Shown: positions 1 to 39,413 of the stretch, one piece after another
How the letters are laid out: the number at the start of each line of letters is the position of its first letter
Numbering within the stretch: the stretch's first letter is position 1
IMG/VR virus record: IMGVR_UViG_2703718855_000002
Origin: a virus
Taxonomy: Duplodnaviria > Heunggongvirae > Uroviricota > Caudoviricetes
Direction: 5' to 3' (one strand)
DNA: 39,413 nt
The notes under the pieces: generated by a model
Told to the model about the DNA's origin: nothing
Seen by the model: the letters and a program-made list of their open reading frames with translations, nothing else
The model's database searches: none
Made by a program: the position numbers and the translations under genes

Positions 1-1257
1 GTGCTTACCGATACAAAATTAAAAAACCTCAAGCCGCAGGACAAACTGTACAAGGTCTCCGATCGTGACGGGCTGTATGTAGCTGTGCTTACGTCAGGCA
101 CGGTCTCGTTTCGCTATGACTACCGTATCAACGGTCGCCGCGAAACACTGGTAATCGGGCAGTATGGGCGTGACGGTATCAGCCTGGCAGAAGCGCGAGA
201 AGAACTGATTGCTGCAAAGAAGCTGCTTAAAGCAGGCCAGTCACCGGCTGCGGCTAAACGTGACGGTATCAAAAAGATTCGTGGTGCCGAGACGTTTGCG
301 GTACATACCGACAGTTATATGAAACACGTCATCCTGGCTGACAGTACCCGCGCAATGAAGCAGGCGGTGATCGACCGTGACATACTTCCAGTTCTTGGCA
401 ACAAAATGATGACTGAAATTACCACATCGATGGTTCGTGATTTGTGTGACCGGATTGTCGAACGCGGTGGTCGGGCAACAGCAGTACAGGCAAGGGAGAT
501 CATCAGCAGCGTATACCGTCACGCCAATGACCGTGGTCATGGTTTGTTTAATCCTGCGGCTGACATTAAACCTTCGTCTATCGCCATATTTAAACCACGA
601 GAGCGAACACTGACACCAGAAGAAATTGGCCTGTTCTTCCGCACGCTGGATGCCATTGGTGCTATGGGCACTATGAAAATGGCTTTAAAGCTGGTGCTTA
701 TCACTATGGTTCGTAAAGGCGAGTTCACCAATGCAACGTGGGATGAAATAGATTTTAAAAAATGGACATGGACAATTCCTTCAGACCGCATGAAGGGAAG
801 CCGGGCGCACGTTATTTACCTGCCTAAACAGGCACAGGATATATTGGTCGGGTTACAGATGTGCGCTGGTGGAAGTGAATATCTGGCTCCTGGTCGTTAC
901 AATTTCCGGAAGCCATTATCTAATGCCGCGCTGAACTCTCTGATCGACAGAACGGTGAAAATAATAAATGAAGATGGTGAGCATATTCAGGATTTCACCG
1001 TACACGATATGCGCCGTACAGCCAGTACGTTGTTGCATGAGGCTGGTTATCCTTCAGACTGGATTGAAAAGGCTCTGGCACATGAGCAGAAAGGTGTGCG
1101 CGCCGTATATAACAAAGCGGAATACGCAAGACAGCGCGCCTACATGTTGCAGCAGTGGGCCGATATGATTGATTCCTGGATTGACGGGGAGCATACGGAT
1201 CTGATTCCGTTCTCCCCGTCGAAGTTTGAGAAGTGGATGGAAGACAGTAATAAATAA
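1..1257 (+). CDS. int: Tyrosine recombinase / phage integrase (P4-type), GTG start at window position 1
   Basis: 418-aa ORF; N-terminus MLTDTKLKNLKPQDKLYKVSDRDGLY and C-terminal HDMRRTASTLL...VYNKAEYARQRAYMLQQWADMI typical of P4-family integrases; located at prophage end. Confidence 0.85.
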   Translation: MLTDTKLKNLKPQDKLYKVSDRDGLYVAVLTSGTVSFRYDYRINGRRETLVIGQYGRDGISLAEAREELIAAKKLLKAGQSPAAAKRDGIKKIRGAETFAVHTDSYMKHVILADSTRAMKQAVIDRDILPVLGNKMMTEITTSMVRDLCDRIVERGGRATAVQAREIISSVYRHANDRGHGLFNPAADIKPSSIAIFKPRERTLTPEEIGLFFRTLDAIGAMGTMKMALKLVLITMVRKGEFTNATWDEIDFKKWTWTIPSDRMKGSRAHVIYLPKQAQDILVGLQMCAGGSEYLAPGRYNFRKPLSNAALNSLIDRTVKIINEDGEHIQDFTVHDMRRTASTLLHEAGYPSDWIEKALAHEQKGVRAVYNKAEYARQRAYMLQQWADMIDSWIDGEHTDLIPFSPSKFEKWMEDSNK

Positions 1258-1259
1258 TT

Positions 1260-1919
1260 CTATCCTTCCTGGACTTTGGTAAGCGTCAGATTTCCGCAGA
1301 ACACTGCGCCGGTGTCGATGTACATCTGGTTTGCATACACCAGTGGGTGATGTGCTGGCGTATGACCGAAGATGAACAAATCGGCACCGGTTATCTCCGA
1401 GACAATACCGTCCTGCGCGTCGCTAACCCGCTCACGATTCCATATCACCATTTCTTCTGGTACTGGCTTATCGAATGCGTATTCGTTGTGCGGGTAGTCT
1501 GCGTGACAGATGACGACCTTCTTATTGCCGGTAACCAGTTCGATAATCATCGGGAGGTTGGTAATCTTTGGCAGAAGGTATTTGAGTTGCACATCCTGCT
1601 CAGAATCAAGTTGGTGCCACCATCCACCGCCGTTTGACATCCAATGTCCGAAACTTCCGCCGTTGACCAGTGCATCCAGCATCATCTGCTCATGGTTGCC
1701 ACGAACAGCTCGGAACCACGGCATAGTAATCAAATCCAGGCATTCGACGTTTTCAGCGCCGCGGTCAACAAGGTCACCAACGGAAATAAGTAAATCGCGC
1801 GCCGGGTCGAATGAAACTTTGTCGAGTTCGTTCATCAGCAGCGTGTAGCACCCATGCAGATCGCCGACGACGAAGATATTGCACCAGTCAGCGCCATTGA
1901 TGCGTTGATATAGGTTCAT
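1260..1919 (-). CDS. Ser/Thr protein phosphatase (lambda PP-like metallophosphatase)
   Basis: Motifs GDLHG, GDLVDRG and GNHE in the 220-aa product from ATG at 1919; ATGA overlap with upstream gene. Confidence 0.85.
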
Positions 1920-2566
1920 GCTGCACGCTCCCGCCCCTGGTTGTCTATTGGTGACACCGGAGCATTGCTGAATGCATTTGTTAATCCGCCAATATCCAAC
2001 GCGTATCCAGGGTGTAGTTGCACTGCCGGGTCTTCGCACTGATTACCCCAAACATCGAAGCCATGAGACGACTGGCGGGCGAACAGTTCAATGCGAGAAA
2101 CATCGCCTAACAATTGCACAAGTTTTTCACGAACGACATCTGGTTTTCTTGAATGCTCAAGCCGCGGTGCGGTAAATGACTGAACGATCCCTGCATTAAT
2201 GCGCGTAGGTAGTTTTCCCTTAACTGCAAACAGGCAATCTTCACTATTGGCGCGAGTCATGTGCCCCATACCCATAACCAGTTTATCTGGTTGTCGACTA
2301 CCACATTTTATCCACGTGAAGCCCTTCATGGTCATCAGACGGAATCCCCAGGCTTCAACAACTTTTAGTGCTTCGAGTGGTTGTGTTGGCACCCACCACA
2401 TGGCCAACAGACAGTTTTCACCGGCCAAATCCCACACAGGAAGGCGGCAGATATCCAGCACACTCATAACAGGATATTTAAAGCCGGCACCGCGATTACC
2501 ATCTGCGGCTTTGTCCCGGTATACCCAGGGTGGATCTGCATAGATTAGTGTGTATTTCTTAGTCAT
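1916..2566 (-). CDS. MT-A70 family N6-adenine DNA methyltransferase
   Basis: YADPPW motif near N-terminus ([14 protein letters not shown]); ATG at 2566 preceded by GGGGTGG; alternative GTG start at 2578. Confidence 0.8.
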
Positions 2567-2825
2567 AAACCACCCCACAACATCCTATGCCGCTATAGTC
2601 GCCACGGCGAAGGCCGTTACCTTTTGTGATACATTGGTCCCTGCGAACAGCGATCCTTGCACGCTCAACATCACCAGAAGCAACATCCATACACTGAAGC
2701 CAAAGGTGGGCGGCAATGCGGAACTGCCCTTTTTTCTCTCTTTCAATCGCGCGTTTTTCGATCTCTATCGCCGCAGGAGTAACGGCAACAACCTTTGAAT
2801 GGCTGCGCATTGAAACCTTGTTCAT
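2559..2825 (-). CDS. Hypothetical small protein
   Basis: ORF in track 2559..2858; ATG at 2825 chosen, alternative ATG at 2810 has better AAGG spacing; overlaps methylase start by 8 nt. Confidence 0.35.
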   Translation of the reverse strand: MNKVSMRSHSKVVAVTPAAIEIEKRAIEREKKGQFRIAAHLWLQCMDVASGDVERARIAVRRDQCITKGNGLRRGDYSGIGCCGVVYD

Positions 2826-2967
2826 GTGATATTTTTCAAGTCGGCTTAACTTTCTCACTTAATCCAACCCTCTCTGAAAATTAATGCCAGCAGATAAAGC
2901 CATGCTGAAACAGAGGCCAGGAATAAGTACCATCCTGACCATTTGCTCCAGTGCCTTAGCAGCGCAC

Positions 2968-3216
2968 TCATGCAGCGTTGCTCACAGGACGATATACACG
3001 TTGCTGAACAGGAGGCTTTTTACCCTGGAACTCTGCCGGGCTTGCTGCCTGACGTTCATCAAGCCAACGCTCAACTTCATCACGGTTCCATGCGCAGCGT
3101 TTATCGGTGATATACCAGCGTTTAGGAAATTCCCCTGCGCGCTCCATACGGTCGATAGTGCTCCATGACAGTGGCACCACCGCCAGGAGTTCCTTCTTAC
3201 CTAATGCACCTTTCAT
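2968..3216 (-). CDS. AlpA-family transcriptional regulator / excisionase-like DNA-binding protein
   Basis: 82 aa; LLAVVPLSWSTIDRMERAGEFPKRW...AWNRDEVERWL matches AlpA/HTH_17 pattern; SD AGAGAGGT upstream of ATG 3216. Confidence 0.7.
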   Translation of the reverse strand: MKGALGKKELLAVVPLSWSTIDRMERAGEFPKRWYITDKRCAWNRDEVERWLDERQAASPAEFQGKKPPVQQRVYRPVSNAA

Positions 3217-3265
3217 AAATACCTCTCTTGGTTGCAGTGCGGCGCGCGTGGCGCCGCGGTGGTGG

Positions 3266-4147
3266 TTACATAGATGTTTCGTTTAATTCTTCCCGACGAA
3301 CGCTGTAAACGTCGGTGGCTTTTGCCAGCAGTTCGTCATCATCTGAAAGTTTTTGTGCAATGTATTTGTAAGCCTTATCCAGTTCGGAGACAGTGATGTA
3401 ATTCATCGCTGCGCTGGTAAAGGCCATCAGCATTTCTTCTGGATCACGGCTATCCGCTTTACGCGTTTGCTCATCAGGCTTTTTCGCTGGTTTAGCGTTG
3501 ATCAGACTGTTCATTCCCGCAGCAGTGGTCGTTTGCGGAGTAATGTCTCGCTCAACGCGCGGTGCCGTTTCCTGTAATTCGTCAGGGGTGTAAACACCGA
3601 GAAGTACATCAGGAGCGTGCAGGCGAGCCCATCGTTTCGTGCAAAGATAGGCAAGCTGCTGGCGCGGATCCTGTTCCCACAATGGAGAGTTACGCACTCC
3701 GGCTTGCGCCATACTGATGGTAAGCTCACGGGGTTCTGCTTCTCCTTTAAGAACTGCTGACACAGTTACCGTCAGATTCGGTGATTTATCTGTTTTGCCG
3801 TTAACATTCGACCAGTCACCGCTCCAGCGATAATTCAGGCGTGTCGCTAGCAGGCTGGAAGAGGATACGACCGCGTTTACCAACTGTGCTTCGTAGCCTA
3901 ACGTTCCGTTTACCACATGCGTTTTCTGCGCCACGGCGAAAGGATTCATTCCCCACTGTGCCGCCTGCATGGTCACCGCCAGACAATCGGCAGGTTTGCC
4001 TTCAAGATGTTTCGGTACAGTCGCTTTGCTTTGTGACATCAACTCCGCGAAACGCACCAGTTGATTCATGCCCTCCGGGCTGAAGATTGCCGCAGCAGTA
4101 CCTACAGTTGCGCCTGGTTGTGATGTGATTGCGATATCATTGCTCAT
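3266..4147 (-). CDS. Single-strand annealing protein (RecT/Bet-like recombinase)
   Basis: 293 aa; start ATG overlaps stop of upstream exonuclease (ATGA), the classic exo-SSAP pair; family assignment from memory, not searched. Confidence 0.55.
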   Translation of the reverse strand: MSNDIAITSQPGATVGTAAAIFSPEGMNQLVRFAELMSQSKATVPKHLEGKPADCLAVTMQAAQWGMNPFAVAQKTHVVNGTLGYEAQLVNAVVSSSSLLATRLNYRWSGDWSNVNGKTDKSPNLTVTVSAVLKGEAEPRELTISMAQAGVRNSPLWEQDPRQQLAYLCTKRWARLHAPDVLLGVYTPDELQETAPRVERDITPQTTTAAGMNSLINAKPAKKPDEQTRKADSRDPEEMLMAFTSAAMNYITVSELDKAYKYIAQKLSDDDELLAKATDVYSVRREELNETSM

Positions 4148-4965
4148 ACGTACATATCCTGTTTACGTGCCCAGTCAGGGCGTTTAATAATTTCCACTCC
4201 GCCCCACTCATCGTTGATGCGGCATTCGTGATAGGTATTCAGATCCCGGTGGAACAGAGCGTGCCCGGCATCGACATCCGGCGCATCCAGCTCGAACACG
4301 CGTACCGGATACCGACCACAATCAATGCTTTCGCTCACGGCAAGAAAGAAAAAGCCATGCGGCTGACCAGTAACCCTCATTGCGCCTTCGCGGTACATTG
4401 CGTCCTGCACGTGGTAGCGGAATTCCTCGATGTGGCGTGCAAAACGGTCCATATCTGCAACCTTTTTCACGTCGACGATCACGTTGTGCTCGTTCAGCCA
4501 TTTGTCTGGACGAATTCGGCACAACTCACCCGTATCTTCATCGTTCCAGTACATTGATGCTTCGCAGTAACCAGGTGCTTCCAACATCCAGCGTGCCGCC
4601 GGGTGAGCCATTGCGCTAGCACGCATCAGCTCCAGTTTTCGCCACTGCTCTGCATCAAGTACCGAAATCCCCATATCCGCCACATCACGAAGAAATTCCT
4701 CTTCGTCAGCTTTACCTTGTTTCGTCCGACGATCGAATTTCGGTGAAACAATGAAGCGTTTGTCGAACTCTCCAGGCTCCAGAAGCAGACAGTGCAATGC
4801 GGTTCCCATATCCAGTGCAGACTTTTTCTCTTCGTCTTCTGGTGCTGCCTGAACCCATTTAAGAAGCGCCGGATTCTTGGCAACCATGTCCAGTTGCGAC
4901 TTACTCACGCCGTCACCGGCGTGGTAGTCTTCGTTGCTGATGTCGAAATAAATTCCCGGTTTCAT
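4144..4965 (-). CDS. PD-(D/E)xK recombination exonuclease (YqaJ/RecE-like)
   Basis: 273 aa; N-terminal GIYFDISNEDYHA...SKSQL and RPDK ... VDVKK consistent with PD-(D/E)xK core; ATGA coupling on both sides. Confidence 0.6.
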   Translation of the reverse strand: MKPGIYFDISNEDYHAGDGVSKSQLDMVAKNPALLKWVQAAPEDEEKKSALDMGTALHCLLLEPGEFDKRFIVSPKFDRRTKQGKADEEEFLRDVADMGISVLDAEQWRKLELMRASAMAHPAARWMLEAPGYCEASMYWNDEDTGELCRIRPDKWLNEHNVIVDVKKVADMDRFARHIEEFRYHVQDAMYREGAMRVTGQPHGFFFLAVSESIDCGRYPVRVFELDAPDVDAGHALFHRDLNTYHECRINDEWGGVEIIKRPDWARKQDMYV

Positions 4966-5261
4966 GCCGCGTCCCTCTGTCCATCAAGCTGATCCGCCAG
5001 ATCCCAGCGGGCGATAATTGCCATTGCCTCTCGCCGATAGGCATCCATCAGTTCTTCGAACTCAGGGCTGTCTTTAGCAGCCTCCAGTACTTCCTGACGA
5101 ACGCCTTTGCCTGTTACAACGTCGAAAGTTGAGGACAGTTGATGAAGTCGGATGCTCTCAATCAGTTCAACTTGTCGGTCATATAGCTGTTCTGACAGGC
5201 GGTAGTCCTTGTCGAATGCCAGCATGATTTTTTGAAGATTTTTCTGCTGATTAACGTTCAT
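4962..5261 (-). CDS. Hypothetical early protein
   Basis: ORF track 4962..5276; ATG at 5261 preceded by GGGAGGG; stop overlaps exonuclease start (ATGA). Confidence 0.45.
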   Translation of the reverse strand: MNVNQQKNLQKIMLAFDKDYRLSEQLYDRQVELIESIRLHQLSSTFDVVTGKGVRQEVLEAAKDSPEFEELMDAYRREAMAIIARWDLADQLDGQRDAA

Positions 5262-5263
5262 TA

Positions 5264-5416
5264 TCAGCCCTCCCATATCTCGTTAGCGTTGGCCACATCG
5301 CGAGCTTCTTTGCTGACGAAAGCCCACTTAATGCCTTCCTGTAAGGTGCGGAACTTCCAGCTCATGAATCCGCATGCAGTAACGCAGTACCAACCGTTGA
5401 TGATTTTCCACTGCAT
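5264..5416 (-). CDS. Small hypothetical protein (50 aa), first gene of leftward early operon; not in ORF track
   Basis: ATG at 5416 to TGA at 5264; product MQWKIINGWYCVTACGFMSWKFRTLQEGIKWAFVSKEARDVANANEIWEG; stop abuts start of next gene (TGATAATG). Confidence 0.3.
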   Translation of the reverse strand: MQWKIINGWYCVTACGFMSWKFRTLQEGIKWAFVSKEARDVANANEIWEG

Positions 5417-5435
5417 AACTTGTTACCTCGGTCTG

Positions 5436-5450
5436 TTACCGTTTAGGTAA
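5436..5450. promoter_or_regulatory. Operator-like palindrome TTACCGTTTAGGTAA (left operator region)
   Basis: Perfect TTACC-N5-GGTAA; 62 bp from site 5498. Confidence 0.5.
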
Positions 5451-5497
5451 TAATTATGCGTATTTGGTTTGATGTCAATAGATATGAGTTAAAAAAA

Positions 5498-5512
5498 TTA
5501 CCCATTAGGTAA
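5498..5512. promoter_or_regulatory. Operator-like palindrome TTACCCATTAGGTAA (left operator region)
   Basis: Perfect TTACC-N5-GGTAA with extended A/T flanks. Confidence 0.5.
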
Positions 5513-5524
5513 TAGTGTAGGCAA

Positions 5525-5548
5525 TAAAAAAGCCACCAGAAGGCGGCT
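5525..5548 (-). terminator. Rho-independent terminator after repressor gene
   Basis: Minus-strand hairpin AAGCCGCCTTCTGGTGGCTT followed by TTTTTT (plus-strand A-run 5525..5530). Confidence 0.5.
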
Positions 5549-5569
5549 TACTTACTGAAAAGTATTATT

Positions 5570-6154
5570 TTATTGTTTGTTTTTTTCGTTCTGGTTGATG
5601 ACAAATTCAATGTAACTTTCGATCTTTGCTTTCTCGGTTTCAGGTAACAATGCGTAGCGCGAGCGGTCATAGTTGATAGTTGCAGGGTCGTGCGGGTGAA
5701 TCAGTAGTTCATATCCGTGACGCCCGAATGCAGATGCAACATTCTCCAGGGTGGAAATGGAAACGCTGACCTCATTGTTTAACAGGCGGCTGATTGTCAC
5801 CTGGGCGACGCCGGATGCGCGGTGAAGTTTTCCCTGTGTTGAAAGGTCGCGGCTTTCGCTCATCCAGCGTTCCAGGTTGTGAGCCGCCAGCTGACCAATG
5901 TCGCTTGGGCCGACAGGCTGAAAACCTTCCTGAGAAAGCGAGCGATCGATATCAAGCCAGTTACGGGGTTTATTGGCGGCAGCTTCAATTTTTCGCGCAA
6001 CCTGGTCGCCGATAACCTTCTTGCCAAGAGCCCAGCGGTTTACCAGATTTGCCTGAGTTCCAAGTTTTTCAGCCATCCGCGTCTGAACACCATTGAATTC
6101 ACGGTCGATCAAGTCGTTGAGATTTTGCCTGCGGACGTCCTGGATACTTTTCAT
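5570..6154 (-). CDS. Prophage repressor (CI-like, XRE-type HTH, no S24 peptidase domain)
   Basis: 194 aa; N-terminal HTH (TRMAEKLGTQANLVNRWALGKK); divergent from Cro-like gene with palindromic operators on both sides; C-terminal half has a second HTH-like segment (ASGVAQVTISRLLN). Confidence 0.7.
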   Translation of the reverse strand: MKSIQDVRRQNLNDLIDREFNGVQTRMAEKLGTQANLVNRWALGKKVIGDQVARKIEAAANKPRNWLDIDRSLSQEGFQPVGPSDIGQLAAHNLERWMSESRDLSTQGKLHRASGVAQVTISRLLNNEVSVSISTLENVASAFGRHGYELLIHPHDPATINYDRSRYALLPETEKAKIESYIEFVINQNEKNKQ

Positions 6155-6209
6155 TTTCTGGAAAATCGCCTCATATATGAATCAGTAGATGATTCAATTT
6201 AAAGCAATA

Positions 6210-6224
6210 TTACCCAATAGGTAA
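6210..6224. promoter_or_regulatory. Operator-like palindrome TTACCCAATAGGTAA (right operator region)
   Basis: Perfect TTACC-N5-GGTAA between repressor and cro-like starts; adjacent partial site 6227..6241. Confidence 0.5.
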
Positions 6225-6257
6225 ATGCACCCCATAGGTAACTATCCTTGATTTTTG

Positions 6258-6272
6258 TTACCTTATGGGTGA
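6258..6272. promoter_or_regulatory. Operator-like palindrome, imperfect (TTACCTTATGGGTGA)
   Basis: One mismatch in right arm; 48 bp from site 6210. Confidence 0.35.
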
Positions 6273-6308
6273 ATATTTATTATCTGAAATAAATATCAGG
6301 CAATAGCT

Positions 6309-6539
6309 ATGAGCGATAACGGACATTTCGATTTCAAAAAGCACTGGCTTGCACTTACTCCGGATGAGCGTGAAGCCTTCGCACAGGAAGCCGGAACGAC
6401 GAGTCATTATATCCAGACTCACTTAACAGGTAAGCGCAAAATGCCAGGTAAAGTATTGATGAATGGGCTTTTTAAAGCCTGTAAAACAAGACAATGGCTG
6501 CGCTCAAAAGCAGAACTGGCATACTTCTTCTACTCATGA
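6309..6539 (+). CDS. Cro-like / YdaS-like small HTH regulator
   Basis: 76 aa, divergent from repressor, followed by a terminator; HTH-like segment EAFAQEAGTTSHYIQTHLTGKRK. Confidence 0.5.
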   Translation: MSDNGHFDFKKHWLALTPDEREAFAQEAGTTSHYIQTHLTGKRKMPGKVLMNGLFKACKTRQWLRSKAELAYFFYS

Positions 6540-6560
6540 TATCCATCCACAACCCTCTGT

Positions 6561-6584
6561 AGACCGCCATCCGGCGGTCTTTTC
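6561..6584 (+). terminator. Rho-independent terminator (tR1-like) after cro-like gene
   Basis: AGACCGCC-ATCC-GGCGGTCT hairpin followed by TTTT. Confidence 0.6.
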
Positions 6585-6594
6585 ATATCTATTC

Positions 6595-6609
6595 GTACCT
6601 CAAAGGTAA
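6595..6609. promoter_or_regulatory. Operator-like palindrome, imperfect (GTACCTCAAAGGTAA)
   Basis: One mismatch in left arm; lies between tR1-like terminator and next gene. Confidence 0.3.
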
Positions 6610-6689
6610 TAAAAAACCAAATCTGGTTGATCTTTTTTTTGTGTCAGCACAAAATGACCGTAATCCCAATACTAATAACAGGGCTTACC

Positions 6690-6890
6690 ATGGAAATCAT
6701 TACACGTATTGATGCCGCAAAGCGCGGACTTAAACGCTATTACACCGGAAAACAATGTAAGCACGGACATGACAGTGAACGCTGGGTTTACAACGGACAC
6801 TGTGTTGAGTGCACCATGGAATCAAACCGTCGCATCAGGGCAGAGATTAAGCAGATCATGATTAATTCCTCCCCACAACACTCAAGCTGA
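6690..6890 (+). CDS. Small Cys/His-rich (zinc-ribbon-like) protein
   Basis: CKHGHDSERWVYNGHCVEC; start uncertain (ATG 6690 or 6654, TTG 6627). Confidence 0.35.
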   Translation: MEIITRIDAAKRGLKRYYTGKQCKHGHDSERWVYNGHCVECTMESNRRIRAEIKQIMINSSPQHSS

Positions 6891-6905
6891 TAGCGGAGAT
6901 TAATC

Positions 6906-7721
6906 ATGAGCAGACATGCAACAGATTGGGCCTGGGAGACAGATCCAGGCAGCTCATCATTAAAGCTCATACTGCTCTCGATGGCTGACAGAGCCGATGA
7001 ATATAACCTCTGCTACCCCAGCATAGAACGCCTAGTTAAAGACACTTGCCTGAATAAAAAAACCGTGCAGGCCGGACTTATATCGCTCATGAAAATGGGG
7101 CTTATTTCAGATACCGGAGAGAGAAAGGGAGCGACGAAAAGAGTGCGGGTTTTCTCTCTTAATATAACCAAAAACGGGAACATTAAAGGCAACCGGGAAG
7201 GGGGTAATGAACCCGAAAACGGTAATGTTACCGAAAACGGGAATATACCCAAAAACGGGATGTTGAATGATCCCAAAAACGGGATGTTGAATGATCCCAA
7301 AAACGGGATCCAGAACCAGTCATATAACCAGTCATTTAACCAAGAGAGGGAGAGCAGGACAAAAACCGGGGATTCTGTGCCTCATGACCCCGGCGCAAAC
7401 AACGCTGTGATGAATAACTTTGTTCCTCCAGGTGGGCCAGGGCAATTAGGCAAATTTGTCATGCATGAACAATGGCAGCCATCAGATGACTTTCTTCGGA
7501 AAAGCTCATTGCAGGGGATCTACCTGGACAGTCTGCCAACGGCACAGGAACTTGCAGAGTTCAGAATTTACTGGATGGCTGAGGGTAAGGCATACCATCA
7601 GGCACAGTGGGAGCAGAAGCTGGCAAGGCGGCTGCAGATTAGCAGACAGAAGCAATCAACATTACCTGATAACAACGTTCCGCACTGGAACAGCCCTGAA
7701 GCATGGGAGGATTTCTTGTGA
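6906..7721 (+). CDS. Replication initiation protein (lambda O-like; N-terminal HTH, C-terminal DnaT-like domain)
   Basis: 271 aa; internal iteron array encodes an Asn/Gly-rich linker; immediately upstream of P-like gene with overlapping stop/start. Confidence 0.75.
   Translation: MSRHATDWAWETDPGSSSLKLILLSMADRADEYNLCYPSIERLVKDTCLNKKTVQAGLISLMKMGLISDTGERKGATKRVRVFSLNITKNGNIKGNREGGNEPENGNVTENGNIPKNGMLNDPKNGMLNDPKNGIQNQSYNQSFNQERESRTKTGDSVPHDPGANNAVMNNFVPPGGPGQLGKFVMHEQWQPSDDFLRKSSLQGIYLDSLPTAQELAEFRIYWMAEGKAYHQAQWEQKLARRLQISRQKQSTLPDNNVPHWNSPEAWEDFL
7167..7313. repeat. Iteron array (candidate replication origin) inside O-like gene
   Basis: Six direct repeats with core CC(A/G)AAAACGG(G/T)A; two perfect 24-bp tandem copies CCCAAAAACGGGATGTTGAATGAT at 7248..7271 and 7272..7295; followed by CCAGTCAT(A/T)TAACC x2. 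Confidence 0.65.
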
Positions 7722-8503
7722 ACAACGTTTTTACCGCGATACAAAACCGTGACGGAGAAGCCCTTTCTCGCATGTCAGGTTATGAGCATCAGTACACCAA
7801 CAATGACAACGTGGTGAACATGTCAGCAGAGAGGCTTGTTGATGCCCTTTTCAAACAGCTGAAACAACTGTTTCCGGCGGCAGTGGTAACCAACCTGAAG
7901 ACGCCAGAGCAGGAAGTTTCTGCAAAACAGCAGTGGATTGCTGCGTTTGCCGAAGGGGGGATCCGAACCCGTGAACAGGTTTCTGCTGGTATGCGCCACG
8001 CCCGCGCCAGTGAATCTCCGTTCTGGCCGTCGCCAGGGCAATTCATCAAGTGGTGCAAAGACAGCAAGATGGTTCTTGGCGTCACCATTGACGATGTGAT
8101 GGCAGAGTTTCACCGGTACAGCAAGGAAAAAAGTTTATATCCTGGCGGTCCCGAAAGATTCCCGTGGCGACATCCGGTTATGTACTGGGTCGTATGTGAT
8201 ACCCGCCGTGCAATGTATCAGCGCCAGCTTAGCGAGATTGAGGTTGAGAAACACGCGCGCAGGCTGCTCGATGATTGGGCGAAAAAGGTGGCTTCCGGAC
8301 AGCAGATACCCGATCCGGTGATCAGCATACAGGCAAAGCCAGAACCCATGAGTACACCTCCGGACACAGGGAGAGACGTTTACCATCCACCAGGGCGAAG
8401 TTTCGGGTGCATGCCTAACGCCGCCACCCTGGGGGGAATAACACCGGCCCAGTGGCTGATGGAGGAATACCGGCGAGGGAAAGCGGCAGGACTCATCAGG
8501 TAG
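7703..8503 (+). CDS. Replication protein P-like (helicase loader)
   Basis: Collinear with lambda P as recalled (QWIAAFAEGGIRTREQVSAGMRHARASESPFWPSPGQFIKWCKDS vs lambda RQWVLAFRENGITTMEQVNAGMRVARRQNRPFLPSPGQFVAWCRE); start ATG 7703 or GTG 7718 overlapping O stop. Confidence 0.85.
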   Translation: MGGFLVNNVFTAIQNRDGEALSRMSGYEHQYTNNDNVVNMSAERLVDALFKQLKQLFPAAVVTNLKTPEQEVSAKQQWIAAFAEGGIRTREQVSAGMRHARASESPFWPSPGQFIKWCKDSKMVLGVTIDDVMAEFHRYSKEKSLYPGGPERFPWRHPVMYWVVCDTRRAMYQRQLSEIEVEKHARRLLDDWAKKVASGQQIPDPVISIQAKPEPMSTPPDTGRDVYHPPGRSFGCMPNAATLGGITPAQWLMEEYRRGKAAGLIR

Positions 8504-8540
8504 CACCAGCGCGGCAGCGCATTTTTTTACGCCTGTATAA

Positions 8541-8555
8541 TTACCTTGCAGGTAA
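8541..8555. promoter_or_regulatory. Operator-like palindrome TTACCTTGCAGGTAA
   Basis: Perfect site in intergenic region after P-like gene; 62 bp from site 8603. Confidence 0.5.
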
Positions 8556-8602
8556 CAAAATATGCGCATAGCTATTGATTTTAACTCTAATGTGGATTTA
8601 AA

Positions 8603-8617
8603 TTACCTGAGGGGTAA
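8603..8617. promoter_or_regulatory. Operator-like palindrome TTACCTGAGGGGTAA
   Basis: Perfect site overlapping the RBS of the gene starting at 8621. Confidence 0.5.
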
Positions 8618-8620
8618 GGC

Positions 8621-8965
8621 ATGAAAAAGCAGTTACAGGCTCTTGGTCGACTCAAGACAGGCCAGATGAACAAAACAGAATCTGCGTACTGCCAGCACCT
8701 GGAGCTGCGCAAGCATGCCGGTGAGGTGGCCTGGTACCGGTTCGAAGGTATCAAGCTGAGACTGGCTGATAACACGTTTTACACGCCGGACTTCGCAGTG
8801 ATGCTCACCACCGGAGAGATGGAATTACACGAGGTGAAAGGTTTCTGGACTGACGACGCCAGGGTGAAAACCAAAGTCGCAGCAGATCAGTATCCGTTCC
8901 GCATCATCGGCGTGACTGTGAAGCCGAAGAAAGCCGGTGGCGGATGGAATGTCGAAGTGTTCTGA
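8621..8965 (+). CDS. DUF1064-like phage protein (possible nuclease fold)
   Basis: 114 aa; pattern YCQHLELRKHAGEV...YTPDFAV...HEVKGFWTDDARVKTKV recalled as DUF1064-like. Confidence 0.45.
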   Translation: MKKQLQALGRLKTGQMNKTESAYCQHLELRKHAGEVAWYRFEGIKLRLADNTFYTPDFAVMLTTGEMELHEVKGFWTDDARVKTKVAADQYPFRIIGVTVKPKKAGGGWNVEVF

Positions 8966-9026
8966 ATCGACGATCCTTTTTGATATCAACGTAATCAATA
9001 ACTTATACGGGTAAGCGGGGGTAAAG

Positions 9027-9476
9027 ATGGAATGCAATGTGAGTGAACTGGTGAAGCGCGGGCATGACCAGGCCGCAGAGCTGAAGGCATCATGCGGCGC
9101 CGTCGATGTGCGCACTGTGGCGCAGCTGATCAGCGATCTGGCTACGCAACTGGATGTGCAACTGACTCGCAGTAATGCTCTGGCTGCGGAGAATGCGTGG
9201 CTGAAAAATGCAATCACCGCAGTAAGCAAAACATCAGAAGAGTGTGAGATTAACGGTGACGAATTGAAATATGTCGTCGAGCCTTCTGAATTTGATGCGT
9301 TGACTGATTTGCTGGACGAAACACCAGCGACCGACGCCTTCCTGGCTGAAGTACGGGCGCAGGGCGTGGAGATGGCTATGGAGCATATGCAGTCGAGCGG
9401 TTCGTTAACATTTGGAGATTGCTACATATCACTTAACGAGTTCGCCGCCCAGCTTCGTAAAGGAGGCAACCAGTGA
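9027..9476 (+). CDS. Hypothetical early protein
   Basis: 149-aa ORF, acidic; stop overlaps next start. Confidence 0.4.
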   Translation: MECNVSELVKRGHDQAAELKASCGAVDVRTVAQLISDLATQLDVQLTRSNALAAENAWLKNAITAVSKTSEECEINGDELKYVVEPSEFDALTDLLDETPATDAFLAEVRAQGVEMAMEHMQSSGSLTFGDCYISLNEFAAQLRKGGNQ

Positions 9477-10246
9477 GCAAGATTAACTATCAGGCACTGC
9501 GTGAAAAGGCAGAGAAAGCAACGTGTGGTGTGTGGTCGCTCGAATATGGAGAGGAGAGACTTGATGCTGGTGATGCACTAATTCATCGTGAAGTTGTTGG
9601 ATATCTTCCCATTTGCAGAATTGAAGGAGCGCATCCTGAAAGCGGTTTCGATGAAGATTTCCAAATGGAACAGCAGGCCAATGCTGAATTCATCGCCGCA
9701 GCCAGTCCAGTTACCGTGCTGGCATTGTTGGATGAACGGGAAAGAAACCAGCAATACATCAAATCACGCGACCAGGAGAACGAGGAGATTGCGCTTACGG
9801 TTGGGAAGCTGCGTGTTGAGCTTGAAGCAGCAGAGAACAACCTTATTGATAGTGAATGCCATGTTGCTGAACTGGAAGAAGCTCTACGCGATAAGCAGGC
9901 GTTACTTGAAGCCTCAGAAAAGCGCAACGCAAAATTACAAAGCGAGAATGCATACATCCGCAACCGGTACAAAGAACTGGACCTATTAATCGGGAAAAAC
10001 ATTCTGGTCATGCAGGCTGCCATTATCGAATGGCAGGCAACTGGCGACGCTAAGAGCGGACTAGCATGGATTTATAACACACTGTTTGGCCCTGGCGAAT
10101 TACCGGACGAATCTGAGAAAGATGCTCAGGCCTACTTTAATCGCAAATATGCACCGATTGACGAAAAGCTTATGGCGCTTCACAAGTGGTTTTGGGAACA
10201 AAGTGAAGCCGAGCGCGCCGCTGGCATTCGCATCAAAGGAGAGTGA
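9473..10246 (+). CDS. Ead/Ea22-like coiled-coil protein
   Basis: 257 aa; N-terminal KINYQALREKAEKATCGVW and central coiled coil; family assignment tentative. Confidence 0.45.
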   Translation: MSKINYQALREKAEKATCGVWSLEYGEERLDAGDALIHREVVGYLPICRIEGAHPESGFDEDFQMEQQANAEFIAAASPVTVLALLDERERNQQYIKSRDQENEEIALTVGKLRVELEAAENNLIDSECHVAELEEALRDKQALLEASEKRNAKLQSENAYIRNRYKELDLLIGKNILVMQAAIIEWQATGDAKSGLAWIYNTLFGPGELPDESEKDAQAYFNRKYAPIDEKLMALHKWFWEQSEAERAAGIRIKGE

Positions 10247-10247
10247 G

Positions 10248-10439
10248 ATGAACGGACAAATCTCAATTGTTCGACCGGGAGCATGTGACGATTGCGAGAT
10301 ACGAATGATTATTCGTCTGGCGAGGGGGAAAACAATAACTGCTCTCATTACTCCAGAAAATCTCGCATTAGCATTAACCGGAAAGTCAGACCTGCCAGTA
10401 GAGCTAAAGCTGCGAAATGTTGAGATTAAGGTGAAATAG
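10248..10439 (+). CDS. Hypothetical small protein
   Basis: ATG 10248 preceded by AAAGGAGAG; 63 aa. Confidence 0.4.
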   Translation: MNGQISIVRPGACDDCEIRMIIRLARGKTITALITPENLALALTGKSDLPVELKLRNVEIKVK

Positions 10440-10441
10440 CT

Positions 10442-10987
10442 ATGACCACTATTACCAAAGAGCGACTGCTGACAATCAAGCAGTGGCGCGAAACATACGG
10501 ACCGGGTAGCAACGTTGTACTGCCAGCAGAAGAAGCGGAAGAACTGGCACGAATTGCTCTGGCATCGCTGGAAGTCGAGCCTGTAAGCCAAACTTACAAC
10601 TTGCCAGAATTAATCGAGGGCATGGAAGTTTCCATTGATGTAAGCACTTGTGATGCTGATTTAGGTAATCGCTATTTCGGCACCGTCACCGAGGCGTTAG
10701 AACTTGATACTGCCAAGAATGGTTACATCCTCCTGGTTCAGGACGCAGAGCCAAACTTCGATGTAAATGGCAACTCTCCGGGAACTCCGGATAGTTGGAT
10801 AAGCTGTAGTGAGCGAATGCCGAAAGGGTATGCTGATGTGTTAGTGACCGACGGCGAGCATGTCGAGGTTAAATGGTGGGATGAATCTGGGTATTGGAAT
10901 AGTTGGACGGAACTTAGCTCAGATATCCTTGCCCATGAAATAACTCACTGGATGCCGCTACCGGAGCCGCCGCAGGAGGCGAAATGA
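10442..10987 (+). CDS. DUF551-like phage protein
   Basis: C-terminal ...WISCSERMP...HEITHWMPLPEPP typical of DUF551 as recalled. Confidence 0.5.
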   Translation: MTTITKERLLTIKQWRETYGPGSNVVLPAEEAEELARIALASLEVEPVSQTYNLPELIEGMEVSIDVSTCDADLGNRYFGTVTEALELDTAKNGYILLVQDAEPNFDVNGNSPGTPDSWISCSERMPKGYADVLVTDGEHVEVKWWDESGYWNSWTELSSDILAHEITHWMPLPEPPQEAK

Positions 10988-11337
10988 TGGACTATTCACA
11001 GTTAAGTGATTTTGAAATTAACAGAATGGTAGGAGACATAATTTTTAAAGGCCTTTGGGCATGTAAACCGGAAACATCAGGGAATAACACCAACAAATGG
11101 TATTACGGAAATGCTGATACAACTTTTGAGCCATTAAACCCTTTACCTGACTACTGCAATAATCCATCGGATGCATGGCCTATTATTGTTGATAATAAAA
11201 TCAGTCTAACCTGCCACCAATCTCGCGGTGAGTGGTCAGCTGTTTTTAATGCCGAGAACATTTGCTTTCATGCGAATAATCCACTCCGAGCCGCCATGAT
11301 TGTATTTCTCATGATGCAGGAAAATCAGAATGGCTAA
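10984..11337 (+). CDS. Hypothetical protein
   Basis: 117-aa ORF with overlapping start/stop on both sides. Confidence 0.4.
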   Translation: MMDYSQLSDFEINRMVGDIIFKGLWACKPETSGNNTNKWYYGNADTTFEPLNPLPDYCNNPSDAWPIIVDNKISLTCHQSRGEWSAVFNAENICFHANNPLRAAMIVFLMMQENQNG

Positions 11338-11668
11338 ATCAGCAGCAGAGCGCAAAGCCGCTCAGAGAGCCAGACAAGCTGCATCTGGTGTGCGTAAGCT
11401 GGAGATTGTGCTTGATGCTCAGGAAATTGAAATGCTGGAGCGTAACTGTGCCACGCGTCGCCCCGGGCGTGCGCCTTACGAATTTGGTGAGTATATAGCG
11501 TTACTGATCCGCCAGGATGATGCACGCGTGCACGGGCGTATAAAATCGATCAGCAGAAAACGTTGCGGTAAGTGCGGCGAGAGAGTTCCTGTGAATTCAT
11601 GCCCGTGTAATGGCGACTCGCAATGCTGGGTGACTAAAGGCTGGCATGAAACGAAATTAATAGTGTGA
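11330..11668 (+). CDS. Hypothetical protein with Cys-rich C-terminus; candidate late regulator by position
   Basis: 112 aa; CGKCGERVPVNSCPCNGDSQCW; last gene before the terminator/terminase junction. Confidence 0.4.
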   Translation: MAKSAAERKAAQRARQAASGVRKLEIVLDAQEIEMLERNCATRRPGRAPYEFGEYIALLIRQDDARVHGRIKSISRKRCGKCGERVPVNSCPCNGDSQCWVTKGWHETKLIV

Positions 11669-11676
11669 CATGTCAC
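11665..11676. repeat. 12-bp perfect palindrome GTGACATGTCAC (copy 1)
   Basis: Overlaps stop codon of 11330..11668; 42 bp upstream of terminator hairpin. Confidence 0.6.
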
Positions 11677-11717
11677 GAGTAGATTATGCATGATGAATTT
11701 GATGGGTTTTGAATACT

Positions 11718-11744
11718 GCCGCCAACTATGGCGGCTTTATTTTG
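11718..11744 (+). terminator. Rho-independent terminator immediately upstream of terminase genes
   Basis: GCCGCCA-ACTA-TGGCGGC hairpin followed by TTTATTTTG. Confidence 0.6.
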
Positions 11745-11754
11745 CATGGTACTA

Positions 11755-11769
11755 TTACCACAACGGTAA
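11755..11769. promoter_or_regulatory. Operator-like palindrome TTACCACAACGGTAA
   Basis: Perfect site between terminator and terminase small subunit start. Confidence 0.5.
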
Positions 11770-11772
11770 CTA

Positions 11773-11787
11773 TTACCACGGTGGTTA
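11773..11787. promoter_or_regulatory. Operator-like palindrome, imperfect (TTACCACGGTGGTTA)
   Basis: One mismatch; overlaps terminase small subunit RBS/start. Confidence 0.3.
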
Positions 11788-12383
11788 TGATGCCTGCTGA
11801 ACCTAAAACCTATAAACGCAAATCAACGCAATTTAAGCCACTAACAGCAATGCAGGAGGCTTATTGCCAGTCATACATCAAAACGCCTGAAAACCAGACT
11901 CAGGCAGCGATTAACGCAGGATTCTCCCCAAATACAGCGGCAGTTAAAGCCAGTGTCATGATGCGCGATGAACGCATTCAAAAACGGATTGCCGAGTTGA
12001 TGGAGGAGCGCAACAAACGAATGCGCGTCAGTGCTGATTACGTTCTCATGCGCCTGGTGGAGATCGACCAGATGGACGTGATCGACATCCTCAACGACGA
12101 TGGGAGCCTTAAACCAATCCGTGAGTGGCCGAAAATCTGGCGCACTACGCTTAGTGGCTTTGATCTGTCATCGACCATCATGAACATGAACGAGGATTCG
12201 ATAGAGACAATCCTCAAAAAAATTAAATGGCCTGACAAGGTGAAGAACCTTGAGCTGATTGGTAAGCATGTTGATGTCAACGCGTTCAAAGAACGTCTGG
12301 ATGTTAATGTGAATGTGACAATTGCTGATCGCATAGCAGCAGCCAGGAAGCGACTCAAAGAACGTCAGGATGGTAATCAGTGA
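11787..12383 (+). CDS. Terminase small subunit
   Basis: Start ATG 11787 (MMPAEPKTYKRK), downstream of terminator; the track TTG start at 11709 lies inside the terminator; precedes large subunit with overlapping stop/start. Confidence 0.7.
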   Translation: MMPAEPKTYKRKSTQFKPLTAMQEAYCQSYIKTPENQTQAAINAGFSPNTAAVKASVMMRDERIQKRIAELMEERNKRMRVSADYVLMRLVEIDQMDVIDILNDDGSLKPIREWPKIWRTTLSGFDLSSTIMNMNEDSIETILKKIKWPDKVKNLELIGKHVDVNAFKERLDVNVNVTIADRIAAARKRLKERQDGNQ

Positions 12384-13855
12384 CAGATACAGAGTTATCT
12401 CCTGAAGAGCAGTTGATCGAGGATATTGCAGGGTTCACTCACGATCCGCTTGGCTATGCCCTCTATGCGTTCCCGTGGGGGGAAGAGGGGACTGAACTGG
12501 CACATGCCACCGGCCCACGTCAGTGGCAGGCTGATGCGTTCCGAGAGATACGTGATCACCTGCAGAATCCAGAGACGCGCTATCAGCCGCTTATGCTGGC
12601 ACGCGCTTCTGGTCACGGTATTGGTAAATCCGCATTCATCTCAATGCTGATCAACTGGGGCATGTCCACTTGCGAGGATTGTAAGGTCGTGGTGACCGCC
12701 AACACCGACAACCAGCTACGAACGAAGACCTGGCCGGAAATTATCAAGTGGTCGAACCTTGCTATCACGAAAGAGTGGTTTACCTGTACCGCTACCGCGA
12801 TGTACAGCAATGACCCTGGGCACGACAAGCGGTGGCGAGCTGACGCAATCCCCTGGTCTGAGCACAACACTGAGGCATTCGCCGGACTACACAACGAGCG
12901 AAAACGCATCATCGTGGTATTCGATGAAGCGTCGAACATTGCGGATCTGGTGTGGGAAGTTGCTGAGGGTGCGCTTACGGACGAAGACACTGAGATTATC
13001 TGGGTGGCGTTCGGAAACCCTACACGTAACACCGGACGTTTCCGCGAATGTTTCCGCAAATATAAACACCGCTGGAAAACTGCGCAGATTGACAGCCGAA
13101 CGGTGGAAGGCACTAACAAACAGCAGTTGCAGAAATGGGTTGATGACTACGGGGAAGACAGCGACTTCGTTAAAATCCGTGTGCGCGGCATATTCCCTGA
13201 TGCATCTGAATTGCAGTTTATCCCTACCGGTCTTACTGATGAGGCAATGAAACGGGTGGTAACCGCTGCGCAGGTGGCGCATGCTCCGGTGATAATCGGT
13301 GTTGACCCGGCATATTCAGGCGTTGATGACGCGGTGATATACCTGCGGCAGGGGCTACACAGTAAGGTGCTGTGGACTGGCAACAAGACTACCGACGATC
13401 TGATTATGGCGAAGCGTATCGCTGACTTTGAAGACCAGTATCAGGCTGACGCGGTGTTCATCGACTTCGGTTACGGAACCGGTCTGAAGTCAATCGGTGA
13501 CGGATGGGGTCGTACATGGCAACTTGTTCCGTTCGGTGGCGCGTCTACTGACCCGCAGATGCTCAACAAGCGTGGGGAGATGTTCAATTCATGCAAGACA
13601 TGGCTGAGGCTGGGCGGCATGCTGGATGACCAGGAAACAGCAGACGACCTGTCGGCGGCAGAGTACAAAGTTCGAGTGGATGGTAAAATCGTTATCGAAC
13701 CGAAGGAAGATATCAAGGAGCGGCTTGGGCGTTCGCCGGGTAAAGGCGATGCGCTACTGCTGACGTTTGCGTTCCCTGTGTCTAAGCGTCTGCGAATTCC
13801 CGGGCAGCAGAACCAGCAAGGCAAGGCCATCACAGATTACGATCCCTATGCTTAA
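12380..13855 (+). CDS. Terminase large subunit
   Basis: 491 aa; Walker A-like GHGIGKS; GTG start overlapping small subunit stop. Confidence 0.85.
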   Translation: MTDTELSPEEQLIEDIAGFTHDPLGYALYAFPWGEEGTELAHATGPRQWQADAFREIRDHLQNPETRYQPLMLARASGHGIGKSAFISMLINWGMSTCEDCKVVVTANTDNQLRTKTWPEIIKWSNLAITKEWFTCTATAMYSNDPGHDKRWRADAIPWSEHNTEAFAGLHNERKRIIVVFDEASNIADLVWEVAEGALTDEDTEIIWVAFGNPTRNTGRFRECFRKYKHRWKTAQIDSRTVEGTNKQQLQKWVDDYGEDSDFVKIRVRGIFPDASELQFIPTGLTDEAMKRVVTAAQVAHAPVIIGVDPAYSGVDDAVIYLRQGLHSKVLWTGNKTTDDLIMAKRIADFEDQYQADAVFIDFGYGTGLKSIGDGWGRTWQLVPFGGASTDPQMLNKRGEMFNSCKTWLRLGGMLDDQETADDLSAAEYKVRVDGKIVIEPKEDIKERLGRSPGKGDALLLTFAFPVSKRLRIPGQQNQQGKAITDYDPYA

Positions 13856-13897
13856 TCCGCTGGTTGGGATAATGTCGTTGATATCCTCTGATGAGGA

Positions 13898-13925
13898 TAA
13901 AACAAAGCCAGCTCATCGGCTGGCT
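13898..13925 (-). terminator. Rho-independent terminator after reverse-oriented gene 13946..14317
   Basis: Minus-strand hairpin AGCCAGC-CGATGA-GCTGGCT followed by TTTGTTTTAT. Confidence 0.5.
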
Positions 13926-13929
13926 GTTT

Positions 13930-13941
13930 GTGACATGTCAC
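13930..13941. repeat. 12-bp perfect palindrome GTGACATGTCAC (copy 2)
   Basis: Lies between stop of 13946..14317 (minus) and its terminator hairpin. Confidence 0.6.
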
Positions 13942-13945
13942 GGTG

Positions 13946-14317
13946 TTATTGCTCGCTTAGCTTCTGCTTCAGCAAGTAACCTTCGAGCATCCAGATTTTG
14001 TTTACAGCATTCTGCCGGGCAATCTTCCGACCAATTTCTGCATCAAAGTTTTCCGGGCTTGCACAGGCGCTCTCTCCGGTGACGGTGAAGCCGTTGCGCA
14101 GCACCAGGACGCAGAACGTCAGCAGAGAAAGTGATTCGTGCGGCTGGTAGTTTACCTCTCCGCCAGTATGTTTCGCTTTTATGGCTTTGCCAAAGGCACC
14201 ATCTTCTGCTGTGAAATATGCCTCCTGAGCAATAATGCCTTCGATATGGTCTGGCGTAACGCGCGGTGCCGTTTTGCCTTTCTCAACGATTTCTTTTTCG
14301 ATTTGCTGGTCGTTCAT
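13946..14317 (-). CDS. Hypothetical protein (reverse-oriented accessory gene next to tRNA)
   Basis: 123-aa ORF with SD AAGGTGAG 6 nt upstream of ATG 14317. Confidence 0.5.
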   Translation of the reverse strand: MNDQQIEKEIVEKGKTAPRVTPDHIEGIIAQEAYFTAEDGAFGKAIKAKHTGGEVNYQPHESLSLLTFCVLVLRNGFTVTGESACASPENFDAEIGRKIARQNAVNKIWMLEGYLLKQKLSEQ

Positions 14318-14328
14318 AATCTCACCTT

Positions 14329-14353
14329 AAAAAAAATGCCCGGCGAACCGGGC
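14329..14353 (-). terminator. Rho-independent terminator downstream of tRNA-Arg
   Basis: Minus-strand hairpin GCCCGG-TTCG-CCGGGC followed by T-run. Confidence 0.55.
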
Positions 14354-14516
14354 GAACTGGAAGCAATGAGTTATGCCTTCCGTGGCTGTACTGGTTTACA
14401 GCATGAAGTCATCGCAATGGCGTCCTGCTGTAAAAAGGGCGGTGGTAGTCCTTCAAGGGAAACCATCACCGCCAAGCCCCTGGAACTTCTGGCATCACGG
14501 TCCTTAGGCGTGATTC

Positions 14517-14592
14517 TGGCGTGGCATGCAGGATTCGAACCTGCGACCAACCGCTTAGAAGGCGGTTGCTCTGTCCAACTGAGCTAATGCCA
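14517..14592 (-). tRNA. tRNA-Arg (anticodon UCU)
   Basis: Reverse complement folds as cloverleaf: 7-bp acceptor stem GTGGCAT/ATGCCAC, anticodon loop CUUCUAA, T-arm GGTTCGAATCC, discriminator G, encoded CCA. Confidence 0.85.
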
Positions 14593-14915
14593 CAACGCTG
14601 AGAGCACTTAGCCTGTTAAGGCGCCACATTTTGTCGCGGCTCCATAAATGCTCTCATCGTTGTACCCTCGTCTCTTCCGAGGCGTCACACCGAATCGCCG
14701 GGATGGTGAATCCCCGTGCGCGGAATAAAACCGCTCGACTTGCACATTCCGGCTACCTGGTTCGTTTGCCCGAGCAAGGGAGGGTGCCCCTTAAACGTAT
14801 CCAGACCGCTATCGGCGCATGTGCCATACGCCGTACTGCTCAAAATAAAAGCTCACTCCACCTGTTCAATTTAACGACAAGCCAGTCAGGTTAATAACCG
14901 GAATGAACTCTTTGG

Positions 14916-14930
14916 TTACCTGAAAGGTAA
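14916..14930. promoter_or_regulatory. Operator-like palindrome TTACCTGAAAGGTAA (upstream of structural operon)
   Basis: Perfect TTACC-N5-GGTAA. Confidence 0.5.
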
Positions 14931-14968
14931 TAATTTGTGCGTTAAATGTCAACTATCTACGATAAATA

Positions 14969-14995
14969 AATCATATGTGGTTAAATTGGTAATAA
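14969..14995 (+). promoter_or_regulatory. Candidate late promoter: AATCATATGTGGTT - 7 nt - TAATAA
   Basis: 14-bp near-palindrome then 7-nt spacer then -10-like hexamer; same architecture at 33613 and 36253. Confidence 0.45.
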
Positions 14996-15020
14996 TTTAA
15001 TTGCGTACGGAGTCATTGAT

Positions 15021-15227
15021 ATGTGCATGGGTAGCTCACCGTCAGTGCCTGCAACACCAGAAGTTCAGGCAGCACCACAGGAGCAGGATGCCGCCGTTGT
15101 TGATGCCCGCGACGAAGAAACTCGTCGCCGTCGCGCTGCTGCTGGTCGTAGTTCTACGCTGCTTACCGGTTCTCAGGGCGACACATCAACCGCTAATACC
15201 AGCGGTAAAACGCTGCTTGGTCAGTAA
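15021..15227 (+). CDS. Hypothetical small low-complexity protein
   Basis: 68 aa; translation context CGGAGTCATTGA-N-ATG identical to that of the portal gene. Confidence 0.35.
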   Translation: MCMGSSPSVPATPEVQAAPQEQDAAVVDARDEETRRRRAAAGRSSTLLTGSQGDTSTANTSGKTLLGQ

Positions 15228-15241
15228 CCGGAGTCATTGAA

Positions 15242-16921
15242 ATGGCGGAAACAACTAAAGAGCGATTGAACAAACAGTTCGCACAACTTGAAAGCGAGCG
15301 TCAGTCGTTCGAGCCGCACTGGCGCGAGTTGAGTGATTACATTAACCCGCGTGGTTCCCGCTTTCTGACTTCTGAGGTCAACCGTAACGATCGACGCAAT
15401 ACACGTATTATTGATTCGACCGGGACTATGGCGGCGCGCACTCTCGCCAGCGGCATGATGTCAGGCATCACAAGCCCCGCCCGTCCGTGGTTTCGCCTGG
15501 CTACGCCAGATCCTGAAATGATGGATTATGGCCCTGTTAAGTTGTGGCTTGAGGCGGTGCAGAACCGCATGAACGATATGTTCAATAAGTCGAATCTCTA
15601 TCAGTCGCTGCCGCAGTTATACGGAAGCCTCGGCACATACAGCACTGGTGCAATGGCAGTGCTGGAGGATGACGAGGACATCATTCGCACAATGCCATTC
15701 CCGATAGGCAGTTACTACCTGGCTAACTCACCTCGTGGCAGTGTGGACACCTGTTTTCGCAAGTTCTCTATGACTGTTCGTCAGCTTGTTCAGGAGTTCG
15801 GGCTAAATAACGTCAGCGAATCCGTAAAAAGCATGTGGGAAAGCGGCACCTACGAGAAGTGGATTGAAGTGATGCATTCGGTTTACCCGAACATTGACCG
15901 CGATACATCGAAGCTGGATAGCAAGAACAAGCCATTCAAATCGGTTTATTACGAGGTTGGTGGCGATAACGACAAGTTGTTGCGTGAGTCCGGATTCGAT
16001 GAGTTTCCAATTATGGCTCCGCGCTGGGAAGTTAACGGCGAAGATGTTTATGGATCATCATGCCCGGGTATGCTGGCGCTTGGACCTGTTAAGGCATTGC
16101 AGCTTCTCCAGAAGCGCAAGTCGCAGTTGATTGATAAAGCCACCAATCCGCCGATGGTTGCTCCGACTTCCCTCAAGAATCAGCGCGCCTCCCTTCTTCC
16201 TGGCGACATCACGTATATCGATCAGATTACTGGTCAGGATGGCTTCAGGCCTGCTTATCTGGTTAACCCCAGTACAGCAGATTTGGTGGCAGACATTCAG
16301 GACACTCGTCAAATCATTAACAGCGCCTACTTTGTCGATCTGTTCATGATGTTGCAGAACATCAATACCCGCTCGATGCCTGTTGAAGCGGTGATCGAAA
16401 TGAAAGAAGAAAAACTTCTGATGTTGGGGCCGGTTCTGGAGCGTCTGAACGACGAATGTCTTAATCCTCTCATTGACCGCGCTTTCTCGATGATGGTGCG
16501 TAAAAACATGCTGCCGCCACCGCCTGACGCGATGGAAGGTATGCCCCTGAATGTCGAATACATTTCCGTCATGGCTCAGGCGCAGAAGTCTATCGGCCTG
16601 TCCAGTCTAGCGTCTACGGTCAACTTCATTGGTCAACTTGCGCAAGCGAAACCAGAAGCTCTCGACAAACTCAACGTTGATCAGGCGATCGATGCATTCG
16701 CTGATATGTCCGGAGTGTCTCCAACCGTCATTGTTCCGCAGGAACAGGTTGAGCAGGCTCGCCAGCAACGGGCACAGCAACAACAGCAGCAACAAATGAT
16801 GGCGATGGGGATGGCGGCGGCACAGGGTGCCAAGACGCTAAGCGAAGCTAAAACTTCGGATCCGAGTGTTTTGTCAGCTATGGCGAATGCAGTTAGTGGT
16901 CAGGGTGGGCAATCACAATGA
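15242..16921 (+). CDS. Portal protein (T7 gp8-like head-to-tail connector)
   Basis: 559 aa; resembles T7 gp8 as recalled, including Q-rich C-terminus QQRAQQQQQQQMMAMGMAAAQGA. Confidence 0.8.
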   Translation: MAETTKERLNKQFAQLESERQSFEPHWRELSDYINPRGSRFLTSEVNRNDRRNTRIIDSTGTMAARTLASGMMSGITSPARPWFRLATPDPEMMDYGPVKLWLEAVQNRMNDMFNKSNLYQSLPQLYGSLGTYSTGAMAVLEDDEDIIRTMPFPIGSYYLANSPRGSVDTCFRKFSMTVRQLVQEFGLNNVSESVKSMWESGTYEKWIEVMHSVYPNIDRDTSKLDSKNKPFKSVYYEVGGDNDKLLRESGFDEFPIMAPRWEVNGEDVYGSSCPGMLALGPVKALQLLQKRKSQLIDKATNPPMVAPTSLKNQRASLLPGDITYIDQITGQDGFRPAYLVNPSTADLVADIQDTRQIINSAYFVDLFMMLQNINTRSMPVEAVIEMKEEKLLMLGPVLERLNDECLNPLIDRAFSMMVRKNMLPPPPDAMEGMPLNVEYISVMAQAQKSIGLSSLASTVNFIGQLAQAKPEALDKLNVDQAIDAFADMSGVSPTVIVPQEQVEQARQQRAQQQQQQQMMAMGMAAAQGAKTLSEAKTSDPSVLSAMANAVSGQGGQSQ

Positions 16922-17214
16922 CAGATTACGAAGACGATCAACTGAAAGAAGAAAACGCCCGTAAGCAACGTGACATGGCACAGCGTGAAATTGATGACAT
17001 TCGCTTTGTCATGAGCAGTGAACAGGGGCGTCGCGTTGTCTGGTCTGTGCTGGAGAAAGGCCGGGTGTTTTCCGCTATCTCTCCGATGGATGCTATGGCA
17101 ATGGCATTTAATGAGGGGCAACGCAATCTGGCGCTGGAACTGTTTCAGCGCGTTATGGCGCATTGCCCTGAACAGTATTTGAAGATGGCCAAAGAGGCCA
17201 GTGAACAGGAGTGA
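16918..17214 (+). CDS. Hypothetical head-module protein
   Basis: 98 aa; ATGA overlap with portal stop. Confidence 0.5.
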   Translation: MTDYEDDQLKEENARKQRDMAQREIDDIRFVMSSEQGRRVVWSVLEKGRVFSAISPMDAMAMAFNEGQRNLALELFQRVMAHCPEQYLKMAKEASEQE

Positions 17215-17216
17215 TC

Positions 17217-17912
17217 ATGAATTTATTTGAGCGTTTGCTGTATCGCCGTCTTTGCAATGAGCAACCAGTCGATGGTGGAGCAGCTCCGGCTGCGTCAGAA
17301 CCGTCAGCGCCTGCAGGTGATAACCCTGCTCCAGTTGGTGATCCATCACAACAGGAAGGTGATAAGCCACAACCTGTTGCTGATGGCGATAAACCTGCTG
17401 ATGACAAAAAGCCTGAAAACGATAAGCAGGATGAAAAAAAGGACGGCGATAAACCAGAGGGTGCGCCTGAGAAGTACGAATTTCAGGCTGCCGAAGGCGT
17501 AGAGCTGGATACAGAAGCGTTGAAGGAGTTCGAGCCGGTGGCTCGAGAACTAAACCTGACCAACGAGCAAGCGCAAAAGCTGGTTGATGCTTATCCGAAG
17601 ATTCTGGCAGGTGTTCAGCAGCGCCAGGCAGAAGCCTGGCAGAAAACAACCGAGCAGTGGGCTGCGGATGTAAAAGCTGACAAAGAAATCGGTGGCGACA
17701 AGTTGATTTCTAACCTTAGCTCCGCACAGCGTGCGCTTGACCAGTTCGGGACACCTGAACTCAAAGAATATCTGAACACCACCGGGCTGGGTAATCACCC
17801 TGATCTGGTCAAAACGTTCGTGAAAATCGGAAAGGCGATGTCTGAAGATGGCATGGTCACCGGTGGTAATGAAGGCCAGCGTAGTGCGGCCGAAGTGCTC
17901 TATGGCAAATAA
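17217..17912 (+). CDS. Scaffolding protein
   Basis: Acidic, Pro/Asp/Lys-rich low-complexity N-terminus; between portal and capsid; ATG 17217 after SD AACAGGAG. Confidence 0.6.
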   Translation: MNLFERLLYRRLCNEQPVDGGAAPAASEPSAPAGDNPAPVGDPSQQEGDKPQPVADGDKPADDKKPENDKQDEKKDGDKPEGAPEKYEFQAAEGVELDTEALKEFEPVARELNLTNEQAQKLVDAYPKILAGVQQRQAEAWQKTTEQWAADVKADKEIGGDKLISNLSSAQRALDQFGTPELKEYLNTTGLGNHPDLVKTFVKIGKAMSEDGMVTGGNEGQRSAAEVLYGK

Positions 17913-17926
17913 GAGAGGAAATGACA

Positions 17927-18913
17927 ATGGCTGTTAAAGGCTTAACTGCGCTAACGCTGGCTGACTGGGGTAAGCGCGTCGATCCAAACGGGAAAGTCGA
18001 TAAGATTATCGAGCTTCTCGGTCAAACTAACCCGATCCTTCAGGATATGCCTTTTGTCGAAGGGAACCTTCCTACCGGACACCGAACCACCATTCGTTCT
18101 GGTTTACCTTCAGCTACCTGGCGTTTGCTGAACTATGGTGTACAGCCAAGCAAATCAACCACAGTGCAGGTCACCGATTCCGTTGGCATGCTGGAAACCT
18201 ATGCTGAAGTCGATAAGTCACTGGCTGATTTGAACGGCAATACCGCCGAATTCCGCCTGTCTGAAGACCGCGCATTTATTGAAGCGATGAATCAGCAGAT
18301 GGCGCAGACGCTGTTTTATGGTGATTCCAGCGTTAACCCTCAGCAGTTTATGGGACTGTCCTCCCGCTATTCCAGCCTGTCTGCGGGTAATGCTCAGAAC
18401 ATCATTGATGCTGGTGGCACGGGTACAGATAACACCTCAATCTGGTTAGTGGTGTGGGGCGAAAACACCGTGCATGGCATCTTCCCGAAAGGGCAGAAGG
18501 CTGGCATCCAGATGGAAGATAAAGGCCAGGTGACACTGGAAGATGCTAATGGCGGCAAGTACGAAGGCTATCGCACCCATTACAAATGGGACAACGGACT
18601 TGCTCTGCGTGACTGGCGTTATGTTGTTCGCATTGCAAACATCGATGTCAGCAATCTTTCAGAACCTTCCTCTGCCGCAAATATTGCGAAGTTGATGGTT
18701 AAAGCACTGCATCGCATTCCAAACCGTGGCATGGGCCGCCCGGTGTTCTACATGAACCGCACTGTAGGCCAGGCTCTTGATCTGCAGTCTCTGGAGAAAA
18801 CATCTCTGGCTATCAGCGTAAAAGAGACTGAAGGCGAGTGGTGGACTTCATTCCGTGGTGTACCAATCCGTGAAACTGATGCGCTTCTGGAAACAGAAGC
18901 CCGCGTGGTGTAA
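17927..18913 (+). CDS. Major capsid protein
   Basis: About 330 aa in the canonical position after scaffold; strong SD AAGAGAGGAA. Confidence 0.75.
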   Translation: MAVKGLTALTLADWGKRVDPNGKVDKIIELLGQTNPILQDMPFVEGNLPTGHRTTIRSGLPSATWRLLNYGVQPSKSTTVQVTDSVGMLETYAEVDKSLADLNGNTAEFRLSEDRAFIEAMNQQMAQTLFYGDSSVNPQQFMGLSSRYSSLSAGNAQNIIDAGGTGTDNTSIWLVVWGENTVHGIFPKGQKAGIQMEDKGQVTLEDANGGKYEGYRTHYKWDNGLALRDWRYVVRIANIDVSNLSEPSSAANIAKLMVKALHRIPNRGMGRPVFYMNRTVGQALDLQSLEKTSLAISVKETEGEWWTSFRGVPIRETDALLETEARVV

Positions 18914-18929
18914 CGCCTGTTATTAACCT

Positions 18930-18949
18930 GTGGGTCGTAACAGACCCAC
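18930..18949 (+). other. Stem-loop immediately after capsid gene (GTGGGTC-GTAACA-GACCCAC), no U-tract
   Basis: 7-bp perfect stem located 17 nt after capsid stop. Confidence 0.4.
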
Positions 18950-18964
18950 TAATGGAGAAAGAAG

Positions 18965-19402
18965 ATGATCACCGACAAACTGTTGATGTTCTCCGAAGCT
19001 CAGGCGGTTACGAATACCGCGGCTTCTACTGACGTAATCGATCTCGGTCCAATTGACGGAAAACGTCGTGATATCGGCGTGGGTTACCCGCTTGAGTTTT
19101 GGGCGCTGGTTAACGAAGCCGCCACGGCAAGTGGTGAGGCAACTGTAAACATCCAGTTGCAGACGAGTGAGAATAACAGCTCATGGACCACTATTTATGA
19201 TAGTGGTGCACTGGCAAAGACCGCCCTGACAGCAGGTAAACGAGTTGTTTCTGCAAAAGTGCCTGCCGGTGTTCAGCGATATCTGCGTGTTAACTACTCC
19301 GTCGCAACTGGCCCACTAACGGCTGGCGAATTCACTGCTGGTATCAGTCTTGATGTTGATGCCAATACGCCGTATCCGATCCGCTCAAAAGTAACTGGTT
19401 AA
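18965..19402 (+). CDS. Hypothetical virion protein (possible capsid decoration)
   Basis: 145-aa ORF in head module; function guessed from position. Confidence 0.4.
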   Translation: MITDKLLMFSEAQAVTNTAASTDVIDLGPIDGKRRDIGVGYPLEFWALVNEAATASGEATVNIQLQTSENNSSWTTIYDSGALAKTALTAGKRVVSAKVPAGVQRYLRVNYSVATGPLTAGEFTAGISLDVDANTPYPIRSKVTG

Positions 19403-19403
19403 G

Positions 19404-19748
19404 GTGATATCGATGTCAGGTGAGAAACCAAGATACCGCGTTCTGCGCCTCTCTCATATCCATAACACTCTGTGGCCGGAGGGGGCGGAAATCGAATACG
19501 AAGGTGAGCCTGGTAGCGCACTGGAACCTGTTAACGATGCAGCCAGACAGGCAAAAGCAAAGGTAGCAGGAAAGGTGTCAATGGCAGCAACCAGTACCAA
19601 AATCATCAACGATGTGTCAGATGATGGTGAGCTGGATAAGCTCCGTGAAGAGTACGAATTGCTCTTTAACGAGAAGCCACACCATAACGCCAAAGCCGAA
19701 ACGCTCCGCGAGAAGATCGCAGATAAGCGTAAAGAACTGGGCGTGTAA
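19404..19748 (+). CDS. Hypothetical protein
   Basis: 114-aa ORF, start adjacent to previous stop. Confidence 0.4.
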   Translation: MISMSGEKPRYRVLRLSHIHNTLWPEGAEIEYEGEPGSALEPVNDAARQAKAKVAGKVSMAATSTKIINDVSDDGELDKLREEYELLFNEKPHHNAKAETLREKIADKRKELGV

Positions 19749-19765
19749 GCCTCGCGGATCAGACA

Positions 19766-19786
19766 AGGGGCTTCGGCCCCTTTATT
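19766..19786 (+). terminator. Rho-independent terminator within structural operon
   Basis: AGGGGC-TTCG-GCCCCT hairpin followed by TTTATT. Confidence 0.5.
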
Positions 19787-19798
19787 GCAGGAGTGTAT

Positions 19799-20122
19799 AT
19801 GGAACTCGTAAACCTCAAAACCGGCACTGACAGCTACCAGGATGAGAGCGGAGAAACCAGAACTCGCGATGAATACCCGTGGGGGCTGTGCATCACTCTT
19901 AATAACGACACATTGAATAAGCTGAAGGCGCAACCTAAGGGCGTCGGAACGGAAGTGATGATAACTGCAAAGGCTGTTATTCGAGGCCTGTCTGCCAGAG
20001 AAACTAACGATGGCGTTAATCGCAGCGCCGATCTGCAGATCACTGATATGGCGATCGCTCCTGTTTCCGGGGATGTAGAAAAATCAGCGGCTGAAACTCT
20101 GTACGGTAACGGAGGTGAGTGA
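19799..20122 (+). CDS. Hypothetical protein
   Basis: ATG 19799 after SD GCAGGAG; stop overlaps next start. Confidence 0.4.
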   Translation: MELVNLKTGTDSYQDESGETRTRDEYPWGLCITLNNDTLNKLKAQPKGVGTEVMITAKAVIRGLSARETNDGVNRSADLQITDMAIAPVSGDVEKSAAETLYGNGGE

Positions 20123-20727
20123 TGGCCTCTGTAGTAGAGATCTGTAATCGTGCGCTGTCCAATATTGGCAACAGCCGCAGCATTAACAGCCTGACGGAAG
20201 CCAGCAAGGAAGCGGGGGAATGTTCGCTGCACTTTGAGGCCTGTCGTGATGCTGTGCTTTCTGATTTTGACTGGAACTTTGCTACCAAACGCGTGGCGCT
20301 TGCAGATACGAGCAATCCACCGCCTGACTGGGAATATGCGTACCAGTACCCGTCCGATTGTCTGCGCATTACTGAAATTATGCTTCCTGGTGTACGCAAT
20401 CCAACAGCAGCAATGCGCGTTCAGTACGAAGTTGGTGCAGACACCAACGGAACAGGAAAATTGATCTACACAGACCAGCCTCAGGCATGGCTCAAGTATG
20501 TCTCTCGCGTTACAGATGTAAACATGTTTGATGCCATTTTTATGGAGGCGCTGGCCTGGCGTCTTGCGGCAGCCATTAACATGGCGCTGACTGGGAATGC
20601 GGATCTCGGTACATTTGCTCTCAATATGTACAATCGCGTGATTCTTAGTGCTGGCTCGCATAGCCAGAATGAATCACAGGAACCACAACCACCGGTTGAC
20701 GAGTTTACCATTGCGAGGTTGTCCTGA
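20122..20727 (+). CDS. Tail tubular protein A (T7 gp11-like)
   Basis: About 200 aa; N-terminal pattern similar to T7 gp11 as recalled; SD GGAGG; precedes gp12-like gene. Confidence 0.6.
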   Translation: MASVVEICNRALSNIGNSRSINSLTEASKEAGECSLHFEACRDAVLSDFDWNFATKRVALADTSNPPPDWEYAYQYPSDCLRITEIMLPGVRNPTAAMRVQYEVGADTNGTGKLIYTDQPQAWLKYVSRVTDVNMFDAIFMEALAWRLAAAINMALTGNADLGTFALNMYNRVILSAGSHSQNESQEPQPPVDEFTIARLS

Positions 20728-23180
20728 TGGCTATCAGTTGGATCCAGCCCAGCTTTGCCGGTGGTGAGATTGGACCGTCGTTGTACGGTCGTATCGACAT
20801 GGCGAAGTACCAGGTGGCATTGCGCAAGTGCGATAACTTTATCGTGCGGCAGTATGGTGGTGTTGAGAATCGACCTGGTACGCGTTTTGTCGGTGCCGCC
20901 AAATACCCAAATCGGAAATGCCGCCTGATCCCGTTCCAGTTCTCGACGGTTCAGACCTATGCTCTGGAGTTCGGGCACCAGTACATGCGCGTTATCAAAG
21001 ATGGTGCGTTGGTGCTGAACAGCAGCAATGTTATTTATGAAATTGCCACGCCATATACTGAAGCCGATCTGTTCCGAATTAAATTCACGCAAAGCGCCGA
21101 CGTGCTTACGCTGGTTCACCCGGCATACCCGCCGAAAGAGTTGCGCCGCTACGCGCATGACAACTGGCAACTGGTTGATGTGGTAACGAAGAACGGGCCA
21201 TTTGAAGATATCAATATTGACGAGTCAGTGACGGTTTATGCCAGCGCCAGCACCGGGACAATTACGTTAACGGCAAGCGCCTCTATTTTTGGCGCGGAGC
21301 AGGTAGGCAAATTGTTCTATCTGGAACAGCCTGCAGTGGATTCAGTGCCGGTATGGGAAACCAGTAAGAGTACGTCGATTGGCGATATTCGCCGTGCAGA
21401 CAGTAATTACTATCGCGCCGTTACAGCAGGCAAAACAGGCACTTTGCGCCCTTCGCATACAGAAGGCACATCATGGGATGGCTGGGGCGGATCCGGTGAT
21501 GATGATACTGGCATTGAGTGGGAATATCTGCACAGTGGTTTTGGCATTGCCCGTATCACTGCTGCAAATGGCACTACTGCAACTGCTGAGGTGATTTCCT
21601 ATATCCCTTCGCAGGTCGTTGGCGAGGATAATGCCAGCTATAAATGGGCTAAATATGCCTGGAACAGTGTTAATGGTTATCCTGGCACTGTTGTTTATTA
21701 TCAACAACGTCTTTATTTCGCCGCATCGACTGCGTTCCCTCAGACTATCTGGGCCAGCCGTACCGGGGATTATAAGGATTTTGGCAAAAGCAATCCTACG
21801 CAGGATGACGACAGAATTATCTACACCTATGCCGGGCGTCAGGTTAATGAGATCCGCCACCTGATTGATGTCGGTTCGCTGGTGGCACTGACTTCTGGAG
21901 GTGAGTACGTCATCACCGGCGACCAGAACAAAGTGTTAACCCCATCATCATTTGCATTCAGCTCTCAGGGATCAAATGGCTCGAGCAATGTCCCACCAAT
22001 TGCCGTGGCGAATATTGCTCTGTTCGTCCAGGAGAAAGGCAGTGTTGTACGCGATCTGGCCTACTCATTCGATGTTGACGGATATCAGGGGAACGACCTT
22101 ACTATCCTTGCCAATCATCTTTTTCAGAAGCACAGCATTGTTGACTGGTGCTTCTCGATTGTCCCTTACTCCAGCGCCTTCTGCATTCGTGATGATGGTA
22201 AATTACTGGTGATGACCTACTTGCGCGATCAGCAGGTTTTTGCATGGGCACCACAATCCAGTACCGGAAAATATGAAAGCACATGCAGTATCAGCGAAGG
22301 CAATGAAGATGCGGTGTATTTCGTCGTTAACCGAACCGTTAACGGGCAAACAGTGAGATACATCGAGAGACTGTCCAGCCGTTTATTTACCAGCGATGAA
22401 GATGCTTTCTTTGTTGATTCTGGCCTTAGCTATGATGGAAGAAATACGTCTGACAGAACGATGACAATCACTGGTGGTTCTGGCGAATGGGATTACCGCG
22501 CGGAATATACAATCAGTGTTTCTGGTGGTGCGTACTTCACCAGTAGTGATGTTGGTGCACAACTACAGTTCCCTTATACCGGCGATGAAGTGTCAAAAAA
22601 ATTACGTTGCGACATTATTTCTGTAACCAGCACTACTGCTGTAGTGGTTCGTGCTAACAGGAACGTCCCGACATCCCTCAGGGATGTGGGCACCACGAAC
22701 TGGCAAATGGCGCGCCGGACATTTGGAGGCCTGTCTCATCTTGAAGGACAGACCGTAAACATTCTCTCTGATGCTAATGTGGAGCCACAGAAAGTGGTTT
22801 CCGGAGGTGCCGTCACGCTGGAATCACCTGGGGCTGTAGTGCACATCGGCCTGCCAATAACTGCTGAATTCGAAACACTGGATATCAACATTAACGGACA
22901 GGAAACGCTGCTGGACAAAAAACAGGTGATCCCGTCCGTTACTCTGGTTGTGAATGCCAGCCGCGGCATCTGGGCGACTACGCCAGGCGGTAAATGGTAC
23001 GAATATCCACAGCGTGAATTCGAGTTCTACGATGATCCTGTTGATGACGCTACCGGAAAAGTAGAAGTGAAACTGGACAGTAACTGGGGCAAAAACGGAC
23101 GTGTAAGAATCCGTCAGCTTGACCCGTTGCCGCTGTCTGTTCTTGCCGTTATTCCTCGCCTTACTGTTGGGGGATTCTGA
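20727..23180 (+). CDS. Tail tubular protein B (T7 gp12-like)
   Basis: 817 aa; size, position and N-terminal pattern consistent with gp12 family. Confidence 0.65.
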   Translation: MAISWIQPSFAGGEIGPSLYGRIDMAKYQVALRKCDNFIVRQYGGVENRPGTRFVGAAKYPNRKCRLIPFQFSTVQTYALEFGHQYMRVIKDGALVLNSSNVIYEIATPYTEADLFRIKFTQSADVLTLVHPAYPPKELRRYAHDNWQLVDVVTKNGPFEDINIDESVTVYASASTGTITLTASASIFGAEQVGKLFYLEQPAVDSVPVWETSKSTSIGDIRRADSNYYRAVTAGKTGTLRPSHTEGTSWDGWGGSGDDDTGIEWEYLHSGFGIARITAANGTTATAEVISYIPSQVVGEDNASYKWAKYAWNSVNGYPGTVVYYQQRLYFAASTAFPQTIWASRTGDYKDFGKSNPTQDDDRIIYTYAGRQVNEIRHLIDVGSLVALTSGGEYVITGDQNKVLTPSSFAFSSQGSNGSSNVPPIAVANIALFVQEKGSVVRDLAYSFDVDGYQGNDLTILANHLFQKHSIVDWCFSIVPYSSAFCIRDDGKLLVMTYLRDQQVFAWAPQSSTGKYESTCSISEGNEDAVYFVVNRTVNGQTVRYIERLSSRLFTSDEDAFFVDSGLSYDGRNTSDRTMTITGGSGEWDYRAEYTISVSGGAYFTSSDVGAQLQFPYTGDEVSKKLRCDIISVTSTTAVVVRANRNVPTSLRDVGTTNWQMARRTFGGLSHLEGQTVNILSDANVEPQKVVSGGAVTLESPGAVVHIGLPITAEFETLDININGQETLLDKKQVIPSVTLVVNASRGIWATTPGGKWYEYPQREFEFYDDPVDDATGKVEVKLDSNWGKNGRVRIRQLDPLPLSVLAVIPRLTVGGF

Positions 23181-23644
23181 TGATCGATGTTCGAATTATT
23201 CCCGCTACCGAAGAGCATCTTCAGATGATTTTGCCGGATGTTCGTCAGGCTGATATTGACGAACTGTATGCGGTATCACTGATGACTACCGAAGATGCGC
23301 TGCGTGTTGGTCTGCGTACTGCGACTATGGCCTGGTCAGGATTTGCGAACGGAGAACCGGTAACCATGTTTGGCATATCTCCGGCGTCAATGATCGGTGG
23401 CAATGGTACGCCCTGGCTGGTCGGAACCAGCCGTATCGAAAAATATCAGAAGACATTTCTTCGCCACTGCCGCCCTGTATTGCAGCAGATGCTGGCAGTT
23501 TATCCGCGCCTGGAAAACTATGTCGACGAGCGAAACCATGTTGCCAAAGCATGGCTGCACTGGCTTGGATTCAGGCTTGAAGAAGCCGCGCCTTATGGTG
23601 CTCTTGGTCTTAATTTCCACAGATTTCACATGGAGAGAAAATAA
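23180..23644 (+). CDS. Internal virion protein (gp13-position)
   Basis: 154-aa ORF directly after tail tube B, overlapping stop/start. Confidence 0.4.
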   Translation: MIDVRIIPATEEHLQMILPDVRQADIDELYAVSLMTTEDALRVGLRTATMAWSGFANGEPVTMFGISPASMIGGNGTPWLVGTSRIEKYQKTFLRHCRPVLQQMLAVYPRLENYVDERNHVAKAWLHWLGFRLEEAAPYGALGLNFHRFHMERK

Positions 23645-24189
23645 TGTGCGATCCGGTTATTGCTGGTGGCGCAATGCTCGCCATGAGTGGCATTCAGGCA
23701 TACACCCAGTACCAACAGGGAAAGTATGCCTCGAAGGTTGCAGAAGCGAACGCAGATATAGCCACAGCTCAGGCAAATGATGCAATAAACAGAGGTAACG
23801 CTGAAGCTGAGCAACGGCGCAGAGAGACCCGACAGCGGCTTGGTACACAGGCGGCGACAATGGGGGCTACCGGCGCTGATTTATCTACAGGTAACGCGCT
23901 GGATATATTTGGCGACACTGCCCAGTTTGGCGCTCTTGATTCTCTGACGACGGTGAATAACGCGCGACGCGAGGCTTACGGTTATCAGGTTCAGGCTGCC
24001 AACTATAAAGCAGAAGCCAGTTCAGCCCGTAAACAGGGGAATGTGGGAGCAGCAACAACATTGCTCACTGCGCCTCTGAAGGCATACGGTGCGTACCAGA
24101 TGTTTGGTGGGACGTGGAGTCCGTTTACTCAAAGCACTCCTGCACCAATCGGGGCAGCAGCAGGAACCAGATTACCCGGAGGATTATAA
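23644..24189 (+). CDS. Internal virion protein (gp14-like)
   Basis: 181 aa, Ala/Gly/Gln-rich; position. Confidence 0.45.
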   Translation: MCDPVIAGGAMLAMSGIQAYTQYQQGKYASKVAEANADIATAQANDAINRGNAEAEQRRRETRQRLGTQAATMGATGADLSTGNALDIFGDTAQFGALDSLTTVNNARREAYGYQVQAANYKAEASSARKQGNVGAATTLLTAPLKAYGAYQMFGGTWSPFTQSTPAPIGAAAGTRLPGGL

Positions 24190-26702
24190 TGCCAGTCGTA
24201 CCAACAGTATCCGGACGTCAGGTTGAGAGCCGTGGAGTTCAGTCAGCAGGCTTGCAGACGTTTTCTCAGCCAGGTATTGGTGATGCTTTTGTTCGGGCAG
24301 GGGCAGAGGCAATTGATGTTTTTGGTCAGGCAAAACAGCGTGCCAATATCGCTCTGGCTCAGGAGGCATCTCTTAACCTCAGTCAGATAAGCAGCGATCT
24401 GTTGAATAACCCTGAAACAGGTTTGCTTAACCTGAAAGGGAAAAATGCTATTGGAAAAGGTCAGGAGTATACGCAGCAGTTTGATGCTCAGATCGAACAA
24501 CTGGCTATGTCGCTGCCGGATGAACAGGCTCGTAATGCTTTCATGCAGCAGGCGCAGCAGCAGCGTATTCAGTTCACTACGCAGGCTGGGCGGCACGAGA
24601 TAGGGCAAATAAATGCCTACGAAGAAGGCCAGTTTCAGGCGACGCTGCTGAACAATGGTAAAAATGCCGCAGCATTGTATGGCGACAACGCCGCATACGT
24701 ATTGGCTAATAAGCAAACTTTCCAGCAAATTGAGGATTACGGCATTGCGCATGGCTGGAGCGACGAGCAAATACAGGCCAAGAAAATCGAGTTTAAAGAG
24801 AAGGTTGCTGATGCCGCATTGTCCCAGTGGTCGGCAAACAATGCGACCGCATTCATCCAAAGTAATGGCGAGTTAAGTGATACTGCTGCTGGAGCTCGCC
24901 GTGCTGTAGCAGATAGTGACTCTTCCGAGCGTGCCCGTGGCATACGCAACAATAACCCAGGAAATCTCGAATACAGCAAAACTAATCCGTGGGTAGGCCA
25001 GACCGGTGATGATGGTCGATTTGCGAAATTCGAAACACCTGAACACGGGATTCGTGCATTAGGGCGGAACCTGATGTCGTATCAGAGGCAGGGTATTGAT
25101 ACCGTCAGTGAGATAATTAATCGCTGGGCACCGCCTACTGATAAAAATGACACTATGTCGTATATCAAAGCAGTGTGCGAACAACTTGGCGTTTCTGCTG
25201 ATGAGCCTCTCGATGCATCTAATCCTGATACCCTGAAGGCGCTTTGTGCAGCCATTATCCATCATGAGAACGGTAGCCAGCCATACAGTGATCAGCAGTT
25301 AACTGCTGGTGTCAGTGCAGCACTTGGTTTATCAACAATTCCAACCAACACCAAACGCTATACCGGTAATGCAGCATTCGATGCGGCATCTCCTGAGGCG
25401 CAGGCAAGTTTTATGCGACAGGCGGATCAACTGCGTCGGCAGCAGCAGGCTGAATATAAAACGATGATTGACAGCCAGGTTCGCGATGCGACAGCTGCGT
25501 ATATGCGTGGCGTTGAATTTCCTAACCCACCTGGTGAGGATGATTTTATTGCAGCTTATGGTGTCAGAGAAGGAAACCTGCGATATACCGAGTTTAAGAA
25601 TACGCAGATCGCCGGACAGTATATAGGTTCTTTCCGCAACATGCCGACAAGCAGCATTACAGCATATGTTGAGCAATTACGCCCGGATACTGGTGAGACA
25701 GGGGAGGGGTATGCGGCACGCGCAGCTCTTTATGACAACGTTGTTTCGGCTGCAAATCAGGTGATAAAGCAGCGGCAATCGGATCCTGTGCAGTTCTCTC
25801 TTGCCGCCGGACAGGCTAAGCCTATCGACATGAGCAATAAGGATAACTTTGGACAGAGCGTTGCCTTGCGTGCCGCTCAGGTCAGTGACCTTGCCAAGTC
25901 ATATGGCACTCCACTGACGTTCTTTTCCAAAGACGAGGCCAATCAGATCGGTGTTTTCTTTCGTGATGCGCCCGTTTCCCAACAGGCAGCATATCTCGAT
26001 ACCATCAGGCAAAGCACTGGCGGTGGGCAGGTGTATATGTCAGCACTACAGCAGATCAGTGCCAACGCTCCATCTGCTGCCGTTGCCGGGATACTGATGG
26101 ATAAGCCTGGTGGTATTTTGGCAGAAAAAAACTGGTTTAATCCGGATGTTTCCGTGTCTCCTGAAACCGCTGCGCAGACAATTCTTGCTGGCGCGGCGGC
26201 TCGTAAAGGTACTGATGATTCGAAAGGTATTCCGATGCCTAAAGATGCTGATCTTCGCCTTGAGTTTTCTGACATGGTGAAGGATGCATTTGCTGGTGAT
26301 GCTCAGGGGGCATCAATGGCATACGAGATCGCAAAGGACTATTACGCTGGTGTGATGGCGAAAAAAGGCGTGGTATCAGGCGAAATTGACAATGATATCT
26401 GGAAACAGGCTGTTAACGTAGCTACAGGTGGCGTGCATGACTATAACGGAATGGGGAATGTTCTTTTGCCGTGGGGAATGTCTGCAGAGCAATTCGATAA
26501 GCAGGTTAATCAGGCTTGGAATGAACAAGTTGTCGGCACAGGGATAAAAACACCGCCTGGTCAGTATGGTTTGCAAAGTTACGGCGATAGTCAGTACCTA
26601 GTAAAACTTGGGACTGGATATCTGCTGAAGGATGATGGTTCTCCTGTTGTTCTTGATCTGACACAGAAGCGTCAGAGATTCTCCGGAGATATTCCGCAAT
26701 GA
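24189..26702 (+). CDS. Internal virion / ejection protein (gp15-like)
   Basis: 837 aa; ATG 24189 overlaps previous stop (TAATG); contains an RNNNPGNL...FAKFETPEHG segment that may be an enzymatic domain. Confidence 0.55.
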   Translation: MPVVPTVSGRQVESRGVQSAGLQTFSQPGIGDAFVRAGAEAIDVFGQAKQRANIALAQEASLNLSQISSDLLNNPETGLLNLKGKNAIGKGQEYTQQFDAQIEQLAMSLPDEQARNAFMQQAQQQRIQFTTQAGRHEIGQINAYEEGQFQATLLNNGKNAAALYGDNAAYVLANKQTFQQIEDYGIAHGWSDEQIQAKKIEFKEKVADAALSQWSANNATAFIQSNGELSDTAAGARRAVADSDSSERARGIRNNNPGNLEYSKTNPWVGQTGDDGRFAKFETPEHGIRALGRNLMSYQRQGIDTVSEIINRWAPPTDKNDTMSYIKAVCEQLGVSADEPLDASNPDTLKALCAAIIHHENGSQPYSDQQLTAGVSAALGLSTIPTNTKRYTGNAAFDAASPEAQASFMRQADQLRRQQQAEYKTMIDSQVRDATAAYMRGVEFPNPPGEDDFIAAYGVREGNLRYTEFKNTQIAGQYIGSFRNMPTSSITAYVEQLRPDTGETGEGYAARAALYDNVVSAANQVIKQRQSDPVQFSLAAGQAKPIDMSNKDNFGQSVALRAAQVSDLAKSYGTPLTFFSKDEANQIGVFFRDAPVSQQAAYLDTIRQSTGGGQVYMSALQQISANAPSAAVAGILMDKPGGILAEKNWFNPDVSVSPETAAQTILAGAAARKGTDDSKGIPMPKDADLRLEFSDMVKDAFAGDAQGASMAYEIAKDYYAGVMAKKGVVSGEIDNDIWKQAVNVATGGVHDYNGMGNVLLPWGMSAEQFDKQVNQAWNEQVVGTGIKTPPGQYGLQSYGDSQYLVKLGTGYLLKDDGSPVVLDLTQKRQRFSGDIPQ

Positions 26703-28501
26703 GTTACTTTGGCCTTAATCCAGTAAACCAGAATCAGCAGCTTGACGAAGCAGCATCAAATCCAGCTGGCTTTAACAGCGATGTTGGTTTTTTCGACAAT
26801 GCTGTAGGAGCGGCATTGTCTGGTTTGTACTCCGGGCTGGTGGCAAAGCCAGATCAGTTGCTATGGGCAGGGATGGATAAAATCGTATCCCCGATTGCTC
26901 AGTTTGTTAACGAAAACACCTCGCTCAATGACACTTCAGTTTCATACATTGCTGAGCAGAGAAAACTAGCAGAGCAGCAGGTTAAGCGGCTGACGCCTGA
27001 TGCCGCGACAACCGGAACCGCCGGGCAGGTCCTTTATGGGTTGTTCGATATGGGCGGGCAGGCTGTTGTCGGTACAACGCTCGGTGGTCCGGTCGGAGGT
27101 GCTGCGGCGGTAACTTCGCTACAGGGTTTTTCTGAGTTTGAACGGCTGACAGCACAGGGTGTTGATTTCAGGACGGCGCAGGAAGCGGGATTAGTGCAGG
27201 GTATTACTGCTGGTGCCGGAACACTGATCCCTATGAGCCTCGGGTTACGTGCTGGTGGTGCGCTGGCGGAAGGTGTGGCGGCTCAGCTTGCGCGGACGGG
27301 TGAAAGTTCAGTGCGACGCGCCGCAGCAACAGCAGTACGTGCAACGCCAGATATTGCCTATGCCGCAGGTACAAATATTGCGTTCGGTATGGCACAGCGT
27401 GGGCTTACTGCAAAAACGCTTCGTGATGGTGGCTATAGCGAAATGGCTAACCAGTATGATGTGTTGGATCGACAGGCAATTGCTATTGATGCTGTTCTTG
27501 GGGTGGCGTTTGGTGGTGTCGGCAGATTTATTAACTCTCGCGGCGAGTCTACAAGCGCACCAAATTTTTCACCAGTTGATATTGATGCTGCACTGGCGGC
27601 GAATGCCGCTCATCATGCTGAAATTGATATTGCTCCCGGCGTTCCGATCAACGTGCTTTCGCGTAATTCGCACATTCAGGCTCTGCGAAAAGCCATGTCT
27701 GATGTTAGCCAGGGGAGACCTGTAGACGTTGCCAGCATTGTTGAGTCTGCATCTTTCAGTGAAATTCCTGGGCGCAAGAGTCTGCTGTCTCAGGCAGTTA
27801 ATGAGGCTCTGTCATCTGTAGATGATGGAGTAACTGCGCGCGCTATAGAAAATCGGTTGCTTGAAGAACAGGCTGCGCAGCTTTTGCCGCGTGGCGATAG
27901 ACAGGTTTACCAGTCTGAAATCGCTAATAGCCAACGAATTATCGACAATCTCACTGAACAGCGCGCACAAATTCTTGCAGAAGAGCCAACTGGTAGCGGT
28001 AAAGCTTTGTCTCGTGCTCGATCAGATAAACAGGCCAGAATTCGCGATATTGACCAACGAATCCGGCAGGCACAAGAACGCCTGGAATTTTCCCGTAACG
28101 CGTTGGCGCCGCACGAGCCTGGAGGTCAGTTTTTTGAAGCTCGAGCAGAACTGGCACGGCGACAGCAGGCAGAAAGTGAACTTAATGCTCAGGCTGTTTC
28201 ATTCTATAAAACAGCAGAGGTCAGGACGCCAGACGAAGTAGCTCCTTTTGAGCCCGGTAAGATATTGCAACAGACAGAACAAAAAATGATGGCAGATCCG
28301 GCAGGAGATATTGATCTGCGTATAGCTGAAGACTCGCTGCTTGAATCTCCGGACATGATAATCACCGTGCTGGATGATGATGGTAATCCACAATCGCGCA
28401 GTGCGCGTGAAGTACTGGATGAAGCGAACAGGGAAAGTGAGCAGGCAATACAGGATTCCAGCCTGTTTGATGTTGCTGTGGCGTGTTTCTTGAGAGGTTA
28501 A
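26699..28501 (+). CDS. Internal virion / ejection protein (gp16-like, part 1)
   Basis: 600-aa ORF, Ala/Gly-rich with coiled-coil C-terminus. Confidence 0.5.
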   Translation: MSYFGLNPVNQNQQLDEAASNPAGFNSDVGFFDNAVGAALSGLYSGLVAKPDQLLWAGMDKIVSPIAQFVNENTSLNDTSVSYIAEQRKLAEQQVKRLTPDAATTGTAGQVLYGLFDMGGQAVVGTTLGGPVGGAAAVTSLQGFSEFERLTAQGVDFRTAQEAGLVQGITAGAGTLIPMSLGLRAGGALAEGVAAQLARTGESSVRRAAATAVRATPDIAYAAGTNIAFGMAQRGLTAKTLRDGGYSEMANQYDVLDRQAIAIDAVLGVAFGGVGRFINSRGESTSAPNFSPVDIDAALAANAAHHAEIDIAPGVPINVLSRNSHIQALRKAMSDVSQGRPVDVASIVESASFSEIPGRKSLLSQAVNEALSSVDDGVTARAIENRLLEEQAAQLLPRGDRQVYQSEIANSQRIIDNLTEQRAQILAEEPTGSGKALSRARSDKQARIRDIDQRIRQAQERLEFSRNALAPHEPGGQFFEARAELARRQQAESELNAQAVSFYKTAEVRTPDEVAPFEPGKILQQTEQKMMADPAGDIDLRIAEDSLLESPDMIITVLDDDGNPQSRSAREVLDEANRESEQAIQDSSLFDVAVACFLRG

Positions 28502-28506
28502 ATTAA

Positions 28507-30981
28507 ATGAGACAGGAATGTATACAAGCGGTCCAGCAGGTGGCGCAGCGCGCGTTAACGGCGCGAGAAATACAGAACATTGAAGACCGCATTTATCGAA
28601 ATATGCGCTCCATTGCTCGTGATGACCCGATGTCGTGGCGACAACTTTCCGAATCAGAACGGTTGTATCGTGCAGCACAATTGGCATCTGAAGAATTACA
28701 GCGAGAAGCGGCATTAAAGAAACGTCGTGTGGCCCTCACTATAGCCGCACGTCAGAGATTGGATAAATTTATCAATAGCTATCAAGGGGCTGATGGGAAA
28801 CTTGGCGCTCTTAACCGTACTATTGCTTTTAATGCAGACGGTAAATCGAATTTCCTCTCTGTTGAATCCAGAACAAAAGCCACTCGTGATTATGCATTGA
28901 GTCAATTGCAGGAGGCATTTGAAGCAGTTGATCCTCGCTTTTTTGGCCTGTTTGAAGATGAAGCGGGCGTGCGTGACCTGGTATATGAAATGCGAGGGCA
29001 AAATACTGGCAATGCTAAAGCAAGAAAAGGTGCTAAGGCGTGGAGAGAAGTGACAGATCTACTTCGCCGCCGGTTTAATGATGCTGGTGGGGACATTGGC
29101 TATCTCGAAAACTGGGGGATCCCTCAACATCATTCTATGGAAAAGGTTGGGGCGGTATCAAAGGATAAGTGGGTTAGCGATGTTATAGGTAAGCTGGATC
29201 GCAAATATTATACCCGAGCCGATGGACAACTGATGAACGATGCCGAGTTGTCTGCATTTCTTGGAGAGGCTTATAACACGATCGCTACTGGTGGGCTGAA
29301 TAAGCTTACTGATACCGGAATGCGAATTTCCGGCGCACGTGCTAACCGTGGTAATGCATCACGACAGATACATTTCAAAGATGCAGATTCCTATCTCCAA
29401 TATCAACAACTTTATGGCGATCGCTCTCTATGGGAAATCATGGTCGGTCACCTGGAAGGTATCAGTAAAGATATTGCTCTGGTGGAAACATATGGTCCAA
29501 ACCCCGATCATGTTTTCCGCTCTCTTCTTGATCAGGTGAAGGCAGAAACGGCAACAGCTAACCCGAGTAAAACCGGTAAAGTCGAGCGGCTGGCGAACAA
29601 CACAGAGAATCTGTACAACTTTATTTCCGGAAAGACACAGCCTGTAGCGAATCCGCACATCGCGCGATGGTCTGACAATATCCGCAACTGGCTGGTTGCC
29701 AGCAGACTCGGTTCCGCGTTGCTGTCATCGTTCTCTGATCTTGGGACCATGTATCTGTCTGCGAAGGTGACCAACCTTCCAATGAACCAGTTATTCCGCA
29801 ACCAGCTTGAAGCTATGGACCCAACGAACCGTACAGAACTTGCGCGGGCGCGCCGCGCTGGTCTGGCGATGGAATCTCTACTTGGCAGCGTTAACCGCTG
29901 GGCGATGGATAATATGGGGCCGTCAGTGTCTCGTTGGGCGGCAACGGCGGTAATGCGTGCCAGTGGGCTTACAGCATGGTCAGATGCGCACAAGCGCGCC
30001 TATGGCGTAACCATGATGGGAAGCCTGGGAGAAGTAGTGTCACGGACACCAGACCTTCGTAGCCTCGATGATTCTGATTTTCGCATCCTGAAAAGCAAAG
30101 GGATTACTGACACAGACTGGAGCGTATGGAAGCTGGCGCAACAGGAGGACTGGGGGAACGGCAATAATACGATGCTGACACCGGAAAGCATTATGCGTAT
30201 CCCTGATTCAGCAGTTAAACATCTTGGTGAGCCTGAACGCGTGAAATTTGAGGCAATGCGTAAACTGCTCGGTGCCGTAACTGAAGAAGTTGATATGGCT
30301 GTTATTACACCTGGAGCACGTGAGCAGCTGATAACCGGTTCTGGTATTCAGCGTGGAACATGGAAAGGTGAATTAACGAGAAGTGTTTTCCTGTTTAAAT
30401 CGTTCCCTATCTCGGTTGTTATGCGTCACTGGTCACGCGCTATGGGTATGCCGTCTGCTGGTGGTCGTGCGGCATATATTGCGACGTTTATTGTCAGTAC
30501 GACCATTCTTGGCGCTTTGTCGCAGCAACTTAACGACCTTGCGTCTGGTCGTAATCCTCGAGAGATGACAGGAGAAGATGCCGCAAAATTCTGGCTTGGT
30601 GCTCTACTGAAAGGTGGTGGTCTTGGCCTTTACGGTGACTTTTTATTGTCAGATCACACTAGGTACGGAAGCGGCGCGCTGGCGTCGATGCTTGGCCCGG
30701 TAGCTGGTCTGGTTGATGACGTAGTGAAGATTGCTCAGGGCATACCGTTAAATGCTGTGGAAGGGAAGAGTGAGCAGACTGGTGGTGATCTGGTGAAGCT
30801 GGGGAAAGGTTTGATGCCAGGTGCGAATCTCTGGTACTTAAAGGCGGCTCTCGATCATATGATCTTTAACCAGATGCAGGAGTATTTTTCACCAGGCTAT
30901 TTGCGTAAAATGGAGCAACGTTCGAAGAAAGAGTTTAATCAGACATACTGGTGGCGACCTCAGGATGTCACTCCGCAATAA
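28507..30981 (+). CDS. Internal virion / ejection protein (gp16-like, part 2)
   Basis: 824-aa ORF continuing the module. Confidence 0.5.
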   Translation: MRQECIQAVQQVAQRALTAREIQNIEDRIYRNMRSIARDDPMSWRQLSESERLYRAAQLASEELQREAALKKRRVALTIAARQRLDKFINSYQGADGKLGALNRTIAFNADGKSNFLSVESRTKATRDYALSQLQEAFEAVDPRFFGLFEDEAGVRDLVYEMRGQNTGNAKARKGAKAWREVTDLLRRRFNDAGGDIGYLENWGIPQHHSMEKVGAVSKDKWVSDVIGKLDRKYYTRADGQLMNDAELSAFLGEAYNTIATGGLNKLTDTGMRISGARANRGNASRQIHFKDADSYLQYQQLYGDRSLWEIMVGHLEGISKDIALVETYGPNPDHVFRSLLDQVKAETATANPSKTGKVERLANNTENLYNFISGKTQPVANPHIARWSDNIRNWLVASRLGSALLSSFSDLGTMYLSAKVTNLPMNQLFRNQLEAMDPTNRTELARARRAGLAMESLLGSVNRWAMDNMGPSVSRWAATAVMRASGLTAWSDAHKRAYGVTMMGSLGEVVSRTPDLRSLDDSDFRILKSKGITDTDWSVWKLAQQEDWGNGNNTMLTPESIMRIPDSAVKHLGEPERVKFEAMRKLLGAVTEEVDMAVITPGAREQLITGSGIQRGTWKGELTRSVFLFKSFPISVVMRHWSRAMGMPSAGGRAAYIATFIVSTTILGALSQQLNDLASGRNPREMTGEDAAKFWLGALLKGGGLGLYGDFLLSDHTRYGSGALASMLGPVAGLVDDVVKIAQGIPLNAVEGKSEQTGGDLVKLGKGLMPGANLWYLKAALDHMIFNQMQEYFSPGYLRKMEQRSKKEFNQTYWWRPQDVTPQ

Positions 30982-30990
30982 GGATGAGAA

Positions 30991-31092
30991 ATGATTGCTT
31001 TTATTCTTGTTGTGTTTGCGCTTGTTGCACTTGGCGTTATGAACCGTAATGTATCATTGACGATGGCGAATTTGCTGTTGCAGTTATTTTGA
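30991..31092 (+). CDS. Small hydrophobic peptide (33 aa, single predicted TM)
   Basis: ATG 30991 with SD AAGGATGAG; MIAFILVVFALVALGVMNRNVSLTMANLLLQLF. Confidence 0.25.
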   Translation: MIAFILVVFALVALGVMNRNVSLTMANLLLQLF

Positions 31093-31137
31093 TATTATCT
31101 GGTGTAGCAGGGTACATAGGCTTGTCATAACGTGAGC

Positions 31138-31149
31138 GTGACATGTCAC
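31138..31149. repeat. 12-bp perfect palindrome GTGACATGTCAC (copy 3)
   Basis: Directly abuts terminator hairpin 31150..31167. Confidence 0.6.
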
Positions 31150-31175
31150 AGGCCGCTTTCGCGGCCTTGTTTTTA
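31150..31175 (+). terminator. Rho-independent terminator ending the internal-virion-protein operon
   Basis: AGGCCGC-TTTC-GCGGCCT hairpin followed by TGTTTTT. Confidence 0.65.
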
Positions 31176-31334
31176 ACGAATGCCACCTCCGCCCGGGCGA
31201 GAATCCGCAGAACGCCCACCGCAGCGGGAGCCGTCAGCGGCAGTATCGCTGTCGTGCTGACAACGACCGGCAAAGGCCTGAGTTGAAGCTACCAGAGACA
31301 ACAAAACGAACAGTGCAGCAAATGCTTTTTTCAT
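31173..31334 (-). CDS. Small secreted peptide (53 aa; Sec signal peptide, 2 Cys, Gly-rich mature part)
   Basis: MKKAFAALFVLLSLVASTQAFA then GRCQHDSDTAADGSRCGGRSADSRPGGGGIR; own promoter TTGACG-16-TATAGA at 31375..31348; no strong SD. Confidence 0.4.
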   Translation of the reverse strand: MKKAFAALFVLLSLVASTQAFAGRCQHDSDTAADGSRCGGRSADSRPGGGGIR

Positions 31335-31347
31335 TGTGAAATTTCCA

Positions 31348-31375
31348 TCTATAAGCCACCTCAATGTGGCGTCAA
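31348..31375 (-). promoter_or_regulatory. sigma70-like promoter for small secreted peptide gene
   Basis: -35 TTGACG (31375..31370), 16-bp spacer, -10 TATAGA (31353..31348) on minus strand. Confidence 0.45.
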
Positions 31376-31404
31376 TGAGTGTAGCACTGACTTTTGTTTC
31401 GTCC

Positions 31405-31428
31405 ACAAAAAAGCCCGCGCTGCGGGCT
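31405..31428 (-). terminator. Rho-independent terminator after 210-aa gene
   Basis: Minus-strand hairpin GCCCGC-AGC-GCGGGC followed by TTTTTT, 5 nt after stop. Confidence 0.6.
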
Positions 31429-31432
31429 TCTA

Positions 31433-32065
31433 TTAATGCAGTTTATCTTTGCTTATAACCAGTAGTCTGTGGGTATGCACATCTTTATCACTGCCCCAAC
31501 AGAAATCAGCCCACTGGCTATAGAAATCATCCCATGATGTCATGAAGCTAAGAGGTCTATCTTCTTCAGAGCCATCTGAAACGTATACATTATATCCCGG
31601 GGTGTTTATAGCCCAAGAAATCATTCTTTCCCAGAATCTTCTCCCATCGATTGTTTGTTGCTCATCAGATACAACAATCGCATATTGCTCTAGGAAGAAC
31701 TGAAAAAAAATCTGAGGCAAACCATGAACAGCACGGTCATGAATAACATTAGGCGTACGCCATACCATGATCTGCGTACATGTTCTTTTGGCTTCGACGA
31801 TATCTTCCCGAAAGATTAACTTAACCGCATACACCGTTTCTGGAGTATCGCTGGTAGTAATCATTCTGTAATGATCGCCATTACAAGATTTTACAAGGCG
31901 ATAACCATAAGGTGTTGTGAATCCCGGAAGAACGAAATCAACCACACCTTTCGCTAAGTAGCTTTCGGTGTGACTAGTGTTCTTCTCAGACATGTTCAGT
32001 TTTCTATCGAAATCTGCTTCTGGGATAATGTATGGCATCGCTTTTCTTGTTGTATTTGTTCTCAT
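31433..32065 (-). CDS. Hypothetical protein, no recognisable family (moron; candidate accessory/exclusion function)
   Basis: 210 aa, Trp-rich and acidic; strong SD GGGAGGA; own operator-bearing promoter region and own terminator. Confidence 0.55.
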   Translation of the reverse strand: MRTNTTRKAMPYIIPEADFDRKLNMSEKNTSHTESYLAKGVVDFVLPGFTTPYGYRLVKSCNGDHYRMITTSDTPETVYAVKLIFREDIVEAKRTCTQIMVWRTPNVIHDRAVHGLPQIFFQFFLEQYAIVVSDEQQTIDGRRFWERMISWAINTPGYNVYVSDGSEEDRPLSFMTSWDDFYSQWADFCWGSDKDVHTHRLLVISKDKLH

Positions 32066-32124
32066 TTCGTCCTCCCATGTTTGGCTACAGGACGCGTTTT
32101 GAAGGGAAGATTAAAAATGCTTTC

Positions 32125-32139
32125 TTACCCTTGAGGTAA
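32125..32139. promoter_or_regulatory. Operator-like palindrome TTACCCTTGAGGTAA
   Basis: Perfect site 60-74 bp upstream of ATG of 210-aa gene. Confidence 0.5.
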
Positions 32140-32211
32140 TAGTACGCTATTCACCCCCAGTCTGCAATCTGTACAGAATTATTTAAAGGCACATCCCTGT
32201 GCCGCCGCCCG

Positions 32212-32922
32212 TCAGAAGAACCCAGCCTTGTCGTTGATGTACTCCGCGTGCGTCTGGATATCACGCAGGCATTTGCTCACACCGACGATGTAGCAGAACA
32301 TGGTGGTCAGTTCCGCCGCCGCGCCCGATACGTCGTGCCCGTCTTCCTGTAACTGGTTTAGCAGATTCATCAGCAGTGAGCTCTCCGTCAGGCCGAGAAC
32401 ACCAGACGGCGAATGAATCAGGCTACGGTAGCCTGGCTTCAGTGGGGCACTGTAGGTTTTGTTCTCTATCTTCATTGCCTGCATCACTGCTGATGCTGTG
32501 GCGTTGGCTACCTGGTCGGCAACCATCTTTATGCGTTCTTCCTGCGGGAGCGAGTTTTTAATGTAACTTCCGGTGCGGCGGATCTGAGGAAGAACCTCAC
32601 CTGTAACCCATTTACGAAAGCGGTAGGGGATAGTGCCTGGTGTCACCGCATCGCGGCAGCGGAGGATCAGTGTGTAGAGGCCTGACTCGGAGATGATGTT
32701 GATCTCTTTTACTCGGCTATCAAAAATTGCACGATGTTCATGCCCTATGTTGAACATAGACCTTTCATCATCATCCAGTTTTTCAAGTGATTGGGTGACG
32801 TTTTGGATACGCAGCGCACTACAAACGTCTTGGGCTACAAACCATGGTTGGCCATCGATAATGATGGAACGGATAGGGTTAACAGATTCAAATTTGAAGA
32901 TGGCAGTTTGAGCATTAGCCAT
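32212..32922 (-). CDS. Antirepressor (N-terminal Bro-N domain)
   Basis: FKFESVNPIRSIIIDGQPWFVAQDVCSALRI matches Bro-N; C-terminal 60 aa paralogous to product of 33238..33495; ATG 32922 with SD GGAGA. Confidence 0.7.
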   Translation of the reverse strand: MANAQTAIFKFESVNPIRSIIIDGQPWFVAQDVCSALRIQNVTQSLEKLDDDERSMFNIGHEHRAIFDSRVKEINIISESGLYTLILRCRDAVTPGTIPYRFRKWVTGEVLPQIRRTGSYIKNSLPQEERIKMVADQVANATASAVMQAMKIENKTYSAPLKPGYRSLIHSPSGVLGLTESSLLMNLLNQLQEDGHDVSGAAAELTTMFCYIVGVSKCLRDIQTHAEYINDKAGFF

Positions 32923-33077
32923 GGTGGTTATCTCCACTTAGTGATTTTAATCACCACCGCAACGCCAATTACTGGTGGTGAACTGGACAAGGTTGGCGTA
33001 CCGGCCTAAGTGGTACCGGCGTCCTTTCGGACCCCTGCCCAGCCCACCATAATTCGGATATGGCTGTGTTTAACGCA

Positions 33078-33101
33078 TAAAAAAACCACGTCTGGCGTGG
33101 T
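33078..33101 (-). terminator. Rho-independent terminator downstream of small antirepressor-like gene
   Basis: Minus-strand hairpin ACCACG-CCAGA-CGTGGT followed by TTTTTTT. Confidence 0.5.
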
Positions 33102-33191
33102 ATGCGCCACTTAGTAACTCGGGACGCCAATCCCGGCACTGGATTTTGCCAGTGCCCGATTACTATGGCACAAGAGGAGTGCGATGTAAAT

Positions 33192-33206
33192 TTACCGCAA
33201 AGGTAA
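33192..33206. promoter_or_regulatory. Operator-like palindrome TTACCGCAAAGGTAA
   Basis: Perfect site in the 300-bp region between the two antirepressor-like genes. Confidence 0.5.
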
Positions 33207-33237
33207 ATATAAGCACTCATCTTGGTAATTTCAAATC

Positions 33238-33495
33238 TTATCTGGTTTGTTTTCGTAATTGTTCGGCACAATAGTCGAGATGTGTTTGCAGATCCCGCAT
33301 AGACATCTGTGAGCTGGTGACGTAGTTAATCAGTGCAGTCAGTTCGGCAAGTGGGCCATCGACATTAAATCCATCCTTATCGAGATCCCGGAGTAATTTC
33401 ATCAAGTGCGATCCCTCCACCAGTGATCTGACGCCTCCCGGCGTGTGAATCCTTTCGGTAAATCCGTCTTCCAGTGGATAGTGATACTGCTGCAT
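33238..33495 (-). CDS. Small antirepressor-like protein (stand-alone paralog of the Ant C-terminal domain), LexA-controlled
   Basis: 85 aa from ATG 33495 (SD GGAGA); GGVRSLVEGSHLMKLLRDLDKDGFNVDGPLAELTALINYV aligns with Ant C-terminus SGVLGLTESSLLMNLLNQLQEDGHDVSGAAAELTTMFCYI; LexA box 22 bp upstream. Confidence 0.55.
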   Translation of the reverse strand: MQQYHYPLEDGFTERIHTPGGVRSLVEGSHLMKLLRDLDKDGFNVDGPLAELTALINYVTSSQMSMRDLQTHLDYCAEQLRKQTR

Positions 33496-33516
33496 CTTAT
33501 CTTCTCCATGCAATAA

Positions 33517-33532
33517 CTGTATATTTATACAG
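33517..33532. promoter_or_regulatory. LexA (SOS) box CTGTATATTTATACAG
   Basis: Perfect CTGT-N8-ACAG with AT-rich spacer, immediately upstream of small antirepressor-like gene. Confidence 0.75.
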
Positions 33533-33571
33533 TATCAAATAATTTGTTTGCTATCCAGCACGTTTTGTAAA

Positions 33572-33586
33572 TTACCCGAAAGGTAA
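33572..33586. promoter_or_regulatory. Operator-like palindrome TTACCCGAAAGGTAA
   Basis: Perfect site in divergent region between small antirepressor-like gene and tailspike. Confidence 0.5.
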
Positions 33587-33612
33587 TATCTATTCGTATT
33601 TACAGTCTTTCT

Positions 33613-33639
33613 ATCCATATGTGGTTTTTCAGGTAATAG
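33613..33639 (+). promoter_or_regulatory. Candidate late promoter: ATCCATATGTGGTT - 7 nt - TAATAG (tailspike)
   Basis: Same motif/spacing as at 14969 and 36253. Confidence 0.45.
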
Positions 33640-33690
33640 AATAACCAGATATGCGGCGCAACGGGTGCTGCGACTATCTGGAGATTTAAC

Positions 33691-39413: not shown

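Follow-up and report, generated by a model that had tools for sequence, protein, structure and literature searches.

The locus studied here raises the question of whether three tightly packed genes next to a phage integrase work together or are independent of each other. They encode a Ser/Thr phosphatase, an MT-A70 methyltransferase and a small protein, and they are located at one end of the window, by which we mean the whole stretch of 39,413 nucleotides that was analysed. An earlier note on this DNA had read the three genes as a single coordinated module for counter-defence and host takeover, an interpretation that is partly supported overall. We consider it likely that the trio closes the leftward early operon, which serves recombination and excision, and consists of three independent accessory genes without a co-functional module. 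Three points are useful: the small protein can be assigned and its start has to be corrected, the trio probably does not constitute a functional unit, and the methylase position is occupied in all relatives compared.

Position of the trio and its gene junctions

The window is a phiV10/epsilon15-like (Uetakevirus) prophage adjoining guaA, which is a common E. coli prophage. At the nucleotide level it is 100% identical to the chromosome of E. coli VG48B2, where guaA lies immediately upstream of the prophage. It is 98.5% identical to the phages PAS61 and BP9 and, with the phosphatase part left out, 98% identical to phiV10. The trio is already known, as its genes bear these names in E. coli genomes of RefSeq and in the isolated phage PAS61. 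An Rfam scan of positions 1-3300 returned no RNA family.

The tyrosine integrase (1..1257, plus strand, 418 aa) shows the domains Arm-DNA-bind_3, Phage_int_M and Phage_integrase and is convergent with the accessory genes. Its TAA stop at 1255-1257 is followed by TT at 1258-1259, after which comes the minus-strand stop of the phosphatase gene (TAG 1262-1260). The start of the phosphatase gene (ATG 1919-1917) and the stop of the methylase gene (TGA 1918-1916) form an ATGA overlap, and the methylase start (ATG 2566-2564) and the stop of the small, PerC-family gene (TAA 2561-2559) share the 8 nt at 2559-2566. The sequence thus confirms what the earlier note had said of the layout, namely three minus-strand genes at 1260-2858 with ATGA and 8-nt overlaps and a gap of 2 bp to the integrase stop.

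The same kind of junction continues upstream. A 38-aa ORF with one hydrophobic helix (2855..2971, minus strand, from the ORF list) is a homologue of PhiV10p35, which is called a membrane protein in the phiV10 annotation. It bridges the AlpA and PerC genes with a 4-nt overlap at each end, GTGA at the GTG start of the PerC-family gene and ATGA at the junction to the AlpA-type gene. This ORF is absent from the account given in the earlier note. The AlpA-type gene (2968..3216, minus strand) encodes an excisionase/regulator of 82 aa, with matches to PF05930 (24.2 bits vs 21) and to phrog_66, excisionase and transcriptional regulator. The chain of 4-nt and 8-nt overlaps from AlpA via p35, PerC and the methylase to the phosphatase is unbroken and, judged from these junctions, it is translationally coupled.

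On the minus strand, a consensus scan yielded a sole sigma-70-like match upstream of the trio, TTGACA-17-AATTAT at 5450..5478, which we consider a candidate early-left promoter. The same type of scan gave neither a promoter-like nor a terminator-like minus-strand site from 5450 down to 1260. The operon structure of the leftward genes is a candidate one, read entirely from consensus scans, and the trio lies where a seemingly repressed lytic operon would end. The conserved Uetakevirus early-left order of RecT, AlpA, p35, PerC, cargo that varies but includes one adenine methylase, and convergent int is found here as well. The order of AlpA, PerC, adenine methylase and convergent int was constant in all 21 related loci that we compared; RecT and p35 each went undetected in a few (for p35, found in 18 of the 21, in L016, L018 and L026).

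The three genes lie side by side on one strand with translational coupling, which speaks for a single counter-defence or host-takeover module. However, the tight coupling characterizes the whole operon from AlpA on and is not specific to the trio. The three genes also assort independently of each other. Of ∼546 near-identical E. coli prophages, 143 (∼26%) carry the phosphatase, as does 1 of the 21 cross-species loci; the methylase is swapped for an unrelated Dam in 7 of the 21, and PerC is constant. For a module one may cite that restriction protection is common for orphan phage methylases (PMC10810198), that phages and host defences contend over phosphorylation, where a T7 kinase disarms defences (PMC13645617), and that a kinase of a T7-like phage inactivates DndFGH (PMC12345140). 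On the other hand, neither the phosphatase nor PerC matched a PADLOC or anti-defence family, and we regard a coordinated module as quite improbable. The grouping of the trio as a set in the earlier note is not borne out by these distributions. Its description of a variable integrase-adjacent region holds insofar as the region varies among relatives and fails for the PerC part, which is conserved backbone. The proposed counter-defence role is plausible, by inference, for the methylase alone; for lambda-type phosphatases we found no such role in the literature.

The phosphatase and the final slot before the integrase

The leftward operon ends with a gene in a swappable position (1260..1919, minus strand), which encodes a lambda NinI-type Ser/Thr protein phosphatase of the PPP family with 219 aa. 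The protein matched PF00149 Metallophos (E 1.4e-15, 58.7 bits vs a gathering score of 21.5) and the NinI-like family phrog_246 (E 8.6e-108). The alignment with the lambda phosphatase structure PDB 1G5B was colinear and gapless (336 bits, E 9e-100). The amino acid identity was 67% to lambda NinI and 79% to HK225 NinI. The motifs GDxHG, GDxVDRG and GNHE as well as the downstream metal-binding histidines are identical to those of lambda NinI, and in gapless alignments to 1G5B and lambda NinI the residues D20, H22, D49, R53, N75, H76, H139, R162 and H186 are all kept. The lambda residues D20, H22, D49, N75, H76, H139 and H186 belong to these motifs and histidines, and every residue with a metal-binding or catalytic role is retained. 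The protein is an intact orthologue of lambda NinI, and at the sequence level its catalytic machinery is complete. Together with the matches of the methylase given below, these Pfam, PHROG and structure-relative matches show that the phosphatase and MT-A70 family calls of the earlier note were correct. The scores stayed below the NCBIfam equivalog cut-offs PRK11439 (266 bits vs 326) and PRK09968 (221.6 vs 332), and the protein is classed as a relative of the host PrpA/PrpB and not as an equivalog.

The orthologues in lambda (ORF221; PDB 1G5B), HK225 and phi80 have the same length and are colinear without gaps with the phosphatase described here. The genomic setting differs. In lambda and HK225, ninI is found between ninE/ninH and Q in the nin region of the rightward operon, whereas here the phosphatase gene is not in a nin region but ends the leftward operon, abuts the integrase and is coupled to the methylase. 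This location does not affect its family membership because position is no biochemical criterion. Nor is the gene a recent copy of ninI, as the closest ninI of a nin region shares just ∼78% DNA identity with it.

Comparison with phiV10 places the junctions of the swap in the last codons of int and precisely at the ATGA overlap. In the remaining near-identical E. coli prophages DUF1382 or the antirepressor Ant/AntB is found instead. It would appear that a precise exchange of cassettes brought the phosphatase into the final slot before the integrase. During lytic growth it most likely dephosphorylates proteins of the host or the phage at Ser/Thr/Tyr residues. The ninI gene of lambda is non-essential and has been called poorly understood. 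A search of the literature for a natural or counter-defence role of lambda-type phosphatases returned nothing beyond reagent use, the dispensability of the gene and contacts with N and Q in two-hybrid assays; a mycobacteriophage metallophosphoesterase, Gp48, disrupts DNA. With its slot filled either by the phosphatase or by DUF1382, the locus provides natural isogenic pairs in which the role of the lambda-type phosphatase can be probed.

Two other activities of the phosphatase were considered. The substrates of the protein could be cyclic phosphates or the ends of nucleic acids, as in RNA end healing of the 2',3'-cyclic phosphodiesterase type, or the protein could serve the lysogen by reversing phosphorylation by the kinases of superinfecting T7-like phages and thereby protect host defences. 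For the former there are weak matches to the phosphatase domain of the bacterial polynucleotide kinase-phosphatase (TIGR04075) and to ApaH-type Ap4A hydrolases, and 2',3'-cyclic phosphodiesterase activity of the lambda phosphatase has been reported in vitro. The latter would fit the disarming of host defences by phosphorylation through phage kinases (PMC13645617; PMC12345140). With 67-79% identity to NinI proteins of documented phosphoprotein activity, however, protein dephosphorylation is the default. Expression in the lysogen is doubtful, because the operon at whose end the gene lies is apparently repressed and there is no promoter-like site of its own. As we also found no support in the literature for a nucleic-acid-end or lysogen-protection role, we give these activities hardly any probability and keep to dephosphorylation of proteins.

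A broader reading takes the stretch from PerC to int in Uetakevirus as a dedicated exchange site for host-interaction cargo. It would consist of one obligatory adenine methyltransferase position, whose MT-A70 version possibly acts on DNA and rRNA and sets the induction rate, and of a terminal slot with alternative effectors, including a phosphatase directed against phosphorylation-based conflict. The kinases of competing T7-like phages and kinase-based host defences could be examples of such conflict. We consider this a long shot. If it were true, it would provide the first biological function for the lambda phosphatase, a standard laboratory reagent. The reading that we prefer remains that of independent accessory genes.

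The PerC-family protein

The small gene had been described as unassigned and as extending over 2559..2825. We assign it to the PerC family and place it at 2559..2858 (minus strand, GTG start, 99 aa). Its product matched PF06069 above the threshold (30.4 bits vs a gathering score of 22.6), with ∼46 residues aligned over residues 24-69 of the 88-aa form, and phrog_868 with E 2.7e-54; the PHROG matches of all three ORFs ranged from E 1e-54 to 1e-119. RefSeq also names the protein PerC-family, and most homologues carry the name 'PerC family transcriptional regulator' and the same precomputed Pfam match. The score was below the cut-off of the NCBIfam ANR (AraC negative regulator) model NF033650 (24 bits vs 32). 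As for the start, the gene almost certainly begins at GTG 2858 (99 aa) and not at ATG 2825 (88 aa). In epsilon15 and SPN1S the first 11 residues of the 99-aa form are conserved while residue 12 is Leu and not Met, and a Shine-Dalgarno-like GAGAGGG is located ahead of GTG 2858. The annotations disagree on this point, with the short 88-aa form in the phiV10 RefSeq record and the 99-aa form in PGAP and PAS61, and the earlier note had made the short call.

PerC was present in 21 of 21 loci and was coupled to whichever gene came next, DUF1317, Dam or MT-A70. This distribution marks it as a conserved backbone gene and not as variable cargo. A word-indexed search returned a narrow enterobacterial subfamily with at least 53% identity among the matches listed, and no canonical PerC or Pch was among them. 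The search for solved structures by sequence gave nothing significant, and the TPR-like fold match that we obtained is generic. The LF82 'Gally' prophage was set aside as a lead on PerC, as Gally is P22-like.

Like the protein studied here, PerC of EPEC and the prophage-encoded Pch of EHEC (PchA-E) are small, helical, prophage-borne members of PF06069. The relationship is distant, with the profile alignment limited to the ∼46 residues given above. PerC and Pch are associated with LEE activation (LEE1/ler) or relief of H-NS silencing, the latter in the case of Pch (PMC4764244). By analogy the PerC-family protein, which is predicted to be small, all-helical and TPR-like and which follows AlpA and p35, would most likely act on transcription through protein or nucleoid contacts, e.g. 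by relieving H-NS silencing.

The methylase slot and its relatives

The methylase gene (1916..2566, minus strand) encodes an orphan N6-adenine methyltransferase of the MT-A70 family with 216 aa and the motif DPPW at residues 11-14. It matched PF05063 MT-A70 over profile positions 1-172 of 172 (E 1.6e-21, 77.5 bits vs a gathering score of 23.9), the DNA methyltransferase family phrog_359 (E 1.2e-119) and PADLOC MTase_II (E 1.2e-77). It was the sole match among the trio in the PADLOC scan, as a type II methyltransferase. Its best solved relatives are the ciliate MTA1-type enzymes and METTL3.

In all 21 related loci, exactly one adenine methylase separates PerC or its following genes from int. 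The slot is occupied by MT-A70 in 14 of these and by the unrelated Dam family PF05869 in the other 7, and in 2 of the 7 Dam loci the Dam is fused or adjacent to a C5 methylase. A slot that is always filled by MT-A70 or by an unrelated Dam makes N6-adenine methylation of DNA the most likely selected function of the methylase. Its probable target is GATC, the site given for the close relative M.EcoGV. If the enzyme is made early after induction or infection, it would keep the fast-replicating phage DNA fully methylated, and full methylation would in turn shield this DNA from methylation-sensitive restriction.

With 151 occurrences GATC is not depleted in the phage; its observed/expected ratio of 0.74 is within the range of other 4-mer palindromes, and this frequency neither helps nor hurts the reading as a GATC methylase. 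GATC is also the site already methylated by the host Dam, which makes the benefit of a second GATC methylase questionable. The earlier note had treated the lack of a new methylated motif in the lysogen, together with a lack of phosphatase activity, as a refutation. The lack of a new motif in an uninduced lysogen would refute nothing, because the operon looks repressed and the closest relatives are listed as acting on GATC, the host Dam site.

Relatives of the methylase are listed as GATC m6A methylases (PMC10810198; PMC6602927), and overproduced M.EcoGV methylated GATC in vivo according to these sources. M.EcoPA8orf6770P, which is 83% identical to our methylase over residues 1-187 (187 aa) including DPPW, showed almost no DNA methylation in vitro, even on GATC-unmethylated DNA (PMC10810198). 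With its partner PNB-2 it preferred 16S rRNA in a SAM-consumption assay and raised spontaneous induction (PMC10810198). The assignment of this MT-A70 subfamily to GATC DNA or to 16S rRNA is disputed because of this behaviour of a close relative. The always-occupied slot with its two unrelated families of adenine methylases contributes comparative evidence to this dispute.

The methylase may then mainly be a 16S rRNA methyltransferase that tunes prophage induction, with the co-translated PerC or p35 replacing PNB-2 as the targeting subunit. Such a role would agree with the properties of M.EcoPA8orf6770P, with the RNA methylase METTL3 among the closest solved relatives, with the 8-nt overlap of the PerC gene and the methylase start, and with the conservation of the PNB-2/MT-A70 pairing in the Klebsiella phage ST101-KPC2phi6.1 and in HK639. 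However, a tblastn search across the window revealed no homologue of PNB-2 (best E 4.1), and the slot is interchangeable with Dam PF05869 and C5+Dam DNA methylases. PerC as a specificity partner analogous to PNB-2 was rejected: it is unrelated to PNB-2, in most loci, among them epsilon15, SPN1S and Tyrion, one to three genes separate it from the methylase, and elsewhere it is coupled to DUF1317 or, in L022 and L025, to a Dam-family enzyme. Furthermore, the C-terminal tail, which has been suggested to matter for PNB-2 binding in M.EcoPA8orf6770P (PMC10810198), differs after residue 187. We consider rRNA as the main target to be unlikely and retain DNA methylation as the preferred function.

M.EcoPA8orf6770P of the Stx2a phage PA8 and M.EcoGV of an E. 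coli O104:H4 Stx phage likewise occupy an integrase-proximal accessory position. The former has its PNB-2 partner, whereas the upstream gene coupled to the methylase of the window is PerC-family. The Stx phages and phiV10 share a DUF1382 gene downstream of the methylase, in phiV10 at the place where the window has the phosphatase. Gene content and order in phiV10 (p32-p36), vB_EcoP_PAS61 and VG48B2 (locus QUS02_RS17055-17065) are otherwise as described here, and the phosphatase cassette of the window recurs unchanged in PAS61 and VG48B2, where all three genes are already annotated.

Gene layout and protein identities next to the integrase

We re-read all junctions base by base, and the three overlapping genes that the earlier note had placed next to the integrase were laid out correctly. 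On the minus strand the phosphatase gene runs from 1919 to 1260 (219 aa), the methylase gene from 2566 to 1916 (216 aa) and the small gene from 2858 to 2559 (99 aa, GTG start). The integrase stop (1255-1257) is followed by 2 bases and then by the phosphatase stop (1262-1260), ATGA at 1919-1916 combines the phosphatase ATG with the methylase TGA, and the methylase ATG (2566-2564) and the TAA of the small gene (2561-2559) form an 8-nt overlap. An ATG start at 2825 (88 aa) had been proposed for the small gene; we favour the longer GTG form on three grounds. Its 11 extra residues (MRKLSRLEKYH) are kept in the epsilon15 and SPN1S homologues, where the residue matching the Met of ATG 2825 is a Leu. 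A GAGAGGG motif lies nine bases 5' of GTG 2858, and no motif resembling it was read upstream of ATG 2825. Finally, a 38-aa ORF (2855-2971, minus strand), missing from the earlier gene list, has its stop in a 4-nt overlap with the GTG. This ORF encodes one hydrophobic helix, is a homologue of PhiV10p35 (a membrane protein by its phiV10 annotation) and turned up in 18 of 21 relatives. Its other end overlaps the stop of the AlpA-type gene (2968-3216, minus strand), also by 4 nt. As the ORF lies between these two genes, what seemed a 109-bp gap ahead of the small gene is coding, and AlpA through phosphatase is a single chain of translationally coupled genes.

The phosphatase and MT-A70 calls made from the sequence were right. 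The phosphatase matches the Metallophos domain and a NinI-like PHROG (E 8.6e-108), aligns without gaps to the lambda phosphatase (PDB 1G5B, E 9e-100) and is 67% identical to NinI of lambda and 79% to that of HK225. It retains D20, H22, D49, R53, N75, H76, H139, R162 and H186, which we take to be the metal-binding and catalytic residues of the lambda enzyme, and it scores under the equivalog cut-offs of the host PrpA and PrpB. In the methylase the MT-A70 domain is complete and carries DPPW at residues 11-14; the protein also matches a DNA-methyltransferase PHROG and a PADLOC type II methyltransferase model. The nearest solved structures are ciliate MTA1-type DNA methylases and METTL3.

The small protein, previously left without an assignment, scores 30.4 bits with the Pfam PerC model (threshold 22.6), matches phrog_868 'transcriptional activator' with E 2.7e-54 and does not reach the cut-off set for ANR, a related model. 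The search returned 137 relatives, all enterobacterial and mostly carrying PerC-family names, with at least 53% identity among the matches listed. AlphaFold, run with 30 of these sequences, predicts four helices and a disordered C-terminus at a mean pLDDT of 74.5 (84-91 in the core blocks). The modelled fold suggests that the protein would act via protein contacts and not through a classical DNA-binding domain. Such action would fit the relief of H-NS silencing by Pch (PMC4764244), a parallel that stays an analogy because canonical PerC and Pch were too distant to be among the relatives recovered by the search.

Over its first 3300 bases the window matches the E. coli VG48B2 chromosome (in which the integrase lies just after guaA) at 100% identity, and phages vB_EcoP_PAS61 and BP9 at 98.5-98.6%. 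Identity to epsilon15, SPN1S and Tyrion is about 80%; when the phosphatase is left out, phiV10 and its relatives match at 98%. The window, about 39 kb long, is a prophage of the Uetakevirus type. All of the trio's content is already known from public annotation: VG48B2 names a 'serine/threonine protein phosphatase', an 'MT-A70 family methyltransferase' and a 'PerC family transcriptional regulator', and the PAS61 record annotates the phosphatase and methylase in the same way.

The adenine methylase slot and the substrate of the MT-A70 enzyme

Each of the 21 related loci (the window and 20 guaA-type prophages) has exactly one adenine methyltransferase between PerC and the integrase. It is an MT-A70 enzyme in 14 (the window, L001-L003, L012, L014, L015, L021, L023, L024 and L027-L030) and a member of the Dam family PF05869, which is unrelated to MT-A70, in the other seven (L013, L016, L017, L018, L022, L025 and L026; E about 1e-58). 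In none of the 21 did the two families occur together or was the slot empty. A C5 cytosine DNA methylase is fused or adjacent to the Dam enzyme in L017 and L013. This gene content suggests that the selected function of the slot is DNA adenine methylation.

The rival reading is that the MT-A70 enzyme modifies RNA. The nearest studied relative, M.EcoPA8orf6770P of Stx2a phage PA8, is 83% identical over residues 1-187 and differs in its C-terminal tail. Gong, Chakraborty and Koudelka found this enzyme alone almost inactive on DNA, GATC-unmethylated DNA included; it binds PNB-2, which the upstream gene encodes, and as a complex the two prefer 16S rRNA; the methylase gene increases spontaneous prophage induction (PMC10810198). 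On the other hand, two papers mention relatives listed as GATC m6A methylases and GATC methylation in vivo by overproduced M.EcoGV (PMC10810198, PMC6602927). The substrate of this subfamily is thus disputed. The phage contains 151 GATC sites (observed/expected 0.74), an unremarkable number that does not discriminate between the readings. What favours DNA over RNA as the substrate of the window methylase is that an unrelated DNA methylase is swapped into the same position.

The partner arrangement of PA8 also bears on the rival. MT-A70 genes of Klebsiella phage ST101-KPC2phi6.1 and of HK639 are preceded by PNB-2 homologues with 54-55% identity (L010:1073-1501 and L009:912-1340, respectively, both plus strand), so the pairing looks real in both lineages and wider than the Stx phages. 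By tblastn no PNB-2 homologue was found anywhere in the window (best E 4.1), and in sequence comparison the PerC protein encoded upstream of the methylase shows no relation to PNB-2. The comparative data speak against PerC as a substitute partner: in most relatives the gene after PerC is DUF1317, in epsilon15, SPN1S, Tyrion and others as many as three genes intervene between PerC and the methylase, and in L022 and L025 PerC is coupled directly to a Dam-family enzyme.

Two further arrangements were seen upstream of the methylase. In Stx phage PA28 a 62-aa ORF (L005:2816-3004, plus strand) has just its last 21 residues in common with PNB-2 and looks like a recombination remnant just upstream of the methylase start. 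In SPN1S (L002:3517-4512, minus strand) and a Citrobacter werkmanii prophage (L021:5520-6512, plus strand) the gene directly upstream of MT-A70, and coupled to it, encodes a DndB-like DGQHR protein (PF14072, E 1.3e-42); E. coli CM2 combines this protein with the phosphatase in one genome.

Exchange of the phosphatase

The phosphatase is swappable cargo. In the alignment with phiV10 a 64-aa DUF1382 gene occupies exactly its place, and one swap junction lies in the final few codons of int while the other coincides exactly with the ATGA overlap. Among 546 records of complete E. coli genomes matching the region at 95% or more, 143 carry the phosphatase, most of the remainder DUF1382 and a few an Ant or AntA/AntB antirepressor. 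Across species it occurs in the window only (1/21 loci). The trio had been read as a plausible counter-defence or host-takeover set; with the phosphatase replaced by DUF1382 or an antirepressor and the methylase family exchanged, a functional set is not borne out.

In lambda-type phages ninI lies in the nin region before Q, whereas here the phosphatase gene ends the leftward operon. At the DNA level the closest nin-region copy reaches only 78% identity, so the gene did not come by recent transfer from any known lambdoid phage. In lambda, ninI is non-essential (PMC10695390) and has been termed poorly understood (PMC3224144); no paper giving it a natural role came up in our literature search.

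Leftward transcription and other control elements

A consensus scan located a sigma-70-like candidate promoter (10 of 12 matches) at 5478-5450 on the minus strand, directly preceded by a terminator-like hairpin (5549-5530, minus strand) after the repressor-like gene 5570-6154. The promoter-like site is likely the start of the leftward early operon. From 5450 down to 1260 the scan of the minus strand found no further sigma-70-like promoter and no terminator-like site, so going by these consensus matches the trio probably belongs to the early-left lytic operon and is silent in the uninduced lysogen. This matters for the methylome comparison of lysogen and cured strain proposed earlier, in which the lack of a new motif was to count against the methylase: in an uninduced lysogen such a motif might be absent simply because the gene is off or its target is the host Dam site. 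The int and phosphatase stops (1255-1262) have no terminator-like hairpin between them and leftward transcripts should therefore run antisense into int. Epsilon15 has about 150 bp with annotated RNase III sites at the int end, whereas the window has 2 bp.

Elsewhere in the window, a tRNA-Arg gene (anticodon TCT; 14517-14593, minus strand) lies between the terminase and head genes, on the opposite strand to both. Two RNAs stand in tandem at 32971-33155 (minus strand) according to Rfam, one matching the C4 antisense RNA model (66 bits) and the other that of isrK, an Hfq-binding RNA (67 bits). With a 241-aa antirepressor-like ORF just downstream (32212-32937, minus strand), the arrangement is like the immI-type c4-ant control region of P1 and P7.

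What the first reader, a model, noticed from the sequence alone, without database searches (positions are those of the whole stretch)
5570..6154. Repressor appears to carry two HTH-like segments and lacks a peptidase domain
Besides the N-terminal XRE-type HTH (residues about 20-60), the C-terminal half contains a second HTH-like stretch (LHRASGVAQVTISRLLNNEVSVSISTLENVASAFG). A tandem-HTH repressor could read the two arms of the symmetric operator as a monomer, or the second domain could be the antirepressor-binding surface.
Basis: inference. Interest (0 to 1): 0.4.

Follow-up and report, generated by a model that had tools for sequence, protein, structure and literature searches.

The report
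Known antirepressor-controlled phage repressor, two HTH folds
This is the lysogeny repressor of a phiV10/epsilon15-type phage: it does have two helix-turn-helix folds and no self-cleaving protease, but that design is already solved in a close relative, where the second fold pairs repressor molecules.

Summary
Window 5570..6154 (-) encodes a 194-aa protein with two helix-turn-helix (HTH) folds and no S24 peptidase domain. The second HTH (residues ~85-152) passes Pfam's HTH_3 and HTH_26 cut-offs on its own. The N-terminal one does not.

None of this is new. The protein is 100% identical to phiV10 gene 40, whose GenBank note already says "two helix-turn-helix motifs". It matches full length (E=4e-42, 41% identity) the Rep repressor of Salmonella phage SPC32H (PDB 5D4Z, 5D50). 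In SPC32H Rep:
- the N-terminal domain binds DNA;
- the middle HTH-fold domain dimerises the protein;
- the last ~40 residues tetramerise it and dock the antirepressor Ant.

The rest of that module is in the window. An Ant gene (86% identical to SPC32H Ant) sits at 33238..33495 (-), with a perfect LexA box 22 nt upstream. TTACC-N5-GGTAA palindromic operators flank rep.

The "antirepressor-binding surface" idea is close, but points at the wrong segment. This is an ordinary member of a characterised family, and interest is low.

The parts
5570..6154 (-). rep: 194-aa lysogeny repressor. It is 100% identical to phiV10p40 and an orthologue of SPC32H Rep.
   Evidence: ORF. PDB 5d50_A E=4e-42 over residues 1-190. 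100% tblastn identity to phiV10 and 12 other phage records.
5969..6154 (-). N-terminal domain (residues 1-62): four-helix Cro/YdaS-like HTH. It is basic and is the inferred operator-reading domain.
   Evidence: Helices 4-19, 24-31, 35-43, 50-59. Sub-threshold YdaS_toxin and HTH_3 hits. Net charge +5, pI 10.3. N36, R40, W41 invariant and L37 >=90% conserved. The N-terminal domain is the DNA-binding domain in SPC32H Rep.
5903..5968 (-). Flexible, poorly conserved linker (residues 63-84).
   Evidence: pLDDT below 50 for residues 63-82. Column entropy 1.78, the highest of all segments.
5699..5902 (-). It corresponds to the dimerisation domain (MDD) of SPC32H Rep.
   Evidence: HTH_3 25.8 bits and HTH_26 24.9 bits when scanned alone. 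Five helices at pLDDT about 80-87. 5d4z_H TM 0.80. MDD role from PMC9986798. Net charge -1.
5573..5698 (-). C-terminal segment (residues 153-194). It corresponds to the CAD of SPC32H Rep, which tetramerises the protein and binds Ant.
   Evidence: Aligned to 5d50_A and 5d4z_A through residue 190. Y162, L170, F184 invariant and D163, P171 >=90% conserved. Role from PMC9986798. The monomer model is weak here, with pLDDT about 54-74.
6210..6272 (.). O_R-like operator cluster between rep and the divergent cro-like gene. Sites: TTACCCAATAGGTAA (6210-6224), GCACCCCATAGGTAA (6227-6241, 2 mismatches), TTACCTTATGGGTGA (6258-6272, 1 mismatch).
   Evidence: A promoter-like site on the + strand (-35 at 6255, -10 ending 6283) overlaps the third site. 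The same 17 + 30/31 bp arrangement occurs in SPC32H and epsilon15.
5436..5512 (.). O_L-like operator pair, 62 bp apart: TTACCGTTTAGGTAA (5436-5450) and TTACCCATTAGGTAA (5498-5512). They bracket a leftward promoter-like site.
   Evidence: Minus-strand -35 TTGACA at 5478 and -10 ending at 5450. The same 62-63 bp pair is present in SPC32H, BUCT711, epsilon15 and Tyrion.
5530..5549 (-). Intrinsic terminator-like hairpin just after the rep stop codon.
   Evidence: Annotated as a terminator in phiV10.
6309..6539 (+). Divergent cro-like gene (76 aa).
   Evidence: ORF. phrog_35 'transcriptional repressor' E=5.6e-13. No Pfam hit.
33238..33495 (-). ant: 85-aa antirepressor, 86% identical to SPC32H Ant.
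   Evidence: PDB 5d50_E 'Anti-repressor protein' E=1.4e-46. Identity.
33517..33532 (.). LexA box CTGTATATTTATACAG, 22 nt upstream of the ant start codon.
   Evidence: The same 22-nt offset occurs in SPC32H, whose box is at 19958 and whose ant start is at 19936.
33572..33586 (.). Rep-type palindrome TTACCCGAAAGGTAA, 77 nt upstream of the ant start, in the ant / tail-spike intergenic region.
   Evidence: Same offset in SPC32H (20013 versus 19936). Annotated as a repressor-binding site in epsilon15.

Best explanation
The gene encodes the lysogeny-maintenance repressor (Rep) of a phiV10-like Uetakevirus, an epsilon15-like podophage. It is an orthologue of Salmonella phage SPC32H Rep and most likely works the same way.

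- The basic N-terminal HTH domain (residues 1-62) reads the 15-bp palindromes TTACC-N5-GGTAA as symmetric pairs.
- The second, XRE-type HTH fold (residues 85-152) is used as a protein-protein dimerisation module and does not read DNA.
- The last ~40 residues (153-194) join two dimers into the DNA-binding tetramer and form the docking site for the small antirepressor Ant.
- Rep has no S24 peptidase domain, so RecA-stimulated cleavage does not apply. DNA damage cleaves host LexA, which frees the LexA box in front of ant. Ant is then made, binds the Rep C-terminal domains and takes the tetramer off DNA.

What is shown here: homology, fold, lack of a peptidase domain, presence of ant, the LexA box and the operators.

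What is inferred from the solved homologue: the domain roles, the oligomeric state and the Ant mechanism.

My own inference: one tetramer (two N-terminal-domain pairs) occupies each pair of palindromes spaced 62 bp apart.
For: - Full-length match to 5d50_A Repressor (E=4e-42, residues 1-190) and to 5d4z_A Rep(92-198) (E=4e-20).
- Domain roles of SPC32H Rep (DNA-binding domain, MDD, CAD) come from PMC9986798. Tetrameric DNA binding and the Ant tetramer binding two Rep dimers come from PMC9638917.
- The Ant homologue matches at E=1.4e-46 and 86% identity.
- A perfect LexA box lies 22 nt upstream of ant, the same offset as in SPC32H.
- There are 14 TTACC-N5-GGTAA sites (<=1 mismatch) against 0.71 expected, and none of 100 shuffles reached 14.
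- These sites sit at syntenic positions in SPC32H, BUCT711, epsilon15 and Tyrion. In the epsilon15 RefSeq record they are annotated as repressor-binding sites.
- N-terminal domain charge is +5 against -1 for the middle domain.
- The N-terminal helix-3 core is conserved (N36, R40, W41 invariant; L37 >=90%) alongside an unchanged half-site.
- No S24 peptidase hit.
- The window is 98.5% identical to phiV10 across this region.
Against: - Nothing here was measured for this protein. Identity to the solved homologue is only 41% overall and 32% in the middle domain, so interface details could differ.
- The primary papers (Kim & Ryu 2013; Kim et al. 2016) could not be read. The domain roles therefore rest on secondary descriptions.
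- Q118 (>=90%) and R123 (invariant) in helix 3 of the middle domain are conserved. That is compatible with an interface role but does not by itself exclude a DNA contact.
- The monomer model does not reproduce a beta-strand in the CAD.
Confidence: 0.85

Rival explanations
1. Tandem-HTH monomer. One polypeptide places its N-terminal HTH on one arm of the palindrome and its second HTH on the other.
For: Two HTH folds are joined by a ~22-residue flexible linker, which is physically long enough to span 10 bp. The HTH_3 signature in the second domain is intact.
Against: - The half-sites are identical inverted repeats, yet the two domains share no sequence similarity and have different third helices.
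- The second domain is near neutral in charge across the family.
- Its helix 3 varies between phages that keep the same TTACC half-site.
- The homologue binds DNA as a tetramer through paired N-terminal domains, and its dimer binds weakly.
Confidence: 0.03
2. The second HTH fold itself (residues ~106-147) is the main antirepressor-binding surface.
For: In the homologue, Ant binds the C-terminal part of Rep. The crystallised C-terminal fragment 92-198 includes this HTH fold.
Against: PMC9986798 attributes Ant interaction and tetramerisation to the CAD, the extreme C-terminal element. It assigns dimerisation to the middle domain. The CAD is better conserved with SPC32H (47%) than the middle domain is (32%), while Ant is 86% conserved. 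That fits the CAD as the conserved docking site.
Confidence: 0.08
3. Dual role: the middle HTH fold dimerises the protein and also makes auxiliary DNA contacts, either non-specific or to flanking and spacer DNA. A tetramer would then engage DNA with up to eight HTH units.
For: Q118 (>=90%) and R123 (invariant) sit in the position of a recognition helix. The local helix 2-3 segment is positively charged at +3. Operator pairs 62 bp apart leave intervening DNA that could be contacted.
Against: The whole domain is about neutral in charge. No source I could read reports DNA binding by this domain. Conservation of two residues is equally well explained by an interface role.
Confidence: 0.05

Closest known systems
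Rep repressor of Salmonella phage SPC32H (PDB 5D4Z, 5D50; Kim & Ryu 2013, Kim et al. 2016) and its epsilon15 orthologue gp38
   Same: - Same genus (Uetakevirus) and same gene position, divergent from a cro-like gene.
- Full-length homology at E=4e-42.
- Same three-part layout: N-terminal HTH, middle HTH-fold domain and C-terminal Ant-binding tail. No peptidase domain.
- Same TTACC-N5-GGTAA palindromes at the same genome positions.
- Same LexA-box-controlled small Ant, 86% identical.
   Different: Only 41% identical overall (N-terminal domain 55%, middle 32%, C-terminal 47%). The host is E. coli. Nothing has been measured for this protein. This phage also carries a second, Bro-N-fused Ant-like protein that is not annotated in SPC32H.
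phiV10 gene 40 product (YP_512295.1)
   Same: 100% identical protein. The GenBank note already records 'two helix-turn-helix motifs (PF01381)' and 'putative repressor'.
   Different: None at the protein level. The window differs from phiV10 elsewhere, for example in the Bro-N gene.
Lambda CI, 434 and P22 c2 repressors (HTH plus S24 peptidase, RecA-stimulated autocleavage)
   Same: N-terminal HTH reading palindromic operators. Divergent rep/cro layout with O_L-like and O_R-like operator clusters. SOS-inducible.
   Different: No S24 domain. The SOS signal arrives through LexA and Ant, not through repressor cleavage. Oligomerisation uses an HTH-fold domain plus a short C-terminal element.
SinR/SinI of Bacillus subtilis and Rco/Rap of plasmid pLS20
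   Same: An XRE HTH DNA-binding domain plus a small C-terminal tetramerisation element that a small protein antagonist targets.
   Different: They have no intervening second HTH-fold dimerisation domain and are unrelated in sequence outside the HTH.
LexA-controlled antirepressors of phage 186 (Tum) and the Gifsy/Fels prophages
   Same: The same logic of SOS induction through a LexA-repressed antirepressor acting on a non-cleavable repressor.
   Different: From my own knowledge of Kim & Ryu 2013: the SPC32H-type Ant is described as structurally distinct from those antirepressors. This was not tested here.

Membership tests
SPC32H-type Rep (Uetakevirus antirepressor-controlled repressor) | Full-length sequence homology covering the N-terminal, middle and C-terminal domains | tested here: met
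   5d50_A E=4e-42, query residues 1-190 aligned to chain residues 2-197. 41% global identity to SPC32H Rep.
SPC32H-type Rep (Uetakevirus antirepressor-controlled repressor) | The C-terminal half adopts the fold of crystallised Rep(92-198): a five-helix HTH-fold domain plus a C-terminal tail | tested here: met
SPC32H-type Rep (Uetakevirus antirepressor-controlled repressor) | No autocleavage (S24 peptidase) domain | tested here: met
   No Peptidase_S24 hit at E<=10. All 194 residues are accounted for by the three segments.
SPC32H-type Rep (Uetakevirus antirepressor-controlled repressor) | A cognate small Ant is encoded in the same genome | tested here: met
   Window 33238..33495 (-), 85 aa. 5d50_E E=1.4e-46. 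86% identity.
SPC32H-type Rep (Uetakevirus antirepressor-controlled repressor) | ant preceded by a LexA box | tested here: met
   CTGTATATTTATACAG at 33517-33532, 22 nt from the ant start, the same offset as in SPC32H. This is sequence level only. LexA binding was not tested.
SPC32H-type Rep (Uetakevirus antirepressor-controlled repressor) | Palindromic operators of the family type flanking rep | tested here: met
   TTACC-N5-GGTAA: 14 sites against 0.71 expected. Same motif, spacing and synteny in SPC32H, BUCT711, epsilon15 and Tyrion. Annotated as repressor-binding sites in epsilon15.
SPC32H-type Rep (Uetakevirus antirepressor-controlled repressor) | Tetramer (dimer of dimers) as the DNA-binding form, taken apart by tetrameric Ant | not testable with these tools
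   Known for SPC32H Rep only, from the literature. It needs SEC-MALS, gel-shift or structure determination for this protein.
CI/LexA-type autocleavable repressors (HTH plus Peptidase_S24) | C-terminal S24 peptidase domain with a Ser/Lys dyad and a cleavage site | tested here: not met
   No S24 hit. The C-terminal half is an HTH fold plus a short helical tail.
Tandem-HTH DNA readers (both HTH units contact DNA within one polypeptide) | Both HTH units are DNA-binding competent and the binding site is made of two different sub-sites | tested here: not met
   The operators are symmetric with identical half-sites. The second domain is about neutral in charge, and its helix 3 varies while the half-site stays constant. 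Direct DNA binding could not be tested.

The most novel reading that the evidence does not exclude
The middle HTH-fold domain is not only a dimerisation module. It keeps a DNA contact through conserved Q118 and R123, so a Rep tetramer would grip the DNA between or beside paired operators with extra HTH units. That would help explain the conserved 62-bp operator pairs that bracket promoters.
Probability: 0.05. Interest if true: 0.45.

Novelty: already known. Interest (0 to 1): 0.1.

Why it matters
It matters little beyond correct annotation. The gene should be labelled as an SPC32H-type, Ant-controlled, non-cleavable repressor, not as a generic XRE regulator. The second HTH should not be read as a second DNA-reading head. 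The case is a useful caution: the domain with the stronger HTH_3 signature is, in the solved relative, a protein-protein module, while the weaker N-terminal HTH binds DNA. For phiV10-type phages used as E. coli O157 reporter or typing phages, the practical point is that induction runs through LexA and Ant.

Tried and rejected
- I tried to read the primary papers and none is held in the library: Kim et al. 2016 PNAS by DOI and by PMC4983836, Kim & Ryu 2013 as PMC3807360, and Kropinski et al. 2007 as PMC2698709. The domain roles therefore come from papers that describe those results.
- A literature search for phiV10 plus repressor found nothing specific.
- I tested for an internal duplication. 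BLASTP of residues 1-75 against residues 84-194 gave no alignment at E<=100, so a recent tandem duplication is rejected.
- I rejected an S24-type repressor because there is no peptidase hit.
- I considered that the scattered palindromes might be a new 'distributed operator' finding. I rejected that as novel because the same sites are already annotated as repressor-binding sites in the epsilon15 RefSeq record.
- The homologue with a solved structure settled the question.

Full report
**1. Observation**

Window 5570..6154 (minus strand) is an ATG-initiated ORF of 194 aa.

- On the whole protein, Pfam reports HTH_3 at E=1.2e-9 (38.5 bits, cut-off 23) with two stretches. The better stretch is at residues 106-147. 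The N-terminal region gives only sub-threshold Cro/YdaS-type hits, and there is no Peptidase_S24 hit.
- Scanned separately, residues 85-194 pass the curated cut-offs of HTH_3 (25.8 bits against 23) and HTH_26 (24.9 bits against 22). Residues 1-84 do not: HTH_3 scores 15.8 bits and YdaS_toxin 20.3 bits against a cut-off of 30.

By sequence, the more canonical XRE HTH is the second one.

**2. Structure**

An AlphaFold2 model built on 32 homologues (alignment A1) has mean pLDDT 73. It shows:

- a four-helix N-terminal domain (helices 4-19, 24-31, 35-43, 50-59);
- a disordered linker (residues 63-82, pLDDT below 50);
- a five-helix domain (85-100, 107-114, 118-125, 133-142, 147-151) at pLDDT of about 80-87;
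- a helical tail (164-168, 172-193) of lower confidence.

**3. Identity**

- The region is 98.5% identical in DNA to Escherichia phage phiV10 (genus Uetakevirus, epsilon15-like).
- The protein is 100% identical to phiV10p40. Its public annotation already reads 'two helix-turn-helix motifs (PF01381); similar to putative repressor epsilon15p38'.
- phmmer against PDB sequences matches 5d50_A 'Repressor' over residues 1-190 (E=4e-42) and the fragment 5d4z_A (E=4e-20). This is Rep of Salmonella phage SPC32H, another Uetakevirus, at 41% global identity.
- The epsilon15 RefSeq note for its repressor also cites HHpred 5d50_A.
- 86 homologous clusters were found, all in Enterobacteriaceae where a source names the organism.

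**4. What is known about the solved homologue**

I could not open the primary papers. Papers that describe them state the following.

- SPC32H Rep has an N-terminal DNA-binding domain, a middle dimerisation domain (MDD) and a C-terminal domain (CAD). The CAD drives tetramerisation and is responsible for the interaction with the antirepressor Ant (PMC9986798).
- Rep binds DNA as a tetramer and the dimer binds weakly. The N-terminal domain pairs that bind a palindrome come from different dimers. Tetrameric Ant binds two Rep dimers and breaks the tetramer (PMC9638917; also PMC6868357).
- In Salmonella prophages of this kind, an Ant made after LexA self-cleavage inhibits a non-cleaved repressor (PMC7380047).

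From my own memory of Kim & Ryu 2013 and Kim et al. 2016, which I did not verify here: Rep is not cleaved during SOS, ant is LexA-repressed, and Ant binds the Rep C-terminal domains without competing for the DNA-binding surface.

**5. The rest of the module is present in the window**

- An 85-aa ORF at 33238..33495 (-) matches 5d50_E 'Anti-repressor protein' at E=1.4e-46. It is 86% identical to SPC32H Ant.
- A perfect LexA box, CTGTATATTTATACAG, lies at 33517-33532, 22 nt upstream of the ant start. SPC32H has the same offset.

**6. Operators**

- The palindrome TTACC-N5-GGTAA occurs 14 times at <=1 mismatch, 10 of them perfect, against 0.71 expected. None of 100 shuffles reached 14.
- Three sites lie between rep and the divergent cro-like gene: 6210, 6227 (2 mismatches) and 6258. 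The third overlaps a rightward promoter-like site.
- Two perfect sites 62 bp apart (5436 and 5498) bracket a leftward promoter-like site just beyond the rep terminator.
- The same motif, with the same spacings (17 + 30/31 bp; 62-63 bp pairs) and at the same syntenic positions, is present in SPC32H, Klebsiella phage BUCT711, epsilon15 and Enterobacter phage Tyrion.
- In the epsilon15 RefSeq record these exact sequences are annotated as 'protein_bind: repressor'. This feature is therefore not new either.

**7. Which HTH reads the DNA?**

Four lines of evidence point to the N-terminal domain.

- The half-sites are identical and inverted, which calls for two identical heads. The two domains show no similarity to each other.
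- The half-site TTACC is unchanged across phages whose Reps are 41-78% identical to the window's. The N-terminal helix-3 core N36, R40, W41 is invariant and L37 is >=90% conserved. In helix 3 of the middle domain only R123 is invariant.
- The N-terminal domain is basic (net +5, pI 10.3; family range +3 to +7). The middle domain is about neutral (-1; family range -2 to +2).
- The N-terminal domain is the best-conserved part against SPC32H, at 55% identity compared with 32% for the middle domain.

These agree with the published assignment. They are indirect, because no binding was measured.

**8. Mechanism (best explanation, confidence 0.85)**

- Rep tetramers hold lytic promoters off by placing N-terminal domain pairs on the palindromes.
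- The second HTH fold is the dimer interface.
- The C-terminal tail makes the tetramer and is where Ant docks.
- SOS leads to LexA cleavage, then ant expression, then removal of Rep from DNA without proteolysis.
- My own inference is that each 62-bp operator pair is filled by one tetramer. 62 bp is about six helical turns, so the two sites face the same side of the DNA.

Rival explanations and confidences: a tandem-HTH monomer (0.03), the HTH stretch itself as the Ant surface (0.08), and a dual role with auxiliary DNA contacts (0.05).

**9. Verdict**

This is already known: an identical protein is annotated with two HTH motifs, and the architecture and mechanism are solved in a congener. Interest is low.

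Noticed in passing
window 32212..32937 (-): A 241-aa protein joins a Bro-N domain (PF02498, E=3.6e-19, residues 22-117) to a C-terminal segment (residues 160-233) that is 43% identical to the small Ant. The phage therefore carries a second Ant-type domain. In phiV10 the corresponding gene is shorter or split (p23 of 194 aa plus p22 of 29 aa). No such gene is annotated in SPC32H. Whether it also acts on Rep is unknown.
   Followed up: partly
window 5436, 5498, 6210, 6227, 6258, 6595, 8541, 8603, 11755, 11773, 14916, 32125, 33192, 33572, 36217 (each 15 bp): Rep-type palindromes TTACC-N5-GGTAA precede nearly every transcription unit: leftward early, rightward early, after the replication genes, small terminase, the portal module, ant and lysis. 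Pairs 62 bp apart occur at 5436/5498 and 8541/8603. Positions are syntenic in four other Uetakeviruses, and epsilon15 RefSeq annotates them as repressor sites.
   Followed up: yes
window 33238..33495 (-) compared with 5570..6154 (-): Conservation is uneven. Ant is 86% identical to SPC32H Ant, while its target Rep is only 41% identical (C-terminal tail 47%). The operator half-site is also shared across the genus. Together these suggest possible cross-induction or cross-immunity between E. coli, Salmonella and Klebsiella phages of the group. This was not tested.
   Followed up: partly
window 31433..32065 (-): A 210-aa ORF has a full-length match to phrog_1349 (unknown function, E=3e-113) and no Pfam hit. 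A Rep-type palindrome sits just upstream at 32125. It looks like an accessory (moron-like) gene that may be under Rep control.
   Followed up: no
protein P0064 (homologue): One homologue (193 aa, NCBI source) keeps the N-terminal and C-terminal parts but is scrambled over roughly residues 55-115 in the alignment. The pattern looks like a double frameshift or a pseudogene.
   Followed up: no
window 6309..6539 (+): The divergent 76-aa cro-like gene has no Pfam hit at E<=0.1 but matches phrog_35 'transcriptional repressor' (E=5.6e-13). It is followed by a terminator at 6561-6580 and a further near-perfect palindrome at 6595.
   Followed up: no

What the first reader, a model, noticed from the sequence alone, without database searches (positions are those of the whole stretch)
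7167..7341. Iteron-type origin embedded in the O-like replication gene
Six direct repeats with core CC(A/G)AAAACGG(G/T)A, including two perfect 24-bp tandem copies, lie inside the coding sequence and encode an Asn/Gly-rich linker, followed by CCAGTCAT(A/T)TAACC x2. This is lambda-like ori-within-O architecture. A GGTAATGTTACC palindrome (7221..7232) inside the array is the inverse arrangement of the operator half-sites.
Basis: partly seen in the sequence, partly recalled or inferred. Interest (0 to 1): 0.4.

Follow-up and report, generated by a model that had tools for sequence, protein, structure and literature searches.

The report
Phage replication origin inside initiator gene
A phiV10-like E. 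coli phage carries, inside its replication-initiator gene, a row of short DNA repeats that are most likely the initiator's own binding sites and the phage's replication origin; this is the arrangement known from phage lambda, so the finding is real but of a familiar kind.

Summary
Six CCRAAAACGGKA cores lie at 7168-7308, the only copies in the 39-kb window. The last 2.6 units form a perfect 24-bp tandem. A 12-bp AACCAGTCAT repeat follows.

The repeats sit in the linker of gene 6906-7721, between an HTH_36 winged-helix N-domain and a DnaT-like C-domain. A lambda-P-type helicase loader gene comes next. The window is a phiV10/epsilon15-type phage.

Comparative evidence favours a DNA-level element:
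- 61 of 71 diverse loci chosen only by N-domain similarity have at least 3 repeats right after that domain, against 6 of 414 control windows.
- The same core is read in two or three reading frames in relatives.
- The array travels with the N-domain while the C-domain is swapped. Edwardsiella phage GF-2 joins it to a lambda-O C-half and the lambda ori right arm.
- Initiators with the same DnaT domain but another N-domain have no array.
- Copy number varies from 5 to 9 among near-identical phages.

A second conserved element, three RAAYC units 12-13 bp apart, follows the array.

Origin activity is inferred, not shown. The GGTAATGTTACC palindrome is incidental. Verdict: a new member of the lambda-type "origin inside the initiator gene" class, of modest interest.

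The parts
6906..7721 (+). Replication initiator gene (271 aa): HTH_36 winged-helix N-domain, repeat-encoded linker, DnaT-like C-domain
   Evidence: ORF. Pfam HTH_36 aa 18-67 (E 1.8e-10) and DnaT aa 184-252 (E 1.1e-15). PHROG 1032 'replication initiation protein' (E 1e-108). 97% identical to phiV10 gp43.
6906..7166 (+). Coding region of the winged-helix N-domain (aa 1-87), the presumed iteron-binding domain
   Evidence: AlphaFold model has mean pLDDT 82 with H-H-H-H-beta-beta winged-helix topology. Residues 90-100, where the repeats start, have pLDDT below 50. Foldseek returns generic winged-helix DNA binders, including the plasmid RepA_N initiators 4pql, 4pt7 and 5kbj.
7168..7179 (+). Iteron 1 core CCAAAAACGGGA (weakest dyad; 45 bp from iteron 2)
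7213..7224 (+). Iteron 2 core CCGAAAACGGTA (CCG-AAAA-CGG dyad)
7231..7242 (+). Iteron 3 core CCGAAAACGGGA
7249..7260 (+). Iteron 4 core CCAAAAACGGGA (start of the perfect 24-bp tandem)
7269..7286 (+). Iteron 5, GATCCCAAAAACGGGATG (5-bp inverted arms ATCCC/GGGAT around AAAAAC)
7293..7310 (+). Iteron 6, GATCCCAAAAACGGGATC (perfect 6-bp inverted arms; nearest the 12-mer repeats)
7314..7344 (+). Second repeat: AACCAGTCATAT / AACCAGTCATTT / AACCAAG (three AACC units 12 bp apart); candidate unwinding or single-strand-binding element
   Evidence: TRF period 12, 2.4 copies. phiV10 has one more unit. The homologous RAAYC x3 element occurs right after the array in 43 of 66 diverse loci and almost nowhere else in those loci. 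Local helix-stability minimum at the 95-96th percentile.
7342..7365 (+). Purine-rich tract AAGAGAGGGAGAGCAGGACAAAAA, at the position of the A-rich tract of relatives and of the lambda AT-rich region
   Evidence: position by alignment; function inferred
7366..7393 (.). Inverted repeat CCGGGG ... CCCCGG to the right of the repeats; function unknown; noted only by analogy of position with the lambda ori right-arm palindrome
   Evidence: not tested further
7150..7189 (.). Least stable 30-mers on the left edge of the array (TTTTCTCTCTTAATATAACCAAAAAC)
   Evidence: 97-98th percentile of duplex instability in the window
7455..7661 (+). Coding region of the DnaT-like C-terminal domain (aa 184-252)
   Evidence: Pfam DnaT. 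NCBIfam DnaT, E 5e-24, below the family cut-off. PDB DnaT C-domain chains 4ou6, 6aep and 9zbt, E about 1e-20.
7703..8503 (+). Lambda-P-type helicase loader gene, overlapping the initiator stop
   Evidence: Pfam Phage_lambda_P E 3e-56. PHROG 109 'P-like helicase loader' E 6e-92.
7221..7232 (.). GGTAATGTTACC palindrome: the junction of iterons 2 and 3, judged incidental
   Evidence: Intact in 49 of 80 close relatives; the alternative is GTTCCC.

Best explanation
The array at 7168-7310 is the phage's origin of replication, or at least its initiator-binding half.

**Proposed mechanism**
1. The six iterons have the form (T/A)CC(C/G)-A-tract-(C/G)GG(A/T). Dimers of the winged-helix N-domain of the protein whose gene contains them bind these sites and build a lambda O-some-like nucleoprotein complex.
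2. The three promoter-distal iterons have the best dyad symmetry. They abut three AACC units spaced 12 bp apart and a purine-rich tract at 7314-7365, where the duplex is expected to open.
3. The DnaT-like C-domain then holds single-stranded DNA and/or docks the lambda-P-like loader (gene 7703-8503), which delivers host DnaB.

**Shown**
- The repeats exist, are unique in the window and sit between the two domains.
- Repeats and N-domain are linked across the family.
- The repeats are conserved at the DNA level.

**Inferred**
- Binding of the N-domain to the repeats.
- Unwinding at 7314-7365.
- Helicase loading through the C-domain and the P-like protein.
For: 1. **Context.** The early region is lambdoid in order: repressor, cro-like gene, initiator, then a P-like loader.
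2. **Uniqueness.** All six cores lie at this one place; 0 of 100 shuffles reach six. These are the strongest tandem repeats in the genome.
3. **Position.** The array lies between HTH_36 (aa 18-67) and DnaT (aa 184-252), in a segment predicted disordered. Lambda's iterons lie at aa 117-145 of O in the same relative position.
4. **Family-wide linkage.** The 71 loci from one-genome-per-species contigs were chosen with aa 1-87 only. Of these, 61 have at least 3 copies of an 11-mer in the 360 nt after the N-domain, against 6 of 414 control windows.
5. **DNA-level rather than peptide-level conservation.**
   - Spacings of 17, 22 and 23 bp are common.
   - The same core is translated as SPKNG, IPKTE and PSQKR within one gene, L093.
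   - It reads TQKRD versus DPKIG in GF-2.
   - It reads FECTQKRV x3 in a Proteus protein.
   - Between the window and GF-2, the array is the only part of the initiator gene with significant nucleotide similarity (80% over 118 nt), although the N-domains share 58% identical residues.
6. **Module behaviour.**
   - GF-2 combines the homologous N-domain and array with a lambda-O C-half and the lambda ori right arm, CGTCnGAGAATTCTGnCGAATCCTCnGAC.
   - ZX5, SPN1S and Tyrion keep the DnaT C-domain with unrelated N-domains and have no array.
7. **Resemblance to lambda iterons.** Lambda has ATCCCTCAAAACGAGGGA; here it is GATCCCAAAAACGGGATC. The arms TCCC/GGGA and the A-tract centre are shared.
8. **Natural copy-number variation in whole units.** There are 5-9 cores in 79 near-identical loci, and protein lengths of 271, 279, 287 and 311 aa. 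The right-hand units and the first two 12-mers carry no polymorphism.
9. **Second conserved element.** RAAYC x3 immediately follows the array.
10. **No alternative origin signal.** There are no DnaA boxes in the whole window. The AT-rich intergenic stretch at 6580-6632 is shared at 98% identity with ZX5, which has a different initiator.
11. **Literature.**
   - Lambdoid origins lie in the middle of O, with 4 or 6 iterons (PMC7466680).
   - HHpred places HTH_36 in lambda O. The domesticated HTH_36+DnaT_C / P-like pair DopC/DopE lacks iterons (PMC5509034).
   - HTH_36 Rep proteins occur in plasmid replication modules with predicted iteron-containing origins (PMC3832669).
Against: - There is no experimental evidence for binding or for origin firing, and no record in the phage collection annotates an origin here.
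- The flank of the array is only moderately unstable: GC 42-45%, 95-98th percentile. It is not a lambda-like 80% AT tract.
- All six window copies are in one reading frame, so within this genome alone a peptide-level repeat cannot be excluded.
- The three left iterons have weak dyad symmetry.
- Homology of the N-domain to lambda O is weak in direct tests: hhalign probability 14%, and no Phage_rep_O hit.
Confidence: 0.75

Rival explanations
1. The repeats are initiator-binding sites, but they work in control rather than as the start site. They might auto-regulate or attenuate transcription through the replication operon, titrate or handcuff the initiator, or exclude related phages. The DNA would open elsewhere.
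For: - The flank of the array is only modestly AT-rich.
- The most AT-rich local stretch is the intergenic 6580-6640, GC 27-33%.
- Iteron arrays in plasmids also serve copy control. This is general knowledge cited in PMC3832669.
Against: - The 6580-6632 stretch is 98% identical in ZX5, which has an unrelated initiator N-domain. It therefore does not co-vary with the initiator.
- It holds no iteron copy.
- Relatives have a conserved RAAYC x3 element plus an A-rich tract directly after the array, and GF-2 has the lambda ori right arm there.
- Control and origin roles are not mutually exclusive.
Confidence: 0.13
2. The repeats have no cis function. They are a slippage-prone, low-complexity Asn/Gly linker kept only because the protein needs a flexible tether.
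For: - All six window copies are in frame, with periods of 18 and 24 bp.
- The linker is predicted disordered.
- Copy number drifts by whole in-frame units.
Against: - In relatives the same DNA core is used in two or three frames and at 17- and 22-bp periods.
- The core is conserved from Escherichia to Vibrio, Acinetobacter and Halieaceae while the encoded peptide changes.
- The iterons are dyad-symmetric; GF-2 has the perfect 16-bp palindrome ATCCCAAAATTGGGAT.
- The array is absent when the N-domain is replaced.
Confidence: 0.07
3. The array is recognised by another protein. One candidate is the phage repressor, through the GGTAA/TTACC half-sites of the 7221-7232 palindrome. Another is a host factor.
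For: TTACC-N5-GGTAA is a genuine 10-copy motif in this genome, and the palindrome contains both half-sites.
Against: - The half-sites are in inverted order and at a different spacing.
- The palindrome is intact in only 49 of 80 close relatives and is absent from GF-2, Vibrio and other arrays.
- The conserved part of each unit is the CCC-A-tract-GGG core, not GGTAA.
Confidence: 0.03

Closest known systems
Phage lambda ori inside gene O (also the 434, 82, 21 and Stx-phage variants)
   Same: - Direct repeats with internal dyad symmetry and an A-tract centre (lambda ATCCCTCAAAACGAGGGA; here GATCCCAAAAACGGGATC).
- Located in the linker between the N-terminal DNA-binding domain and the C-terminal domain of the initiator.
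- The next gene is a P-type helicase loader.
- Iteron number varies between relatives: 4 in lambda, 6 in Stx phages (PMC7466680).

   Different: - The arms are 3 bp closer together.
- The initiator matches Pfam HTH_36, not Phage_rep_O.
- The C-domain is DnaT-like rather than the lambda O C-domain.
- The flank is three 12-bp AACC units plus a purine tract rather than a strongly AT-rich tract.
- There are 5-9 iterons.

Edwardsiella phage GF-2 / Edno5 'O' gene
   Same: Homologous N-domain (58% identity over aa 1-87), and an array about 80% identical at the DNA level with the same 24-bp unit (GAATGATCCCAAAATTGGGATTTTG), followed by CAGAATCAGTCAT.
   Different: The C-terminal half and the right arm of the origin are lambda-type. 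It is a natural hybrid showing that N-domain plus array is an exchangeable module.
DopC/DopE of Cellvibrionales and Oceanospirillales (Brezellec et al. 2017, PMC5509034)
   Same: The same two-gene architecture: HTH_36 + DnaT_C protein followed by a lambda-P-like protein.
   Different: DopC/DopE are chromosomal, domesticated genes, and the authors found no iteron-like sequences in dopC. The phage gene here keeps a full array.
RepA_N plasmids of Gram-positive bacteria (pSK41, pTZ2162, pAD1) and other phage initiators with an internal origin (SPP1 gene 38, lactococcal TP901-1 and Tuc2009)
   Same: A winged-helix initiator whose binding repeats lie inside its own coding sequence. RepA_N structures 4pql, 4pt7 and 5kbj appear among the fold matches. 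That these systems have an internal origin is from my own knowledge and was not checked here.
   Different: The match is only at fold level (Foldseek E 0.01-0.04, TM about 0.5). There is no sequence relationship, and the partner proteins differ.
HTH_36 Rep proteins of small iteron plasmids (Paracoccus pAES7, pMARC3 and pMOS2; pKL1 type)
   Same: A replication initiator carrying an HTH_36 domain, paired with iteron-like direct repeats (PMC3832669).
   Different: The plasmid repeats are predicted upstream of rep, not inside it. The repeat sequences are different.

Membership tests
Lambda-type origin embedded in the initiator gene | Array of at least 4 direct repeats (iterons) inside the initiator coding sequence | tested here: met
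   Six cores at 7168-7308 inside ORF 6906-7721, and none elsewhere in the window.
Lambda-type origin embedded in the initiator gene | Each iteron is an inverted repeat around an A-tract | tested here: met
   Iterons 5 and 6 have 5-6 bp arms (GATCCC/GGGATC). Iterons 2-4 have 3-4 bp arms, and iteron 1 is weak. Relatives have perfect palindromes: GF-2 ATCCCAAAATTGGGAT and Bcep176 GTTCCGAAAACGGAAC.
Lambda-type origin embedded in the initiator gene | Array lies between the N-terminal DNA-binding domain and the C-terminal domain | tested here: met
   HTH_36 aa 18-67, repeats aa 88-147, DnaT aa 184-252. pLDDT collapses at residue 90.
Lambda-type origin embedded in the initiator gene | Strongly AT-rich unwinding region adjoining the last iteron | tested here: inconclusive
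   7310-7349 is a local stability minimum, but only at the 95-96th percentile, with GC about 42-45%. Many relatives have TAAAAATAAAAA-type tracts there.
Lambda-type origin embedded in the initiator gene | Helicase loader of the lambda P family encoded directly downstream | tested here: met
   PF06992 E 3e-56 for 7703-8503.
Lambda-type origin embedded in the initiator gene | Fragment replicates only when its own initiator and loader are supplied | not testable with these tools
   Needs a cloning and replication assay.
Lambda O protein family (Pfam Phage_rep_O, PF04492) | N-domain matches PF04492 above the gathering score | tested here: not met
   There is no PF04492 hit at E up to 1 for the window N-domain, whereas lambda O scores 123 bits. 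Remote kinship only: both proteins hit PHROGs 678 and 345 with their N parts, hhalign probability is 14%, and HHpred evidence is published (PMC5509034).
Lambda O protein family (Pfam Phage_rep_O, PF04492) | Lambda-type C-terminal domain | tested here: not met
   The C-domain is DnaT-like. GF-2 has the lambda type.
HTH_36 + DnaT_C initiator paired with a P-like loader (phage counterpart of DopC/DopE) | HTH_36 N-domain, DnaT C-domain, adjacent P-family gene | tested here: met
   The architecture is as drawn in PMC5509034.
E. coli primosomal protein DnaT (NCBIfam NF002770) | Full-length match above the curated cut-off (201 bits) | tested here: not met
   The score is 85 bits and covers only aa 181-264, matching profile positions 86-169. 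The database name 'primosomal protein I' is a domain-level carry-over.

The most novel reading that the evidence does not exclude
HTH_36-type phage initiators from Enterobacterales, Vibrionales, Alteromonadales, Acinetobacter and beyond may share one previously undescribed origin grammar. It would run: N-domain coding region, then 3-9 CCC-A-tract-GGG iterons, then exactly three RAAYC units spaced 12+13 bp, then an A-rich tract. In this reading the RAAYC triplet is a sequence-specific single-strand or unwinding element, analogous to the 13-mers of oriC and plasmid origins or to DnaA-trios. The near-identical iteron core across hosts would let unrelated prophages cross-fire or exclude each other's origins.
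Probability: 0.25. Interest if true: 0.5.

Novelty: new member of a known kind. Interest (0 to 1): 0.3.

Why it matters
- **Annotation.** It gives phiV10/epsilon15-type phages, which are common E. coli prophages and typing or biocontrol phages, a concrete and testable origin. No database record searched here annotates one.
- **Protein naming.** The gene is currently mislabelled 'primosomal protein I / DnaT'. The evidence here supports calling it a replication initiator.
- **Practical uses.** The array explains the length polymorphism of this protein and the broken gene calls at this locus. It marks a unit of mosaic exchange, N-domain plus iterons. It also offers a compact initiator-plus-origin cassette for vectors.
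- **Limits.** Conceptually it extends the lambda paradigm rather than changing it.

Tried and rejected
- **Direct profile comparison** of the N-domain with the lambda O N-domain gave only 14% probability. I did not claim family membership.
- **The search for homologous proteins with the 87-aa N-domain** returned mostly truncated or frameshifted gene calls. With the full protein it returned only near-identical E. coli proteins. Neither gave a diverse set, so diversity came from genome contigs instead.
- **Literature string searches** for the iteron core found only papillomavirus E2 sites and primers. Searches for a phiV10 or epsilon15 origin found nothing relevant.
- **Rfam**: no RNA family at 6000-8800 at E up to 1.
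- **DnaA boxes**: none in the window.
- **GATC clustering** in iterons 5-6 is not beyond chance: 3 such clusters against about 2.2 expected.
- **Terminator-like hairpins** on the minus strand at 7256-7299 are just adjacent iteron arms pairing.
- **The palindrome and operator link** was rejected as incidental.
- **Fold search** gave only generic winged-helix matches.

Full report
**What the window is**

The 2-kb stretch around the finding is 97% identical to Escherichia phage phiV10 (Uetakevirus, epsilon15-like) and to many related phages and prophages. The local gene order is lambdoid:
- a two-HTH repressor at 5570-6154 on the minus strand;
- a cro-like gene at 6309-6539;
- a terminator;
- a small ORF at 6690-6890;
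- the 271-aa gene at 6906-7721;
- an overlapping lambda-P-family gene at 7703-8503.

**Checking the observation**

- The consensus CCRAAAACGGKA, allowing one mismatch, matches six times, all on the + strand: 7168, 7213, 7231, 7249, 7273 and 7297. It matches nowhere else in 39.4 kb. Shuffles give 0.54 on average and never six.
- The spacings are 45, 18, 18, 24 and 24 bp.
- TRF calls 7248-7309 a perfect 24-bp repeat of 2.6 copies. It calls 7203-7258 an 18-bp repeat and 7314-7342 a 12-bp repeat. These are the three best tandem repeats in the genome.
- CCAGTCATWTAACC is found at 7316 and 7328. A third, partial unit (AACCAAG) follows at 7338.
- The repeats encode aa 88-147, which hold 16 Asn and 9 Gly in 60 residues.

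The description is accurate.

**The gene**

- Pfam finds HTH_36 at aa 18-67 and the DnaT DNA-binding domain at aa 184-252.
- The C-domain matches solved E. coli DnaT C-domains at E about 1e-20. It falls far below the NCBIfam DnaT cut-off as a whole protein. The database names 'primosomal protein I / DnaT' are therefore domain carry-overs.
- An AlphaFold model of aa 1-100 is a confident winged helix (mean pLDDT 82). Confidence collapses exactly where the repeats begin.
- Foldseek returns generic winged-helix DNA binders, among them the RepA_N plasmid initiators.
- The gene does not match Pfam Phage_rep_O. Lambda O matches only that family.
- A remote link exists. Both N parts hit PHROGs 678 and 345, 'replication initiation O-like'. 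Brezellec et al. report by HHpred that lambda O carries HTH_36, and that an HTH_36+DnaT_C protein next to a P-like protein (DopC/DopE) derives from lambda O and P (PMC5509034).
- My own hhalign test was weak, at 14% probability.

**Is the repeat a DNA element or a peptide repeat?**

Within this window all six copies share one reading frame, so the window alone cannot decide. Relatives can.

1. *Sampling that ignores the repeats.* I searched one genome per species using only aa 1-87, so the repeats played no part in the selection. In 61 of 71 loci the 360 nt after the N-domain hold at least three copies of an 11-mer. Only 6 of 414 control windows from the same loci do.
2. *Spacing.* Typical spacings are 17, 18, 22 and 24 bp, so many arrays cannot be in one frame.
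3. *Several reading frames for one core.*
   - In Vibrio salinus (L093), TCCCAAAAACGG is read as SPKNG, IPKTE and PSQKR.
   - In Edwardsiella phage GF-2 the first copy reads TQKRD and the others DPKIG.
   - Burkholderia phage Bcep176 has 17- and 22-bp periods.
   - A Proteus protein carries FECTQKRV three times.
4. *Nucleotide conservation.* Between the window and GF-2, the array is the only part of the initiator gene with significant nucleotide similarity, 80% over 118 nt. The N-domains are 58% identical as protein. The array even aligns at 71% identity over its full length with Vibrio anguillarum phages.

The core CCC(A/G)AAAACGG is thus conserved as DNA across genera while the encoded peptide changes.

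**Which domain do the repeats belong to?**

- GF-2 has the homologous N-domain and array, but a lambda-type C-half. Immediately to the right it has the lambda ori right arm, CGTCnGAGAATTCTGnCGAATCCTCnGAC.
- Three Uetakevirus relatives (ZX5, SPN1S, Tyrion) keep the DnaT-like C-domain but have unrelated N-domains. None has a repeat array.
- The recombination joints fit this. Tyrion differs from the window over 6860-7675, essentially the initiator gene. ZX5 differs over 6632-7973.

The array therefore travels with the winged-helix domain. That is what is expected if the domain binds it.

**Resemblance to lambda**

- Lambda's four annotated iterons are ATCCCTCAAAACGAGGGA-like and lie at aa 117-145 of O.
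- The best unit here is GATCCCAAAAACGGGATC, with the same TCCC/GGGA arms and A-tract, but the arms are 3 bp closer.
- Lambdoid origins are known to sit in the middle of O, with four iterons in lambda and six in Stx phages. O contacts the outer G residues and bends the centre of each iteron (PMC7466680).

**Population variation**

- Among 79 IMG/VR loci with an essentially identical N-domain, the array has 5 to 9 cores. Six is the most common, in 58 loci. Changes are by whole 18- or 24-bp units.
- E. coli proteins of 279, 287, 291 and 311 aa show the same variation.
- Polymorphic sites are few in the cores (4 of 72) and absent from 7249-7325. They are concentrated in the 7195-7205 spacer between iterons 1 and 2.
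- These loci were selected for N-domain identity, so their diversity cannot be compared fairly with the N-domain's.

**A second conserved element**

- Directly after the last iteron, 62 of 69 diverse loci have CAGAAYC-like sequence.
- It resolves into three RAAYC units spaced 12 and 13 bp apart, usually summing to 25 bp. In 48 of 56 loci the units fall in two reading frames.
- Across 66 loci of 3.2 kb, on both strands, the triple pattern occurs 48 times. Of these, 47 are at this position and all are on the coding strand.
- In many relatives an A-rich run (TAAAAATAAAAA) follows.
- In the window the element is AACCAGTCATAT AACCAGTCATTT AACCAAG at 7314-7344, followed by a purine tract. phiV10 has one more unit.
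It is real and family-wide.
- Its role as the opening or single-strand-binding part of the origin is my inference from its position. The position corresponds to the lambda AT-rich region in the three-way alignment.

**Helix stability**

- Inside the gene, the least stable 30-mers flank the array: 7150-7189 (97-98th percentile of the window) and 7310-7349 (95-96th percentile).
- This is consistent with an origin but weak. GC is still about 42-45%.
- The more AT-rich intergenic stretch at 6580-6640 is 98% identical in ZX5, which has a different initiator, and it holds no iteron. It is a poor candidate for an initiator-specific origin.
- The window has no DnaA box.

**The palindrome**

- GGTAATGTTACC at 7221-7232 is formed where iteron 2 (…CGGTAAT) meets iteron 3 (GTTACCG…).
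- It is intact in 49 of 80 close relatives, while 20 have GTTCCC instead. It is absent from more distant arrays.
- Nothing links it functionally to the array.

**Mechanism proposed**

1. Dimers of the winged-helix domain bind the dyad iterons.
2. The phased array and its A-tracts wrap into an O-some-like complex.
3. The three right-hand, most symmetric iterons abut the 12-bp units and the purine tract, where the duplex opens.
4. The DnaT-like domain binds single-stranded DNA and/or the P-like protein. E. coli DnaT's C-domain binds single-stranded DNA; this comes from the names of the PDB entries and from my own knowledge.
5. The P-like protein brings host DnaB.

Binding, opening and loading are all inferred.

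**Known or new**

- No record in the phage collection annotates an origin here, and I found no paper describing it.
- The kind, however, is classical. It is a new member of the lambda-type 'origin inside the initiator gene' class. It differs in having a DnaT-like C-domain and a RAAYC-triplet flank.
- Its domesticated bacterial cousins, DopC/DopE, have lost the iterons (PMC5509034).

**Confidence**

| Reading | Confidence |
|---|---|
| Array is the initiator-binding part of the phage origin | 0.75 |
| Binding sites used only for control | 0.13 |
| Pure peptide linker with no cis function | 0.07 |
| Recognised by another protein | 0.03 |

Noticed in passing
window 5436, 5498, 6210, 8541, 8603, 11755, 14916, 32125, 33192, 33572: The 15-bp dyad TTACC-N5-GGTAA occurs 10 times against 0.01 expected. 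Copies flank the repressor gene and sit in the cI/cro divergent region. Degenerate copies lie at about 6230 and 6258. Other copies lie after the P-like gene and far away in the late region. It is probably the repressor operator, but the many distal copies are unusual.
   Followed up: partly
window 7231-7242 and 7213-7224: Iteron 3 (ACCGAAAACGGG) matches the papillomavirus E2 binding site ACCGAAAACGGT, which lies in the HPV origin, at 11 of 12 bases, and iteron 2 (CCCGAAAACGGT) likewise at 11 of 12. The literature string search hit only HPV papers. This is a coincidence or convergence on a CCG-A-tract-CGG dyad.
   Followed up: no
proteins P0005, P0009, P0014, P0025, P0032 and others: Public databases hold many truncated or frameshifted gene calls that end in or read through the array in another frame, for example NPKTVMLPKTGIYPKTG. 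The repeats evidently break assemblies and gene calling at this locus.
   Followed up: partly
L003 2501-3001 (Vibrio phage H2 and about 20 relatives): The annotated initiator ORF stops right after four perfect 24-bp iterons (167 aa). These phages seem to encode N-domain plus array without a fused C-domain, or else the record has a frameshift.
   Followed up: no
L089 (ZX5), L090 (SPN1S), L091 (Tyrion): Uetakevirus relatives have initiators with the same DnaT-like C-domain but two other, unrelated N-domains and no internal repeats. SPN1S also lacks a P-like gene after the initiator. Where their origins lie is open.
   Followed up: partly
whole window: There is no DnaA box (TTWTNCACA) on either strand, against 4.1 expected.
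   Followed up: no
window 7269, 7293, 7307: Three Dam sites (GATC) lie in iterons 5 and 6, and enterobacterial relatives also have GATC in each unit. The cluster is not statistically unusual for this genome, with 3 such clusters against about 2.2 expected. It could still matter for SeqA or Dam control.
   Followed up: partly
window 6690-6890: A small 66-aa ORF with a Cys/His-rich motif (CKHGH...HCVEC) matches PHROG 1081, of unknown function. It sits just upstream of the initiator and falls within the segment in which ZX5 differs from the window.
   Followed up: no
window 7680-7721 and alternative tails in L-loci: Near-identical initiators carry one of two C-terminal tails...PHWNSPEAWEDFL or ...LDWHNTDWIDEVWDEINSRTS. 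The second resembles the lambda O end, LDLTNTDWIYGVDL. This may be the part that matches the type of downstream loader.
   Followed up: no
L087 1801-2052 (Moraxella phage Mcat8): A distant family member has a different array: 84-bp units containing GGGGGTACAATTTTGCA and GGGGGTGCAAAAATGATACCCC. The architecture persists with a changed repeat sequence.
   Followed up: no

What the first reader, a model, noticed from the sequence alone, without database searches (positions are those of the whole stretch)
11330..11787. Intrinsic terminator placed directly in front of terminase implies regulated read-through
The hairpin at 11718..11744 lies between the last early-type gene and the terminase start, with only about 40 bp (occupied by two operator-like sites) before the ATG. 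Late transcription must therefore either initiate upstream and read through, or initiate in the very short window after it. The Cys-rich 112-aa product of 11330..11668, whose stop overlaps a GTGACATGTCAC palindrome, is a positional candidate for a late regulator. The terminator at 6561..6584 after the Cro-like gene shows the same logic on the early side.
Basis: inference. Interest (0 to 1): 0.45.

Follow-up and report, generated by a model that had tools for sequence, protein, structure and literature searches.

The report
Terminator, own promoter, and orphan palindrome-binder
The hairpin before the terminase gene is a real terminator, but the terminase operon probably starts from its own repressor-controlled promoter just after it; the small Cys-rich gene upstream encodes an undescribed DNA-binding protein whose 12-bp target site sits on its own stop codon in many different phages.

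Summary
The window is a phiV10/epsilon15-type (Uetakevirus) temperate podophage. The interpretation needs changing.

- **The 'operator-like sites'** belong to a 14-copy family, TTACC-N5-GGTAA (0.7 expected). Copies also flank the CI-like repressor gene over PL/PR and precede every transcription unit.
- **A likely promoter.** Fused to the leader operator is TG-n-TA-x-TAT, an extended -10 signature. It is invariant in 61/61 distinct terS leaders and varies only at n and x. 25 of those leaders have no terminator upstream.
- **Best reading:** terminate, then re-initiate under direct repressor control. Regulated read-through is not needed.
- **Its stop-codon palindrome**, GTGAC-NN-GTCAC, occurs three times in the window at transcription-unit ends. 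It accompanies the gene in 162/181 distinct loci across Uetakevirus, lambdoid, N15-like and P2-like phages and ZF40; Vibrio phage K308 has sites elsewhere in its genome but none at the gene end.
- **Not a general late regulator.** N15 has Q, and the P2-like phage has an Ogr-like gene.
- **matS resemblance.** The half-sites equal those of E. coli matS, with a spacer one base shorter.
- **Function** of the protein-site pair is unknown; a boundary or roadblock role is my guess.

The parts
11330..11668 (+). Gene for a 112-aa ribbon-helix-helix + zinc-knuckle protein (phiV10 p55 / epsilon15 p49 / N15 gp46 family). It is the last gene of the early-right operon.
11665..11676 (.). Palindrome site 1, GTGACATGTCAC, overlapping the TGA of the 112-aa gene. 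Presumed cognate binding site of that protein.
   Evidence: GTGAC-NN-GTCAC lies at or near the stop codon in 162/181 distinct loci, including 17 with a TAA/TAG stop outside the motif.
11718..11744 (+). Intrinsic terminator: 7-bp stem with 6 GC pairs, tetraloop, then TTTATTTT. It ends the early-right operon.
   Evidence: Conserved with an A-to-G change (G-U pair) in Tyrion and the E15-like phage. Stays attached to the terS leader when morons are inserted upstream.
11747..11755 (+). Predicted extended -10 promoter element TGgTACTAT (P_terS). The last T is the first base of the operator. Predicted start near 11762.
   Evidence: TG, TA and TAT are invariant in 61/61 distinct leaders. Only n (G37/T13/A11) and the third hexamer base (C46/G9/T6) vary. 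Same register as the -10 hexamers of PL (AATTAT|TACC), 8536 (TATAAT|TACC) and 8597 (TTAAAT|TACC).
11755..11769 (.). Operator O1, TTACCACAACGGTAA (perfect TTACC-N5-GGTAA).
11773..11787 (.). Second operator-like site, TTACCACGGTGGTTA (1 mismatch), overlapping the Shine-Dalgarno GGTGG and the first base of the ATG. Present only in a subset of relatives.
11787..12383 (+). terS (Terminase_2), followed by terL at 12380..13855.
13906..13925 (.). Bidirectional terminator-like hairpin between terL and the convergent Phage_gp49_66 gene.
   Evidence: Annotated as a terminator in phiV10.
13930..13941 (.). Palindrome site 2, GTGACATGTCAC, 4 nt from the hairpin and 4 nt from the stop of the reverse gene 13946..14317.
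   Evidence: Syntenic copy in about 50 related loci, with sequence diverging immediately to its right.
31138..31149 (.). Palindrome site 3, GTGACATGTCAC, at the end of the structural-gene operon, abutting the + strand terminator 31150-31174.
5570..6154 (-). CI-like repressor gene (HTH_3). O1 operators lie on both sides: 5436, 5498, 6210, 6258.
   Evidence: The ZX5 homologue is shown to act as the repressor (PMC9782041).
6561..6609 (+). Terminator after the Cro-like gene (6561-6580 plus T run), followed by O1-like GTACCTCAAAGGTAA (6595-6609).
8510..8617 (+). A second junction of the same design: weak terminator (GCGC-GGCA-GCGC plus T7), TATAAT|O1 (8541), TTGATT-17-TTAAAT|O1 (8603, which overlaps the SD of gene 8621).

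Best explanation
The region 11330-11787 is a boundary between two separately controlled transcription units. It is not a read-through switch.

(1) End of the early-right operon. The operon ends with the 112-aa gene, that protein's presumed 12-bp binding site on the stop codon, and an intrinsic terminator.

(2) Start of the packaging operon. terS-terL starts about 10 nt after the terminator's T-tract. The start comes from its own sigma-70 extended -10 promoter, TGgTACTAT (11747-11755). Its predicted start site (about 11762) lies inside a TTACC-N5-GGTAA operator. A second operator-like site covers the Shine-Dalgarno and the ATG.

(3) What the operators do. They are copies of the sites that flank the CI-like repressor gene and overlap PL and PR. 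The prophage repressor therefore silences the packaging operon directly, as it does every other unit: replication, portal-to-tail, tailspike, lysis and the antirepressor block. Derepression switches the packaging operon on.

(4) What the terminator does. It insulates terS from the early operon, or from morons that relatives carry at this spot.

(5) The 112-aa protein. It is a ribbon-helix-helix DNA binder with a C-terminal zinc knuckle. I infer that it binds GTGAC-NN-GTCAC as a dimer or as two dimers. I propose, with low confidence, that it acts as a boundary or roadblock element at the ends of transcription units, and possibly limits its own synthesis.

What is shown: the motifs, their counts, their conservation, the protein fold, and the gene-site linkage. 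What is inferred: promoter activity, which repressor binds the operators, protein-site binding, and the boundary function.
For: Operator family:
- 14 copies of TTACC-N5-GGTAA at up to 1 mismatch against 0.71 expected, 0/100 shuffles.
- Same syntenic positions in phiV10, Tyrion and an E15-like phage.
- It is the top 5-N5-5 inverted repeat in 7 genomes, with 8-11 exact copies; the next best arm has 2.
- Sites 5436/5498 bracket PL (TTGACA-17-AATTAT), and 6210/6258 lie between the CI-like and Cro-like genes.

Promoter:
- TG-n-TA-x-TAT is invariant in 61/61 distinct leaders, with variation only at the two positions a sigma-70 extended -10 element tolerates.
- 25/61 of those leaders lack any terminator upstream.
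- The same -10|operator register is seen at PL, 8536 and 8597.

Repeated junction design:
- Terminator followed by operator at 6561/6595, 8510/8541 and 11718/11755.

Other support:
- Morons with their own LexA-box promoters sit between the 112-aa gene and terS in relatives, while the hairpin and leader stay with terS.
- In ZX5 (97% identical DNA) repressor overexpression lowers holin and endolysin mRNA by more than 99.9% (PMC9782041).

Protein and site:
- The motif is at the gene end in 162/181 distinct loci: 221 motifs in 1.09 Mb against about 1 expected.
- 1-3 sites in each of N15, ZF40, a P2-like Yersinia phage and Vibrio K308.
- The arms are invariant and the central dinucleotide is free.
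Against: - No transcript start, RNA-seq or binding data exist for any of these phages in the literature I could search.
- The predicted promoter has no -35. That region is the terminator stem, so the promoter may be weak or need a factor.
- TG-n-TA-x-TAT could instead be part of an extended asymmetric protein site, for example for TerS.
- All seven genomes share one operator type, so I could not show that the operator changes together with the repressor.
- If every unit is directly derepressed, the source of late timing is unexplained. A second palindrome, AACCA-N4-TGGTT, precedes the replication, portal, tailspike and lysis units but not terS. This hints at a further regulator.
- The boundary function proposed for the RHH protein rests only on where its sites lie. 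Some sites are inside genes: N15 repA, ZF40 gp08 and gp12.
Confidence: 0.6

Rival explanations
1. Late transcription comes from the early-right promoter and crosses the 11718 terminator only when the 112-aa protein, acting as an antiterminator, has accumulated. The palindrome would be its loading site: a Q-like DNA site or an N-like RNA hairpin.
For: - The gene is the last one before the terminator, and the palindrome lies 41 nt upstream of it, 23 nt in Tyrion/E15.
- In the window each palindrome lies just upstream of a terminator on one strand.
- The N-terminal helix is basic, with invariant R8 and R13.
- There is weak similarity of residues 47-106 to the RNA-polymerase-binding TraR/DksA zinc finger: E = 0.14-0.25 and hhalign probability about 50%.
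Against: - Only 20/110 distinct contexts have a terminator after the palindrome.
- 25/61 terS leaders have no terminator, yet all keep a promoter-like block.
- Morons of 0.2-2 kb with their own promoters separate the gene from terS in relatives.
- The family is present in N15, which has Q plus a late promoter, and in a P2-like phage with an Ogr-like gene. In both it is away from late genes.
- The fold is RHH, a double-stranded-DNA-binding fold.
- The arms are invariant and the centre is variable, which is the reverse of a protein-bound RNA hairpin.
- There is no match to Q or N families.
Confidence: 0.1
2. The leader holds no promoter. The two operators act only as repressor roadblocks, as in the 'stoperator' mechanism, stopping leak-through in the lysogen. 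In lytic growth terS is transcribed by unregulated read-through of a leaky terminator.
For: - Operators lie just downstream of terminators at three junctions.
- The second operator-like site covers the SD and ATG.
- There is no recognisable -35.
- From memory: mycobacteriophage L5 gp71 uses many intragenomic sites in this way.
Against: - It does not explain why TG, TA and TAT are invariant upstream of the operator with no symmetrical counterpart on the other side.
- It does not explain the identical -10|operator register at PL.
- A stem with 6 GC pairs followed by a T-tract with 7 T in 8 bases is a strong terminator.
- The sites are palindromic and not orientation-biased, unlike stoperators.
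Confidence: 0.15
3. Control is at the RNA level. The leader folds into a long hairpin that buries the terS Shine-Dalgarno and AUG. A factor, possibly the zinc-knuckle protein in the manner of Mu Com, opens it.
For: RNA 11700-11800 folds at -36.9 kcal/mol, z = -4.9, with the SD and AUG paired.
Against: - The pairing is what two adjacent DNA inverted repeats produce automatically.
- A transcript starting near 11762 would lack the 5' arm.
- The second repeat and the lower stem are not conserved in relatives, whose leaders read ATTTTCGGGGTGTTTACC and the like.
- The palindrome is about 100 nt away, and in relatives it is separated by inserted genes.
Confidence: 0.05

Closest known systems
Lambda-type delayed-early/late logic (tR1 with N-nut; pR'-tR' with Q)
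   Same: A terminator stands between functional gene blocks, and a small regulator gene is the last gene before the late block.
   Different: - There is no Q or N homologue.
- No promoter-plus-pause cassette lies upstream of the terminator.
- A promoter-operator block lies downstream of the terminator instead.
- The candidate protein has an RHH fold, and it also occurs in phages that have their own Q (N15).
Genome-wide repressor sites: lambdoid OL/OR operators and, from memory, the mycobacteriophage L5 gp71 'stoperators'
   Same: One repressor-type site is repeated many times (14 here). Copies lie at the immunity region and in front of, or inside, the leaders of early and late units.
   Different: The sites here are perfect palindromes (5-N5-5) placed at promoters, with the -10 abutting the site. 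L5 stoperators are asymmetric, orientation-dependent sites inside transcribed regions. I could not check whether the epsilon15 and phiV10 genome papers already list these repeats.
MatP-matS of E. coli (matS = GTGACRNYGTCAC; PMC6907758, Table 2)
   Different: - The spacer is 2 bp, not 3.
- No 13-bp matS occurs in the window, even at 1 mismatch.
- No sequence similarity to MatP (hhalign probability 0.3%).
- No four-helix-bundle domain and no C-terminal coiled coil; a zinc knuckle takes their place.
Small RHH regulators with short repeated sites (P22 Arc/Mnt, plasmid omega, CopG, F-like TraM)
   Different: - The site lies at the 3' end of the regulator's own gene rather than at a promoter.
- A Cys4-type zinc knuckle is present.
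- No partner toxin or transfer genes are nearby.
LacI binding at O3 at the 3' end of lacI (from memory: truncated lacI mRNA and SsrA tagging, Abo et al. 2000)
   Same: A DNA-binding protein whose site overlaps the end of its own coding sequence. This can give roadblock-based autoregulation.
   Different: This is purely an analogy and nothing was tested here. The phage site is also found at other places in the genome.

Membership tests
Rho-independent (intrinsic) terminator | GC-rich stem-loop followed directly by a T-rich tract on the transcribed strand | tested here: met
   7-bp stem with 6 GC pairs, 4-nt loop, then TTTATTTT. -14.5 kcal/mol, z = -4.1.
Rho-independent (intrinsic) terminator | Causes RNA 3' ends in vivo | not testable with these tools
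   No transcript data were found.
Sigma-70 extended -10 promoter | TG at -15/-14, one free base, then a TAnnnT hexamer. Conservation concentrated on TG, on -12T/-11A and on -7T. | tested here: met
   TGgTACTAT at 11747-11755. 61/61 leaders keep TG, TA and TAT, with variation only at n and at the third hexamer base.
Sigma-70 extended -10 promoter | Initiates transcription | not testable with these tools
   Needs 5' end mapping or a reporter.
Prophage repressor operator set | The same inverted repeat on both sides of the repressor gene, overlapping the divergent early promoters | tested here: met
   5436/5498 around PL; 6210/6258 between the CI-like and Cro-like genes.
Prophage repressor operator set | The operator sequence changes together with the repressor in heteroimmune relatives | tested here: inconclusive
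   All seven genomes examined share the same repeat, so there was no variation to test.
Q-type antiterminator system | Q-family protein; a binding element within a constitutive promoter; a short terminated transcript upstream of the late genes | tested here: not met
   No Q family hit. Only a weak 9/12 promoter-like match at 11665-11694, whose sequence and spacing are not conserved in Tyrion/E15. The family also coexists with a true Q in N15.
N-type antiterminator system | Arginine-rich motif peptide binding a boxB hairpin with a conserved loop and a covarying stem | tested here: not met
   The arms are invariant, the centre is variable, and the flanks show little covariation beyond their marginal frequencies. 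The fold is RHH.
Ribbon-helix-helix superfamily | Beta-strand, helix, helix core | tested here: met
Ribbon-helix-helix superfamily | Dimer inserts a two-stranded sheet into the major groove of a repeated DNA site | not testable with these tools
   Only a monomer model was possible. Binding is inferred from gene-site co-occurrence.
MatP/matS | 13-bp site GTGACRNYGTCAC | tested here: not met
   The phage sites are 12 bp (spacer 2). The window has 0 sites with spacer 3.
MatP/matS | Sequence homology to MatP, including its N-terminal four-helix bundle and C-terminal coiled coil | tested here: not met
   hhalign probability 0.3%. No MatP Pfam family among the 25 families listed of 27 hit by family members at E<=1. 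The domain layout differs.
DksA/TraR C4 zinc-finger proteins | Helix - CxxC...CxxC zinc finger - helix, homologous to PF01258 | tested here: inconclusive

The most novel reading that the evidence does not exclude
The 112-aa RHH + zinc-knuckle protein and its GTGAC-NN-GTCAC sites form an undescribed, widely distributed phage boundary system. The protein would load in cis onto the site at its own stop codon and onto one to three further sites at transcription-unit or module borders. There it would either block or terminate RNA polymerase, perhaps through a TraR-like contact with the polymerase, or bridge the sites in the way MatP bridges matS. That would insulate independently regulated blocks such as the early operon, packaging genes, the antirepressor operon and SOS-controlled morons. 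The matS-like half-sites would then reflect either shared ancestry with, or mimicry of, the host Ter-organising system.
Probability: 0.25. Interest if true: 0.7.

Novelty: new variant of a known kind. Interest (0 to 1): 0.5.

Why it matters
For the finding as written, little changes. A terminator followed by a repressor-controlled promoter is ordinary phage design. It means this widespread group of E. coli, Salmonella and Klebsiella prophages may run its packaging genes without an antitermination step.

Two by-products matter more.

First, a single operator type appears to govern every transcription unit, late genes included. This gives a simple, testable map of Uetakevirus regulation. That is useful because phiV10 is used as a reporter phage.

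Second, an uncharacterised protein family has a clear predicted DNA target. About 150 clusters at 50% identity are known, with members in N15, ZF40, P2-like, lambdoid, Vibrio and Aeromonas phages. The target is linked to the gene's own stop codon and shares half-sites with matS. A protein-site pair this well defined can be tested in a week by gel shift, and it could reveal a new way phages separate or organise genome modules.

Tried and rejected
- **RNA-hairpin reading of the palindrome.** Flank covariation was no better than expected from the marginal frequencies, except modestly at flank position 2. The arms never vary. Rejected as the main reading.
- **Promoter at the palindrome** (a P1 Lpa-like arrangement at about -22, or GTGACA as a -35). 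No -10 is conserved at sites 2 and 3 or in Tyrion/E15.
- **Palindrome as pac site.** cos phages (N15, P2-like) also carry it, and the site positions differ. Not pursued.
- **Read-through of the UGA-C stop.** The extended frame is open to about 11800, but it is not conserved where morons are inserted. Dropped.
- **First AF2 run with close homologues** gave pLDDT 58 and was unusable. The run with the diverse alignment worked.
- **Fold searches.** Foldseek against PDB and BFVD gave nothing beyond one RHH protein and a fragment of the same protein. The afdb50 library was unavailable.
- **The search for related loci with divergent alignments** failed for lack of conserved stretches. Single proteins were used instead.
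- **Literature.** No paper in the library contains GTGACATGTCAC. Nothing was found on late control in Uetakevirus. The epsilon15 and phiV10 genome papers were not found by the searches.
- **Heteroimmune covariation test for the operator** was impossible, because all seven genomes share the same repeat.
- **TraR-family profile** did not raise the hhalign probability.
Full report
**What the window is.** Megablast places the region in phiV10/epsilon15-type temperate podophages (Uetakevirus): TL-2011b, ZX5, PAS61, phiV10, Tyrion and others. The gene order is as follows:
- integrase;
- a leftward early operon;
- a CI-like repressor (5570..6154, HTH_3);
- a Cro-like gene;
- replication genes;
- nin-like genes (DUF551, NinX);
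- the 112-aa gene;
- terS and terL;
- a short reverse block (a Phage_gp49_66 gene and tRNA-Arg);
- portal to tail genes;
- a reverse antirepressor block;
- tailspike;
- lysis genes.

**Observation check.** The hairpin GCCGCCA-ACTA-TGGCGGC (11718-11735) followed by TTTATTTT is present. It is much more stable than shuffled sequence: -14.5 kcal/mol, z = -4.1. From the end of the T-tract (11744) to the terS ATG (11787) is 42 nt. That stretch holds ACTATTACCAC twice. The 112-aa ORF has six Cys, and its TGA lies in GTGACATGTCAC. The hairpin after the Cro-like gene (6561-6580) is equally convincing, z = -4.95.

**The 'operator-like' sites are real operators of a genome-wide set.** The direct repeat is a by-product of two adjacent inverted repeats of the form TTACC-N5-GGTAA.
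- This repeat occurs 14 times in the window at up to 1 mismatch, against 0.71 expected (0 of 100 shuffles).
- Two copies bracket the best promoter match in the region, PL (TTGACA-17-AATTAT on the - strand), to the left of the CI-like gene. Two more lie between the CI-like and Cro-like genes, one of them over the -35 of PR.
- The remaining copies lie after the Cro terminator (6595), after the replication genes (8541, 8603), in the terS leader (11755, 11773), upstream of the portal block (14916), in and beside the antirepressor block (32125, 33192), upstream of the tailspike (33572) and upstream of the lysis genes (36217).
- The same syntenic set is present in phiV10, Tyrion and an E15-like Salmonella phage.
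- In seven Uetakevirus genomes it is by far the commonest 5-N5-5 inverted repeat, with 8-11 exact copies; the next best arm has 2.
- I infer that it is the operator of the CI-like repressor. The ZX5 homologue of that repressor was shown to block lytic growth and to reduce holin and endolysin mRNA by more than 99.9% when overexpressed (PMC9782041).

**A promoter sits in the 42-nt gap.** I aligned 61 distinct terS leaders from related loci (terS identity down to about 45%).
- The conserved block is GC-R-TG-n-TA-x-TAT|TACC-N5-GGTAAT.
- TG, TA and TAT are invariant in 61/61. Only n (G37/T13/A11) and x (C46/G9/T6) vary. That is the information profile of a sigma-70 extended -10 element (TGnTATAAT). 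It has no mirror image on the other side of the palindromic operator.
- The hexamer ends on the first T of the operator. The -10 hexamers show the same register at PL (AATTAT|TACC), at 8536 (TATAAT|TACC) and at 8597 (TTAAAT|TACC, with TTGATT 17 bp upstream).
- 25 of the 61 leaders have no terminator-like hairpin upstream, yet they keep this block.
- In relatives with a small ORF or an SOS-controlled umuD-like moron inserted after the 112-aa gene, the hairpin (when present) and the leader stay attached to terS.
- The layout 'terminator, then within about 10-15 nt an operator' recurs at 6561/6595 and 8510/8541.

The simplest reading is that the genome is a string of short units. Each ends in a terminator and each restarts from a repressor-controlled promoter. 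terS-terL is one such unit, with a predicted start near 11762 inside the operator.

The strong predicted RNA hairpin over the terS ribosome-binding site (z = -4.9) is what two adjacent DNA palindromes produce. It is not conserved in relatives.

**The 112-aa protein.**
- It has no Pfam family. It matches phrog_536, labelled 'transcriptional regulator', and shows a faint likeness to the LexA-regulated RHH protein.
- The exhaustive search found only about 150 clusters at 50% identity, almost all 105-130 aa long.
- R8, C79 and C82 are invariant, and C99 nearly so.
- With a diverse alignment AlphaFold gave pLDDT 90. The model has a basic helix 5-19, an extended segment 22-29, helices 30-42 and 52-74, a Cys knuckle at 78-99 and helix 100-108.
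- The C-terminal half gives weak matches to TraR and YbiI, which are DksA/TraR zinc fingers that bind the RNA polymerase secondary channel. E = 0.14-0.25 and hhalign probability is about 50%. I treat this as an open lead only.

**The palindrome is the protein's constant partner.**
- GTGACATGTCAC occurs exactly three times in the window. The copies lie at the stop of the 112-aa gene (11665), between the terL hairpin and the convergent gene (13930), and at the end of the structural operon abutting its terminator (31138).
- The same three positions carry it in phiV10, Tyrion and the E15-like phage, although the flanks have diverged.
- Across 181 distinct loci encoding family members down to 35% identity, 162 have GTGAC-NN-GTCAC within a few bases of the stop codon.
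- 17 of those use TAA or TAG outside the motif, so the motif is not simply a coding constraint.
- In all there are 221 motifs in 1.09 Mb, against about 1 expected.
- The arms are invariant. The central dinucleotide takes nine different values. Flank complementarity is little better than chance. This is the signature of a symmetric DNA-binding protein rather than of an RNA hairpin.
- Whole genomes of unrelated phages with the gene carry 1-3 copies each: N15 (gene 46), ZF40 (gp22), a P2-like Yersinia phage (gp13, right after gpA) and Vibrio K308. About 0.04 copies are expected per genome.

**It is not the late regulator.** N15 has Q and a mapped late promoter, and the P2-like phage has an Ogr-like gene. 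In both, the family gene lies at the end of an early operon, away from late genes. Lambdoid and xis/int-adjacent contexts also occur. Of 110 distinct sequences following the palindrome:
- 20 have a terminator;
- 23 run straight into the next gene's ribosome-binding site;
- 22 have a LexA-box promoter whose -35 lies a fixed 6-7 bp from the palindrome;
- 45 have none of these.

Regulated read-through by this protein is therefore unlikely as a general mechanism. For this phage it is possible but unnecessary.

**What the protein-site pair might do.** The sites tend to lie between separately regulated units:
- early operon | terS;
- terSL | convergent tRNA/gp49_66 block;
- structural operon | convergent C4-ant operon;
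- in N15, repA operon | isrK-C4-ant promoter;
- in relatives, regulator gene | SOS-controlled moron.

Sequence divergence between relatives begins exactly at the palindrome edge. I therefore favour, with low confidence, a boundary or roadblock role. A site on the gene's own stop codon would also allow cis loading and self-limitation, in the way LacI acts at O3 (from memory).

The half-sites are identical to those of E. coli matS, GTGACRNYGTCAC (PMC6907758), but the spacer is one base shorter. The window has no 13-bp matS, and the protein shows no sequence similarity to MatP. So this is a resemblance, not membership.

**Verdict.** The sequence features are real. The inference that a terminator before terminase 'implies regulated read-through' is not supported. 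The comparative evidence points to re-initiation from a repressor-controlled extended -10 promoter inside the 42-nt gap. The interesting residue is an uncharacterised RHH + zinc-knuckle family with a sharply defined, matS-like 12-bp target tied to its own stop codon. None of the proposed activities has been measured. The decisive experiments are simple: 5' end mapping, two reporters and two gel shifts.

Noticed in passing
window 32971-33155 (- strand); L238 (N15) 28301-28489: Rfam finds a C4 antisense RNA (32971-33054) and an isrK-type RNA (33079-33155) upstream of the Bro-N/antirepressor gene 31433..32065. The reverse block is therefore a P1/N15-type immI antirepressor region. N15 has the same pair upstream of genes 32-30.
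   Followed up: partly
window 6615-6628, 14969-14982, 33613-33626, 36253-36266 (also 33234, 5462, 8590): A second palindromic motif, AACCA-N4-TGGTT (core ATNTGGTT: 17 copies against 5.5 expected), lies near operators upstream of the replication, portal, tailspike and lysis units, but not in the terS leader. It is conserved in phiV10, Tyrion and the E15-like phage. It may be the site of a second regulator, either Cro-like or an activator.
   Followed up: partly
window 13942-15020 and 31150-33520; related loci L011-L158: Sequence divergence among close relatives starts exactly at the right edge of palindrome sites 1 and 2. Different reverse genes, or morons such as a small ORF or a LexA-box umuD-like gene, follow. 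The palindromes therefore mark mosaic or module boundaries.
   Followed up: partly
window 38122-38133: GTGACATGGCAT, a 2-mismatch relative of the palindrome, overlaps the TGA of the Rz-like gene at the end of the lysis operon. It is not conserved in phiV10 or Tyrion, so it is probably chance.
   Followed up: yes
window 14517-14593 (- strand): A tRNA-Arg(TCT) lies between terL and the portal block, on the strand opposite to the late genes and next to a Phage_gp49_66 gene. An operator (14916) and a conserved CTATTGACA motif suggest a leftward repressor-controlled promoter for this block.
   Followed up: no
L003 (Tyrion record ends); L223, L225: The Tyrion GenBank record is opened exactly at the centre of the palindrome (GTGACA|TGTCAC). 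Two IMG/VR contigs end at the homologue's stop codon, within or next to the palindrome. I could not tell whether this reflects physical ends or annotation and assembly convention.
   Followed up: no
L062-L079 (e.g. L063 3501-5860): An 86-89% identical copy of the 112-aa gene, with its palindrome, sits in a lambdoid remnant directly upstream of lambda-like xis/int and a host ybhC-like gene. This is a defective prophage at the lambda attachment region.
   Followed up: no
window 38238-38254: The attP core attgagtgggaatgatt reported for phage ZX5 (PMC9782041) is present between the lysis genes and the - strand ORFs at the right end of the window (38343..39413). The window is thus a complete, circularly permuted phage genome rather than a prophage with host flanks.
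   Followed up: no

What the first reader, a model, noticed from the sequence alone, without database searches (positions are those of the whole stretch)
11665..31149. Perfect 12-bp palindrome GTGACATGTCAC occurs three times, each immediately upstream of an intrinsic terminator
Copies at 11665..11676, 13930..13941 and 31138..31149 are identical 12/12. Chance expectation for one specific 12-mer recurring is negligible. In transcript orientation each lies between a stop codon and a terminator hairpin (11718, 13898-13925 on minus, 31150). A half-copy GTGACATG follows the Rz stop near 38121. The element is too short for a stable hairpin, so a protein site (terminator-associated factor, antitermination or processing) or a packaging-related signal are the main options.
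Basis: seen in the sequence. Interest (0 to 1): 0.6.

Follow-up and report, generated by a model that had tools for sequence, protein, structure and literature searches.

The report
Phage regulator's matS-like DNA binding sites
The repeated 12-base palindrome is most likely the DNA docking site of a small, uncharacterised phage protein whose gene ends inside one of the copies; this protein-plus-site pair occurs in many unrelated temperate phages, and what it does there is still unknown.

Summary
GTGACATGTCAC occurs exactly three times (11665, 13930, 31138) where chance predicts none, and a degenerate copy sits at the Rz stop (38122).

The window is an epsilon15/phiV10-like (Uetakevirus) prophage. 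The same sites lie at the same places in Escherichia, Salmonella, Enterobacter and Klebsiella relatives, although the flanking sequence differs.

The element generalises to Y-GTGAC-NN-GTCAC-R. Across 1.68 Mb of related loci, 166 hits have a 2-base spacer, one has a 1-base spacer, and none has 0, 3, 4 or 5.

Copy 1 overlaps the TGA stop of a 112-aa gene (11330..11668, PHROG 536, no Pfam family). A confident model gives it a ribbon-helix-helix fold plus a four-cysteine C-terminus.

The site-at-stop arrangement recurs in 22 of 27 bacterial loci, in all 46 N15-like loci whose match reaches the end of the gene, and in P2-like and Pseudomonas elements. In one Pseudomonas clade every copy has changed to GTGAC-NN-GTAAC. 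That co-variation indicates DNA-level recognition by this protein, and argues against an RNA signal and against binding by host MatP.

The site is E. coli matS minus one central base, but homology of the protein to MatP is not demonstrable.

The association with terminators is real in this phage group and absent in the N15 group. The function remains inferred; the leading idea is a DNA-bound barrier at the ends of transcription units.

The parts
11665..11676 (.). Palindrome copy 1 (the primary site). It overlaps the TGA stop of the regulator gene and lies 41 nt upstream of the terminator that precedes terS.
   Evidence: The same arrangement is seen in relatives.
13930..13941 (.). Palindrome copy 2, between terL (+) and the convergent minus-strand gene 13946..14317. 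It lies 4 nt upstream of the minus-strand terminator hairpin.
   Evidence: The 3-4 nt spacing is conserved in 12 or more diverged genomes even though the hairpin sequences differ.
31138..31149 (.). Palindrome copy 3, at the end of the structural (late) operon and directly abutting the terminator hairpin. Mosaic breakpoints between related phages fall at about 31137 and about 31195.
38122..38133 (.). Degenerate fourth copy, GTGACATGGCAT. Its TGA is the Rz stop codon. SPN1S has GTGACATGTCAT at the same place.
11330..11668 (+). Gene for the 112-aa candidate binding protein. It has a basic N-terminal helix, a ribbon-helix-helix core and a C-terminal four-cysteine motif. It belongs to PHROG 536 and is a homologue of N15 gp46 and phiKO2 gp45.
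11718..11743 (+). Intrinsic terminator between the early-right operon and terS.
   Evidence: It is conserved in SPN1S, L010, L012, L017 and L025.
13898..13925 (-). Intrinsic terminator (hairpin 13925-13906 plus T tract) that ends leftward transcription before terL.
31150..31175 (+). Intrinsic terminator that ends the structural operon.
   Evidence: It is annotated as a terminator in phiV10.

Best explanation
The palindrome is a double-stranded DNA operator with consensus Y-GTGAC-NN-GTCAC-R. It is bound by a dimer of the ribbon-helix-helix and zinc-ribbon protein encoded by 11330..11668, whose stop codon lies inside copy 1.

Gene and primary site travel together as a cassette at the end of the early (replication) operon. 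The secondary sites sit in the few non-coding gaps at the ends of transcription units.

My preferred mechanism is that the bound dimer acts as a barrier to elongating RNA polymerase and so marks the ends of transcription units. Under this idea it would have three effects:
- It limits read-through from the early operon into terS-terL, which also feeds back on the regulator's own mRNA.
- It shields terL and the structural operon from convergent transcription coming from the moron and antirepressor genes.
- In N15-type phages, it shuts down repA.

What is shown: the site, its strict spacing, its conservation, its physical link to the gene, its co-variation with the protein clade, and the protein fold. 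What is inferred: that this protein binds the site, and all effects on transcription.
For: 1. Non-random and conserved. There are three exact copies against 0.00 expected. The same syntenic positions are occupied in phiV10, TL-2011b, SPN1S, Tyrion, BUCT554 and BUCT711, with unrelated flanks.

2. Strict geometry. There are 56 hits with a 2-base spacer and none with 1, 3 or 4 in 764 kb. There are 110 hits with a 2-base spacer against one with a 1-base spacer and none with 0, 3, 4 or 5 in 913 kb. At the site beside the gene, natural variants change the two central bases in every locus except phiV10, which has GTGACATGTTAC. Information content is about 1 bit at the position on each side of the 12-mer and close to 0 beyond that.

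3. Linkage to the gene. The site overlaps or lies within 9 nt of the stop in 22 of 27 genome loci. It overlaps the stop in all 46 N15-like loci whose match reaches the end of the gene, in a P2-like Yersinia phage and in Pseudomonas elements. In 94 of 180 distinct contexts the site's TGA ends an open frame of at least 60 codons, against 9.8% for control GTGA occurrences.

4. Co-variation. In the Pseudomonas P0422 clade all copies read GTGAC-NN-GTAAC. This variant has 48 hits with a 2-base spacer, including one at the gene's own start codon and one at its stop.

5. DNA level, not RNA. The asymmetric variant occurs in both orientations relative to transcription and cannot form a hairpin. The RNA fold of the palindrome is insignificant.

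7. Selection on DNA inside a gene. At the N15 repA-internal site, 17 consecutive columns are invariant across 19 distinct contexts, while the flanking codons vary at third positions. This fits a functional site inside a transcribed region.

8. Terminator proximity with an orientation bias: 31 sites lie upstream of a terminator and 7 downstream, and all 7 are also counted as upstream of a hairpin, against 4.3% in either direction at random positions.
Against: - There is no binding experiment. The protein-site pairing rests only on linkage and co-variation.
- Many of the counted loci share ancestry, so the numbers overstate the independent events. There are roughly 7 independent contexts in which the site lies upstream of a terminator.
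- A strong roadblock fits poorly with the conserved variant site inside the large-terminase gene of the Pseudomonas clade.
- A strong roadblock also fits poorly with sites placed upstream rather than downstream of the terminator, where polymerase would stall inside the last codons of the preceding gene.
- Vibrio phage K303 has its sites 226 nt or more from the gene.
- No single position relative to promoters or terminators holds across all phage families.
Confidence: 0.5

Rival explanations
1. The same protein and site act as a read-through (antitermination) switch. The DNA-bound protein transfers to RNA polymerase as it passes and makes it ignore the hairpin just downstream. This would be a functional analogue of lambdoid Q loaded from a DNA site, and it would turn on terS-terL from the early operon.
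For: - The gene occupies the Q-like position, last in the early operon and immediately before a terminator and the packaging genes.
- No Q or N homologue was found among the regulator candidates scanned.
- The site lies 0-41 nt upstream of terminators in seven independent contexts.
- The protein carries a cysteine-rich zinc motif, as lambda Q does (own knowledge).
Against: - N15 has its own Q (gene 40) in addition to the homologue gp46, and P2-like phages use Ogr.
- Many sites have no terminator nearby: the N15 46/47 junction, repA, and the start codon of the Pseudomonas gene.
- At copy 2, read-through would send polymerase antisense into terL.
- The late operons appear to have their own promoters with a different shared motif.
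- There is no Pfam Q-family match.
Confidence: 0.15
2. The system is architectural, in the manner of MatP-matS or ParB-parS. Single-dimer sites scattered over the phage genome are bridged, or recruit a partner through the zinc-ribbon domain, in order to fold, anchor or protect replicating phage or phage-plasmid DNA. Their position at gene ends would only reflect the need for non-coding space.
For: - The half-sites are identical to matS, and the E. coli consensus matS is GTGACATTGTCAC (PMC8669397).
- The sites are isolated, dispersed and sized for one dimer rather than clustered at promoters.
- Many carriers are phage-plasmids: N15, Serratia and Pseudomonas contigs of 38-47 kb.
Against: - There is no coiled-coil tetramerisation domain.
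- Integrating phages with no partition need carry the system too.
- The precise 0-4 nt spacing to hairpins is not explained.
Confidence: 0.15
3. The palindrome works in the transcript, as a processing, stability or translation signal next to stop codons and terminators.
For: Sites lie in 3' untranslated regions between stop codons and hairpins, and some lie just upstream of ribosome-binding sites.
Against: - The hairpin energy is -1.2 kcal/mol, with z = 0.
- Variation shows no compensatory pattern, and only the centre varies.
- The asymmetric Pseudomonas variant abolishes pairing and is used in both orientations relative to transcription.
- There is no Rfam family at any copy.
Confidence: 0.05
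4. The palindrome is a packaging-related signal recognised by terminase, because copies 1 and 2 bracket terS-terL.
For: Copies 1 and 2 flank the terminase operon, and Vibrio phage K303 has a site 31 nt upstream of terS.
Against: - Copies 3 and 4 are far from the terminase genes.
- N15 (a cos phage) has none near cos or terS, and instead has sites in repA and near the antirepressor locus.
- The element tracks the regulator gene across phages with unrelated terminases: P1-like, lambda-like and P2-like.
Confidence: 0.05
5. The sites are mimics of matS bound by the host protein MatP.
For: The sequence is matS with one central base removed, and most carriers infect hosts that have MatP.
Against: - Across 1.68 Mb of related loci, not one hit has the matS spacing of three bases.
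- The same arrangement occurs in Pseudomonas elements, and Pseudomonas lacks MatP (own knowledge).
- The site varies with the phage protein clade.
Confidence: 0.03

Closest known systems
MatP-matS (organiser of the Ter macrodomain in Enterobacterales and Vibrionales)
   Different: The spacer is 2 bases, not 3, without exception. No sequence homology is demonstrable (no Pfam MatP domains; hhalign probability 2%). The four-helix bundle and the coiled coil are absent and a four-cysteine domain is present instead. The system is phage-borne, and it also occurs in Pseudomonas.
Ribbon-helix-helix repressor and operator pairs of phages and plasmids (P22 Arc and Mnt, CopG, omega, ParG, ParR, TraM)
   Same: The fold is the same, the binder is a dimer recognising short symmetric DNA, and the gene is tightly linked to its own site.
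   Different: Those operators overlap promoters and usually need two or more adjacent dimers. Here single sites lie at stop codons, before terminators, or inside genes, and no consistent promoter relationship was found.
Roadblock repression from sites inside transcribed regions (PurR in purB, LacI at O2, CodY and CcpA in Bacillus)
   Same: A sequence-specific protein bound within or at the end of a transcription unit, away from the promoter. This is the mechanism I favour here.
   Different: This is a functional analogy drawn from my own knowledge. Nothing in the present data measures polymerase stalling.
Lambdoid Q with its DNA binding element and the tR' terminator
   Same: A small zinc-containing phage protein encoded just upstream of a terminator that precedes late genes, with a DNA site next to that terminator.
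   Different: There is no Q-family homology. The site is not embedded in a recognisable promoter. N15 carries a true Q in addition to the homologue.
Dispersed SopB centromere repeats of N15
   Same: Single inverted repeats scattered through a phage(-plasmid) genome and bound by a phage-encoded protein (own knowledge).
   Different: The sequence and the protein family differ, and there is no ParA partner in Uetakeviruses.

Membership tests
matS / MatP system | 13-bp site GTGAC-RNY-GTCAC (3-base spacer) | tested here: not met
   Across 1.68 Mb of related loci, no hit has a 3-base spacer, against 166 with a 2-base spacer. The matS consensus is taken from PMC8669397.
matS / MatP system | The binder belongs to the MatP family (Pfam PF06303 and PF17414) | tested here: not met
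matS / MatP system | Dependence on a host that encodes MatP | tested here: not met
   The gene-plus-site cassette is present in Pseudomonas elements. That Pseudomonas lacks MatP is my own knowledge and was not tested here.
Ribbon-helix-helix regulator with cognate operator | The protein adopts the ribbon-helix-helix fold | tested here: met
Ribbon-helix-helix regulator with cognate operator | A short symmetric DNA site genetically linked to the gene and co-varying with it | tested here: met
Ribbon-helix-helix regulator with cognate operator | The operator overlaps the promoter it controls | tested here: not met
   No consistent promoter was found at the sites. Where promoter-like hexamers exist, they lie at variable distances from the site (my own reading of the sequences).
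Ribbon-helix-helix regulator with cognate operator | Direct, sequence-specific binding of the protein to the site | not testable with these tools
   This needs gel shift, footprinting or ChIP.
Q-type antitermination module | The protein belongs to a Q family (Pfam PF03589, PF06530 or PF06323) | tested here: not met
   No Pfam match.
Q-type antitermination module | The DNA site is embedded in the late promoter, with a terminator downstream | tested here: inconclusive
   A terminator lies 41 nt downstream of copy 1. The only promoter match there is weak: GTGACA, 18 nt, CATGAT, 9 of 12 positions.
Intrinsic terminator (as part of the hairpin) | A stable G+C-rich stem followed by a U tract | tested here: not met
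   The palindrome folds at -1.2 kcal/mol with z = 0, and it stays separate from the terminator stem in context folds.
Repetitive extragenic or mobile element (REP, MITE) | Conserved sequence extending beyond the core, or terminal repeats | tested here: not met
   Information content drops to about 0 beyond one base on each side across 109 distinct contexts.

The most novel reading that the evidence does not exclude
This is a phage-borne counterpart of the MatP-matS system. A ribbon-helix-helix protein recognises matS-like sites with one base fewer in the spacer, dispersed over phage and phage-plasmid genomes. Its role would be to organise, bridge or insulate the replicating genome, or to interfere with host chromosome-handling machinery such as MukBEF, rather than to act as a conventional promoter-bound regulator.
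Probability: 0.12. Interest if true: 0.8.

Novelty: new variant of a known kind. Interest (0 to 1): 0.55.

Why it matters
It assigns a probable DNA target and a testable role to a protein family annotated only as 'transcriptional regulator' (PHROG 536, which includes N15 gp46 and phiKO2 gp45).

The family is spread across epsilon15-like, N15-like and P2-like phages and across Vibrio, Shewanella, Serratia and Pseudomonas phages and phage-plasmids.

The operators sit at stop codons, in front of terminators and inside a replication gene, not at promoters. If the protein acts there, it is a form of phage gene control (or genome organisation) that has not been described for this family.

The near-identity to matS raises a concrete question: how does a one-base change in spacer separate a host system from a phage system? 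The site is also a simple sequence marker for these cassettes and for module boundaries in mosaic phage genomes.

Tried and rejected
- Late-promoter element for an activator. Rejected: there are no copies upstream of the portal, tailspike or lysis operons, and those carry a different shared motif.
- CRP-, LexA- or SlmA-type host sites. Rejected from memory of their consensus sequences, because the spacing and bases do not fit.
- Host MatP. Rejected on spacer length and on the Pseudomonas occurrence.
- RNA hairpin. Rejected.
- Larger repeat or mobile element. Rejected.
- Recombination linker explained by shared ancestry alone. Rejected: N15, Vibrio and Pseudomonas phages share the half-sites but no other DNA similarity, and the central bases differ between them.
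- Literature. No paper in the held library contains any version of the sequence except as unrelated primers. The epsilon15 genome paper could not be fetched. The 'gp46' mentioned in the telomere-phage paper is the cB repressor, not this protein.
- A natural loss-of-gene control. L009 has a truncated gene, but its downstream module is different, so it says nothing about co-loss of the sites.
- The first structure model, from a shallow alignment, was poor (pLDDT 58).
- The MatP homologue search returned only near-identical E. coli sequences and added nothing.
Full report
**The observation**

GTGACATGTCAC occurs exactly three times in the window, at 11665, 13930 and 31138. No occurrence was seen in any of 100 dinucleotide-preserving shuffles. 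With up to two mismatches there are two more matches:
- GTGACATGGCAC at 16970, inside a coding region.
- GTGACATGGCAT at 38122.

- + strand, 11718-11735.
- - strand, 13925-13906.
- + strand, 31150-31167.

Each copy relates to genes and hairpins as follows:
- Copy 1 overlaps the TGA stop (11666-11668) of ORF 11330..11668 and lies 41 nt before its hairpin.
- Copy 2 lies 4 nt after the stop of the minus-strand gene 13946..14317 and 4 nt before that gene's hairpin.
- Copy 3 abuts its hairpin.
- The TGA of the degenerate copy at 38122 is the Rz stop codon.

In this window the small membrane-protein ORF ahead of copy 3 carries a one-base deletion and stops at 31092. In phiV10 and SPN1S it runs to 7 nt before the palindrome.

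**What the window is**

The window is a prophage of the epsilon15/phiV10 group (genus Uetakevirus), about 97% identical to phiV10, ZX5 and HEMP4 over the terminase region.

The deposited phiV10 record is linearised inside copy 1. Its last base is the A of the regulator's TGA stop.

**Conservation**

The palindrome sits at the same three syntenic places in phiV10, TL-2011b, SPN1S, Tyrion, BUCT554 and BUCT711. These phages infect Escherichia, Salmonella, Enterobacter and Klebsiella. The flanking intergenic sequence, and even the neighbouring genes, differ between them.

SPN1S also has GTGACATGTCAT at its Rz stop.

Breakpoints of similarity between related phages fall at about 31137, about 31195 and about 13948. 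The site-plus-terminator units therefore sit on module boundaries.

**The element is GTGAC-NN-GTCAC**

I fetched 27 bacterial loci that encode a relative of the 112-aa protein, from Citrobacter to Yersinia, with identity down to 40%.
- In 22 of them the palindrome overlaps the stop codon or lies within 9 nt of it.
- At that site, the natural variants seen in these loci differ only in the two central bases: AT, CT, AG, AC, GT, GC. The one exception among all genomes examined is phiV10, which has GTGACATGTTAC.
- In the 764 kb held at that point there were 56 hits with a 2-base spacer and none with 1, 3 or 4.

The protein is a homologue of N15 gp46 and phiKO2 gp45.
- N15 has three copies. One overlaps the gp46 stop, one lies inside repA, and one lies beside the antirepressor locus.
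- All 46 N15-like viral contigs whose match runs to the end of the gene have the site at the gp46 stop. In the other three, where the match ends at residue 101, the site begins 21 nt after the match end.
- Almost all of these contigs also have the repA copy.
- In 913 kb there are 110 hits with a 2-base spacer, one with a 1-base spacer, and none with 0, 3, 4 or 5.

Other phage families show the same element:
- A P2-like Yersinia phage has GTGACGCGTCAC on the stop codon of its homologue, which follows gene A.
- Vibrio phage K303 has three copies, two of them 31 nt upstream of start codons, one of which is terS.

Anchoring 109 distinct contexts on the site gives about 1 bit of information at the position on each side (Y before, R after) and nothing beyond that. 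The element is therefore a discrete 14-bp site. It is not part of a larger repeat or structured RNA.

**Co-variation and the DNA-versus-RNA question**

The protein family extends to Serratia, Shewanella, Enterovibrio and Pseudomonas. In one Pseudomonas clade (18 loci) the sequence at the stop codon is GTGAC-NN-GTAAC.
- The same variant recurs two to six times per locus: at the gene's own start codon, at its stop, and at about +3.5 and +5.6 kb.
- There are 48 such hits with a 2-base spacer.
- All copies have changed together with the protein clade. That is the signature of a cognate protein-site pair.
- The variant is asymmetric, cannot pair with itself, and appears in both orientations relative to the direction of transcription. 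Recognition must therefore be of duplex DNA.

The RNA fold of the symmetric form is insignificant (-1.2 kcal/mol, z = 0), and Rfam finds nothing at any copy.

A second Pseudomonas-type locus (L108) carries four canonical GTGAC-NN-GTCAC sites, including one on the stop codon.

**The protein**

The protein has no Pfam family and belongs to PHROG 536, annotated 'transcriptional regulator'.

An alignment of 61 diverse homologues shows:
- a basic N-terminal helix in which R8 and R13 are nearly invariant;
- a strand-helix-helix core;
- a C-terminal cysteine motif in which the cysteines at 79 and 82 are invariant and the one at 99 is nearly so.

With that alignment AlphaFold2 gives pLDDT 90.2.

**Relation to matS**

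Membership nevertheless fails on three counts:
- The spacing is never 3 bases.
- No MatP Pfam domains are detected, and hhalign gives only 0.4-2.4% probability.
- The cassette occurs in Pseudomonas, which to my knowledge has no MatP.

I therefore treat MatP-matS as the closest analogue in architecture. I do not treat it as a family assignment, and I rate binding by host MatP as unlikely.

**Terminators**

Among the 65 distinct contexts outside the N15 group, 31 have the site within 45 nt upstream of a terminator-like hairpin, in that terminator's own orientation. Seven have it downstream, and all seven are also counted as upstream of a hairpin. Random positions score 4.3% either way.

In Uetakeviruses the spacing is 3-4 nt at copy 2 and 0-11 nt at copy 3, even though the hairpin sequences have diverged.

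Counted as independent events, this is about seven contexts. In the N15 group only 2 of 62 sites are near terminators.

Sites are strongly tied to gene ends. In 94 of 180 distinct contexts the site's own TGA closes an open frame of at least 60 codons (control 9.8%), and in another 21 a long ORF stops within 12 nt.

**A site inside a gene under DNA-level selection**

At the repA-internal site of N15-like phages, 17 consecutive alignment columns are invariant across 19 distinct contexts. The flanking codons show the usual third-position variation. A further invariant stretch containing a GTCAC half-site lies 27 nt away.

Binding inside a transcribed gene therefore appears to be selected. This observation is the main reason I lean towards an effect on elongating polymerase rather than on initiation.

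**Mechanism**

- Shown: a discrete, strictly spaced, conserved DNA site; its physical coupling to one gene; its co-variation with that gene's clade; and the ribbon-helix-helix fold of the product.
- Inferred: that the product binds the site (I put this at about 0.8).
- Further inferred: that the bound dimer is a barrier marking the ends of transcription units (about 0.35 on its own).

In this window that barrier would do three things:
- Limit read-through from the early-right operon into terS-terL, with feedback on the regulator's own message.
- Keep leftward transcription of gene 13946..14317 out of terL.
- Keep the leftward antirepressor operon out of the structural operon. That operon carries a LexA box, isrK and C4 RNAs and a Bro-N gene, and its hairpin has no T tract in that direction.

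Weak points of the barrier idea:
- The site lies on the upstream side of each terminator.
- A conserved variant site lies inside a terminase gene in the Pseudomonas clade.

The rival explanations are a Q-like read-through switch, an architectural or bridging role, an RNA signal, a packaging signal, and host MatP. They are scored separately.

**Verdict**

It is best filed as a new variant of a known kind: a ribbon-helix-helix regulator with a cognate palindromic operator, here placed at gene ends and terminators instead of promoters, with a target one base shorter than matS. No description of it was found in the searchable literature.

Noticed in passing
window 14972-14994 and 33616-33638; L003 3259-3281: An exact shared motif, CATATGTGGTT-N5-GGTAATA, lies upstream of the portal operon and of the tailspike gene. 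Chance expectation is 0.02. It is conserved upstream of the portal operon in SPN1S. It is a candidate late-promoter or activator site and is unrelated to the palindrome.
   Followed up: partly
window 14917-14936 and 33572-33591: A second inverted repeat, TTACC-N5-GGTAA (GTTACCTGAAAGGTAAT and ATTACCCGAAAGGTAAT), lies just upstream of those two motifs. Related TATTACC repeats (GGTACTATTACCAC and GGTAACTATTACCAC) lie at 11748-11779, directly before the terS start.
   Followed up: no
window 33516-33531: A perfect LexA-box-like sequence, CTGTATATTTATACAG, lies at the head of the leftward operon that starts with ORF 33238..33513. This suggests SOS control of the antirepressor module.
   Followed up: no
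window 33079-33155 (-) and 32971-33054 (-): Rfam matches above the gathering score to the isrK Hfq-binding sRNA and the C4 antisense RNA. They lie upstream of the Bro-N/Ant-like gene 32212..32937. Together these form a P1 immI-like antirepressor module.
   Followed up: no
window 14517-14593 (-): A tRNA-Arg (anticodon TCT) gene lies between the terminase and portal operons.
   Followed up: no
window 30991-31092: The small two-helix membrane-protein gene at the end of the structural operon is frameshifted by a one-base deletion (CCGTAATG against CCGTAAATG in phiV10). It encodes 33 aa instead of 46 aa.
   Followed up: yes
L007, L008, L014, L015, L005 (BUCT554), L006 (BUCT711), L088: In several relatives a UmuD-like gene is inserted between the regulator gene and terS. 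It has its own promoter (TTGACT, 15 nt, TATACT) overlapping a LexA box. The palindrome then lies 6 nt upstream of the -35 hexamer.
   Followed up: partly
window 16970-16981: GTGACATGGCAC, with one mismatch that breaks a half-site, lies inside a coding region. It is conserved in phiV10 and TL-2011b. This is probably coding conservation and not a functional site.
   Followed up: no
L016 232, L018 3890, L020 4164: An exact palindrome lies inside a conserved 107-aa minus-strand gene, where it encodes the residues C-D-M-S, in three non-Uetakevirus prophages that carry the regulator. It is unclear whether this is a selected site or a coding coincidence.
   Followed up: partly
L089-L101, about 40-70 nt downstream of the regulator gene: In the Pseudomonas clade a sequence resembling a sigma-54 promoter (TTGGCAC-N5-GTACC) follows the site.
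   Followed up: no
window 11709..12383: The TTG start used for terS in the phiV10 annotation would place the terminator 11718-11743 inside the gene. The ATG at 11787/11790, preceded by GGTGG and used in TL-2011b, is the more likely start.
   Followed up: partly

What the first reader, a model, noticed from the sequence alone, without database searches (positions are those of the whole stretch)
31173..31375. Small secreted Cys-containing peptide gene driven by a near-consensus sigma70 promoter
The minus-strand ORF encodes a textbook Sec signal peptide (MKK, hydrophobic core, AFA cleavage motif) followed by a 31-residue Gly/Ser/Asp-rich peptide with two Cys. A TTGACG-16-TATAGA promoter lies just upstream, giving a leader of only about 7 nt with no strong SD, so it is either a leaderless secreted peptide or a short non-coding RNA. 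Either would be a lysogenic-conversion candidate.
Basis: seen in the sequence. Interest (0 to 1): 0.55.

Follow-up and report, generated by a model that had tools for sequence, protein, structure and literature searches.

The report
Phage moron encoding small exported peptide

Summary
The minus-strand ORF 31334..31173 (53 codons) is a genuine protein-coding gene. Across 14 Enterobacterales orthologues all 25 third-codon positions of the core vary, while the peptide stays about 92% identical (pS 0.71, pN 0.11). The MKK / hydrophobic / A-x-A signal peptide is kept in every relative. The 31-residue mature part is more conserved than the signal peptide.

The gene sits in a roughly 290-bp mobile cassette (31137..31428) between two hairpin terminators. 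The cassette is present in 426 of 5,426 complete E. coli genomes with differing neighbours, and is deleted in phiV10. That makes it a classic phage moron.

This implies a roughly 37-nt leader, so the mRNA is neither leaderless nor an sRNA.

The mature peptide carries a 26-28-residue motif (C-x12-C, DGSxCGxR...RPGG). It occurs in 356 protein clusters across Proteobacteria and Cyanobacteria and has no Pfam, NCBIfam or PDB counterpart. Function is unknown; a periplasmic envelope-binding or exclusion role is inferred only.

The parts
31407..31431 (-). Intrinsic terminator of the upstream 210-aa gene (stem AGAAGCCCGC/GCGGGCUUUU, then U-run). It is the left edge of the mobile cassette.
   Evidence: Fold -15.3 kcal/mol, z = -2.8. 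A terminator of varying stem sequence precedes the cassette in other contexts.
31400..31405 (-). Candidate -35 (TGGACG, 4/6) of the comparatively supported promoter P2, 16 nt from the -10.
   Evidence: Sequence. TGGATG / TGGGCG / TTGGGG lie at the same place in Klebsiella, Buttiauxella and Kluyvera. The assignment is an inference.
31378..31383 (-). Candidate -10 box TACACT of P2. With the two preceding bases, GCTACACT resembles a sigma-S-type extended -10.
   Evidence: T and A are invariant and the last T nearly invariant across 14 genera-level orthologues. Twelve different TAnnnT variants sit 4-8 nt before the hairpin in 23/29 upstream types, against 4.9 +/- 1.9 in shuffles.
31355..31370 (-). 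Hairpin GCCAC-attgag-GTGGC, predicted to lie at the very 5' end of the mRNA (TSS expected about 31373-31370).
   Evidence: It folds in the MFE and centroid structures. 77.9% of cells are paired against 22-32% at slides other than -3 (a slide of -3 gives 69.1%). Three of 5 pairs show compensatory changes; covariation score 0.378 against 0.264 (2/500 shuffles reach it). Unrelated stems (GCTATC/GATAGC, GGCCAT/ATGGCC) occupy the same position.
31348..31375 (-). It overlaps the hairpin.
   Evidence: Sequence. Not called by the scan. The -35 is absent in other genera, and the box always ends in A.
31342..31346 (-). Weak Shine-Dalgarno-like GGAAA, 7 nt before the ATG.
   Evidence: GGAAA/GGTAAG/AAGGA/AGGT occupy the same position in the orthologues.
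31269..31334 (-). Signal peptide codons (MKKAFAALFVLLSLVASTQAFA), with the predicted SPase I site after AFA.
   Evidence: The start is fixed at this ATG because the Klebsiella orthologue has only 2 open codons upstream. The A/V/S-x-A pattern before G-x-C is conserved.
31176..31268 (-). Mature 31-residue peptide GRCQHDSDTAADGSRCGGRSADSRPGGGGIR, with core domain C25..G49 and stop codon at 31175-31173.
   Evidence: pS 0.71 against pN 0.11, and 25/25 third positions vary. Invariant residues are C25, C38, R41, G48 and G49. The Cys-Cys spacing is 12 in 208/212 copies. GC is 67.7% against 49.4% for the genome.
31150..31167 (.). GC-rich hairpin AGGCCGC-GAAA-GCGGCCT shared with the convergent late operon. 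The T-run is on the + strand only; on the peptide's strand a poor U tract follows.
   Evidence: Orthologues in other contexts have a proper T-run on the peptide's strand.
31138..31149 (.). Perfect 12-nt palindrome GTGACATGTCAC at the right edge of the cassette.
   Evidence: Conserved in the E. coli, Klebsiella, Kluyvera and Buttiauxella versions. Similarity between contexts ends 19-37 nt past the stop. Role unknown.

Best explanation
The feature is a phage moron: an autonomous promoter-ORF-terminator cassette (about 31137..31428, minus strand) carried by a phiV10/epsilon15-like (Uetakevirus) prophage.

Shown here:
- The 53-codon ORF is under strong purifying selection as a protein.
- It begins with a conserved Sec-type signal peptide with an A-x-A site.
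- The cassette moves between phage backgrounds.

Inferred for expression:
- Transcription most likely starts about 37 nt upstream of the ATG from a weak promoter. Its conserved part is the -10 box TACACT (31383-31378). In E. coli this resembles a sigma-S extended -10.
- The mRNA then opens with a 5-bp 5'-terminal hairpin, probably a stabiliser, followed by a CA-rich box and a weak SD.

Inferred for the product:
- The pre-peptide is exported by Sec and cut after AFA22.
- The 31-residue product is oxidised by DsbA to a C25-C38 loop. It stays in the periplasm as a 3-kDa one-disulfide mini-protein.

Family: the peptide is a stand-alone copy of an undescribed 26-28-residue extracytoplasmic domain, G-x-C-x4-[DQ]-x-A-x-DGS-x-CG-x-R-[SA]A-x-x-RPGG. 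Elsewhere this domain occurs alone or fused to peptidoglycan-binding domains.

Function (least certain step): it binds a conserved envelope component, and in the lysogen it serves as a fitness or superinfection-exclusion factor.
For: Coding:
- 25/25 third positions vary against 10 and 8 first and second positions. pS is 0.71 and pN 0.11. Column identity is 0.92 in frame against 0.54-0.56 in the other frames.
- 33 distinct DNA versions encode the identical protein (that set was selected for protein identity).

Signal peptide.

Moron anatomy:
- Flanking hairpins.
- The cassette is whole in 426/5,426 E. coli genomes, next to YafO, DUF2335, DUF4760 or other genes.
- It occurs in TL-2011b next to arc/ant and is deleted in phiV10.
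- Similarity between contexts ends 71-90 nt upstream of the ATG and 19-37 nt past the stop.
- GC is 56.8% against 49.4% for the genome and 40.8% for the neighbouring gene.
- PHROG 14503, category 'moron', E = 2e-40.

Promoter and leader. The sigma-S consensus is taken from PMC5650638 and PMC3367168.

Family breadth:
- 57 species-level genomes, including Rhizobiales, cyanobacteria, Vibrio and Bacteriovorax.
- 356 clusters at E <= 1e-3.
- Domain register.
- Partner domains SH3_3 and PG_binding_1/2.
Against: - No transcript, TSS, protein or export data exist for this gene.
- Both promoter candidates fail the consensus scan. P2 is only 8/12.
- The hairpin is short, so its covariation statistics are modest. 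A slide of -3 also gives 69% pairing.
- The terminator on the peptide's strand lacks a U-tract in this phage.
- The AF2 model is only moderately confident: pLDDT 72, pTM 0.35.
- Nothing identifies a ligand. There is no conserved neighbour, no defence-system hit, and no structural or sequence relative of known function.
- Only 4 of 78 longer members carry wall-binding domains.
- Databases call the protein 'transmembrane anchored', which would mean an uncleaved anchor.
Confidence: 0.7

Rival explanations
1. TTGACG-16-TATAGA is the working promoter, giving a transcript with a leader of about 7 nt and no SD. The peptide would be translated in a near-leaderless mode.
For: The hexamers are present with a good -35 (5/6) and a 16-nt spacer. 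The box at the '-10' position (CTACACA / TTATAGA) is itself conserved across genera.
Against: The -35 exists only in the E. coli variant. The conserved box always ends in A, not the T that sigma-70 needs at that position, and the scan rejects it. The spacer holds a hairpin whose stem covaries and whose loop length varies from 3 to 7 nt, which fits RNA and not a promoter spacer or operator. A conserved SD-like purine run would be left out of such a transcript. True leaderless translation needs a 5'-terminal AUG (established knowledge).
Confidence: 0.12
2. The hydrophobic N-terminus is not cleaved. The product would be a 53-residue type-II membrane-anchored peptide, as the database name 'transmembrane anchored protein' implies. 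It would display the two-Cys tail in the periplasm, working like MgrB-type small membrane regulators.
For: Names in NCBI and UniProt. PHROG 14503 is described as 'membrane associated protein'. In some longer relatives the domain is followed by a transmembrane segment, so membrane proximity is compatible with the domain.
Against: Small residues at -3 and -1 (A/V/S-x-A) directly before G-x-C are conserved across the whole family, while the hydrophobic core drifts freely. In many relatives the domain lies at the C-terminus of long soluble exported proteins. The names are automatic annotations without experiments.
Confidence: 0.12
3. The region makes a small regulatory RNA, and the ORF is incidental.
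For: Its size (about 200 nt between two terminators) is sRNA-like. The neighbouring immI-like region does encode C4/IsrK-type RNAs.
Against: The codon-position pattern and pN/pS of 0.155. The peptide is conserved across phyla where the DNA is not. No Rfam match at E <= 5 falls on the ORF. Folding is no better than shuffles.
Confidence: 0.02

Closest known systems
Phage morons encoding small envelope proteins (HK97 gp15, P22 SieA; review PMC3594210)
   Same: It is an independent transcription unit with its own terminators. It is present or absent among related phages, and its GC differs from its neighbours. It encodes a small envelope-directed product. It lies after the ejection/internal-protein genes beside the ant/immI region, as sieA does in P22 (the P22 map is from my own knowledge).
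   Different: gp15 and SieA are inner-membrane proteins, whereas this is predicted to be a cleaved soluble periplasmic peptide. There is no sequence similarity and no exclusion phenotype has been tested. Unlike most morons, this family also exists as orphan chromosomal genes in distant phyla.
Periplasmic superinfection-exclusion proteins (T4 Spackle, P1 Sim; from my own knowledge)
   Same: They are phage-encoded, carry a Sec signal peptide and act in the periplasm.
   Different: They are 3-8 times larger, show no detectable homology and are not found outside phages. The analogy concerns the mode of action only.
Excalibur calcium-binding domain (Pfam PF05901, DxDxDGxxCE)
   Same: It is a short extracytoplasmic module with a Cys pair and an Asp-x-x-x-Asp-Gly-x-x-Cys stretch (D30-T-A-A-D34-G-S-R-C38).
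   Different: The Pfam model does not match. The third ligand position is an invariant Ala, and the residue after the Cys is Gly, not Glu. The Cys spacing is 12, against about 30 in Excalibur.
MgrB-type small membrane peptides with periplasmic Cys pairs (from my own knowledge)
   Same: About 50 residues, with an N-terminal hydrophobic segment and a short periplasmic tail carrying two conserved Cys.
   Different: No similarity. A conserved A-x-A cleavage site is present here. The family is not confined to membrane-anchored forms.

Membership tests
Phage moron (definition in PMC3594210) | Extra DNA present in some and absent in other, otherwise related phages; horizontally mobile | tested here: met
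   Absent or deleted in phiV10 and the Salmonella relatives. The same 292 bp occurs in TL-2011b and next to varied neighbours in 426 E. coli genomes.
Phage moron (definition in PMC3594210) | Own terminator | tested here: met
   Hairpins lie on both sides. On the peptide's strand the downstream one lacks a U-tract in this phage, but has one in orthologues.
Phage moron (definition in PMC3594210) | Own promoter, active in the repressed prophage | tested here: inconclusive
   A conserved TAnnnT box lies just after an upstream terminator. No consensus-grade promoter was found and no expression data are available.
Phage moron (definition in PMC3594210) | GC content different from surrounding genes | tested here: met
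   ORF 56.8% (mature part 67.7%), against 49.4% for the genome and 40.8% for the neighbouring gene.
Sec / signal peptidase I substrate | Positive n-region, hydrophobic h-region of 10-15 residues, small residues at -3 and -1, no lipobox | tested here: met
   MKK; mean Kyte-Doolittle 2.74 over residues 4-16; A-F-A before G23; Cys lies at +3, so there is no L-x-G/A-C lipobox. The pattern is kept family-wide. No dedicated predictor was available.
Sec / signal peptidase I substrate | Demonstrated export and cleavage | not testable with these tools
   Needs a PhoA/Bla fusion or mass spectrometry.
PHROG 14503 ('membrane associated protein', moron category) | Full-length match to the family HMM | tested here: met
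   E = 2.3e-40, residues 1-53 on profile positions 1-53. The family has no tested function.
Excalibur (PF05901) | Match to the Pfam model; DxDxDGxxCE calcium loop | tested here: not met
   No Pfam hit at E <= 1, nor in 78 longer members. The motif has an invariant Ala at the third ligand position, and Gly after the Cys.
Leaderless mRNA | Transcript starts at the start codon | tested here: not met
There is no experimental TSS.
Small non-coding RNA | Conserved structure or sequence without a coding signature; known Rfam family | tested here: not met
Class II microcin / bacteriocin | Double-glycine leader, adjacent ABC exporter and immunity genes | tested here: not met
   The leader is Sec-type. 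Neighbours are phage genes, and no partner recurs.
Sigma-S-dependent promoter | Extended -10 KCTAYRCTTAA / TCTATACTTAA with C at -13 and a degenerate -35 (PMC5650638, PMC3367168) | tested here: inconclusive
   GCTACACTCAT (31385-31375) matches 9/11, and the -35 is weak. Only 5 of 13 other genera-level orthologues keep C at -13. There is no rpoS data.

The most novel reading that the evidence does not exclude
The peptide would be the stand-alone, phage-captured form of an ancient and still undescribed extracytoplasmic mini-domain. The domain has one disulfide, an invariant C-x12-C spacing and the motif DGSxCGxR...RPGG. In this reading the domain binds a universal envelope component, either peptidoglycan or a wall-cleaving enzyme. 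In the lysogen the free periplasmic copy would block the cell-wall penetration or genome-ejection step of superinfecting phages, possibly switched on by sigma-S in stationary phase.
Probability: 0.15. Interest if true: 0.65.

Novelty: new member of a known kind. Interest (0 to 1): 0.4.

Why it matters
The gene itself is already catalogued: RefSeq WP_000708858.1, UniProt A0A0A1A7U0, PHROG 14503, seen on more than 1,000 contigs. It has never been studied.

This work adds three things:
- Firm evidence that the gene is translated and selected.
- A corrected regulatory anatomy that tells experimenters where to look for the 5' end.
- The recognition that its 26-28-residue core is a widespread, unmodelled domain shared by enterobacterial prophages, rhizobia and cyanobacteria.

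About 8% of complete E. coli genomes, including STEC-associated phages such as TL-2011b, carry the cassette. A role in phage exclusion or envelope physiology would therefore be relevant to phage typing, phage therapy and lysogen fitness. A 3-kDa single-disulfide domain is also an easy target for NMR and binding studies.

Tried and rejected
- Pfam, NCBIfam and PADLOC scans of the peptide, of distant members and of 78 longer relatives found no model covering the domain.
- PDB sequence searches with two profiles gave 0 hits at E <= 10.
- The AF2 model has pLDDT 72, and a Foldseek search of the PDB gave 0 hits. The model is too small and too uncertain for fold inference.
- Rfam searches of the window region and of 18 alphaproteobacterial and cyanobacterial loci found no riboswitch or leader motif upstream of the gene.
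- An all-against-all comparison of flanking ORFs in 57 loci found no conserved partner outside the Uetakevirus backbone. Neighbours in alphaproteobacteria are heterogeneous: a LysR regulator, a resolvase, a Prim-Pol primase and FGase.
- Full-text literature searches for the peptide motifs, the accession and the product name all returned zero papers.
- The 77-codon GTG-extended ORF (31406) was rejected, because the extension overlaps the terminator/promoter and is closed by stops in orthologues.
- Lipoprotein, microcin and sRNA readings were rejected (see the membership tests).
- The count of 24 synonymous and 0 non-synonymous polymorphisms among 80 IMG/VR copies is not used as a selection test. 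Those loci had been picked for 100% protein identity.

Full report
**Context.** The window is a complete phiV10/epsilon15-like podovirus genome (Uetakevirus) of E. coli. The region around the finding is 99% identical to prophages in many E. coli chromosomes. Partial matches occur in phiV10, phiv142-3, HEMP4 and TL-2011b. The finding lies in the variable, leftward-transcribed block between the end of the late structural operon (the 824-aa protein, 28507-30981) and the tail fibre gene (33691-35982). This block also holds a 210-aa gene of unknown function and a BRO-N/Ant-like gene preceded by C4/IsrK-type antisense RNA elements.

**The observation.**
- The promoter is weaker than described. It matches 9 of 12 positions and lacks the T at the last position of the -10.
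- The consensus scan finds no promoter in 30800-32300. Shuffled sequence yields about three sites that do meet the scan's criteria.
- The hairpin after the stop codon carries its T-run on the opposite strand.

**Is it a gene?** Yes.
- Homologues are annotated, without function, as 'transmembrane anchored protein' in E. coli, Shigella, Klebsiella, Citrobacter, Cronobacter, Salmonella, Pectobacterium and Dickeya.
- The exact protein is on at least 1,000 contigs.
- It matches PHROG 14503 end to end.
- In protein alignments the mature part is much better conserved than the signal peptide. The signal peptide keeps only its physical character and the A-x-A site.
- In 14 genus-level orthologues, every one of the 25 third-codon positions of the core C25..G49 varies. 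Only 10 first and 8 second positions vary.
- pS is 0.71 against pN 0.11. The other two reading frames lose conservation.
- The ATG at 31334 is the start. MKK aligns in all orthologues, and upstream in-frame extensions are closed by stop codons, after 2 codons in Klebsiella.
- A purely non-coding role is therefore rejected. There is also no Rfam hit on the ORF, and the 5' part folds no better than shuffles.

**It is a moron.**
- The segment 31137-31428 recurs as a unit. It is whole in 426 of 5,426 complete E. coli genomes, flanked by YafO toxin, DUF2335, DUF4760 or other genes.
- In TL-2011b it lies beside arc/ant.
- In 80 IMG/VR contigs, similarity to the window ends 71-90 nt upstream of the ATG and 19-37 nt past the stop. 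Only 10 of these share the window's upstream gene.
- phiV10 keeps just the last roughly 25 nt of the ORF, so its 'PhiV10p22' ORF is a deletion scar.
- The unit is bracketed by a strong upstream terminator and a GC hairpin.
- Its GC content (56.8%, and 67.7% in the mature part) differs from the genome (49.4%) and from the neighbouring gene (40.8%).
- These are the defining features of morons (PMC3594210).
- In Klebsiella, Kluyvera, Buttiauxella and Pantoea the gene occupies the same slot of related prophages.

**Regulatory anatomy.**
- His '-10' corresponds to a conserved box CTACACA. That box always ends in A, which is unsuitable for sigma-70.
- The conserved features are, in order:
  - a TAnnnT box, here TACACT at 31383-31378, seen in twelve different variants including TACAAT, TATGAT and TAAAAT;
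  - a hairpin 4-8 nt downstream, at the expected start site;
  - the CA-rich box;
  - a purine SD-like run 7-14 nt before the ATG.
- The composite of TAnnnT plus a hairpin occurs in 23 of 29 upstream types, against 4.9 +/- 1.9 in shuffles.
- The hairpin covaries (GCCAC/GTGGC, GCCGC/GCGGC, GCCGTC/GATGGC, GCTATC/GATAGC, GGCCAT/ATGGCC) and its loop length varies. In the formal count 77.9% of cells are paired, 3 of 5 pairs carry compensatory changes, and only 2 of 500 shuffles reach the covariation score.
- This fits an RNA hairpin at the 5' end of a roughly 37-nt leader. Such 5'-terminal stem-loops are known to protect E. coli mRNAs from 5'-end-dependent decay (established knowledge). It does not fit a promoter spacer.
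- In E. coli the -10 with its two upstream bases (GCTACACTCAT) matches the sigma-S extended -10 consensus KCTAYRCTTAA at 9 of 11 positions. The -35 (TGGACG) is weak, as is usual for sigma-S promoters (PMC5650638 and PMC3367168).
- The sigma-S reading is a lead, not a result. Only 5 of 13 other genera keep the C at -13.

**The peptide family.**
- A pattern scan of one genome per species found relatives well beyond Enterobacterales. They occur in Mesorhizobium, Rhizobium, Agrobacterium, Bradyrhizobium, Devosia, Methylobacterium, Vibrio, Bacteriovorax, Rhodoferax and several cyanobacteria.
- An exhaustive HMM search of 1.84 billion representatives gave 356 clusters at E <= 1e-3.
- The shared unit is 26-28 residues: G-x-C-x4-[DQ]-x-A-x-DGS-x-CG-x-R-[SA]A-x-x-RPGG. 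The spacing between the two Cys is 12 residues in 208 of 212 copies.
- The domain occurs alone after a signal peptide, at the C-terminus of longer exported proteins, in two or three tandem copies, or before a transmembrane segment.
- A four-Cys variant exists (C-x-C-P-Y...C-G-x-R-S-A-Y...C-Y).
- The few recognisable partner domains are wall-binding ones: SH3_3 and PG_binding_1/2, in 4 of 78 longer members.
- No Pfam or NCBIfam model, PDB sequence, Foldseek match or paper corresponds to it.
- AF2 gives a moderately confident compact core (pLDDT about 81 over residues 31-40) after the signal helix.
- Outside phages there is no conserved neighbour or upstream RNA motif.

**How it most likely works.**
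- Shown: it is a selected coding sequence with a conserved Sec/SPase-I signal, in a mobile, terminator-bracketed cassette.
- Inferred with fair confidence: it is transcribed from the conserved -10 box independently of the late operon. It is exported, cleaved after AFA22 and oxidised to a C25-C38 loop, giving a 3-kDa periplasmic mini-protein.
- Inferred weakly: the domain recognises a ubiquitous envelope component. This would explain its cross-phylum conservation, its stand-alone existence and its occasional fusion to peptidoglycan-binding domains.
- Inferred weakly: the prophage uses it for lysogen fitness or for exclusion of incoming phages. The slot next to the ejection-protein genes and the immI-like region parallels sieA in P22 (my own knowledge). 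HK97 gp15 is a precedent for a moron of this kind (PMC3594210).
- A resemblance to the Excalibur calcium loop (D-x-x-x-D-G-x-x-C) fails the membership test.

**Verdict.** This is a real and well-delimited gene, already present in databases but unstudied. He was wrong about the near-consensus promoter, the leaderless mRNA and the ncRNA alternative. It is a new member of a known kind (a phage moron for a small envelope protein). The added point of interest is that its core is a widespread, unmodelled mini-domain.

Noticed in passing
window 32971-33168 (-), upstream of 32212-32937 (-): Rfam matches above gathering score to C4 antisense RNA (RF01695, 66 bits) and isrK (RF01394, 67 bits). There is also a c4-a1b1 target match just below threshold. 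All sit directly upstream of a BRO-N/Ant-like gene. This looks like a P1/P7-type immI antisense-controlled antirepressor module in a Uetakevirus.
   Followed up: partly
window 30991-31092 (+), about 31047-31049: The small two-TM membrane protein gene at the end of the late operon (46 aa in phiV10 p21 and in RefSeq prophages) has lost one A in CGTAAATG here. It is frameshifted to a 33-aa ORF. This is either a pseudogene or a sequencing error.
   Followed up: yes
L003 (phiV10 NC_007804.2) 2798-2887, equivalent to window 31173-31195: The annotated 29-aa 'PhiV10p22' is a deletion scar. Only the last roughly 25 nt of the peptide ORF survive, joined to Bro-N-related sequence.
   Followed up: yes
window 31138-31149: A perfect 12-nt palindrome GTGACATGTCAC abuts the shared terminator hairpin. 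It is conserved in the E. coli, Klebsiella, Kluyvera and Buttiauxella versions and coincides with the cassette's right boundary. It could be a recombination joint or a protein-binding site.
   Followed up: partly
window 31347-31354 and orthologous positions in L005-L017, L143-L222: A CA-rich box CTACACA (TTATAGA in this phage) lies between the 5' hairpin and the SD. It is the best-conserved non-coding element and is kept even where the hairpin is missing (L172, L180). Its role is unknown.
   Followed up: partly
window 31433-32065 (-): This 210-aa gene matches PHROG 1349 and has no Pfam, NCBIfam or PADLOC hit. Its GC is 40.8% against 49.4% for the genome, and it has its own strong terminator. 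It looks like a second moron directly upstream, present in only 10 of 80 cassette contexts.
   Followed up: partly
L062 (Klebsiella pneumoniae CP089325.1) 6711-7094 and 3056-3907: In the equivalent variable slot of a related Klebsiella prophage, the peptide gene is accompanied by a Rap1a-family (PF18602, T6SS-immunity-like) gene and a DUF6236 gene. This suggests the slot collects envelope and defence cargo.
   Followed up: no

Follow-up and report, generated by a model that had tools for sequence, protein, structure and literature searches.

A swappable cargo gene for a predicted GNAT-like protein behind a putative repressor operator in a phiV10/epsilon15-like Escherichia coli prophage

Lambdoid phages carry morons such as bor and lom, which are units composed of a promoter, a gene and a terminator. 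Small phage proteins of the GNAT type can act as effectors, as exemplified by AcrVA5, an anti-CRISPR acetyltransferase. For the control of such genes by phage immunity, phage P1 offers a functional analogy, with C1 operators alongside the c4-ant module of immI.

Further GNAT-type proteins are known from phages: Rac of phiKMV-like phages is a GNAT effector (PMC7552054), and Mom of phage Mu (PF25680) is a DNA-modification enzyme with a divergent GNAT fold under very tight control (PMC7261163). In phage ZX5, over-expression of the identical phiV10-type repressor shuts off lytic gene transcription, in a study that leaves the operator undefined (PMC9782041). Dispersed operators are already on record for epsilon15: GenBank entry NC_004775.2 lists seven ATTACC-N5-GGTAAT sites under 'protein_bind: repressor (lysogeny)'. 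A search of the literature for the Uetakevirus operator turned up no binding experiment, and searches on the protein WP_001260052.1 and its family PHROG 1349, like the phage LLS paper, yielded nothing about function.

Here we examine the gene for this 210-aa protein in an E. coli prophage. The reading we favor, at a probability of roughly 45%, is that it is an immunity-gated accessory cargo gene with an acyltransferase-like product, exchanged horizontally and acting in lytic growth.

The 39.4-kb window, by which we mean the whole stretch of DNA analysed, is a complete, permuted phiV10/epsilon15-like (Uetakevirus) prophage of E. coli. Alignment to phiV10 covers 32.6 of the 39.4 kb at 82-98% identity, with the integrase coming first. 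This alignment gives an epsilon15/phiV10-like gene order, replacing the T7-like order assigned in an earlier note made from the letters alone, which was wrong. Positions 31196-32200 have no counterpart in phiV10 and therefore represent an insertion relative to that phage, with a short microhomology (GCCNCC..CCGCCCG) at the joint. The 210-aa ORF lies within this insertion at a GC content of 40.8%, compared with 49.4% for the window, and the base composition of the gene is foreign. The gene, its neighbors and the repressor gene are located as follows.

5570..6154, minus strand: prophage repressor gene (194 aa), a homologue of phiV10 gp40 with two HTH motifs, from the phiV10 comparison
31173..31334, minus strand: downstream neighbor, encoding the 53-aa membrane-anchored protein WP_000708858.1, in the conserved slot flank
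31433..32065, minus strand: ORF of the 210-aa protein WP_001260052.1 (PHROG 1349), ATG start, predicted divergent GNAT-like fold
32212..32922, minus strand: upstream neighbor, a gene with a Bro-N domain (antirepressor-type)
32971..33155, minus strand: C4 antisense RNA (32971-33054) and isrK-like RNA (33079-33155), upstream of the Bro-N gene, from Rfam
33192..33234, minus strand: promoter-like TTGAAA-17-TATATT (10/12) accompanied by an operator copy (33192-33206), ahead of the RNA/antirepressor module

Along the minus strand, starting at 33.2 kb and moving to lower coordinates, the order is promoter/operator, isrK, C4, Bro-N, a gap of 146 nt, the 210-aa gene, a terminator and the 53-aa gene, which has a promoter-like site of its own. 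The C4 and isrK matches are at the Rfam gathering level, and these RNAs together with the Bro-N gene form an immI-like antirepressor control module. A weak hairpin lies 3′ of the Bro-N gene (about 32181-32196), and the 146-nt gap contains a candidate promoter and operator.

Comparison with related prophages sets sharp borders on the DNA that belongs to the gene itself. By blastn breakpoints, the flanks shared with the TL-2011b and phiv142-3 prophages end at 31428, inside the terminator stem, and resume at 32125, where the operator has its last base. Between the Bro-N gene and the gene for the small membrane protein, each prophage carries its own content.

31429..32124, minus strand: DNA specific to the 210-aa cargo, relative to TL-2011b and phiv142-3, which share both flanks
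Slot in TL-2011b: a 59-aa ORF and a YafO-family toxin
Slot in EC.W1-9: a 108-aa ORF and a DUF2335 membrane protein
Slot in phiv142-3: two tiny ORFs
Slot in phiV10: nothing

The slot flanks are present in 566 of 5426 complete E. coli genomes (~10%), with YafO, DUF4760 and DUF2335 among the annotated cargos. The 210-aa gene itself is found in 93 of the 5426, including APEC O1 and ST131, always at an identity of at least 99%. The gene is thus one swappable cargo in a promoter-to-terminator slot of this prophage, and the proposal of an accessory hotspot next to an antirepressor is borne out by a variable slot that adjoins the Bro-N gene and takes alternative cargos. With its sharp borders, its presence in ~10% of E. 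coli genomes and its few alternative payloads, the slot is a natural place to mine for accessory functions.

We aligned six such slots. The arms of TTACC-N5-GGTAA are invariant across the alignment, while cargo and spacers differ. Divergence starts right after GGTAA, and a -10-like hexamer (TACTAT, TAAAAT or TATATT) abuts the repeat. The same place holds TACTAT in LLS, TAAAAT in EC.W1-9 and TATATT in Klebsiella. The candidate control elements of the 210-aa gene are these.

32124..32140, no strand assigned: operator copy ATTACC-TCAAG-GGTAAG, core TTACC-N5-GGTAA at 32125-32139, at the flank/cargo junction
32139..32144, minus strand: candidate -10 hexamer TACTAT abutting the operator, from the alignment and below the scan threshold
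32162..32167, minus strand: candidate -35 hexamer TTGCAG, proposed, 17 nt ahead of the -10

The inverted repeat 60-75 nt upstream of the gene is real, and it has the same 17-bp form as the seven annotated epsilon15 sites. It had been described as ATTACC-N5-GGTAAT with arms of 6+6; the arms are in fact perfect as 5+5, and match the 6+6 form at 11 of 12 positions. The single copy at this gene, taken alone, could be due to chance.

Across the window, TTACC-N5-GGTAA occurs in 10 perfect and four one-mismatch copies (14 in total, compared with 0.71 expected), a number reached in none of 100 shuffles. Almost all copies are intergenic. Clusters stand on both sides of the repressor gene, at 5436 and 5498 on the left and at 6210 and 6258 on the other side, where two or three copies lie between the repressor gene and a divergent cro-like gene. 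Further copies precede the replication genes, the terminase, the portal region, the antirepressor module, the tailspike and the lysis genes. phiV10 likewise has 14 sites at homologous positions, in which the arms are kept and the spacers changed. The promoter-operator had been regarded as private to the 210-aa gene; the operator is instead a copy of the phage's genome-wide motif, annotated as a repressor site in epsilon15. From annotation and comparison, we read 32125-32139 as a putative operator for the repressor that overlaps the slot promoter at its -10/+1 region, and the presumed trans-acting factor is the product of the repressor gene at 5570..6154 (minus strand).

A promoter scan returned nothing at threshold upstream of the 210-aa gene, the best candidate being TTGCAG-17-TACTAT at 7/12. 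This candidate promoter is weak and sigma-70-like as judged from its hexamers, and since it is weak by consensus, read-through from the Bro-N operon is possible. Because the repressor-type operator overlaps its -10/+1 region, the cargo is probably silent in the lysogen; it would probably be off in lysogeny and on in lytic growth, unlike a classical moron. The predicted operator argues against promoter activity in the lysogen without proving inactivity.

We also considered the operator as an MqsA palindrome (ACCT-N3-AGGT), an idea that arose from the fusion of one relative to an MqsA domain. This reading was rejected, as it fits phiv142-3 only and the positions concerned fall in the variable spacer.

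The anatomy of the gene downstream of this junction comprises a ribosome-binding site, a leader and a terminator.

32077..32124, minus strand: cargo-specific 5′ leader with an ACGTCC...CAGCCAAACAT block, from the alignment
32070..32076, minus strand: Shine-Dalgarno GGGAGGA, 4 nt 5′ of the ATG
31407..31430, minus strand: intrinsic terminator GAAGCCCGC-AGC-GCGGGCUUU followed by a U-run, from the fold; positions up to 31428 are in the shared flank

The earlier note's account of these parts largely held. The ORF at 31433..32065 (minus strand) with its ATG start was recovered, as was the strong Shine-Dalgarno GGGAGGA at 32076-32070, 4 nt ahead of the ATG. Upstream alignments covering five other phage contexts keep its GGAGGAC core unchanged, in support of M1 as the start residue. 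The tight terminator placed just after the stop is also confirmed by its fold: GCCCGC-AGC-GCGGGC followed by T6 at 31427-31407, with an extended stem from 31430 of up to ten pairs, begins 2-5 nt past the TAA stop and folds at -15.3 kcal/mol (z = -3.0; one of 200 shuffles was equally good). A consensus terminator scan of the window did not report this hairpin, probably because the extended stem takes up part of the T-run. Its privacy to the 210-aa gene did not hold, as the blastn breakpoints place the hairpin in the flank common to other cargos. Together, these comparisons show that the promoter-operator and the terminator are slot features common to different cargos in E. coli Uetakevirus prophages.

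The leader block ACGTCC...CAGCCAAACAT is also kept in the homologues from Klebsiella and from lambdoid LLS/Enterobacter. A leader hairpin that would sequester the Shine-Dalgarno was tried and rejected: it folds at -15.3 kcal/mol with a z of only -1.5, and an alignment of five sequences contains no compensatory changes.

Homologues of the gene occur, as single genes, in several unrelated phage backbones. In Serratia siphovirus-like prophages they lie between the tail-chaperone and tape-measure genes. Citrobacter P1-like elements carry them on the opposite strand, with baseplate genes on one side and sit on the other, and in the lambdoid group (phage LLS and prophages of Enterobacter) they are enclosed by the spanin genes and the small terminase gene. 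One Klebsiella epsilon15-like prophage also carries a homologue. Every homologous context examined has a hairpin and T-run 3′ of the stop, and the closest relatives have kept the whole block of -10, operator, leader and Shine-Dalgarno. LLS has one perfect operator copy in its 42.9 kb, located 87 nt upstream of its copy of the gene, and the operator motif is found within 250 nt upstream in 12 of 82 homologue loci, compared with about one expected. From these comparisons, the gene seems to have taken its promoter-operator along when it left a slot of the Uetakevirus type.

Many family members stand alone in chromosomes, surrounded by housekeeping genes, such as that between bamC and purC in Providencia, or that convergent with an nfsB-like gene in the Enterobacter/Leclercia clade; the function therefore need not be phage-specific. 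Distant members are found in virulent-phage-like contigs among early and nucleotide-metabolism genes (thymidylate synthase, DHFR, SbcC-like), which favors a role in the lytic phase. No conserved partner gene emerged from the 249 neighbors of 64 homologue loci, which fall into 129 clusters; these loci were located from a closer alignment rather than from the distant 90-sequence one.

These results bear directly on the reading in the earlier note, a self-contained moron. A classical moron would have its own promoter active in the repressed prophage and would benefit the lysogen through superinfection exclusion, anti-phage defence or host modulation. Much of the anatomy agrees: a single gene of foreign GC, inserted relative to phiV10 between conserved genes, is flanked by a promoter-like element, an operator and a terminator (the last in the shared flank) and placed between structural genes. 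Furthermore, the slot alternatively houses a YafO toxin module, and the LLS and Enterobacter prophages have the gene at the lambda-type moron site by cos. The LLS operator, as the sole perfect copy in that genome, is an orphan, such that no repression would be expected from that phage, and single-gene chromosomal copies exist. Two parts of the proposal fare less well: the control elements are not private, since the slot is shared, and expression in the lysogen is improbable, since the -10/+1 is overlapped by a motif of the immunity region that is annotated as a repressor site in epsilon15. The occurrence of relatives in virulent-phage-like contigs also argues against a moron. A search of PADLOC-DB 2.0 gave no match for the 210-aa protein and, among 90 family members, only single weak scattered matches; with this negative and no conserved partner gene, the suggested superinfection-exclusion or anti-phage role finds no support. 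We consider a classical moron unlikely, and continue with an immunity-gated cargo acting in lytic growth.

At the sequence level, the product belongs to a large family. It matches PHROG 1349 (function unknown) over its full length (E = 3e-113, residues 1-210 against profile positions 1-210), as do all 90 diverse relatives, and shows a weak match to PHROG 3307, also of unknown function. There are 63 close homologues of about 210 aa across Enterobacterales, and a profile search yields 894 clusters at 50% identity, 254 of them below 1e-10. Searches of the 210-aa protein against Pfam, NCBIfam, PADLOC and PDB (phmmer) gave no matches; none of the 90 diverse relatives, nor the protein itself, matched Pfam, including its GNAT profiles (e.g. 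PF00583, PF13508), and a family-profile search of PDB sequences returned nothing. The sensitive homology check that had been called for thus matched no sequence family of known function. The product (24.6 kDa, hydrophilic) had been described as Trp-rich and acidic, which is true only mildly (W 2.9%, pI 5.97). Family-wide motifs are TQxxVWR, SDxxQTxxGxRFW, VYxxD and WG, and the invariant residues (true numbering) include Q98, D134, T138, R143, F144, D164, W185, G191 and R200.

Structure prediction goes further. The AlphaFold2 model has a mean pLDDT of 80.5 and a pTM of 0.77. Foldseek against the PDB finds no match below 1e-3, with GNATs making up almost all of the top 50; against BFVD, uncharacterised phage proteins come first (E about 1e-8, TM about 0.7), followed by viral proteins that carry the label 'NAT_SF' or acyl-CoA N-acyltransferase. 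GNATs are the main matches in three independent structure searches. In the model, the C-terminal half follows a beta4-alpha3-beta5-alpha4-beta6 order, the N-terminal half departs from the GNAT arrangement (four strands, then two helices), and the family-wide conserved motifs map to beta4-alpha3 and beta5. SDxxQTxxGxRFW sits, in this predicted structure, where GNATs bind the CoA pyrophosphate, its loop reading TxxGxR against the canonical motif A Q/RxxGxG/A, with the glycine kept and flanked by T and R. An hhalign comparison of the 90-sequence family profile with E. coli RimI (single sequence or 16-sequence profile) and with a viral GNAT gave probabilities below 2%, the RimI comparison being weak since the relatives in that profile are all at least 80% identical. 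As the profile-profile comparisons are negative, the GNAT assignment is at the level of fold only. The earlier statement that no motif could be assigned therefore agrees with the sequence searches, while structure prediction adds a divergent GNAT-like fold. By this prediction, the product is a divergent, GNAT-like member of a family that is large and uncharacterised.

The same features could be those of a non-catalytic GNAT-like scaffold whose role is to bind: it might, for example, sense acyl-CoA, or inhibit a host or defence protein or serve as its decoy. The non-canonical equivalent of motif A (TxxGxR), the divergent N-terminal half and the absence of a sequence-level GNAT signal from Pfam, the PDB profile search and hhalign are all consistent with lost chemistry of this kind. 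By contrast, D134, T138, G141, R143, D164, Q98 and W102-R103 are strongly conserved across a very wide family at the positions expected for cofactor binding or an active site, and these conserved polar residues resemble an active site more than a binding surface. We judge a purely binding role improbable and retain an acyltransferase-like product.

Very unlikely, in our view, is a toxin-like GNAT, a growth-arresting effector (e.g. through aminoacyl-tRNA acylation, like TacT/AtaT/KacT) that the repressor would keep silent until induction or abortive infection: one distant member has an SRA_ScoMcrA domain fusion with an overlapping Phd/YefM antitoxin gene ahead of it, another rare member is fused to an MqsA antitoxin zinc-ribbon domain and the YafO toxin occupies the same slot in other prophages, but the neighborhoods surveyed above hold no conserved small partner, the 146-nt upstream gap has no ORF, genera of the Enterobacter clade stably retain solitary copies in their chromosomes and the structural matches to toxins are not the best ones. 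The rare fusions are hints that keep this reading alive without establishing it.

For an immunity-gated accessory cargo with an acyltransferase-like product, we propose the following course of events. In the lysogen, the prophage repressor would sit on the operator and keep the cargo off. Upon induction or fresh infection, the gene would be transcribed leftward as an early, immunity-controlled function, giving a cytoplasmic 24.6-kDa product with a divergent GNAT-type fold. Its C-terminal half would place SDxxQTxxGxRFW where the loop for the acyl-CoA pyrophosphate lies, and the product would most likely bind acyl-CoA and acylate, or at least bind, a molecule of the host or of a competitor. Modification or binding of this molecule would then help phage growth, via host takeover or counter-defence.

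A broader reading, which as a whole we regard as quite doubtful, is that the protein founds a large, so far undescribed family (PHROG 1349) of GNAT-derived enzymes from phages and bacteria that acylate a new class of target and that here form the payload of a repressor-gated socket. In the same joint reading, the targets would be, for example, a component of host defence or of transcription-translation, or nucleic acid as for Mom, and the Uetakevirus payloads would be interchangeable and fired beside the antirepressor when immunity lifts. Since the operator of the socket moves with the cassette into lambdoid phages, the repressor of one prophage could then govern a gene in a second prophage.

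The PHROG 1349 family is common in phage and Enterobacterales genomes and its function is undescribed. The 210-aa gene is a concrete and cheaply testable candidate, reasonable though not exceptional. If it is repressor-gated, its effects should be sought during induction or infection and not only in the resting lysogen.

Compared with known GNATs (NatD/Naa40, Naa50, RimI), the protein is predicted to share the beta4-alpha3-beta5-alpha4-beta6 half and the glycine loop at the N-terminus of alpha3; it differs in lacking a sequence or profile match, in the strand-helix order of its N-terminal half and in its TxxGxR loop. Mu Mom is similar as a phage accessory protein of ~210-240 aa at the edge of the structural genes, with tight regulation and a GNAT fold seen by structure prediction alone, but the 210-aa protein is without a Com-like partner and a basic C-terminal tail. 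Membership of the Mom family was rejected: the hhalign probability is 0.2% and there is no PF25680 match, though Mu Mom itself matches at 2.4e-75. Rac and AcrVA5 are small GNAT proteins, each encoded by a single phage gene and directed at a host target in infection; they match ordinary GNAT profiles, whereas the PHROG 1349 family does not. The GNAT toxins of type II toxin-antitoxin systems (TacT, AtaT, KacT) match at the level of fold, and the slot elsewhere hosts a toxin module. No antitoxin gene was found beside the 210-aa gene, there being no ORF in the 146-nt gap and the downstream gene lying beyond the terminator.

In its genetic organization, the locus resembles lambdoid morons as a single gene of foreign GC with a terminator, absent from close relatives and between conserved genes. 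It differs in that the promoter carries a putative operator of the phage repressor and in that promoter and terminator are shared features of the slot. As in immI of P1, a C4-type RNA lies ahead of the antirepressor gene; the operator of P1 lacks symmetry, and its sequence bears no relation to TTACC-N5-GGTAA. Set beside these systems, the finding fits known kinds, an accessory cargo gene and a GNAT-fold protein; it creates no new category and overturns no current ideas.

The site that holds the 210-aa cargo gene (31433..32065, minus strand) has varied contents in other prophages. We compared cargo between the flanks at window positions 31428 and 32125 in loci L001, L089, L090 and L091 and in E. 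coli genome matches H61-H120. Other E. coli prophages carry here a YafO toxin with a 59-aa ORF, a DUF2335 membrane protein with a 108-aa ORF or a DUF4760 protein; in others the slot holds tiny ORFs or is empty. The slot flanks themselves were found in 566 of 5426 complete E. coli genomes. A longer segment around the slot is absent from the related phage phiV10, with short direct microhomology at both of its ends:

Window 31183-31196: direct microhomology, GCCACCTCCGCCCG
Window 32199-32211: direct microhomology, GCCGCCGCCCG

This microhomology suggests that the insertion or deletion relative to phiV10 was produced by recombination at the repeat.

Relatives of the cargo protein also occur outside this slot, including in two fusion variants:

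L014 4823-6080: fusion variant of the family domain
L013 1519-2262: fusion variant of the family domain

One fusion joins an SRA_ScoMcrA domain to the family domain, with an overlapping Phd/YefM antitoxin gene just before it; in the other, the family domain follows an N-terminal zinc ribbon of the MqsA type. The two variants are hints of a setting related to toxin-antitoxin systems or to the sensing of modified DNA. Solitary family genes lie amid housekeeping genes in Providencia (L046, L057, L060, L067) and in Enterobacter, Leclercia and Silvania (L048-L062), for example in the bamC-purC interval or convergent with an nfsB-like nitroreductase gene. Their chromosomal position is kept across genera, and the family is therefore not restricted to phages. 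Within the window, 23180-23644 (plus strand) encodes a homologue of the epsilon15 internal virion protein gp13. According to the epsilon15 record, HHpred matches gp13 to a GNAT acetyltransferase (3fbu). The homologue would be a second GNAT-like protein in the phage, unrelated to the cargo protein and possibly injected.

The operator upstream of the cargo gene belongs to a genome-wide network, with 14 copies in the window against 0.71 expected:

Window 5436, 5498, 6210, 6258, 6595, 8541, 8603, 11755, 11773, 14916, 32125, 33192, 33572 and 36217: 15-bp TTACC-N5-GGTAA dyads

Almost all intergenic or promoter regions of the window carry this dyad. The same set is present in phiV10 with altered spacers, and sites of this form are annotated as repressor sites in the epsilon15 record. 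At the small terminase gene (region 11709-11790), the phiV10-type annotated start is a TTG at 11709, upstream of the tandem operators at 11755 and 11773. Downstream of both operators there is an ATG at about 11788, and in epsilon15 the annotated start comes after the operator site. The start in the phiV10-type annotation has probably been placed too far upstream. Between the terminase and portal regions there is a tRNA-Arg gene (anticodon tct; 14517-14593, minus strand), encoded on the other strand from the structural genes.

In the lambdoid phage LLS, a perfect operator of the Uetakevirus type occurs just once in the genome, and the same holds for Enterobacter prophages related to it; the site lies 87 nt upstream of their copy of the cargo gene:

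L093 (PQ299149.1) 42053-42067: sole perfect operator in LLS
L085-L087: loci of the related Enterobacter prophages

The lambdoid phage gene could in principle be repressed by a co-resident phiV10-like prophage. In the cargo gene's own leader (window 32057-32129, minus strand), CUUCCC or ACGUCC is able to pair with the SD region (MFE -15.3 kcal/mol); this fold has a z of only -1.5, with no compensatory changes across five homologous leaders.

Two RNA matches lie between an operator-bearing promoter and the Bro-N antirepressor gene, just ahead of the latter:

Window 32971-33054, minus strand: C4 antisense RNA (Rfam gathering-level match, 66 bits)
Window 33079-33155, minus strand: isrK Hfq-binding RNA (Rfam gathering-level match, 67 bits)

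This arrangement looks like an antirepressor control module similar to P1/P7 immI, here in a podovirus prophage. The operator layout of the window is reminiscent of phages with dispersed operators, of which P1 is an example.
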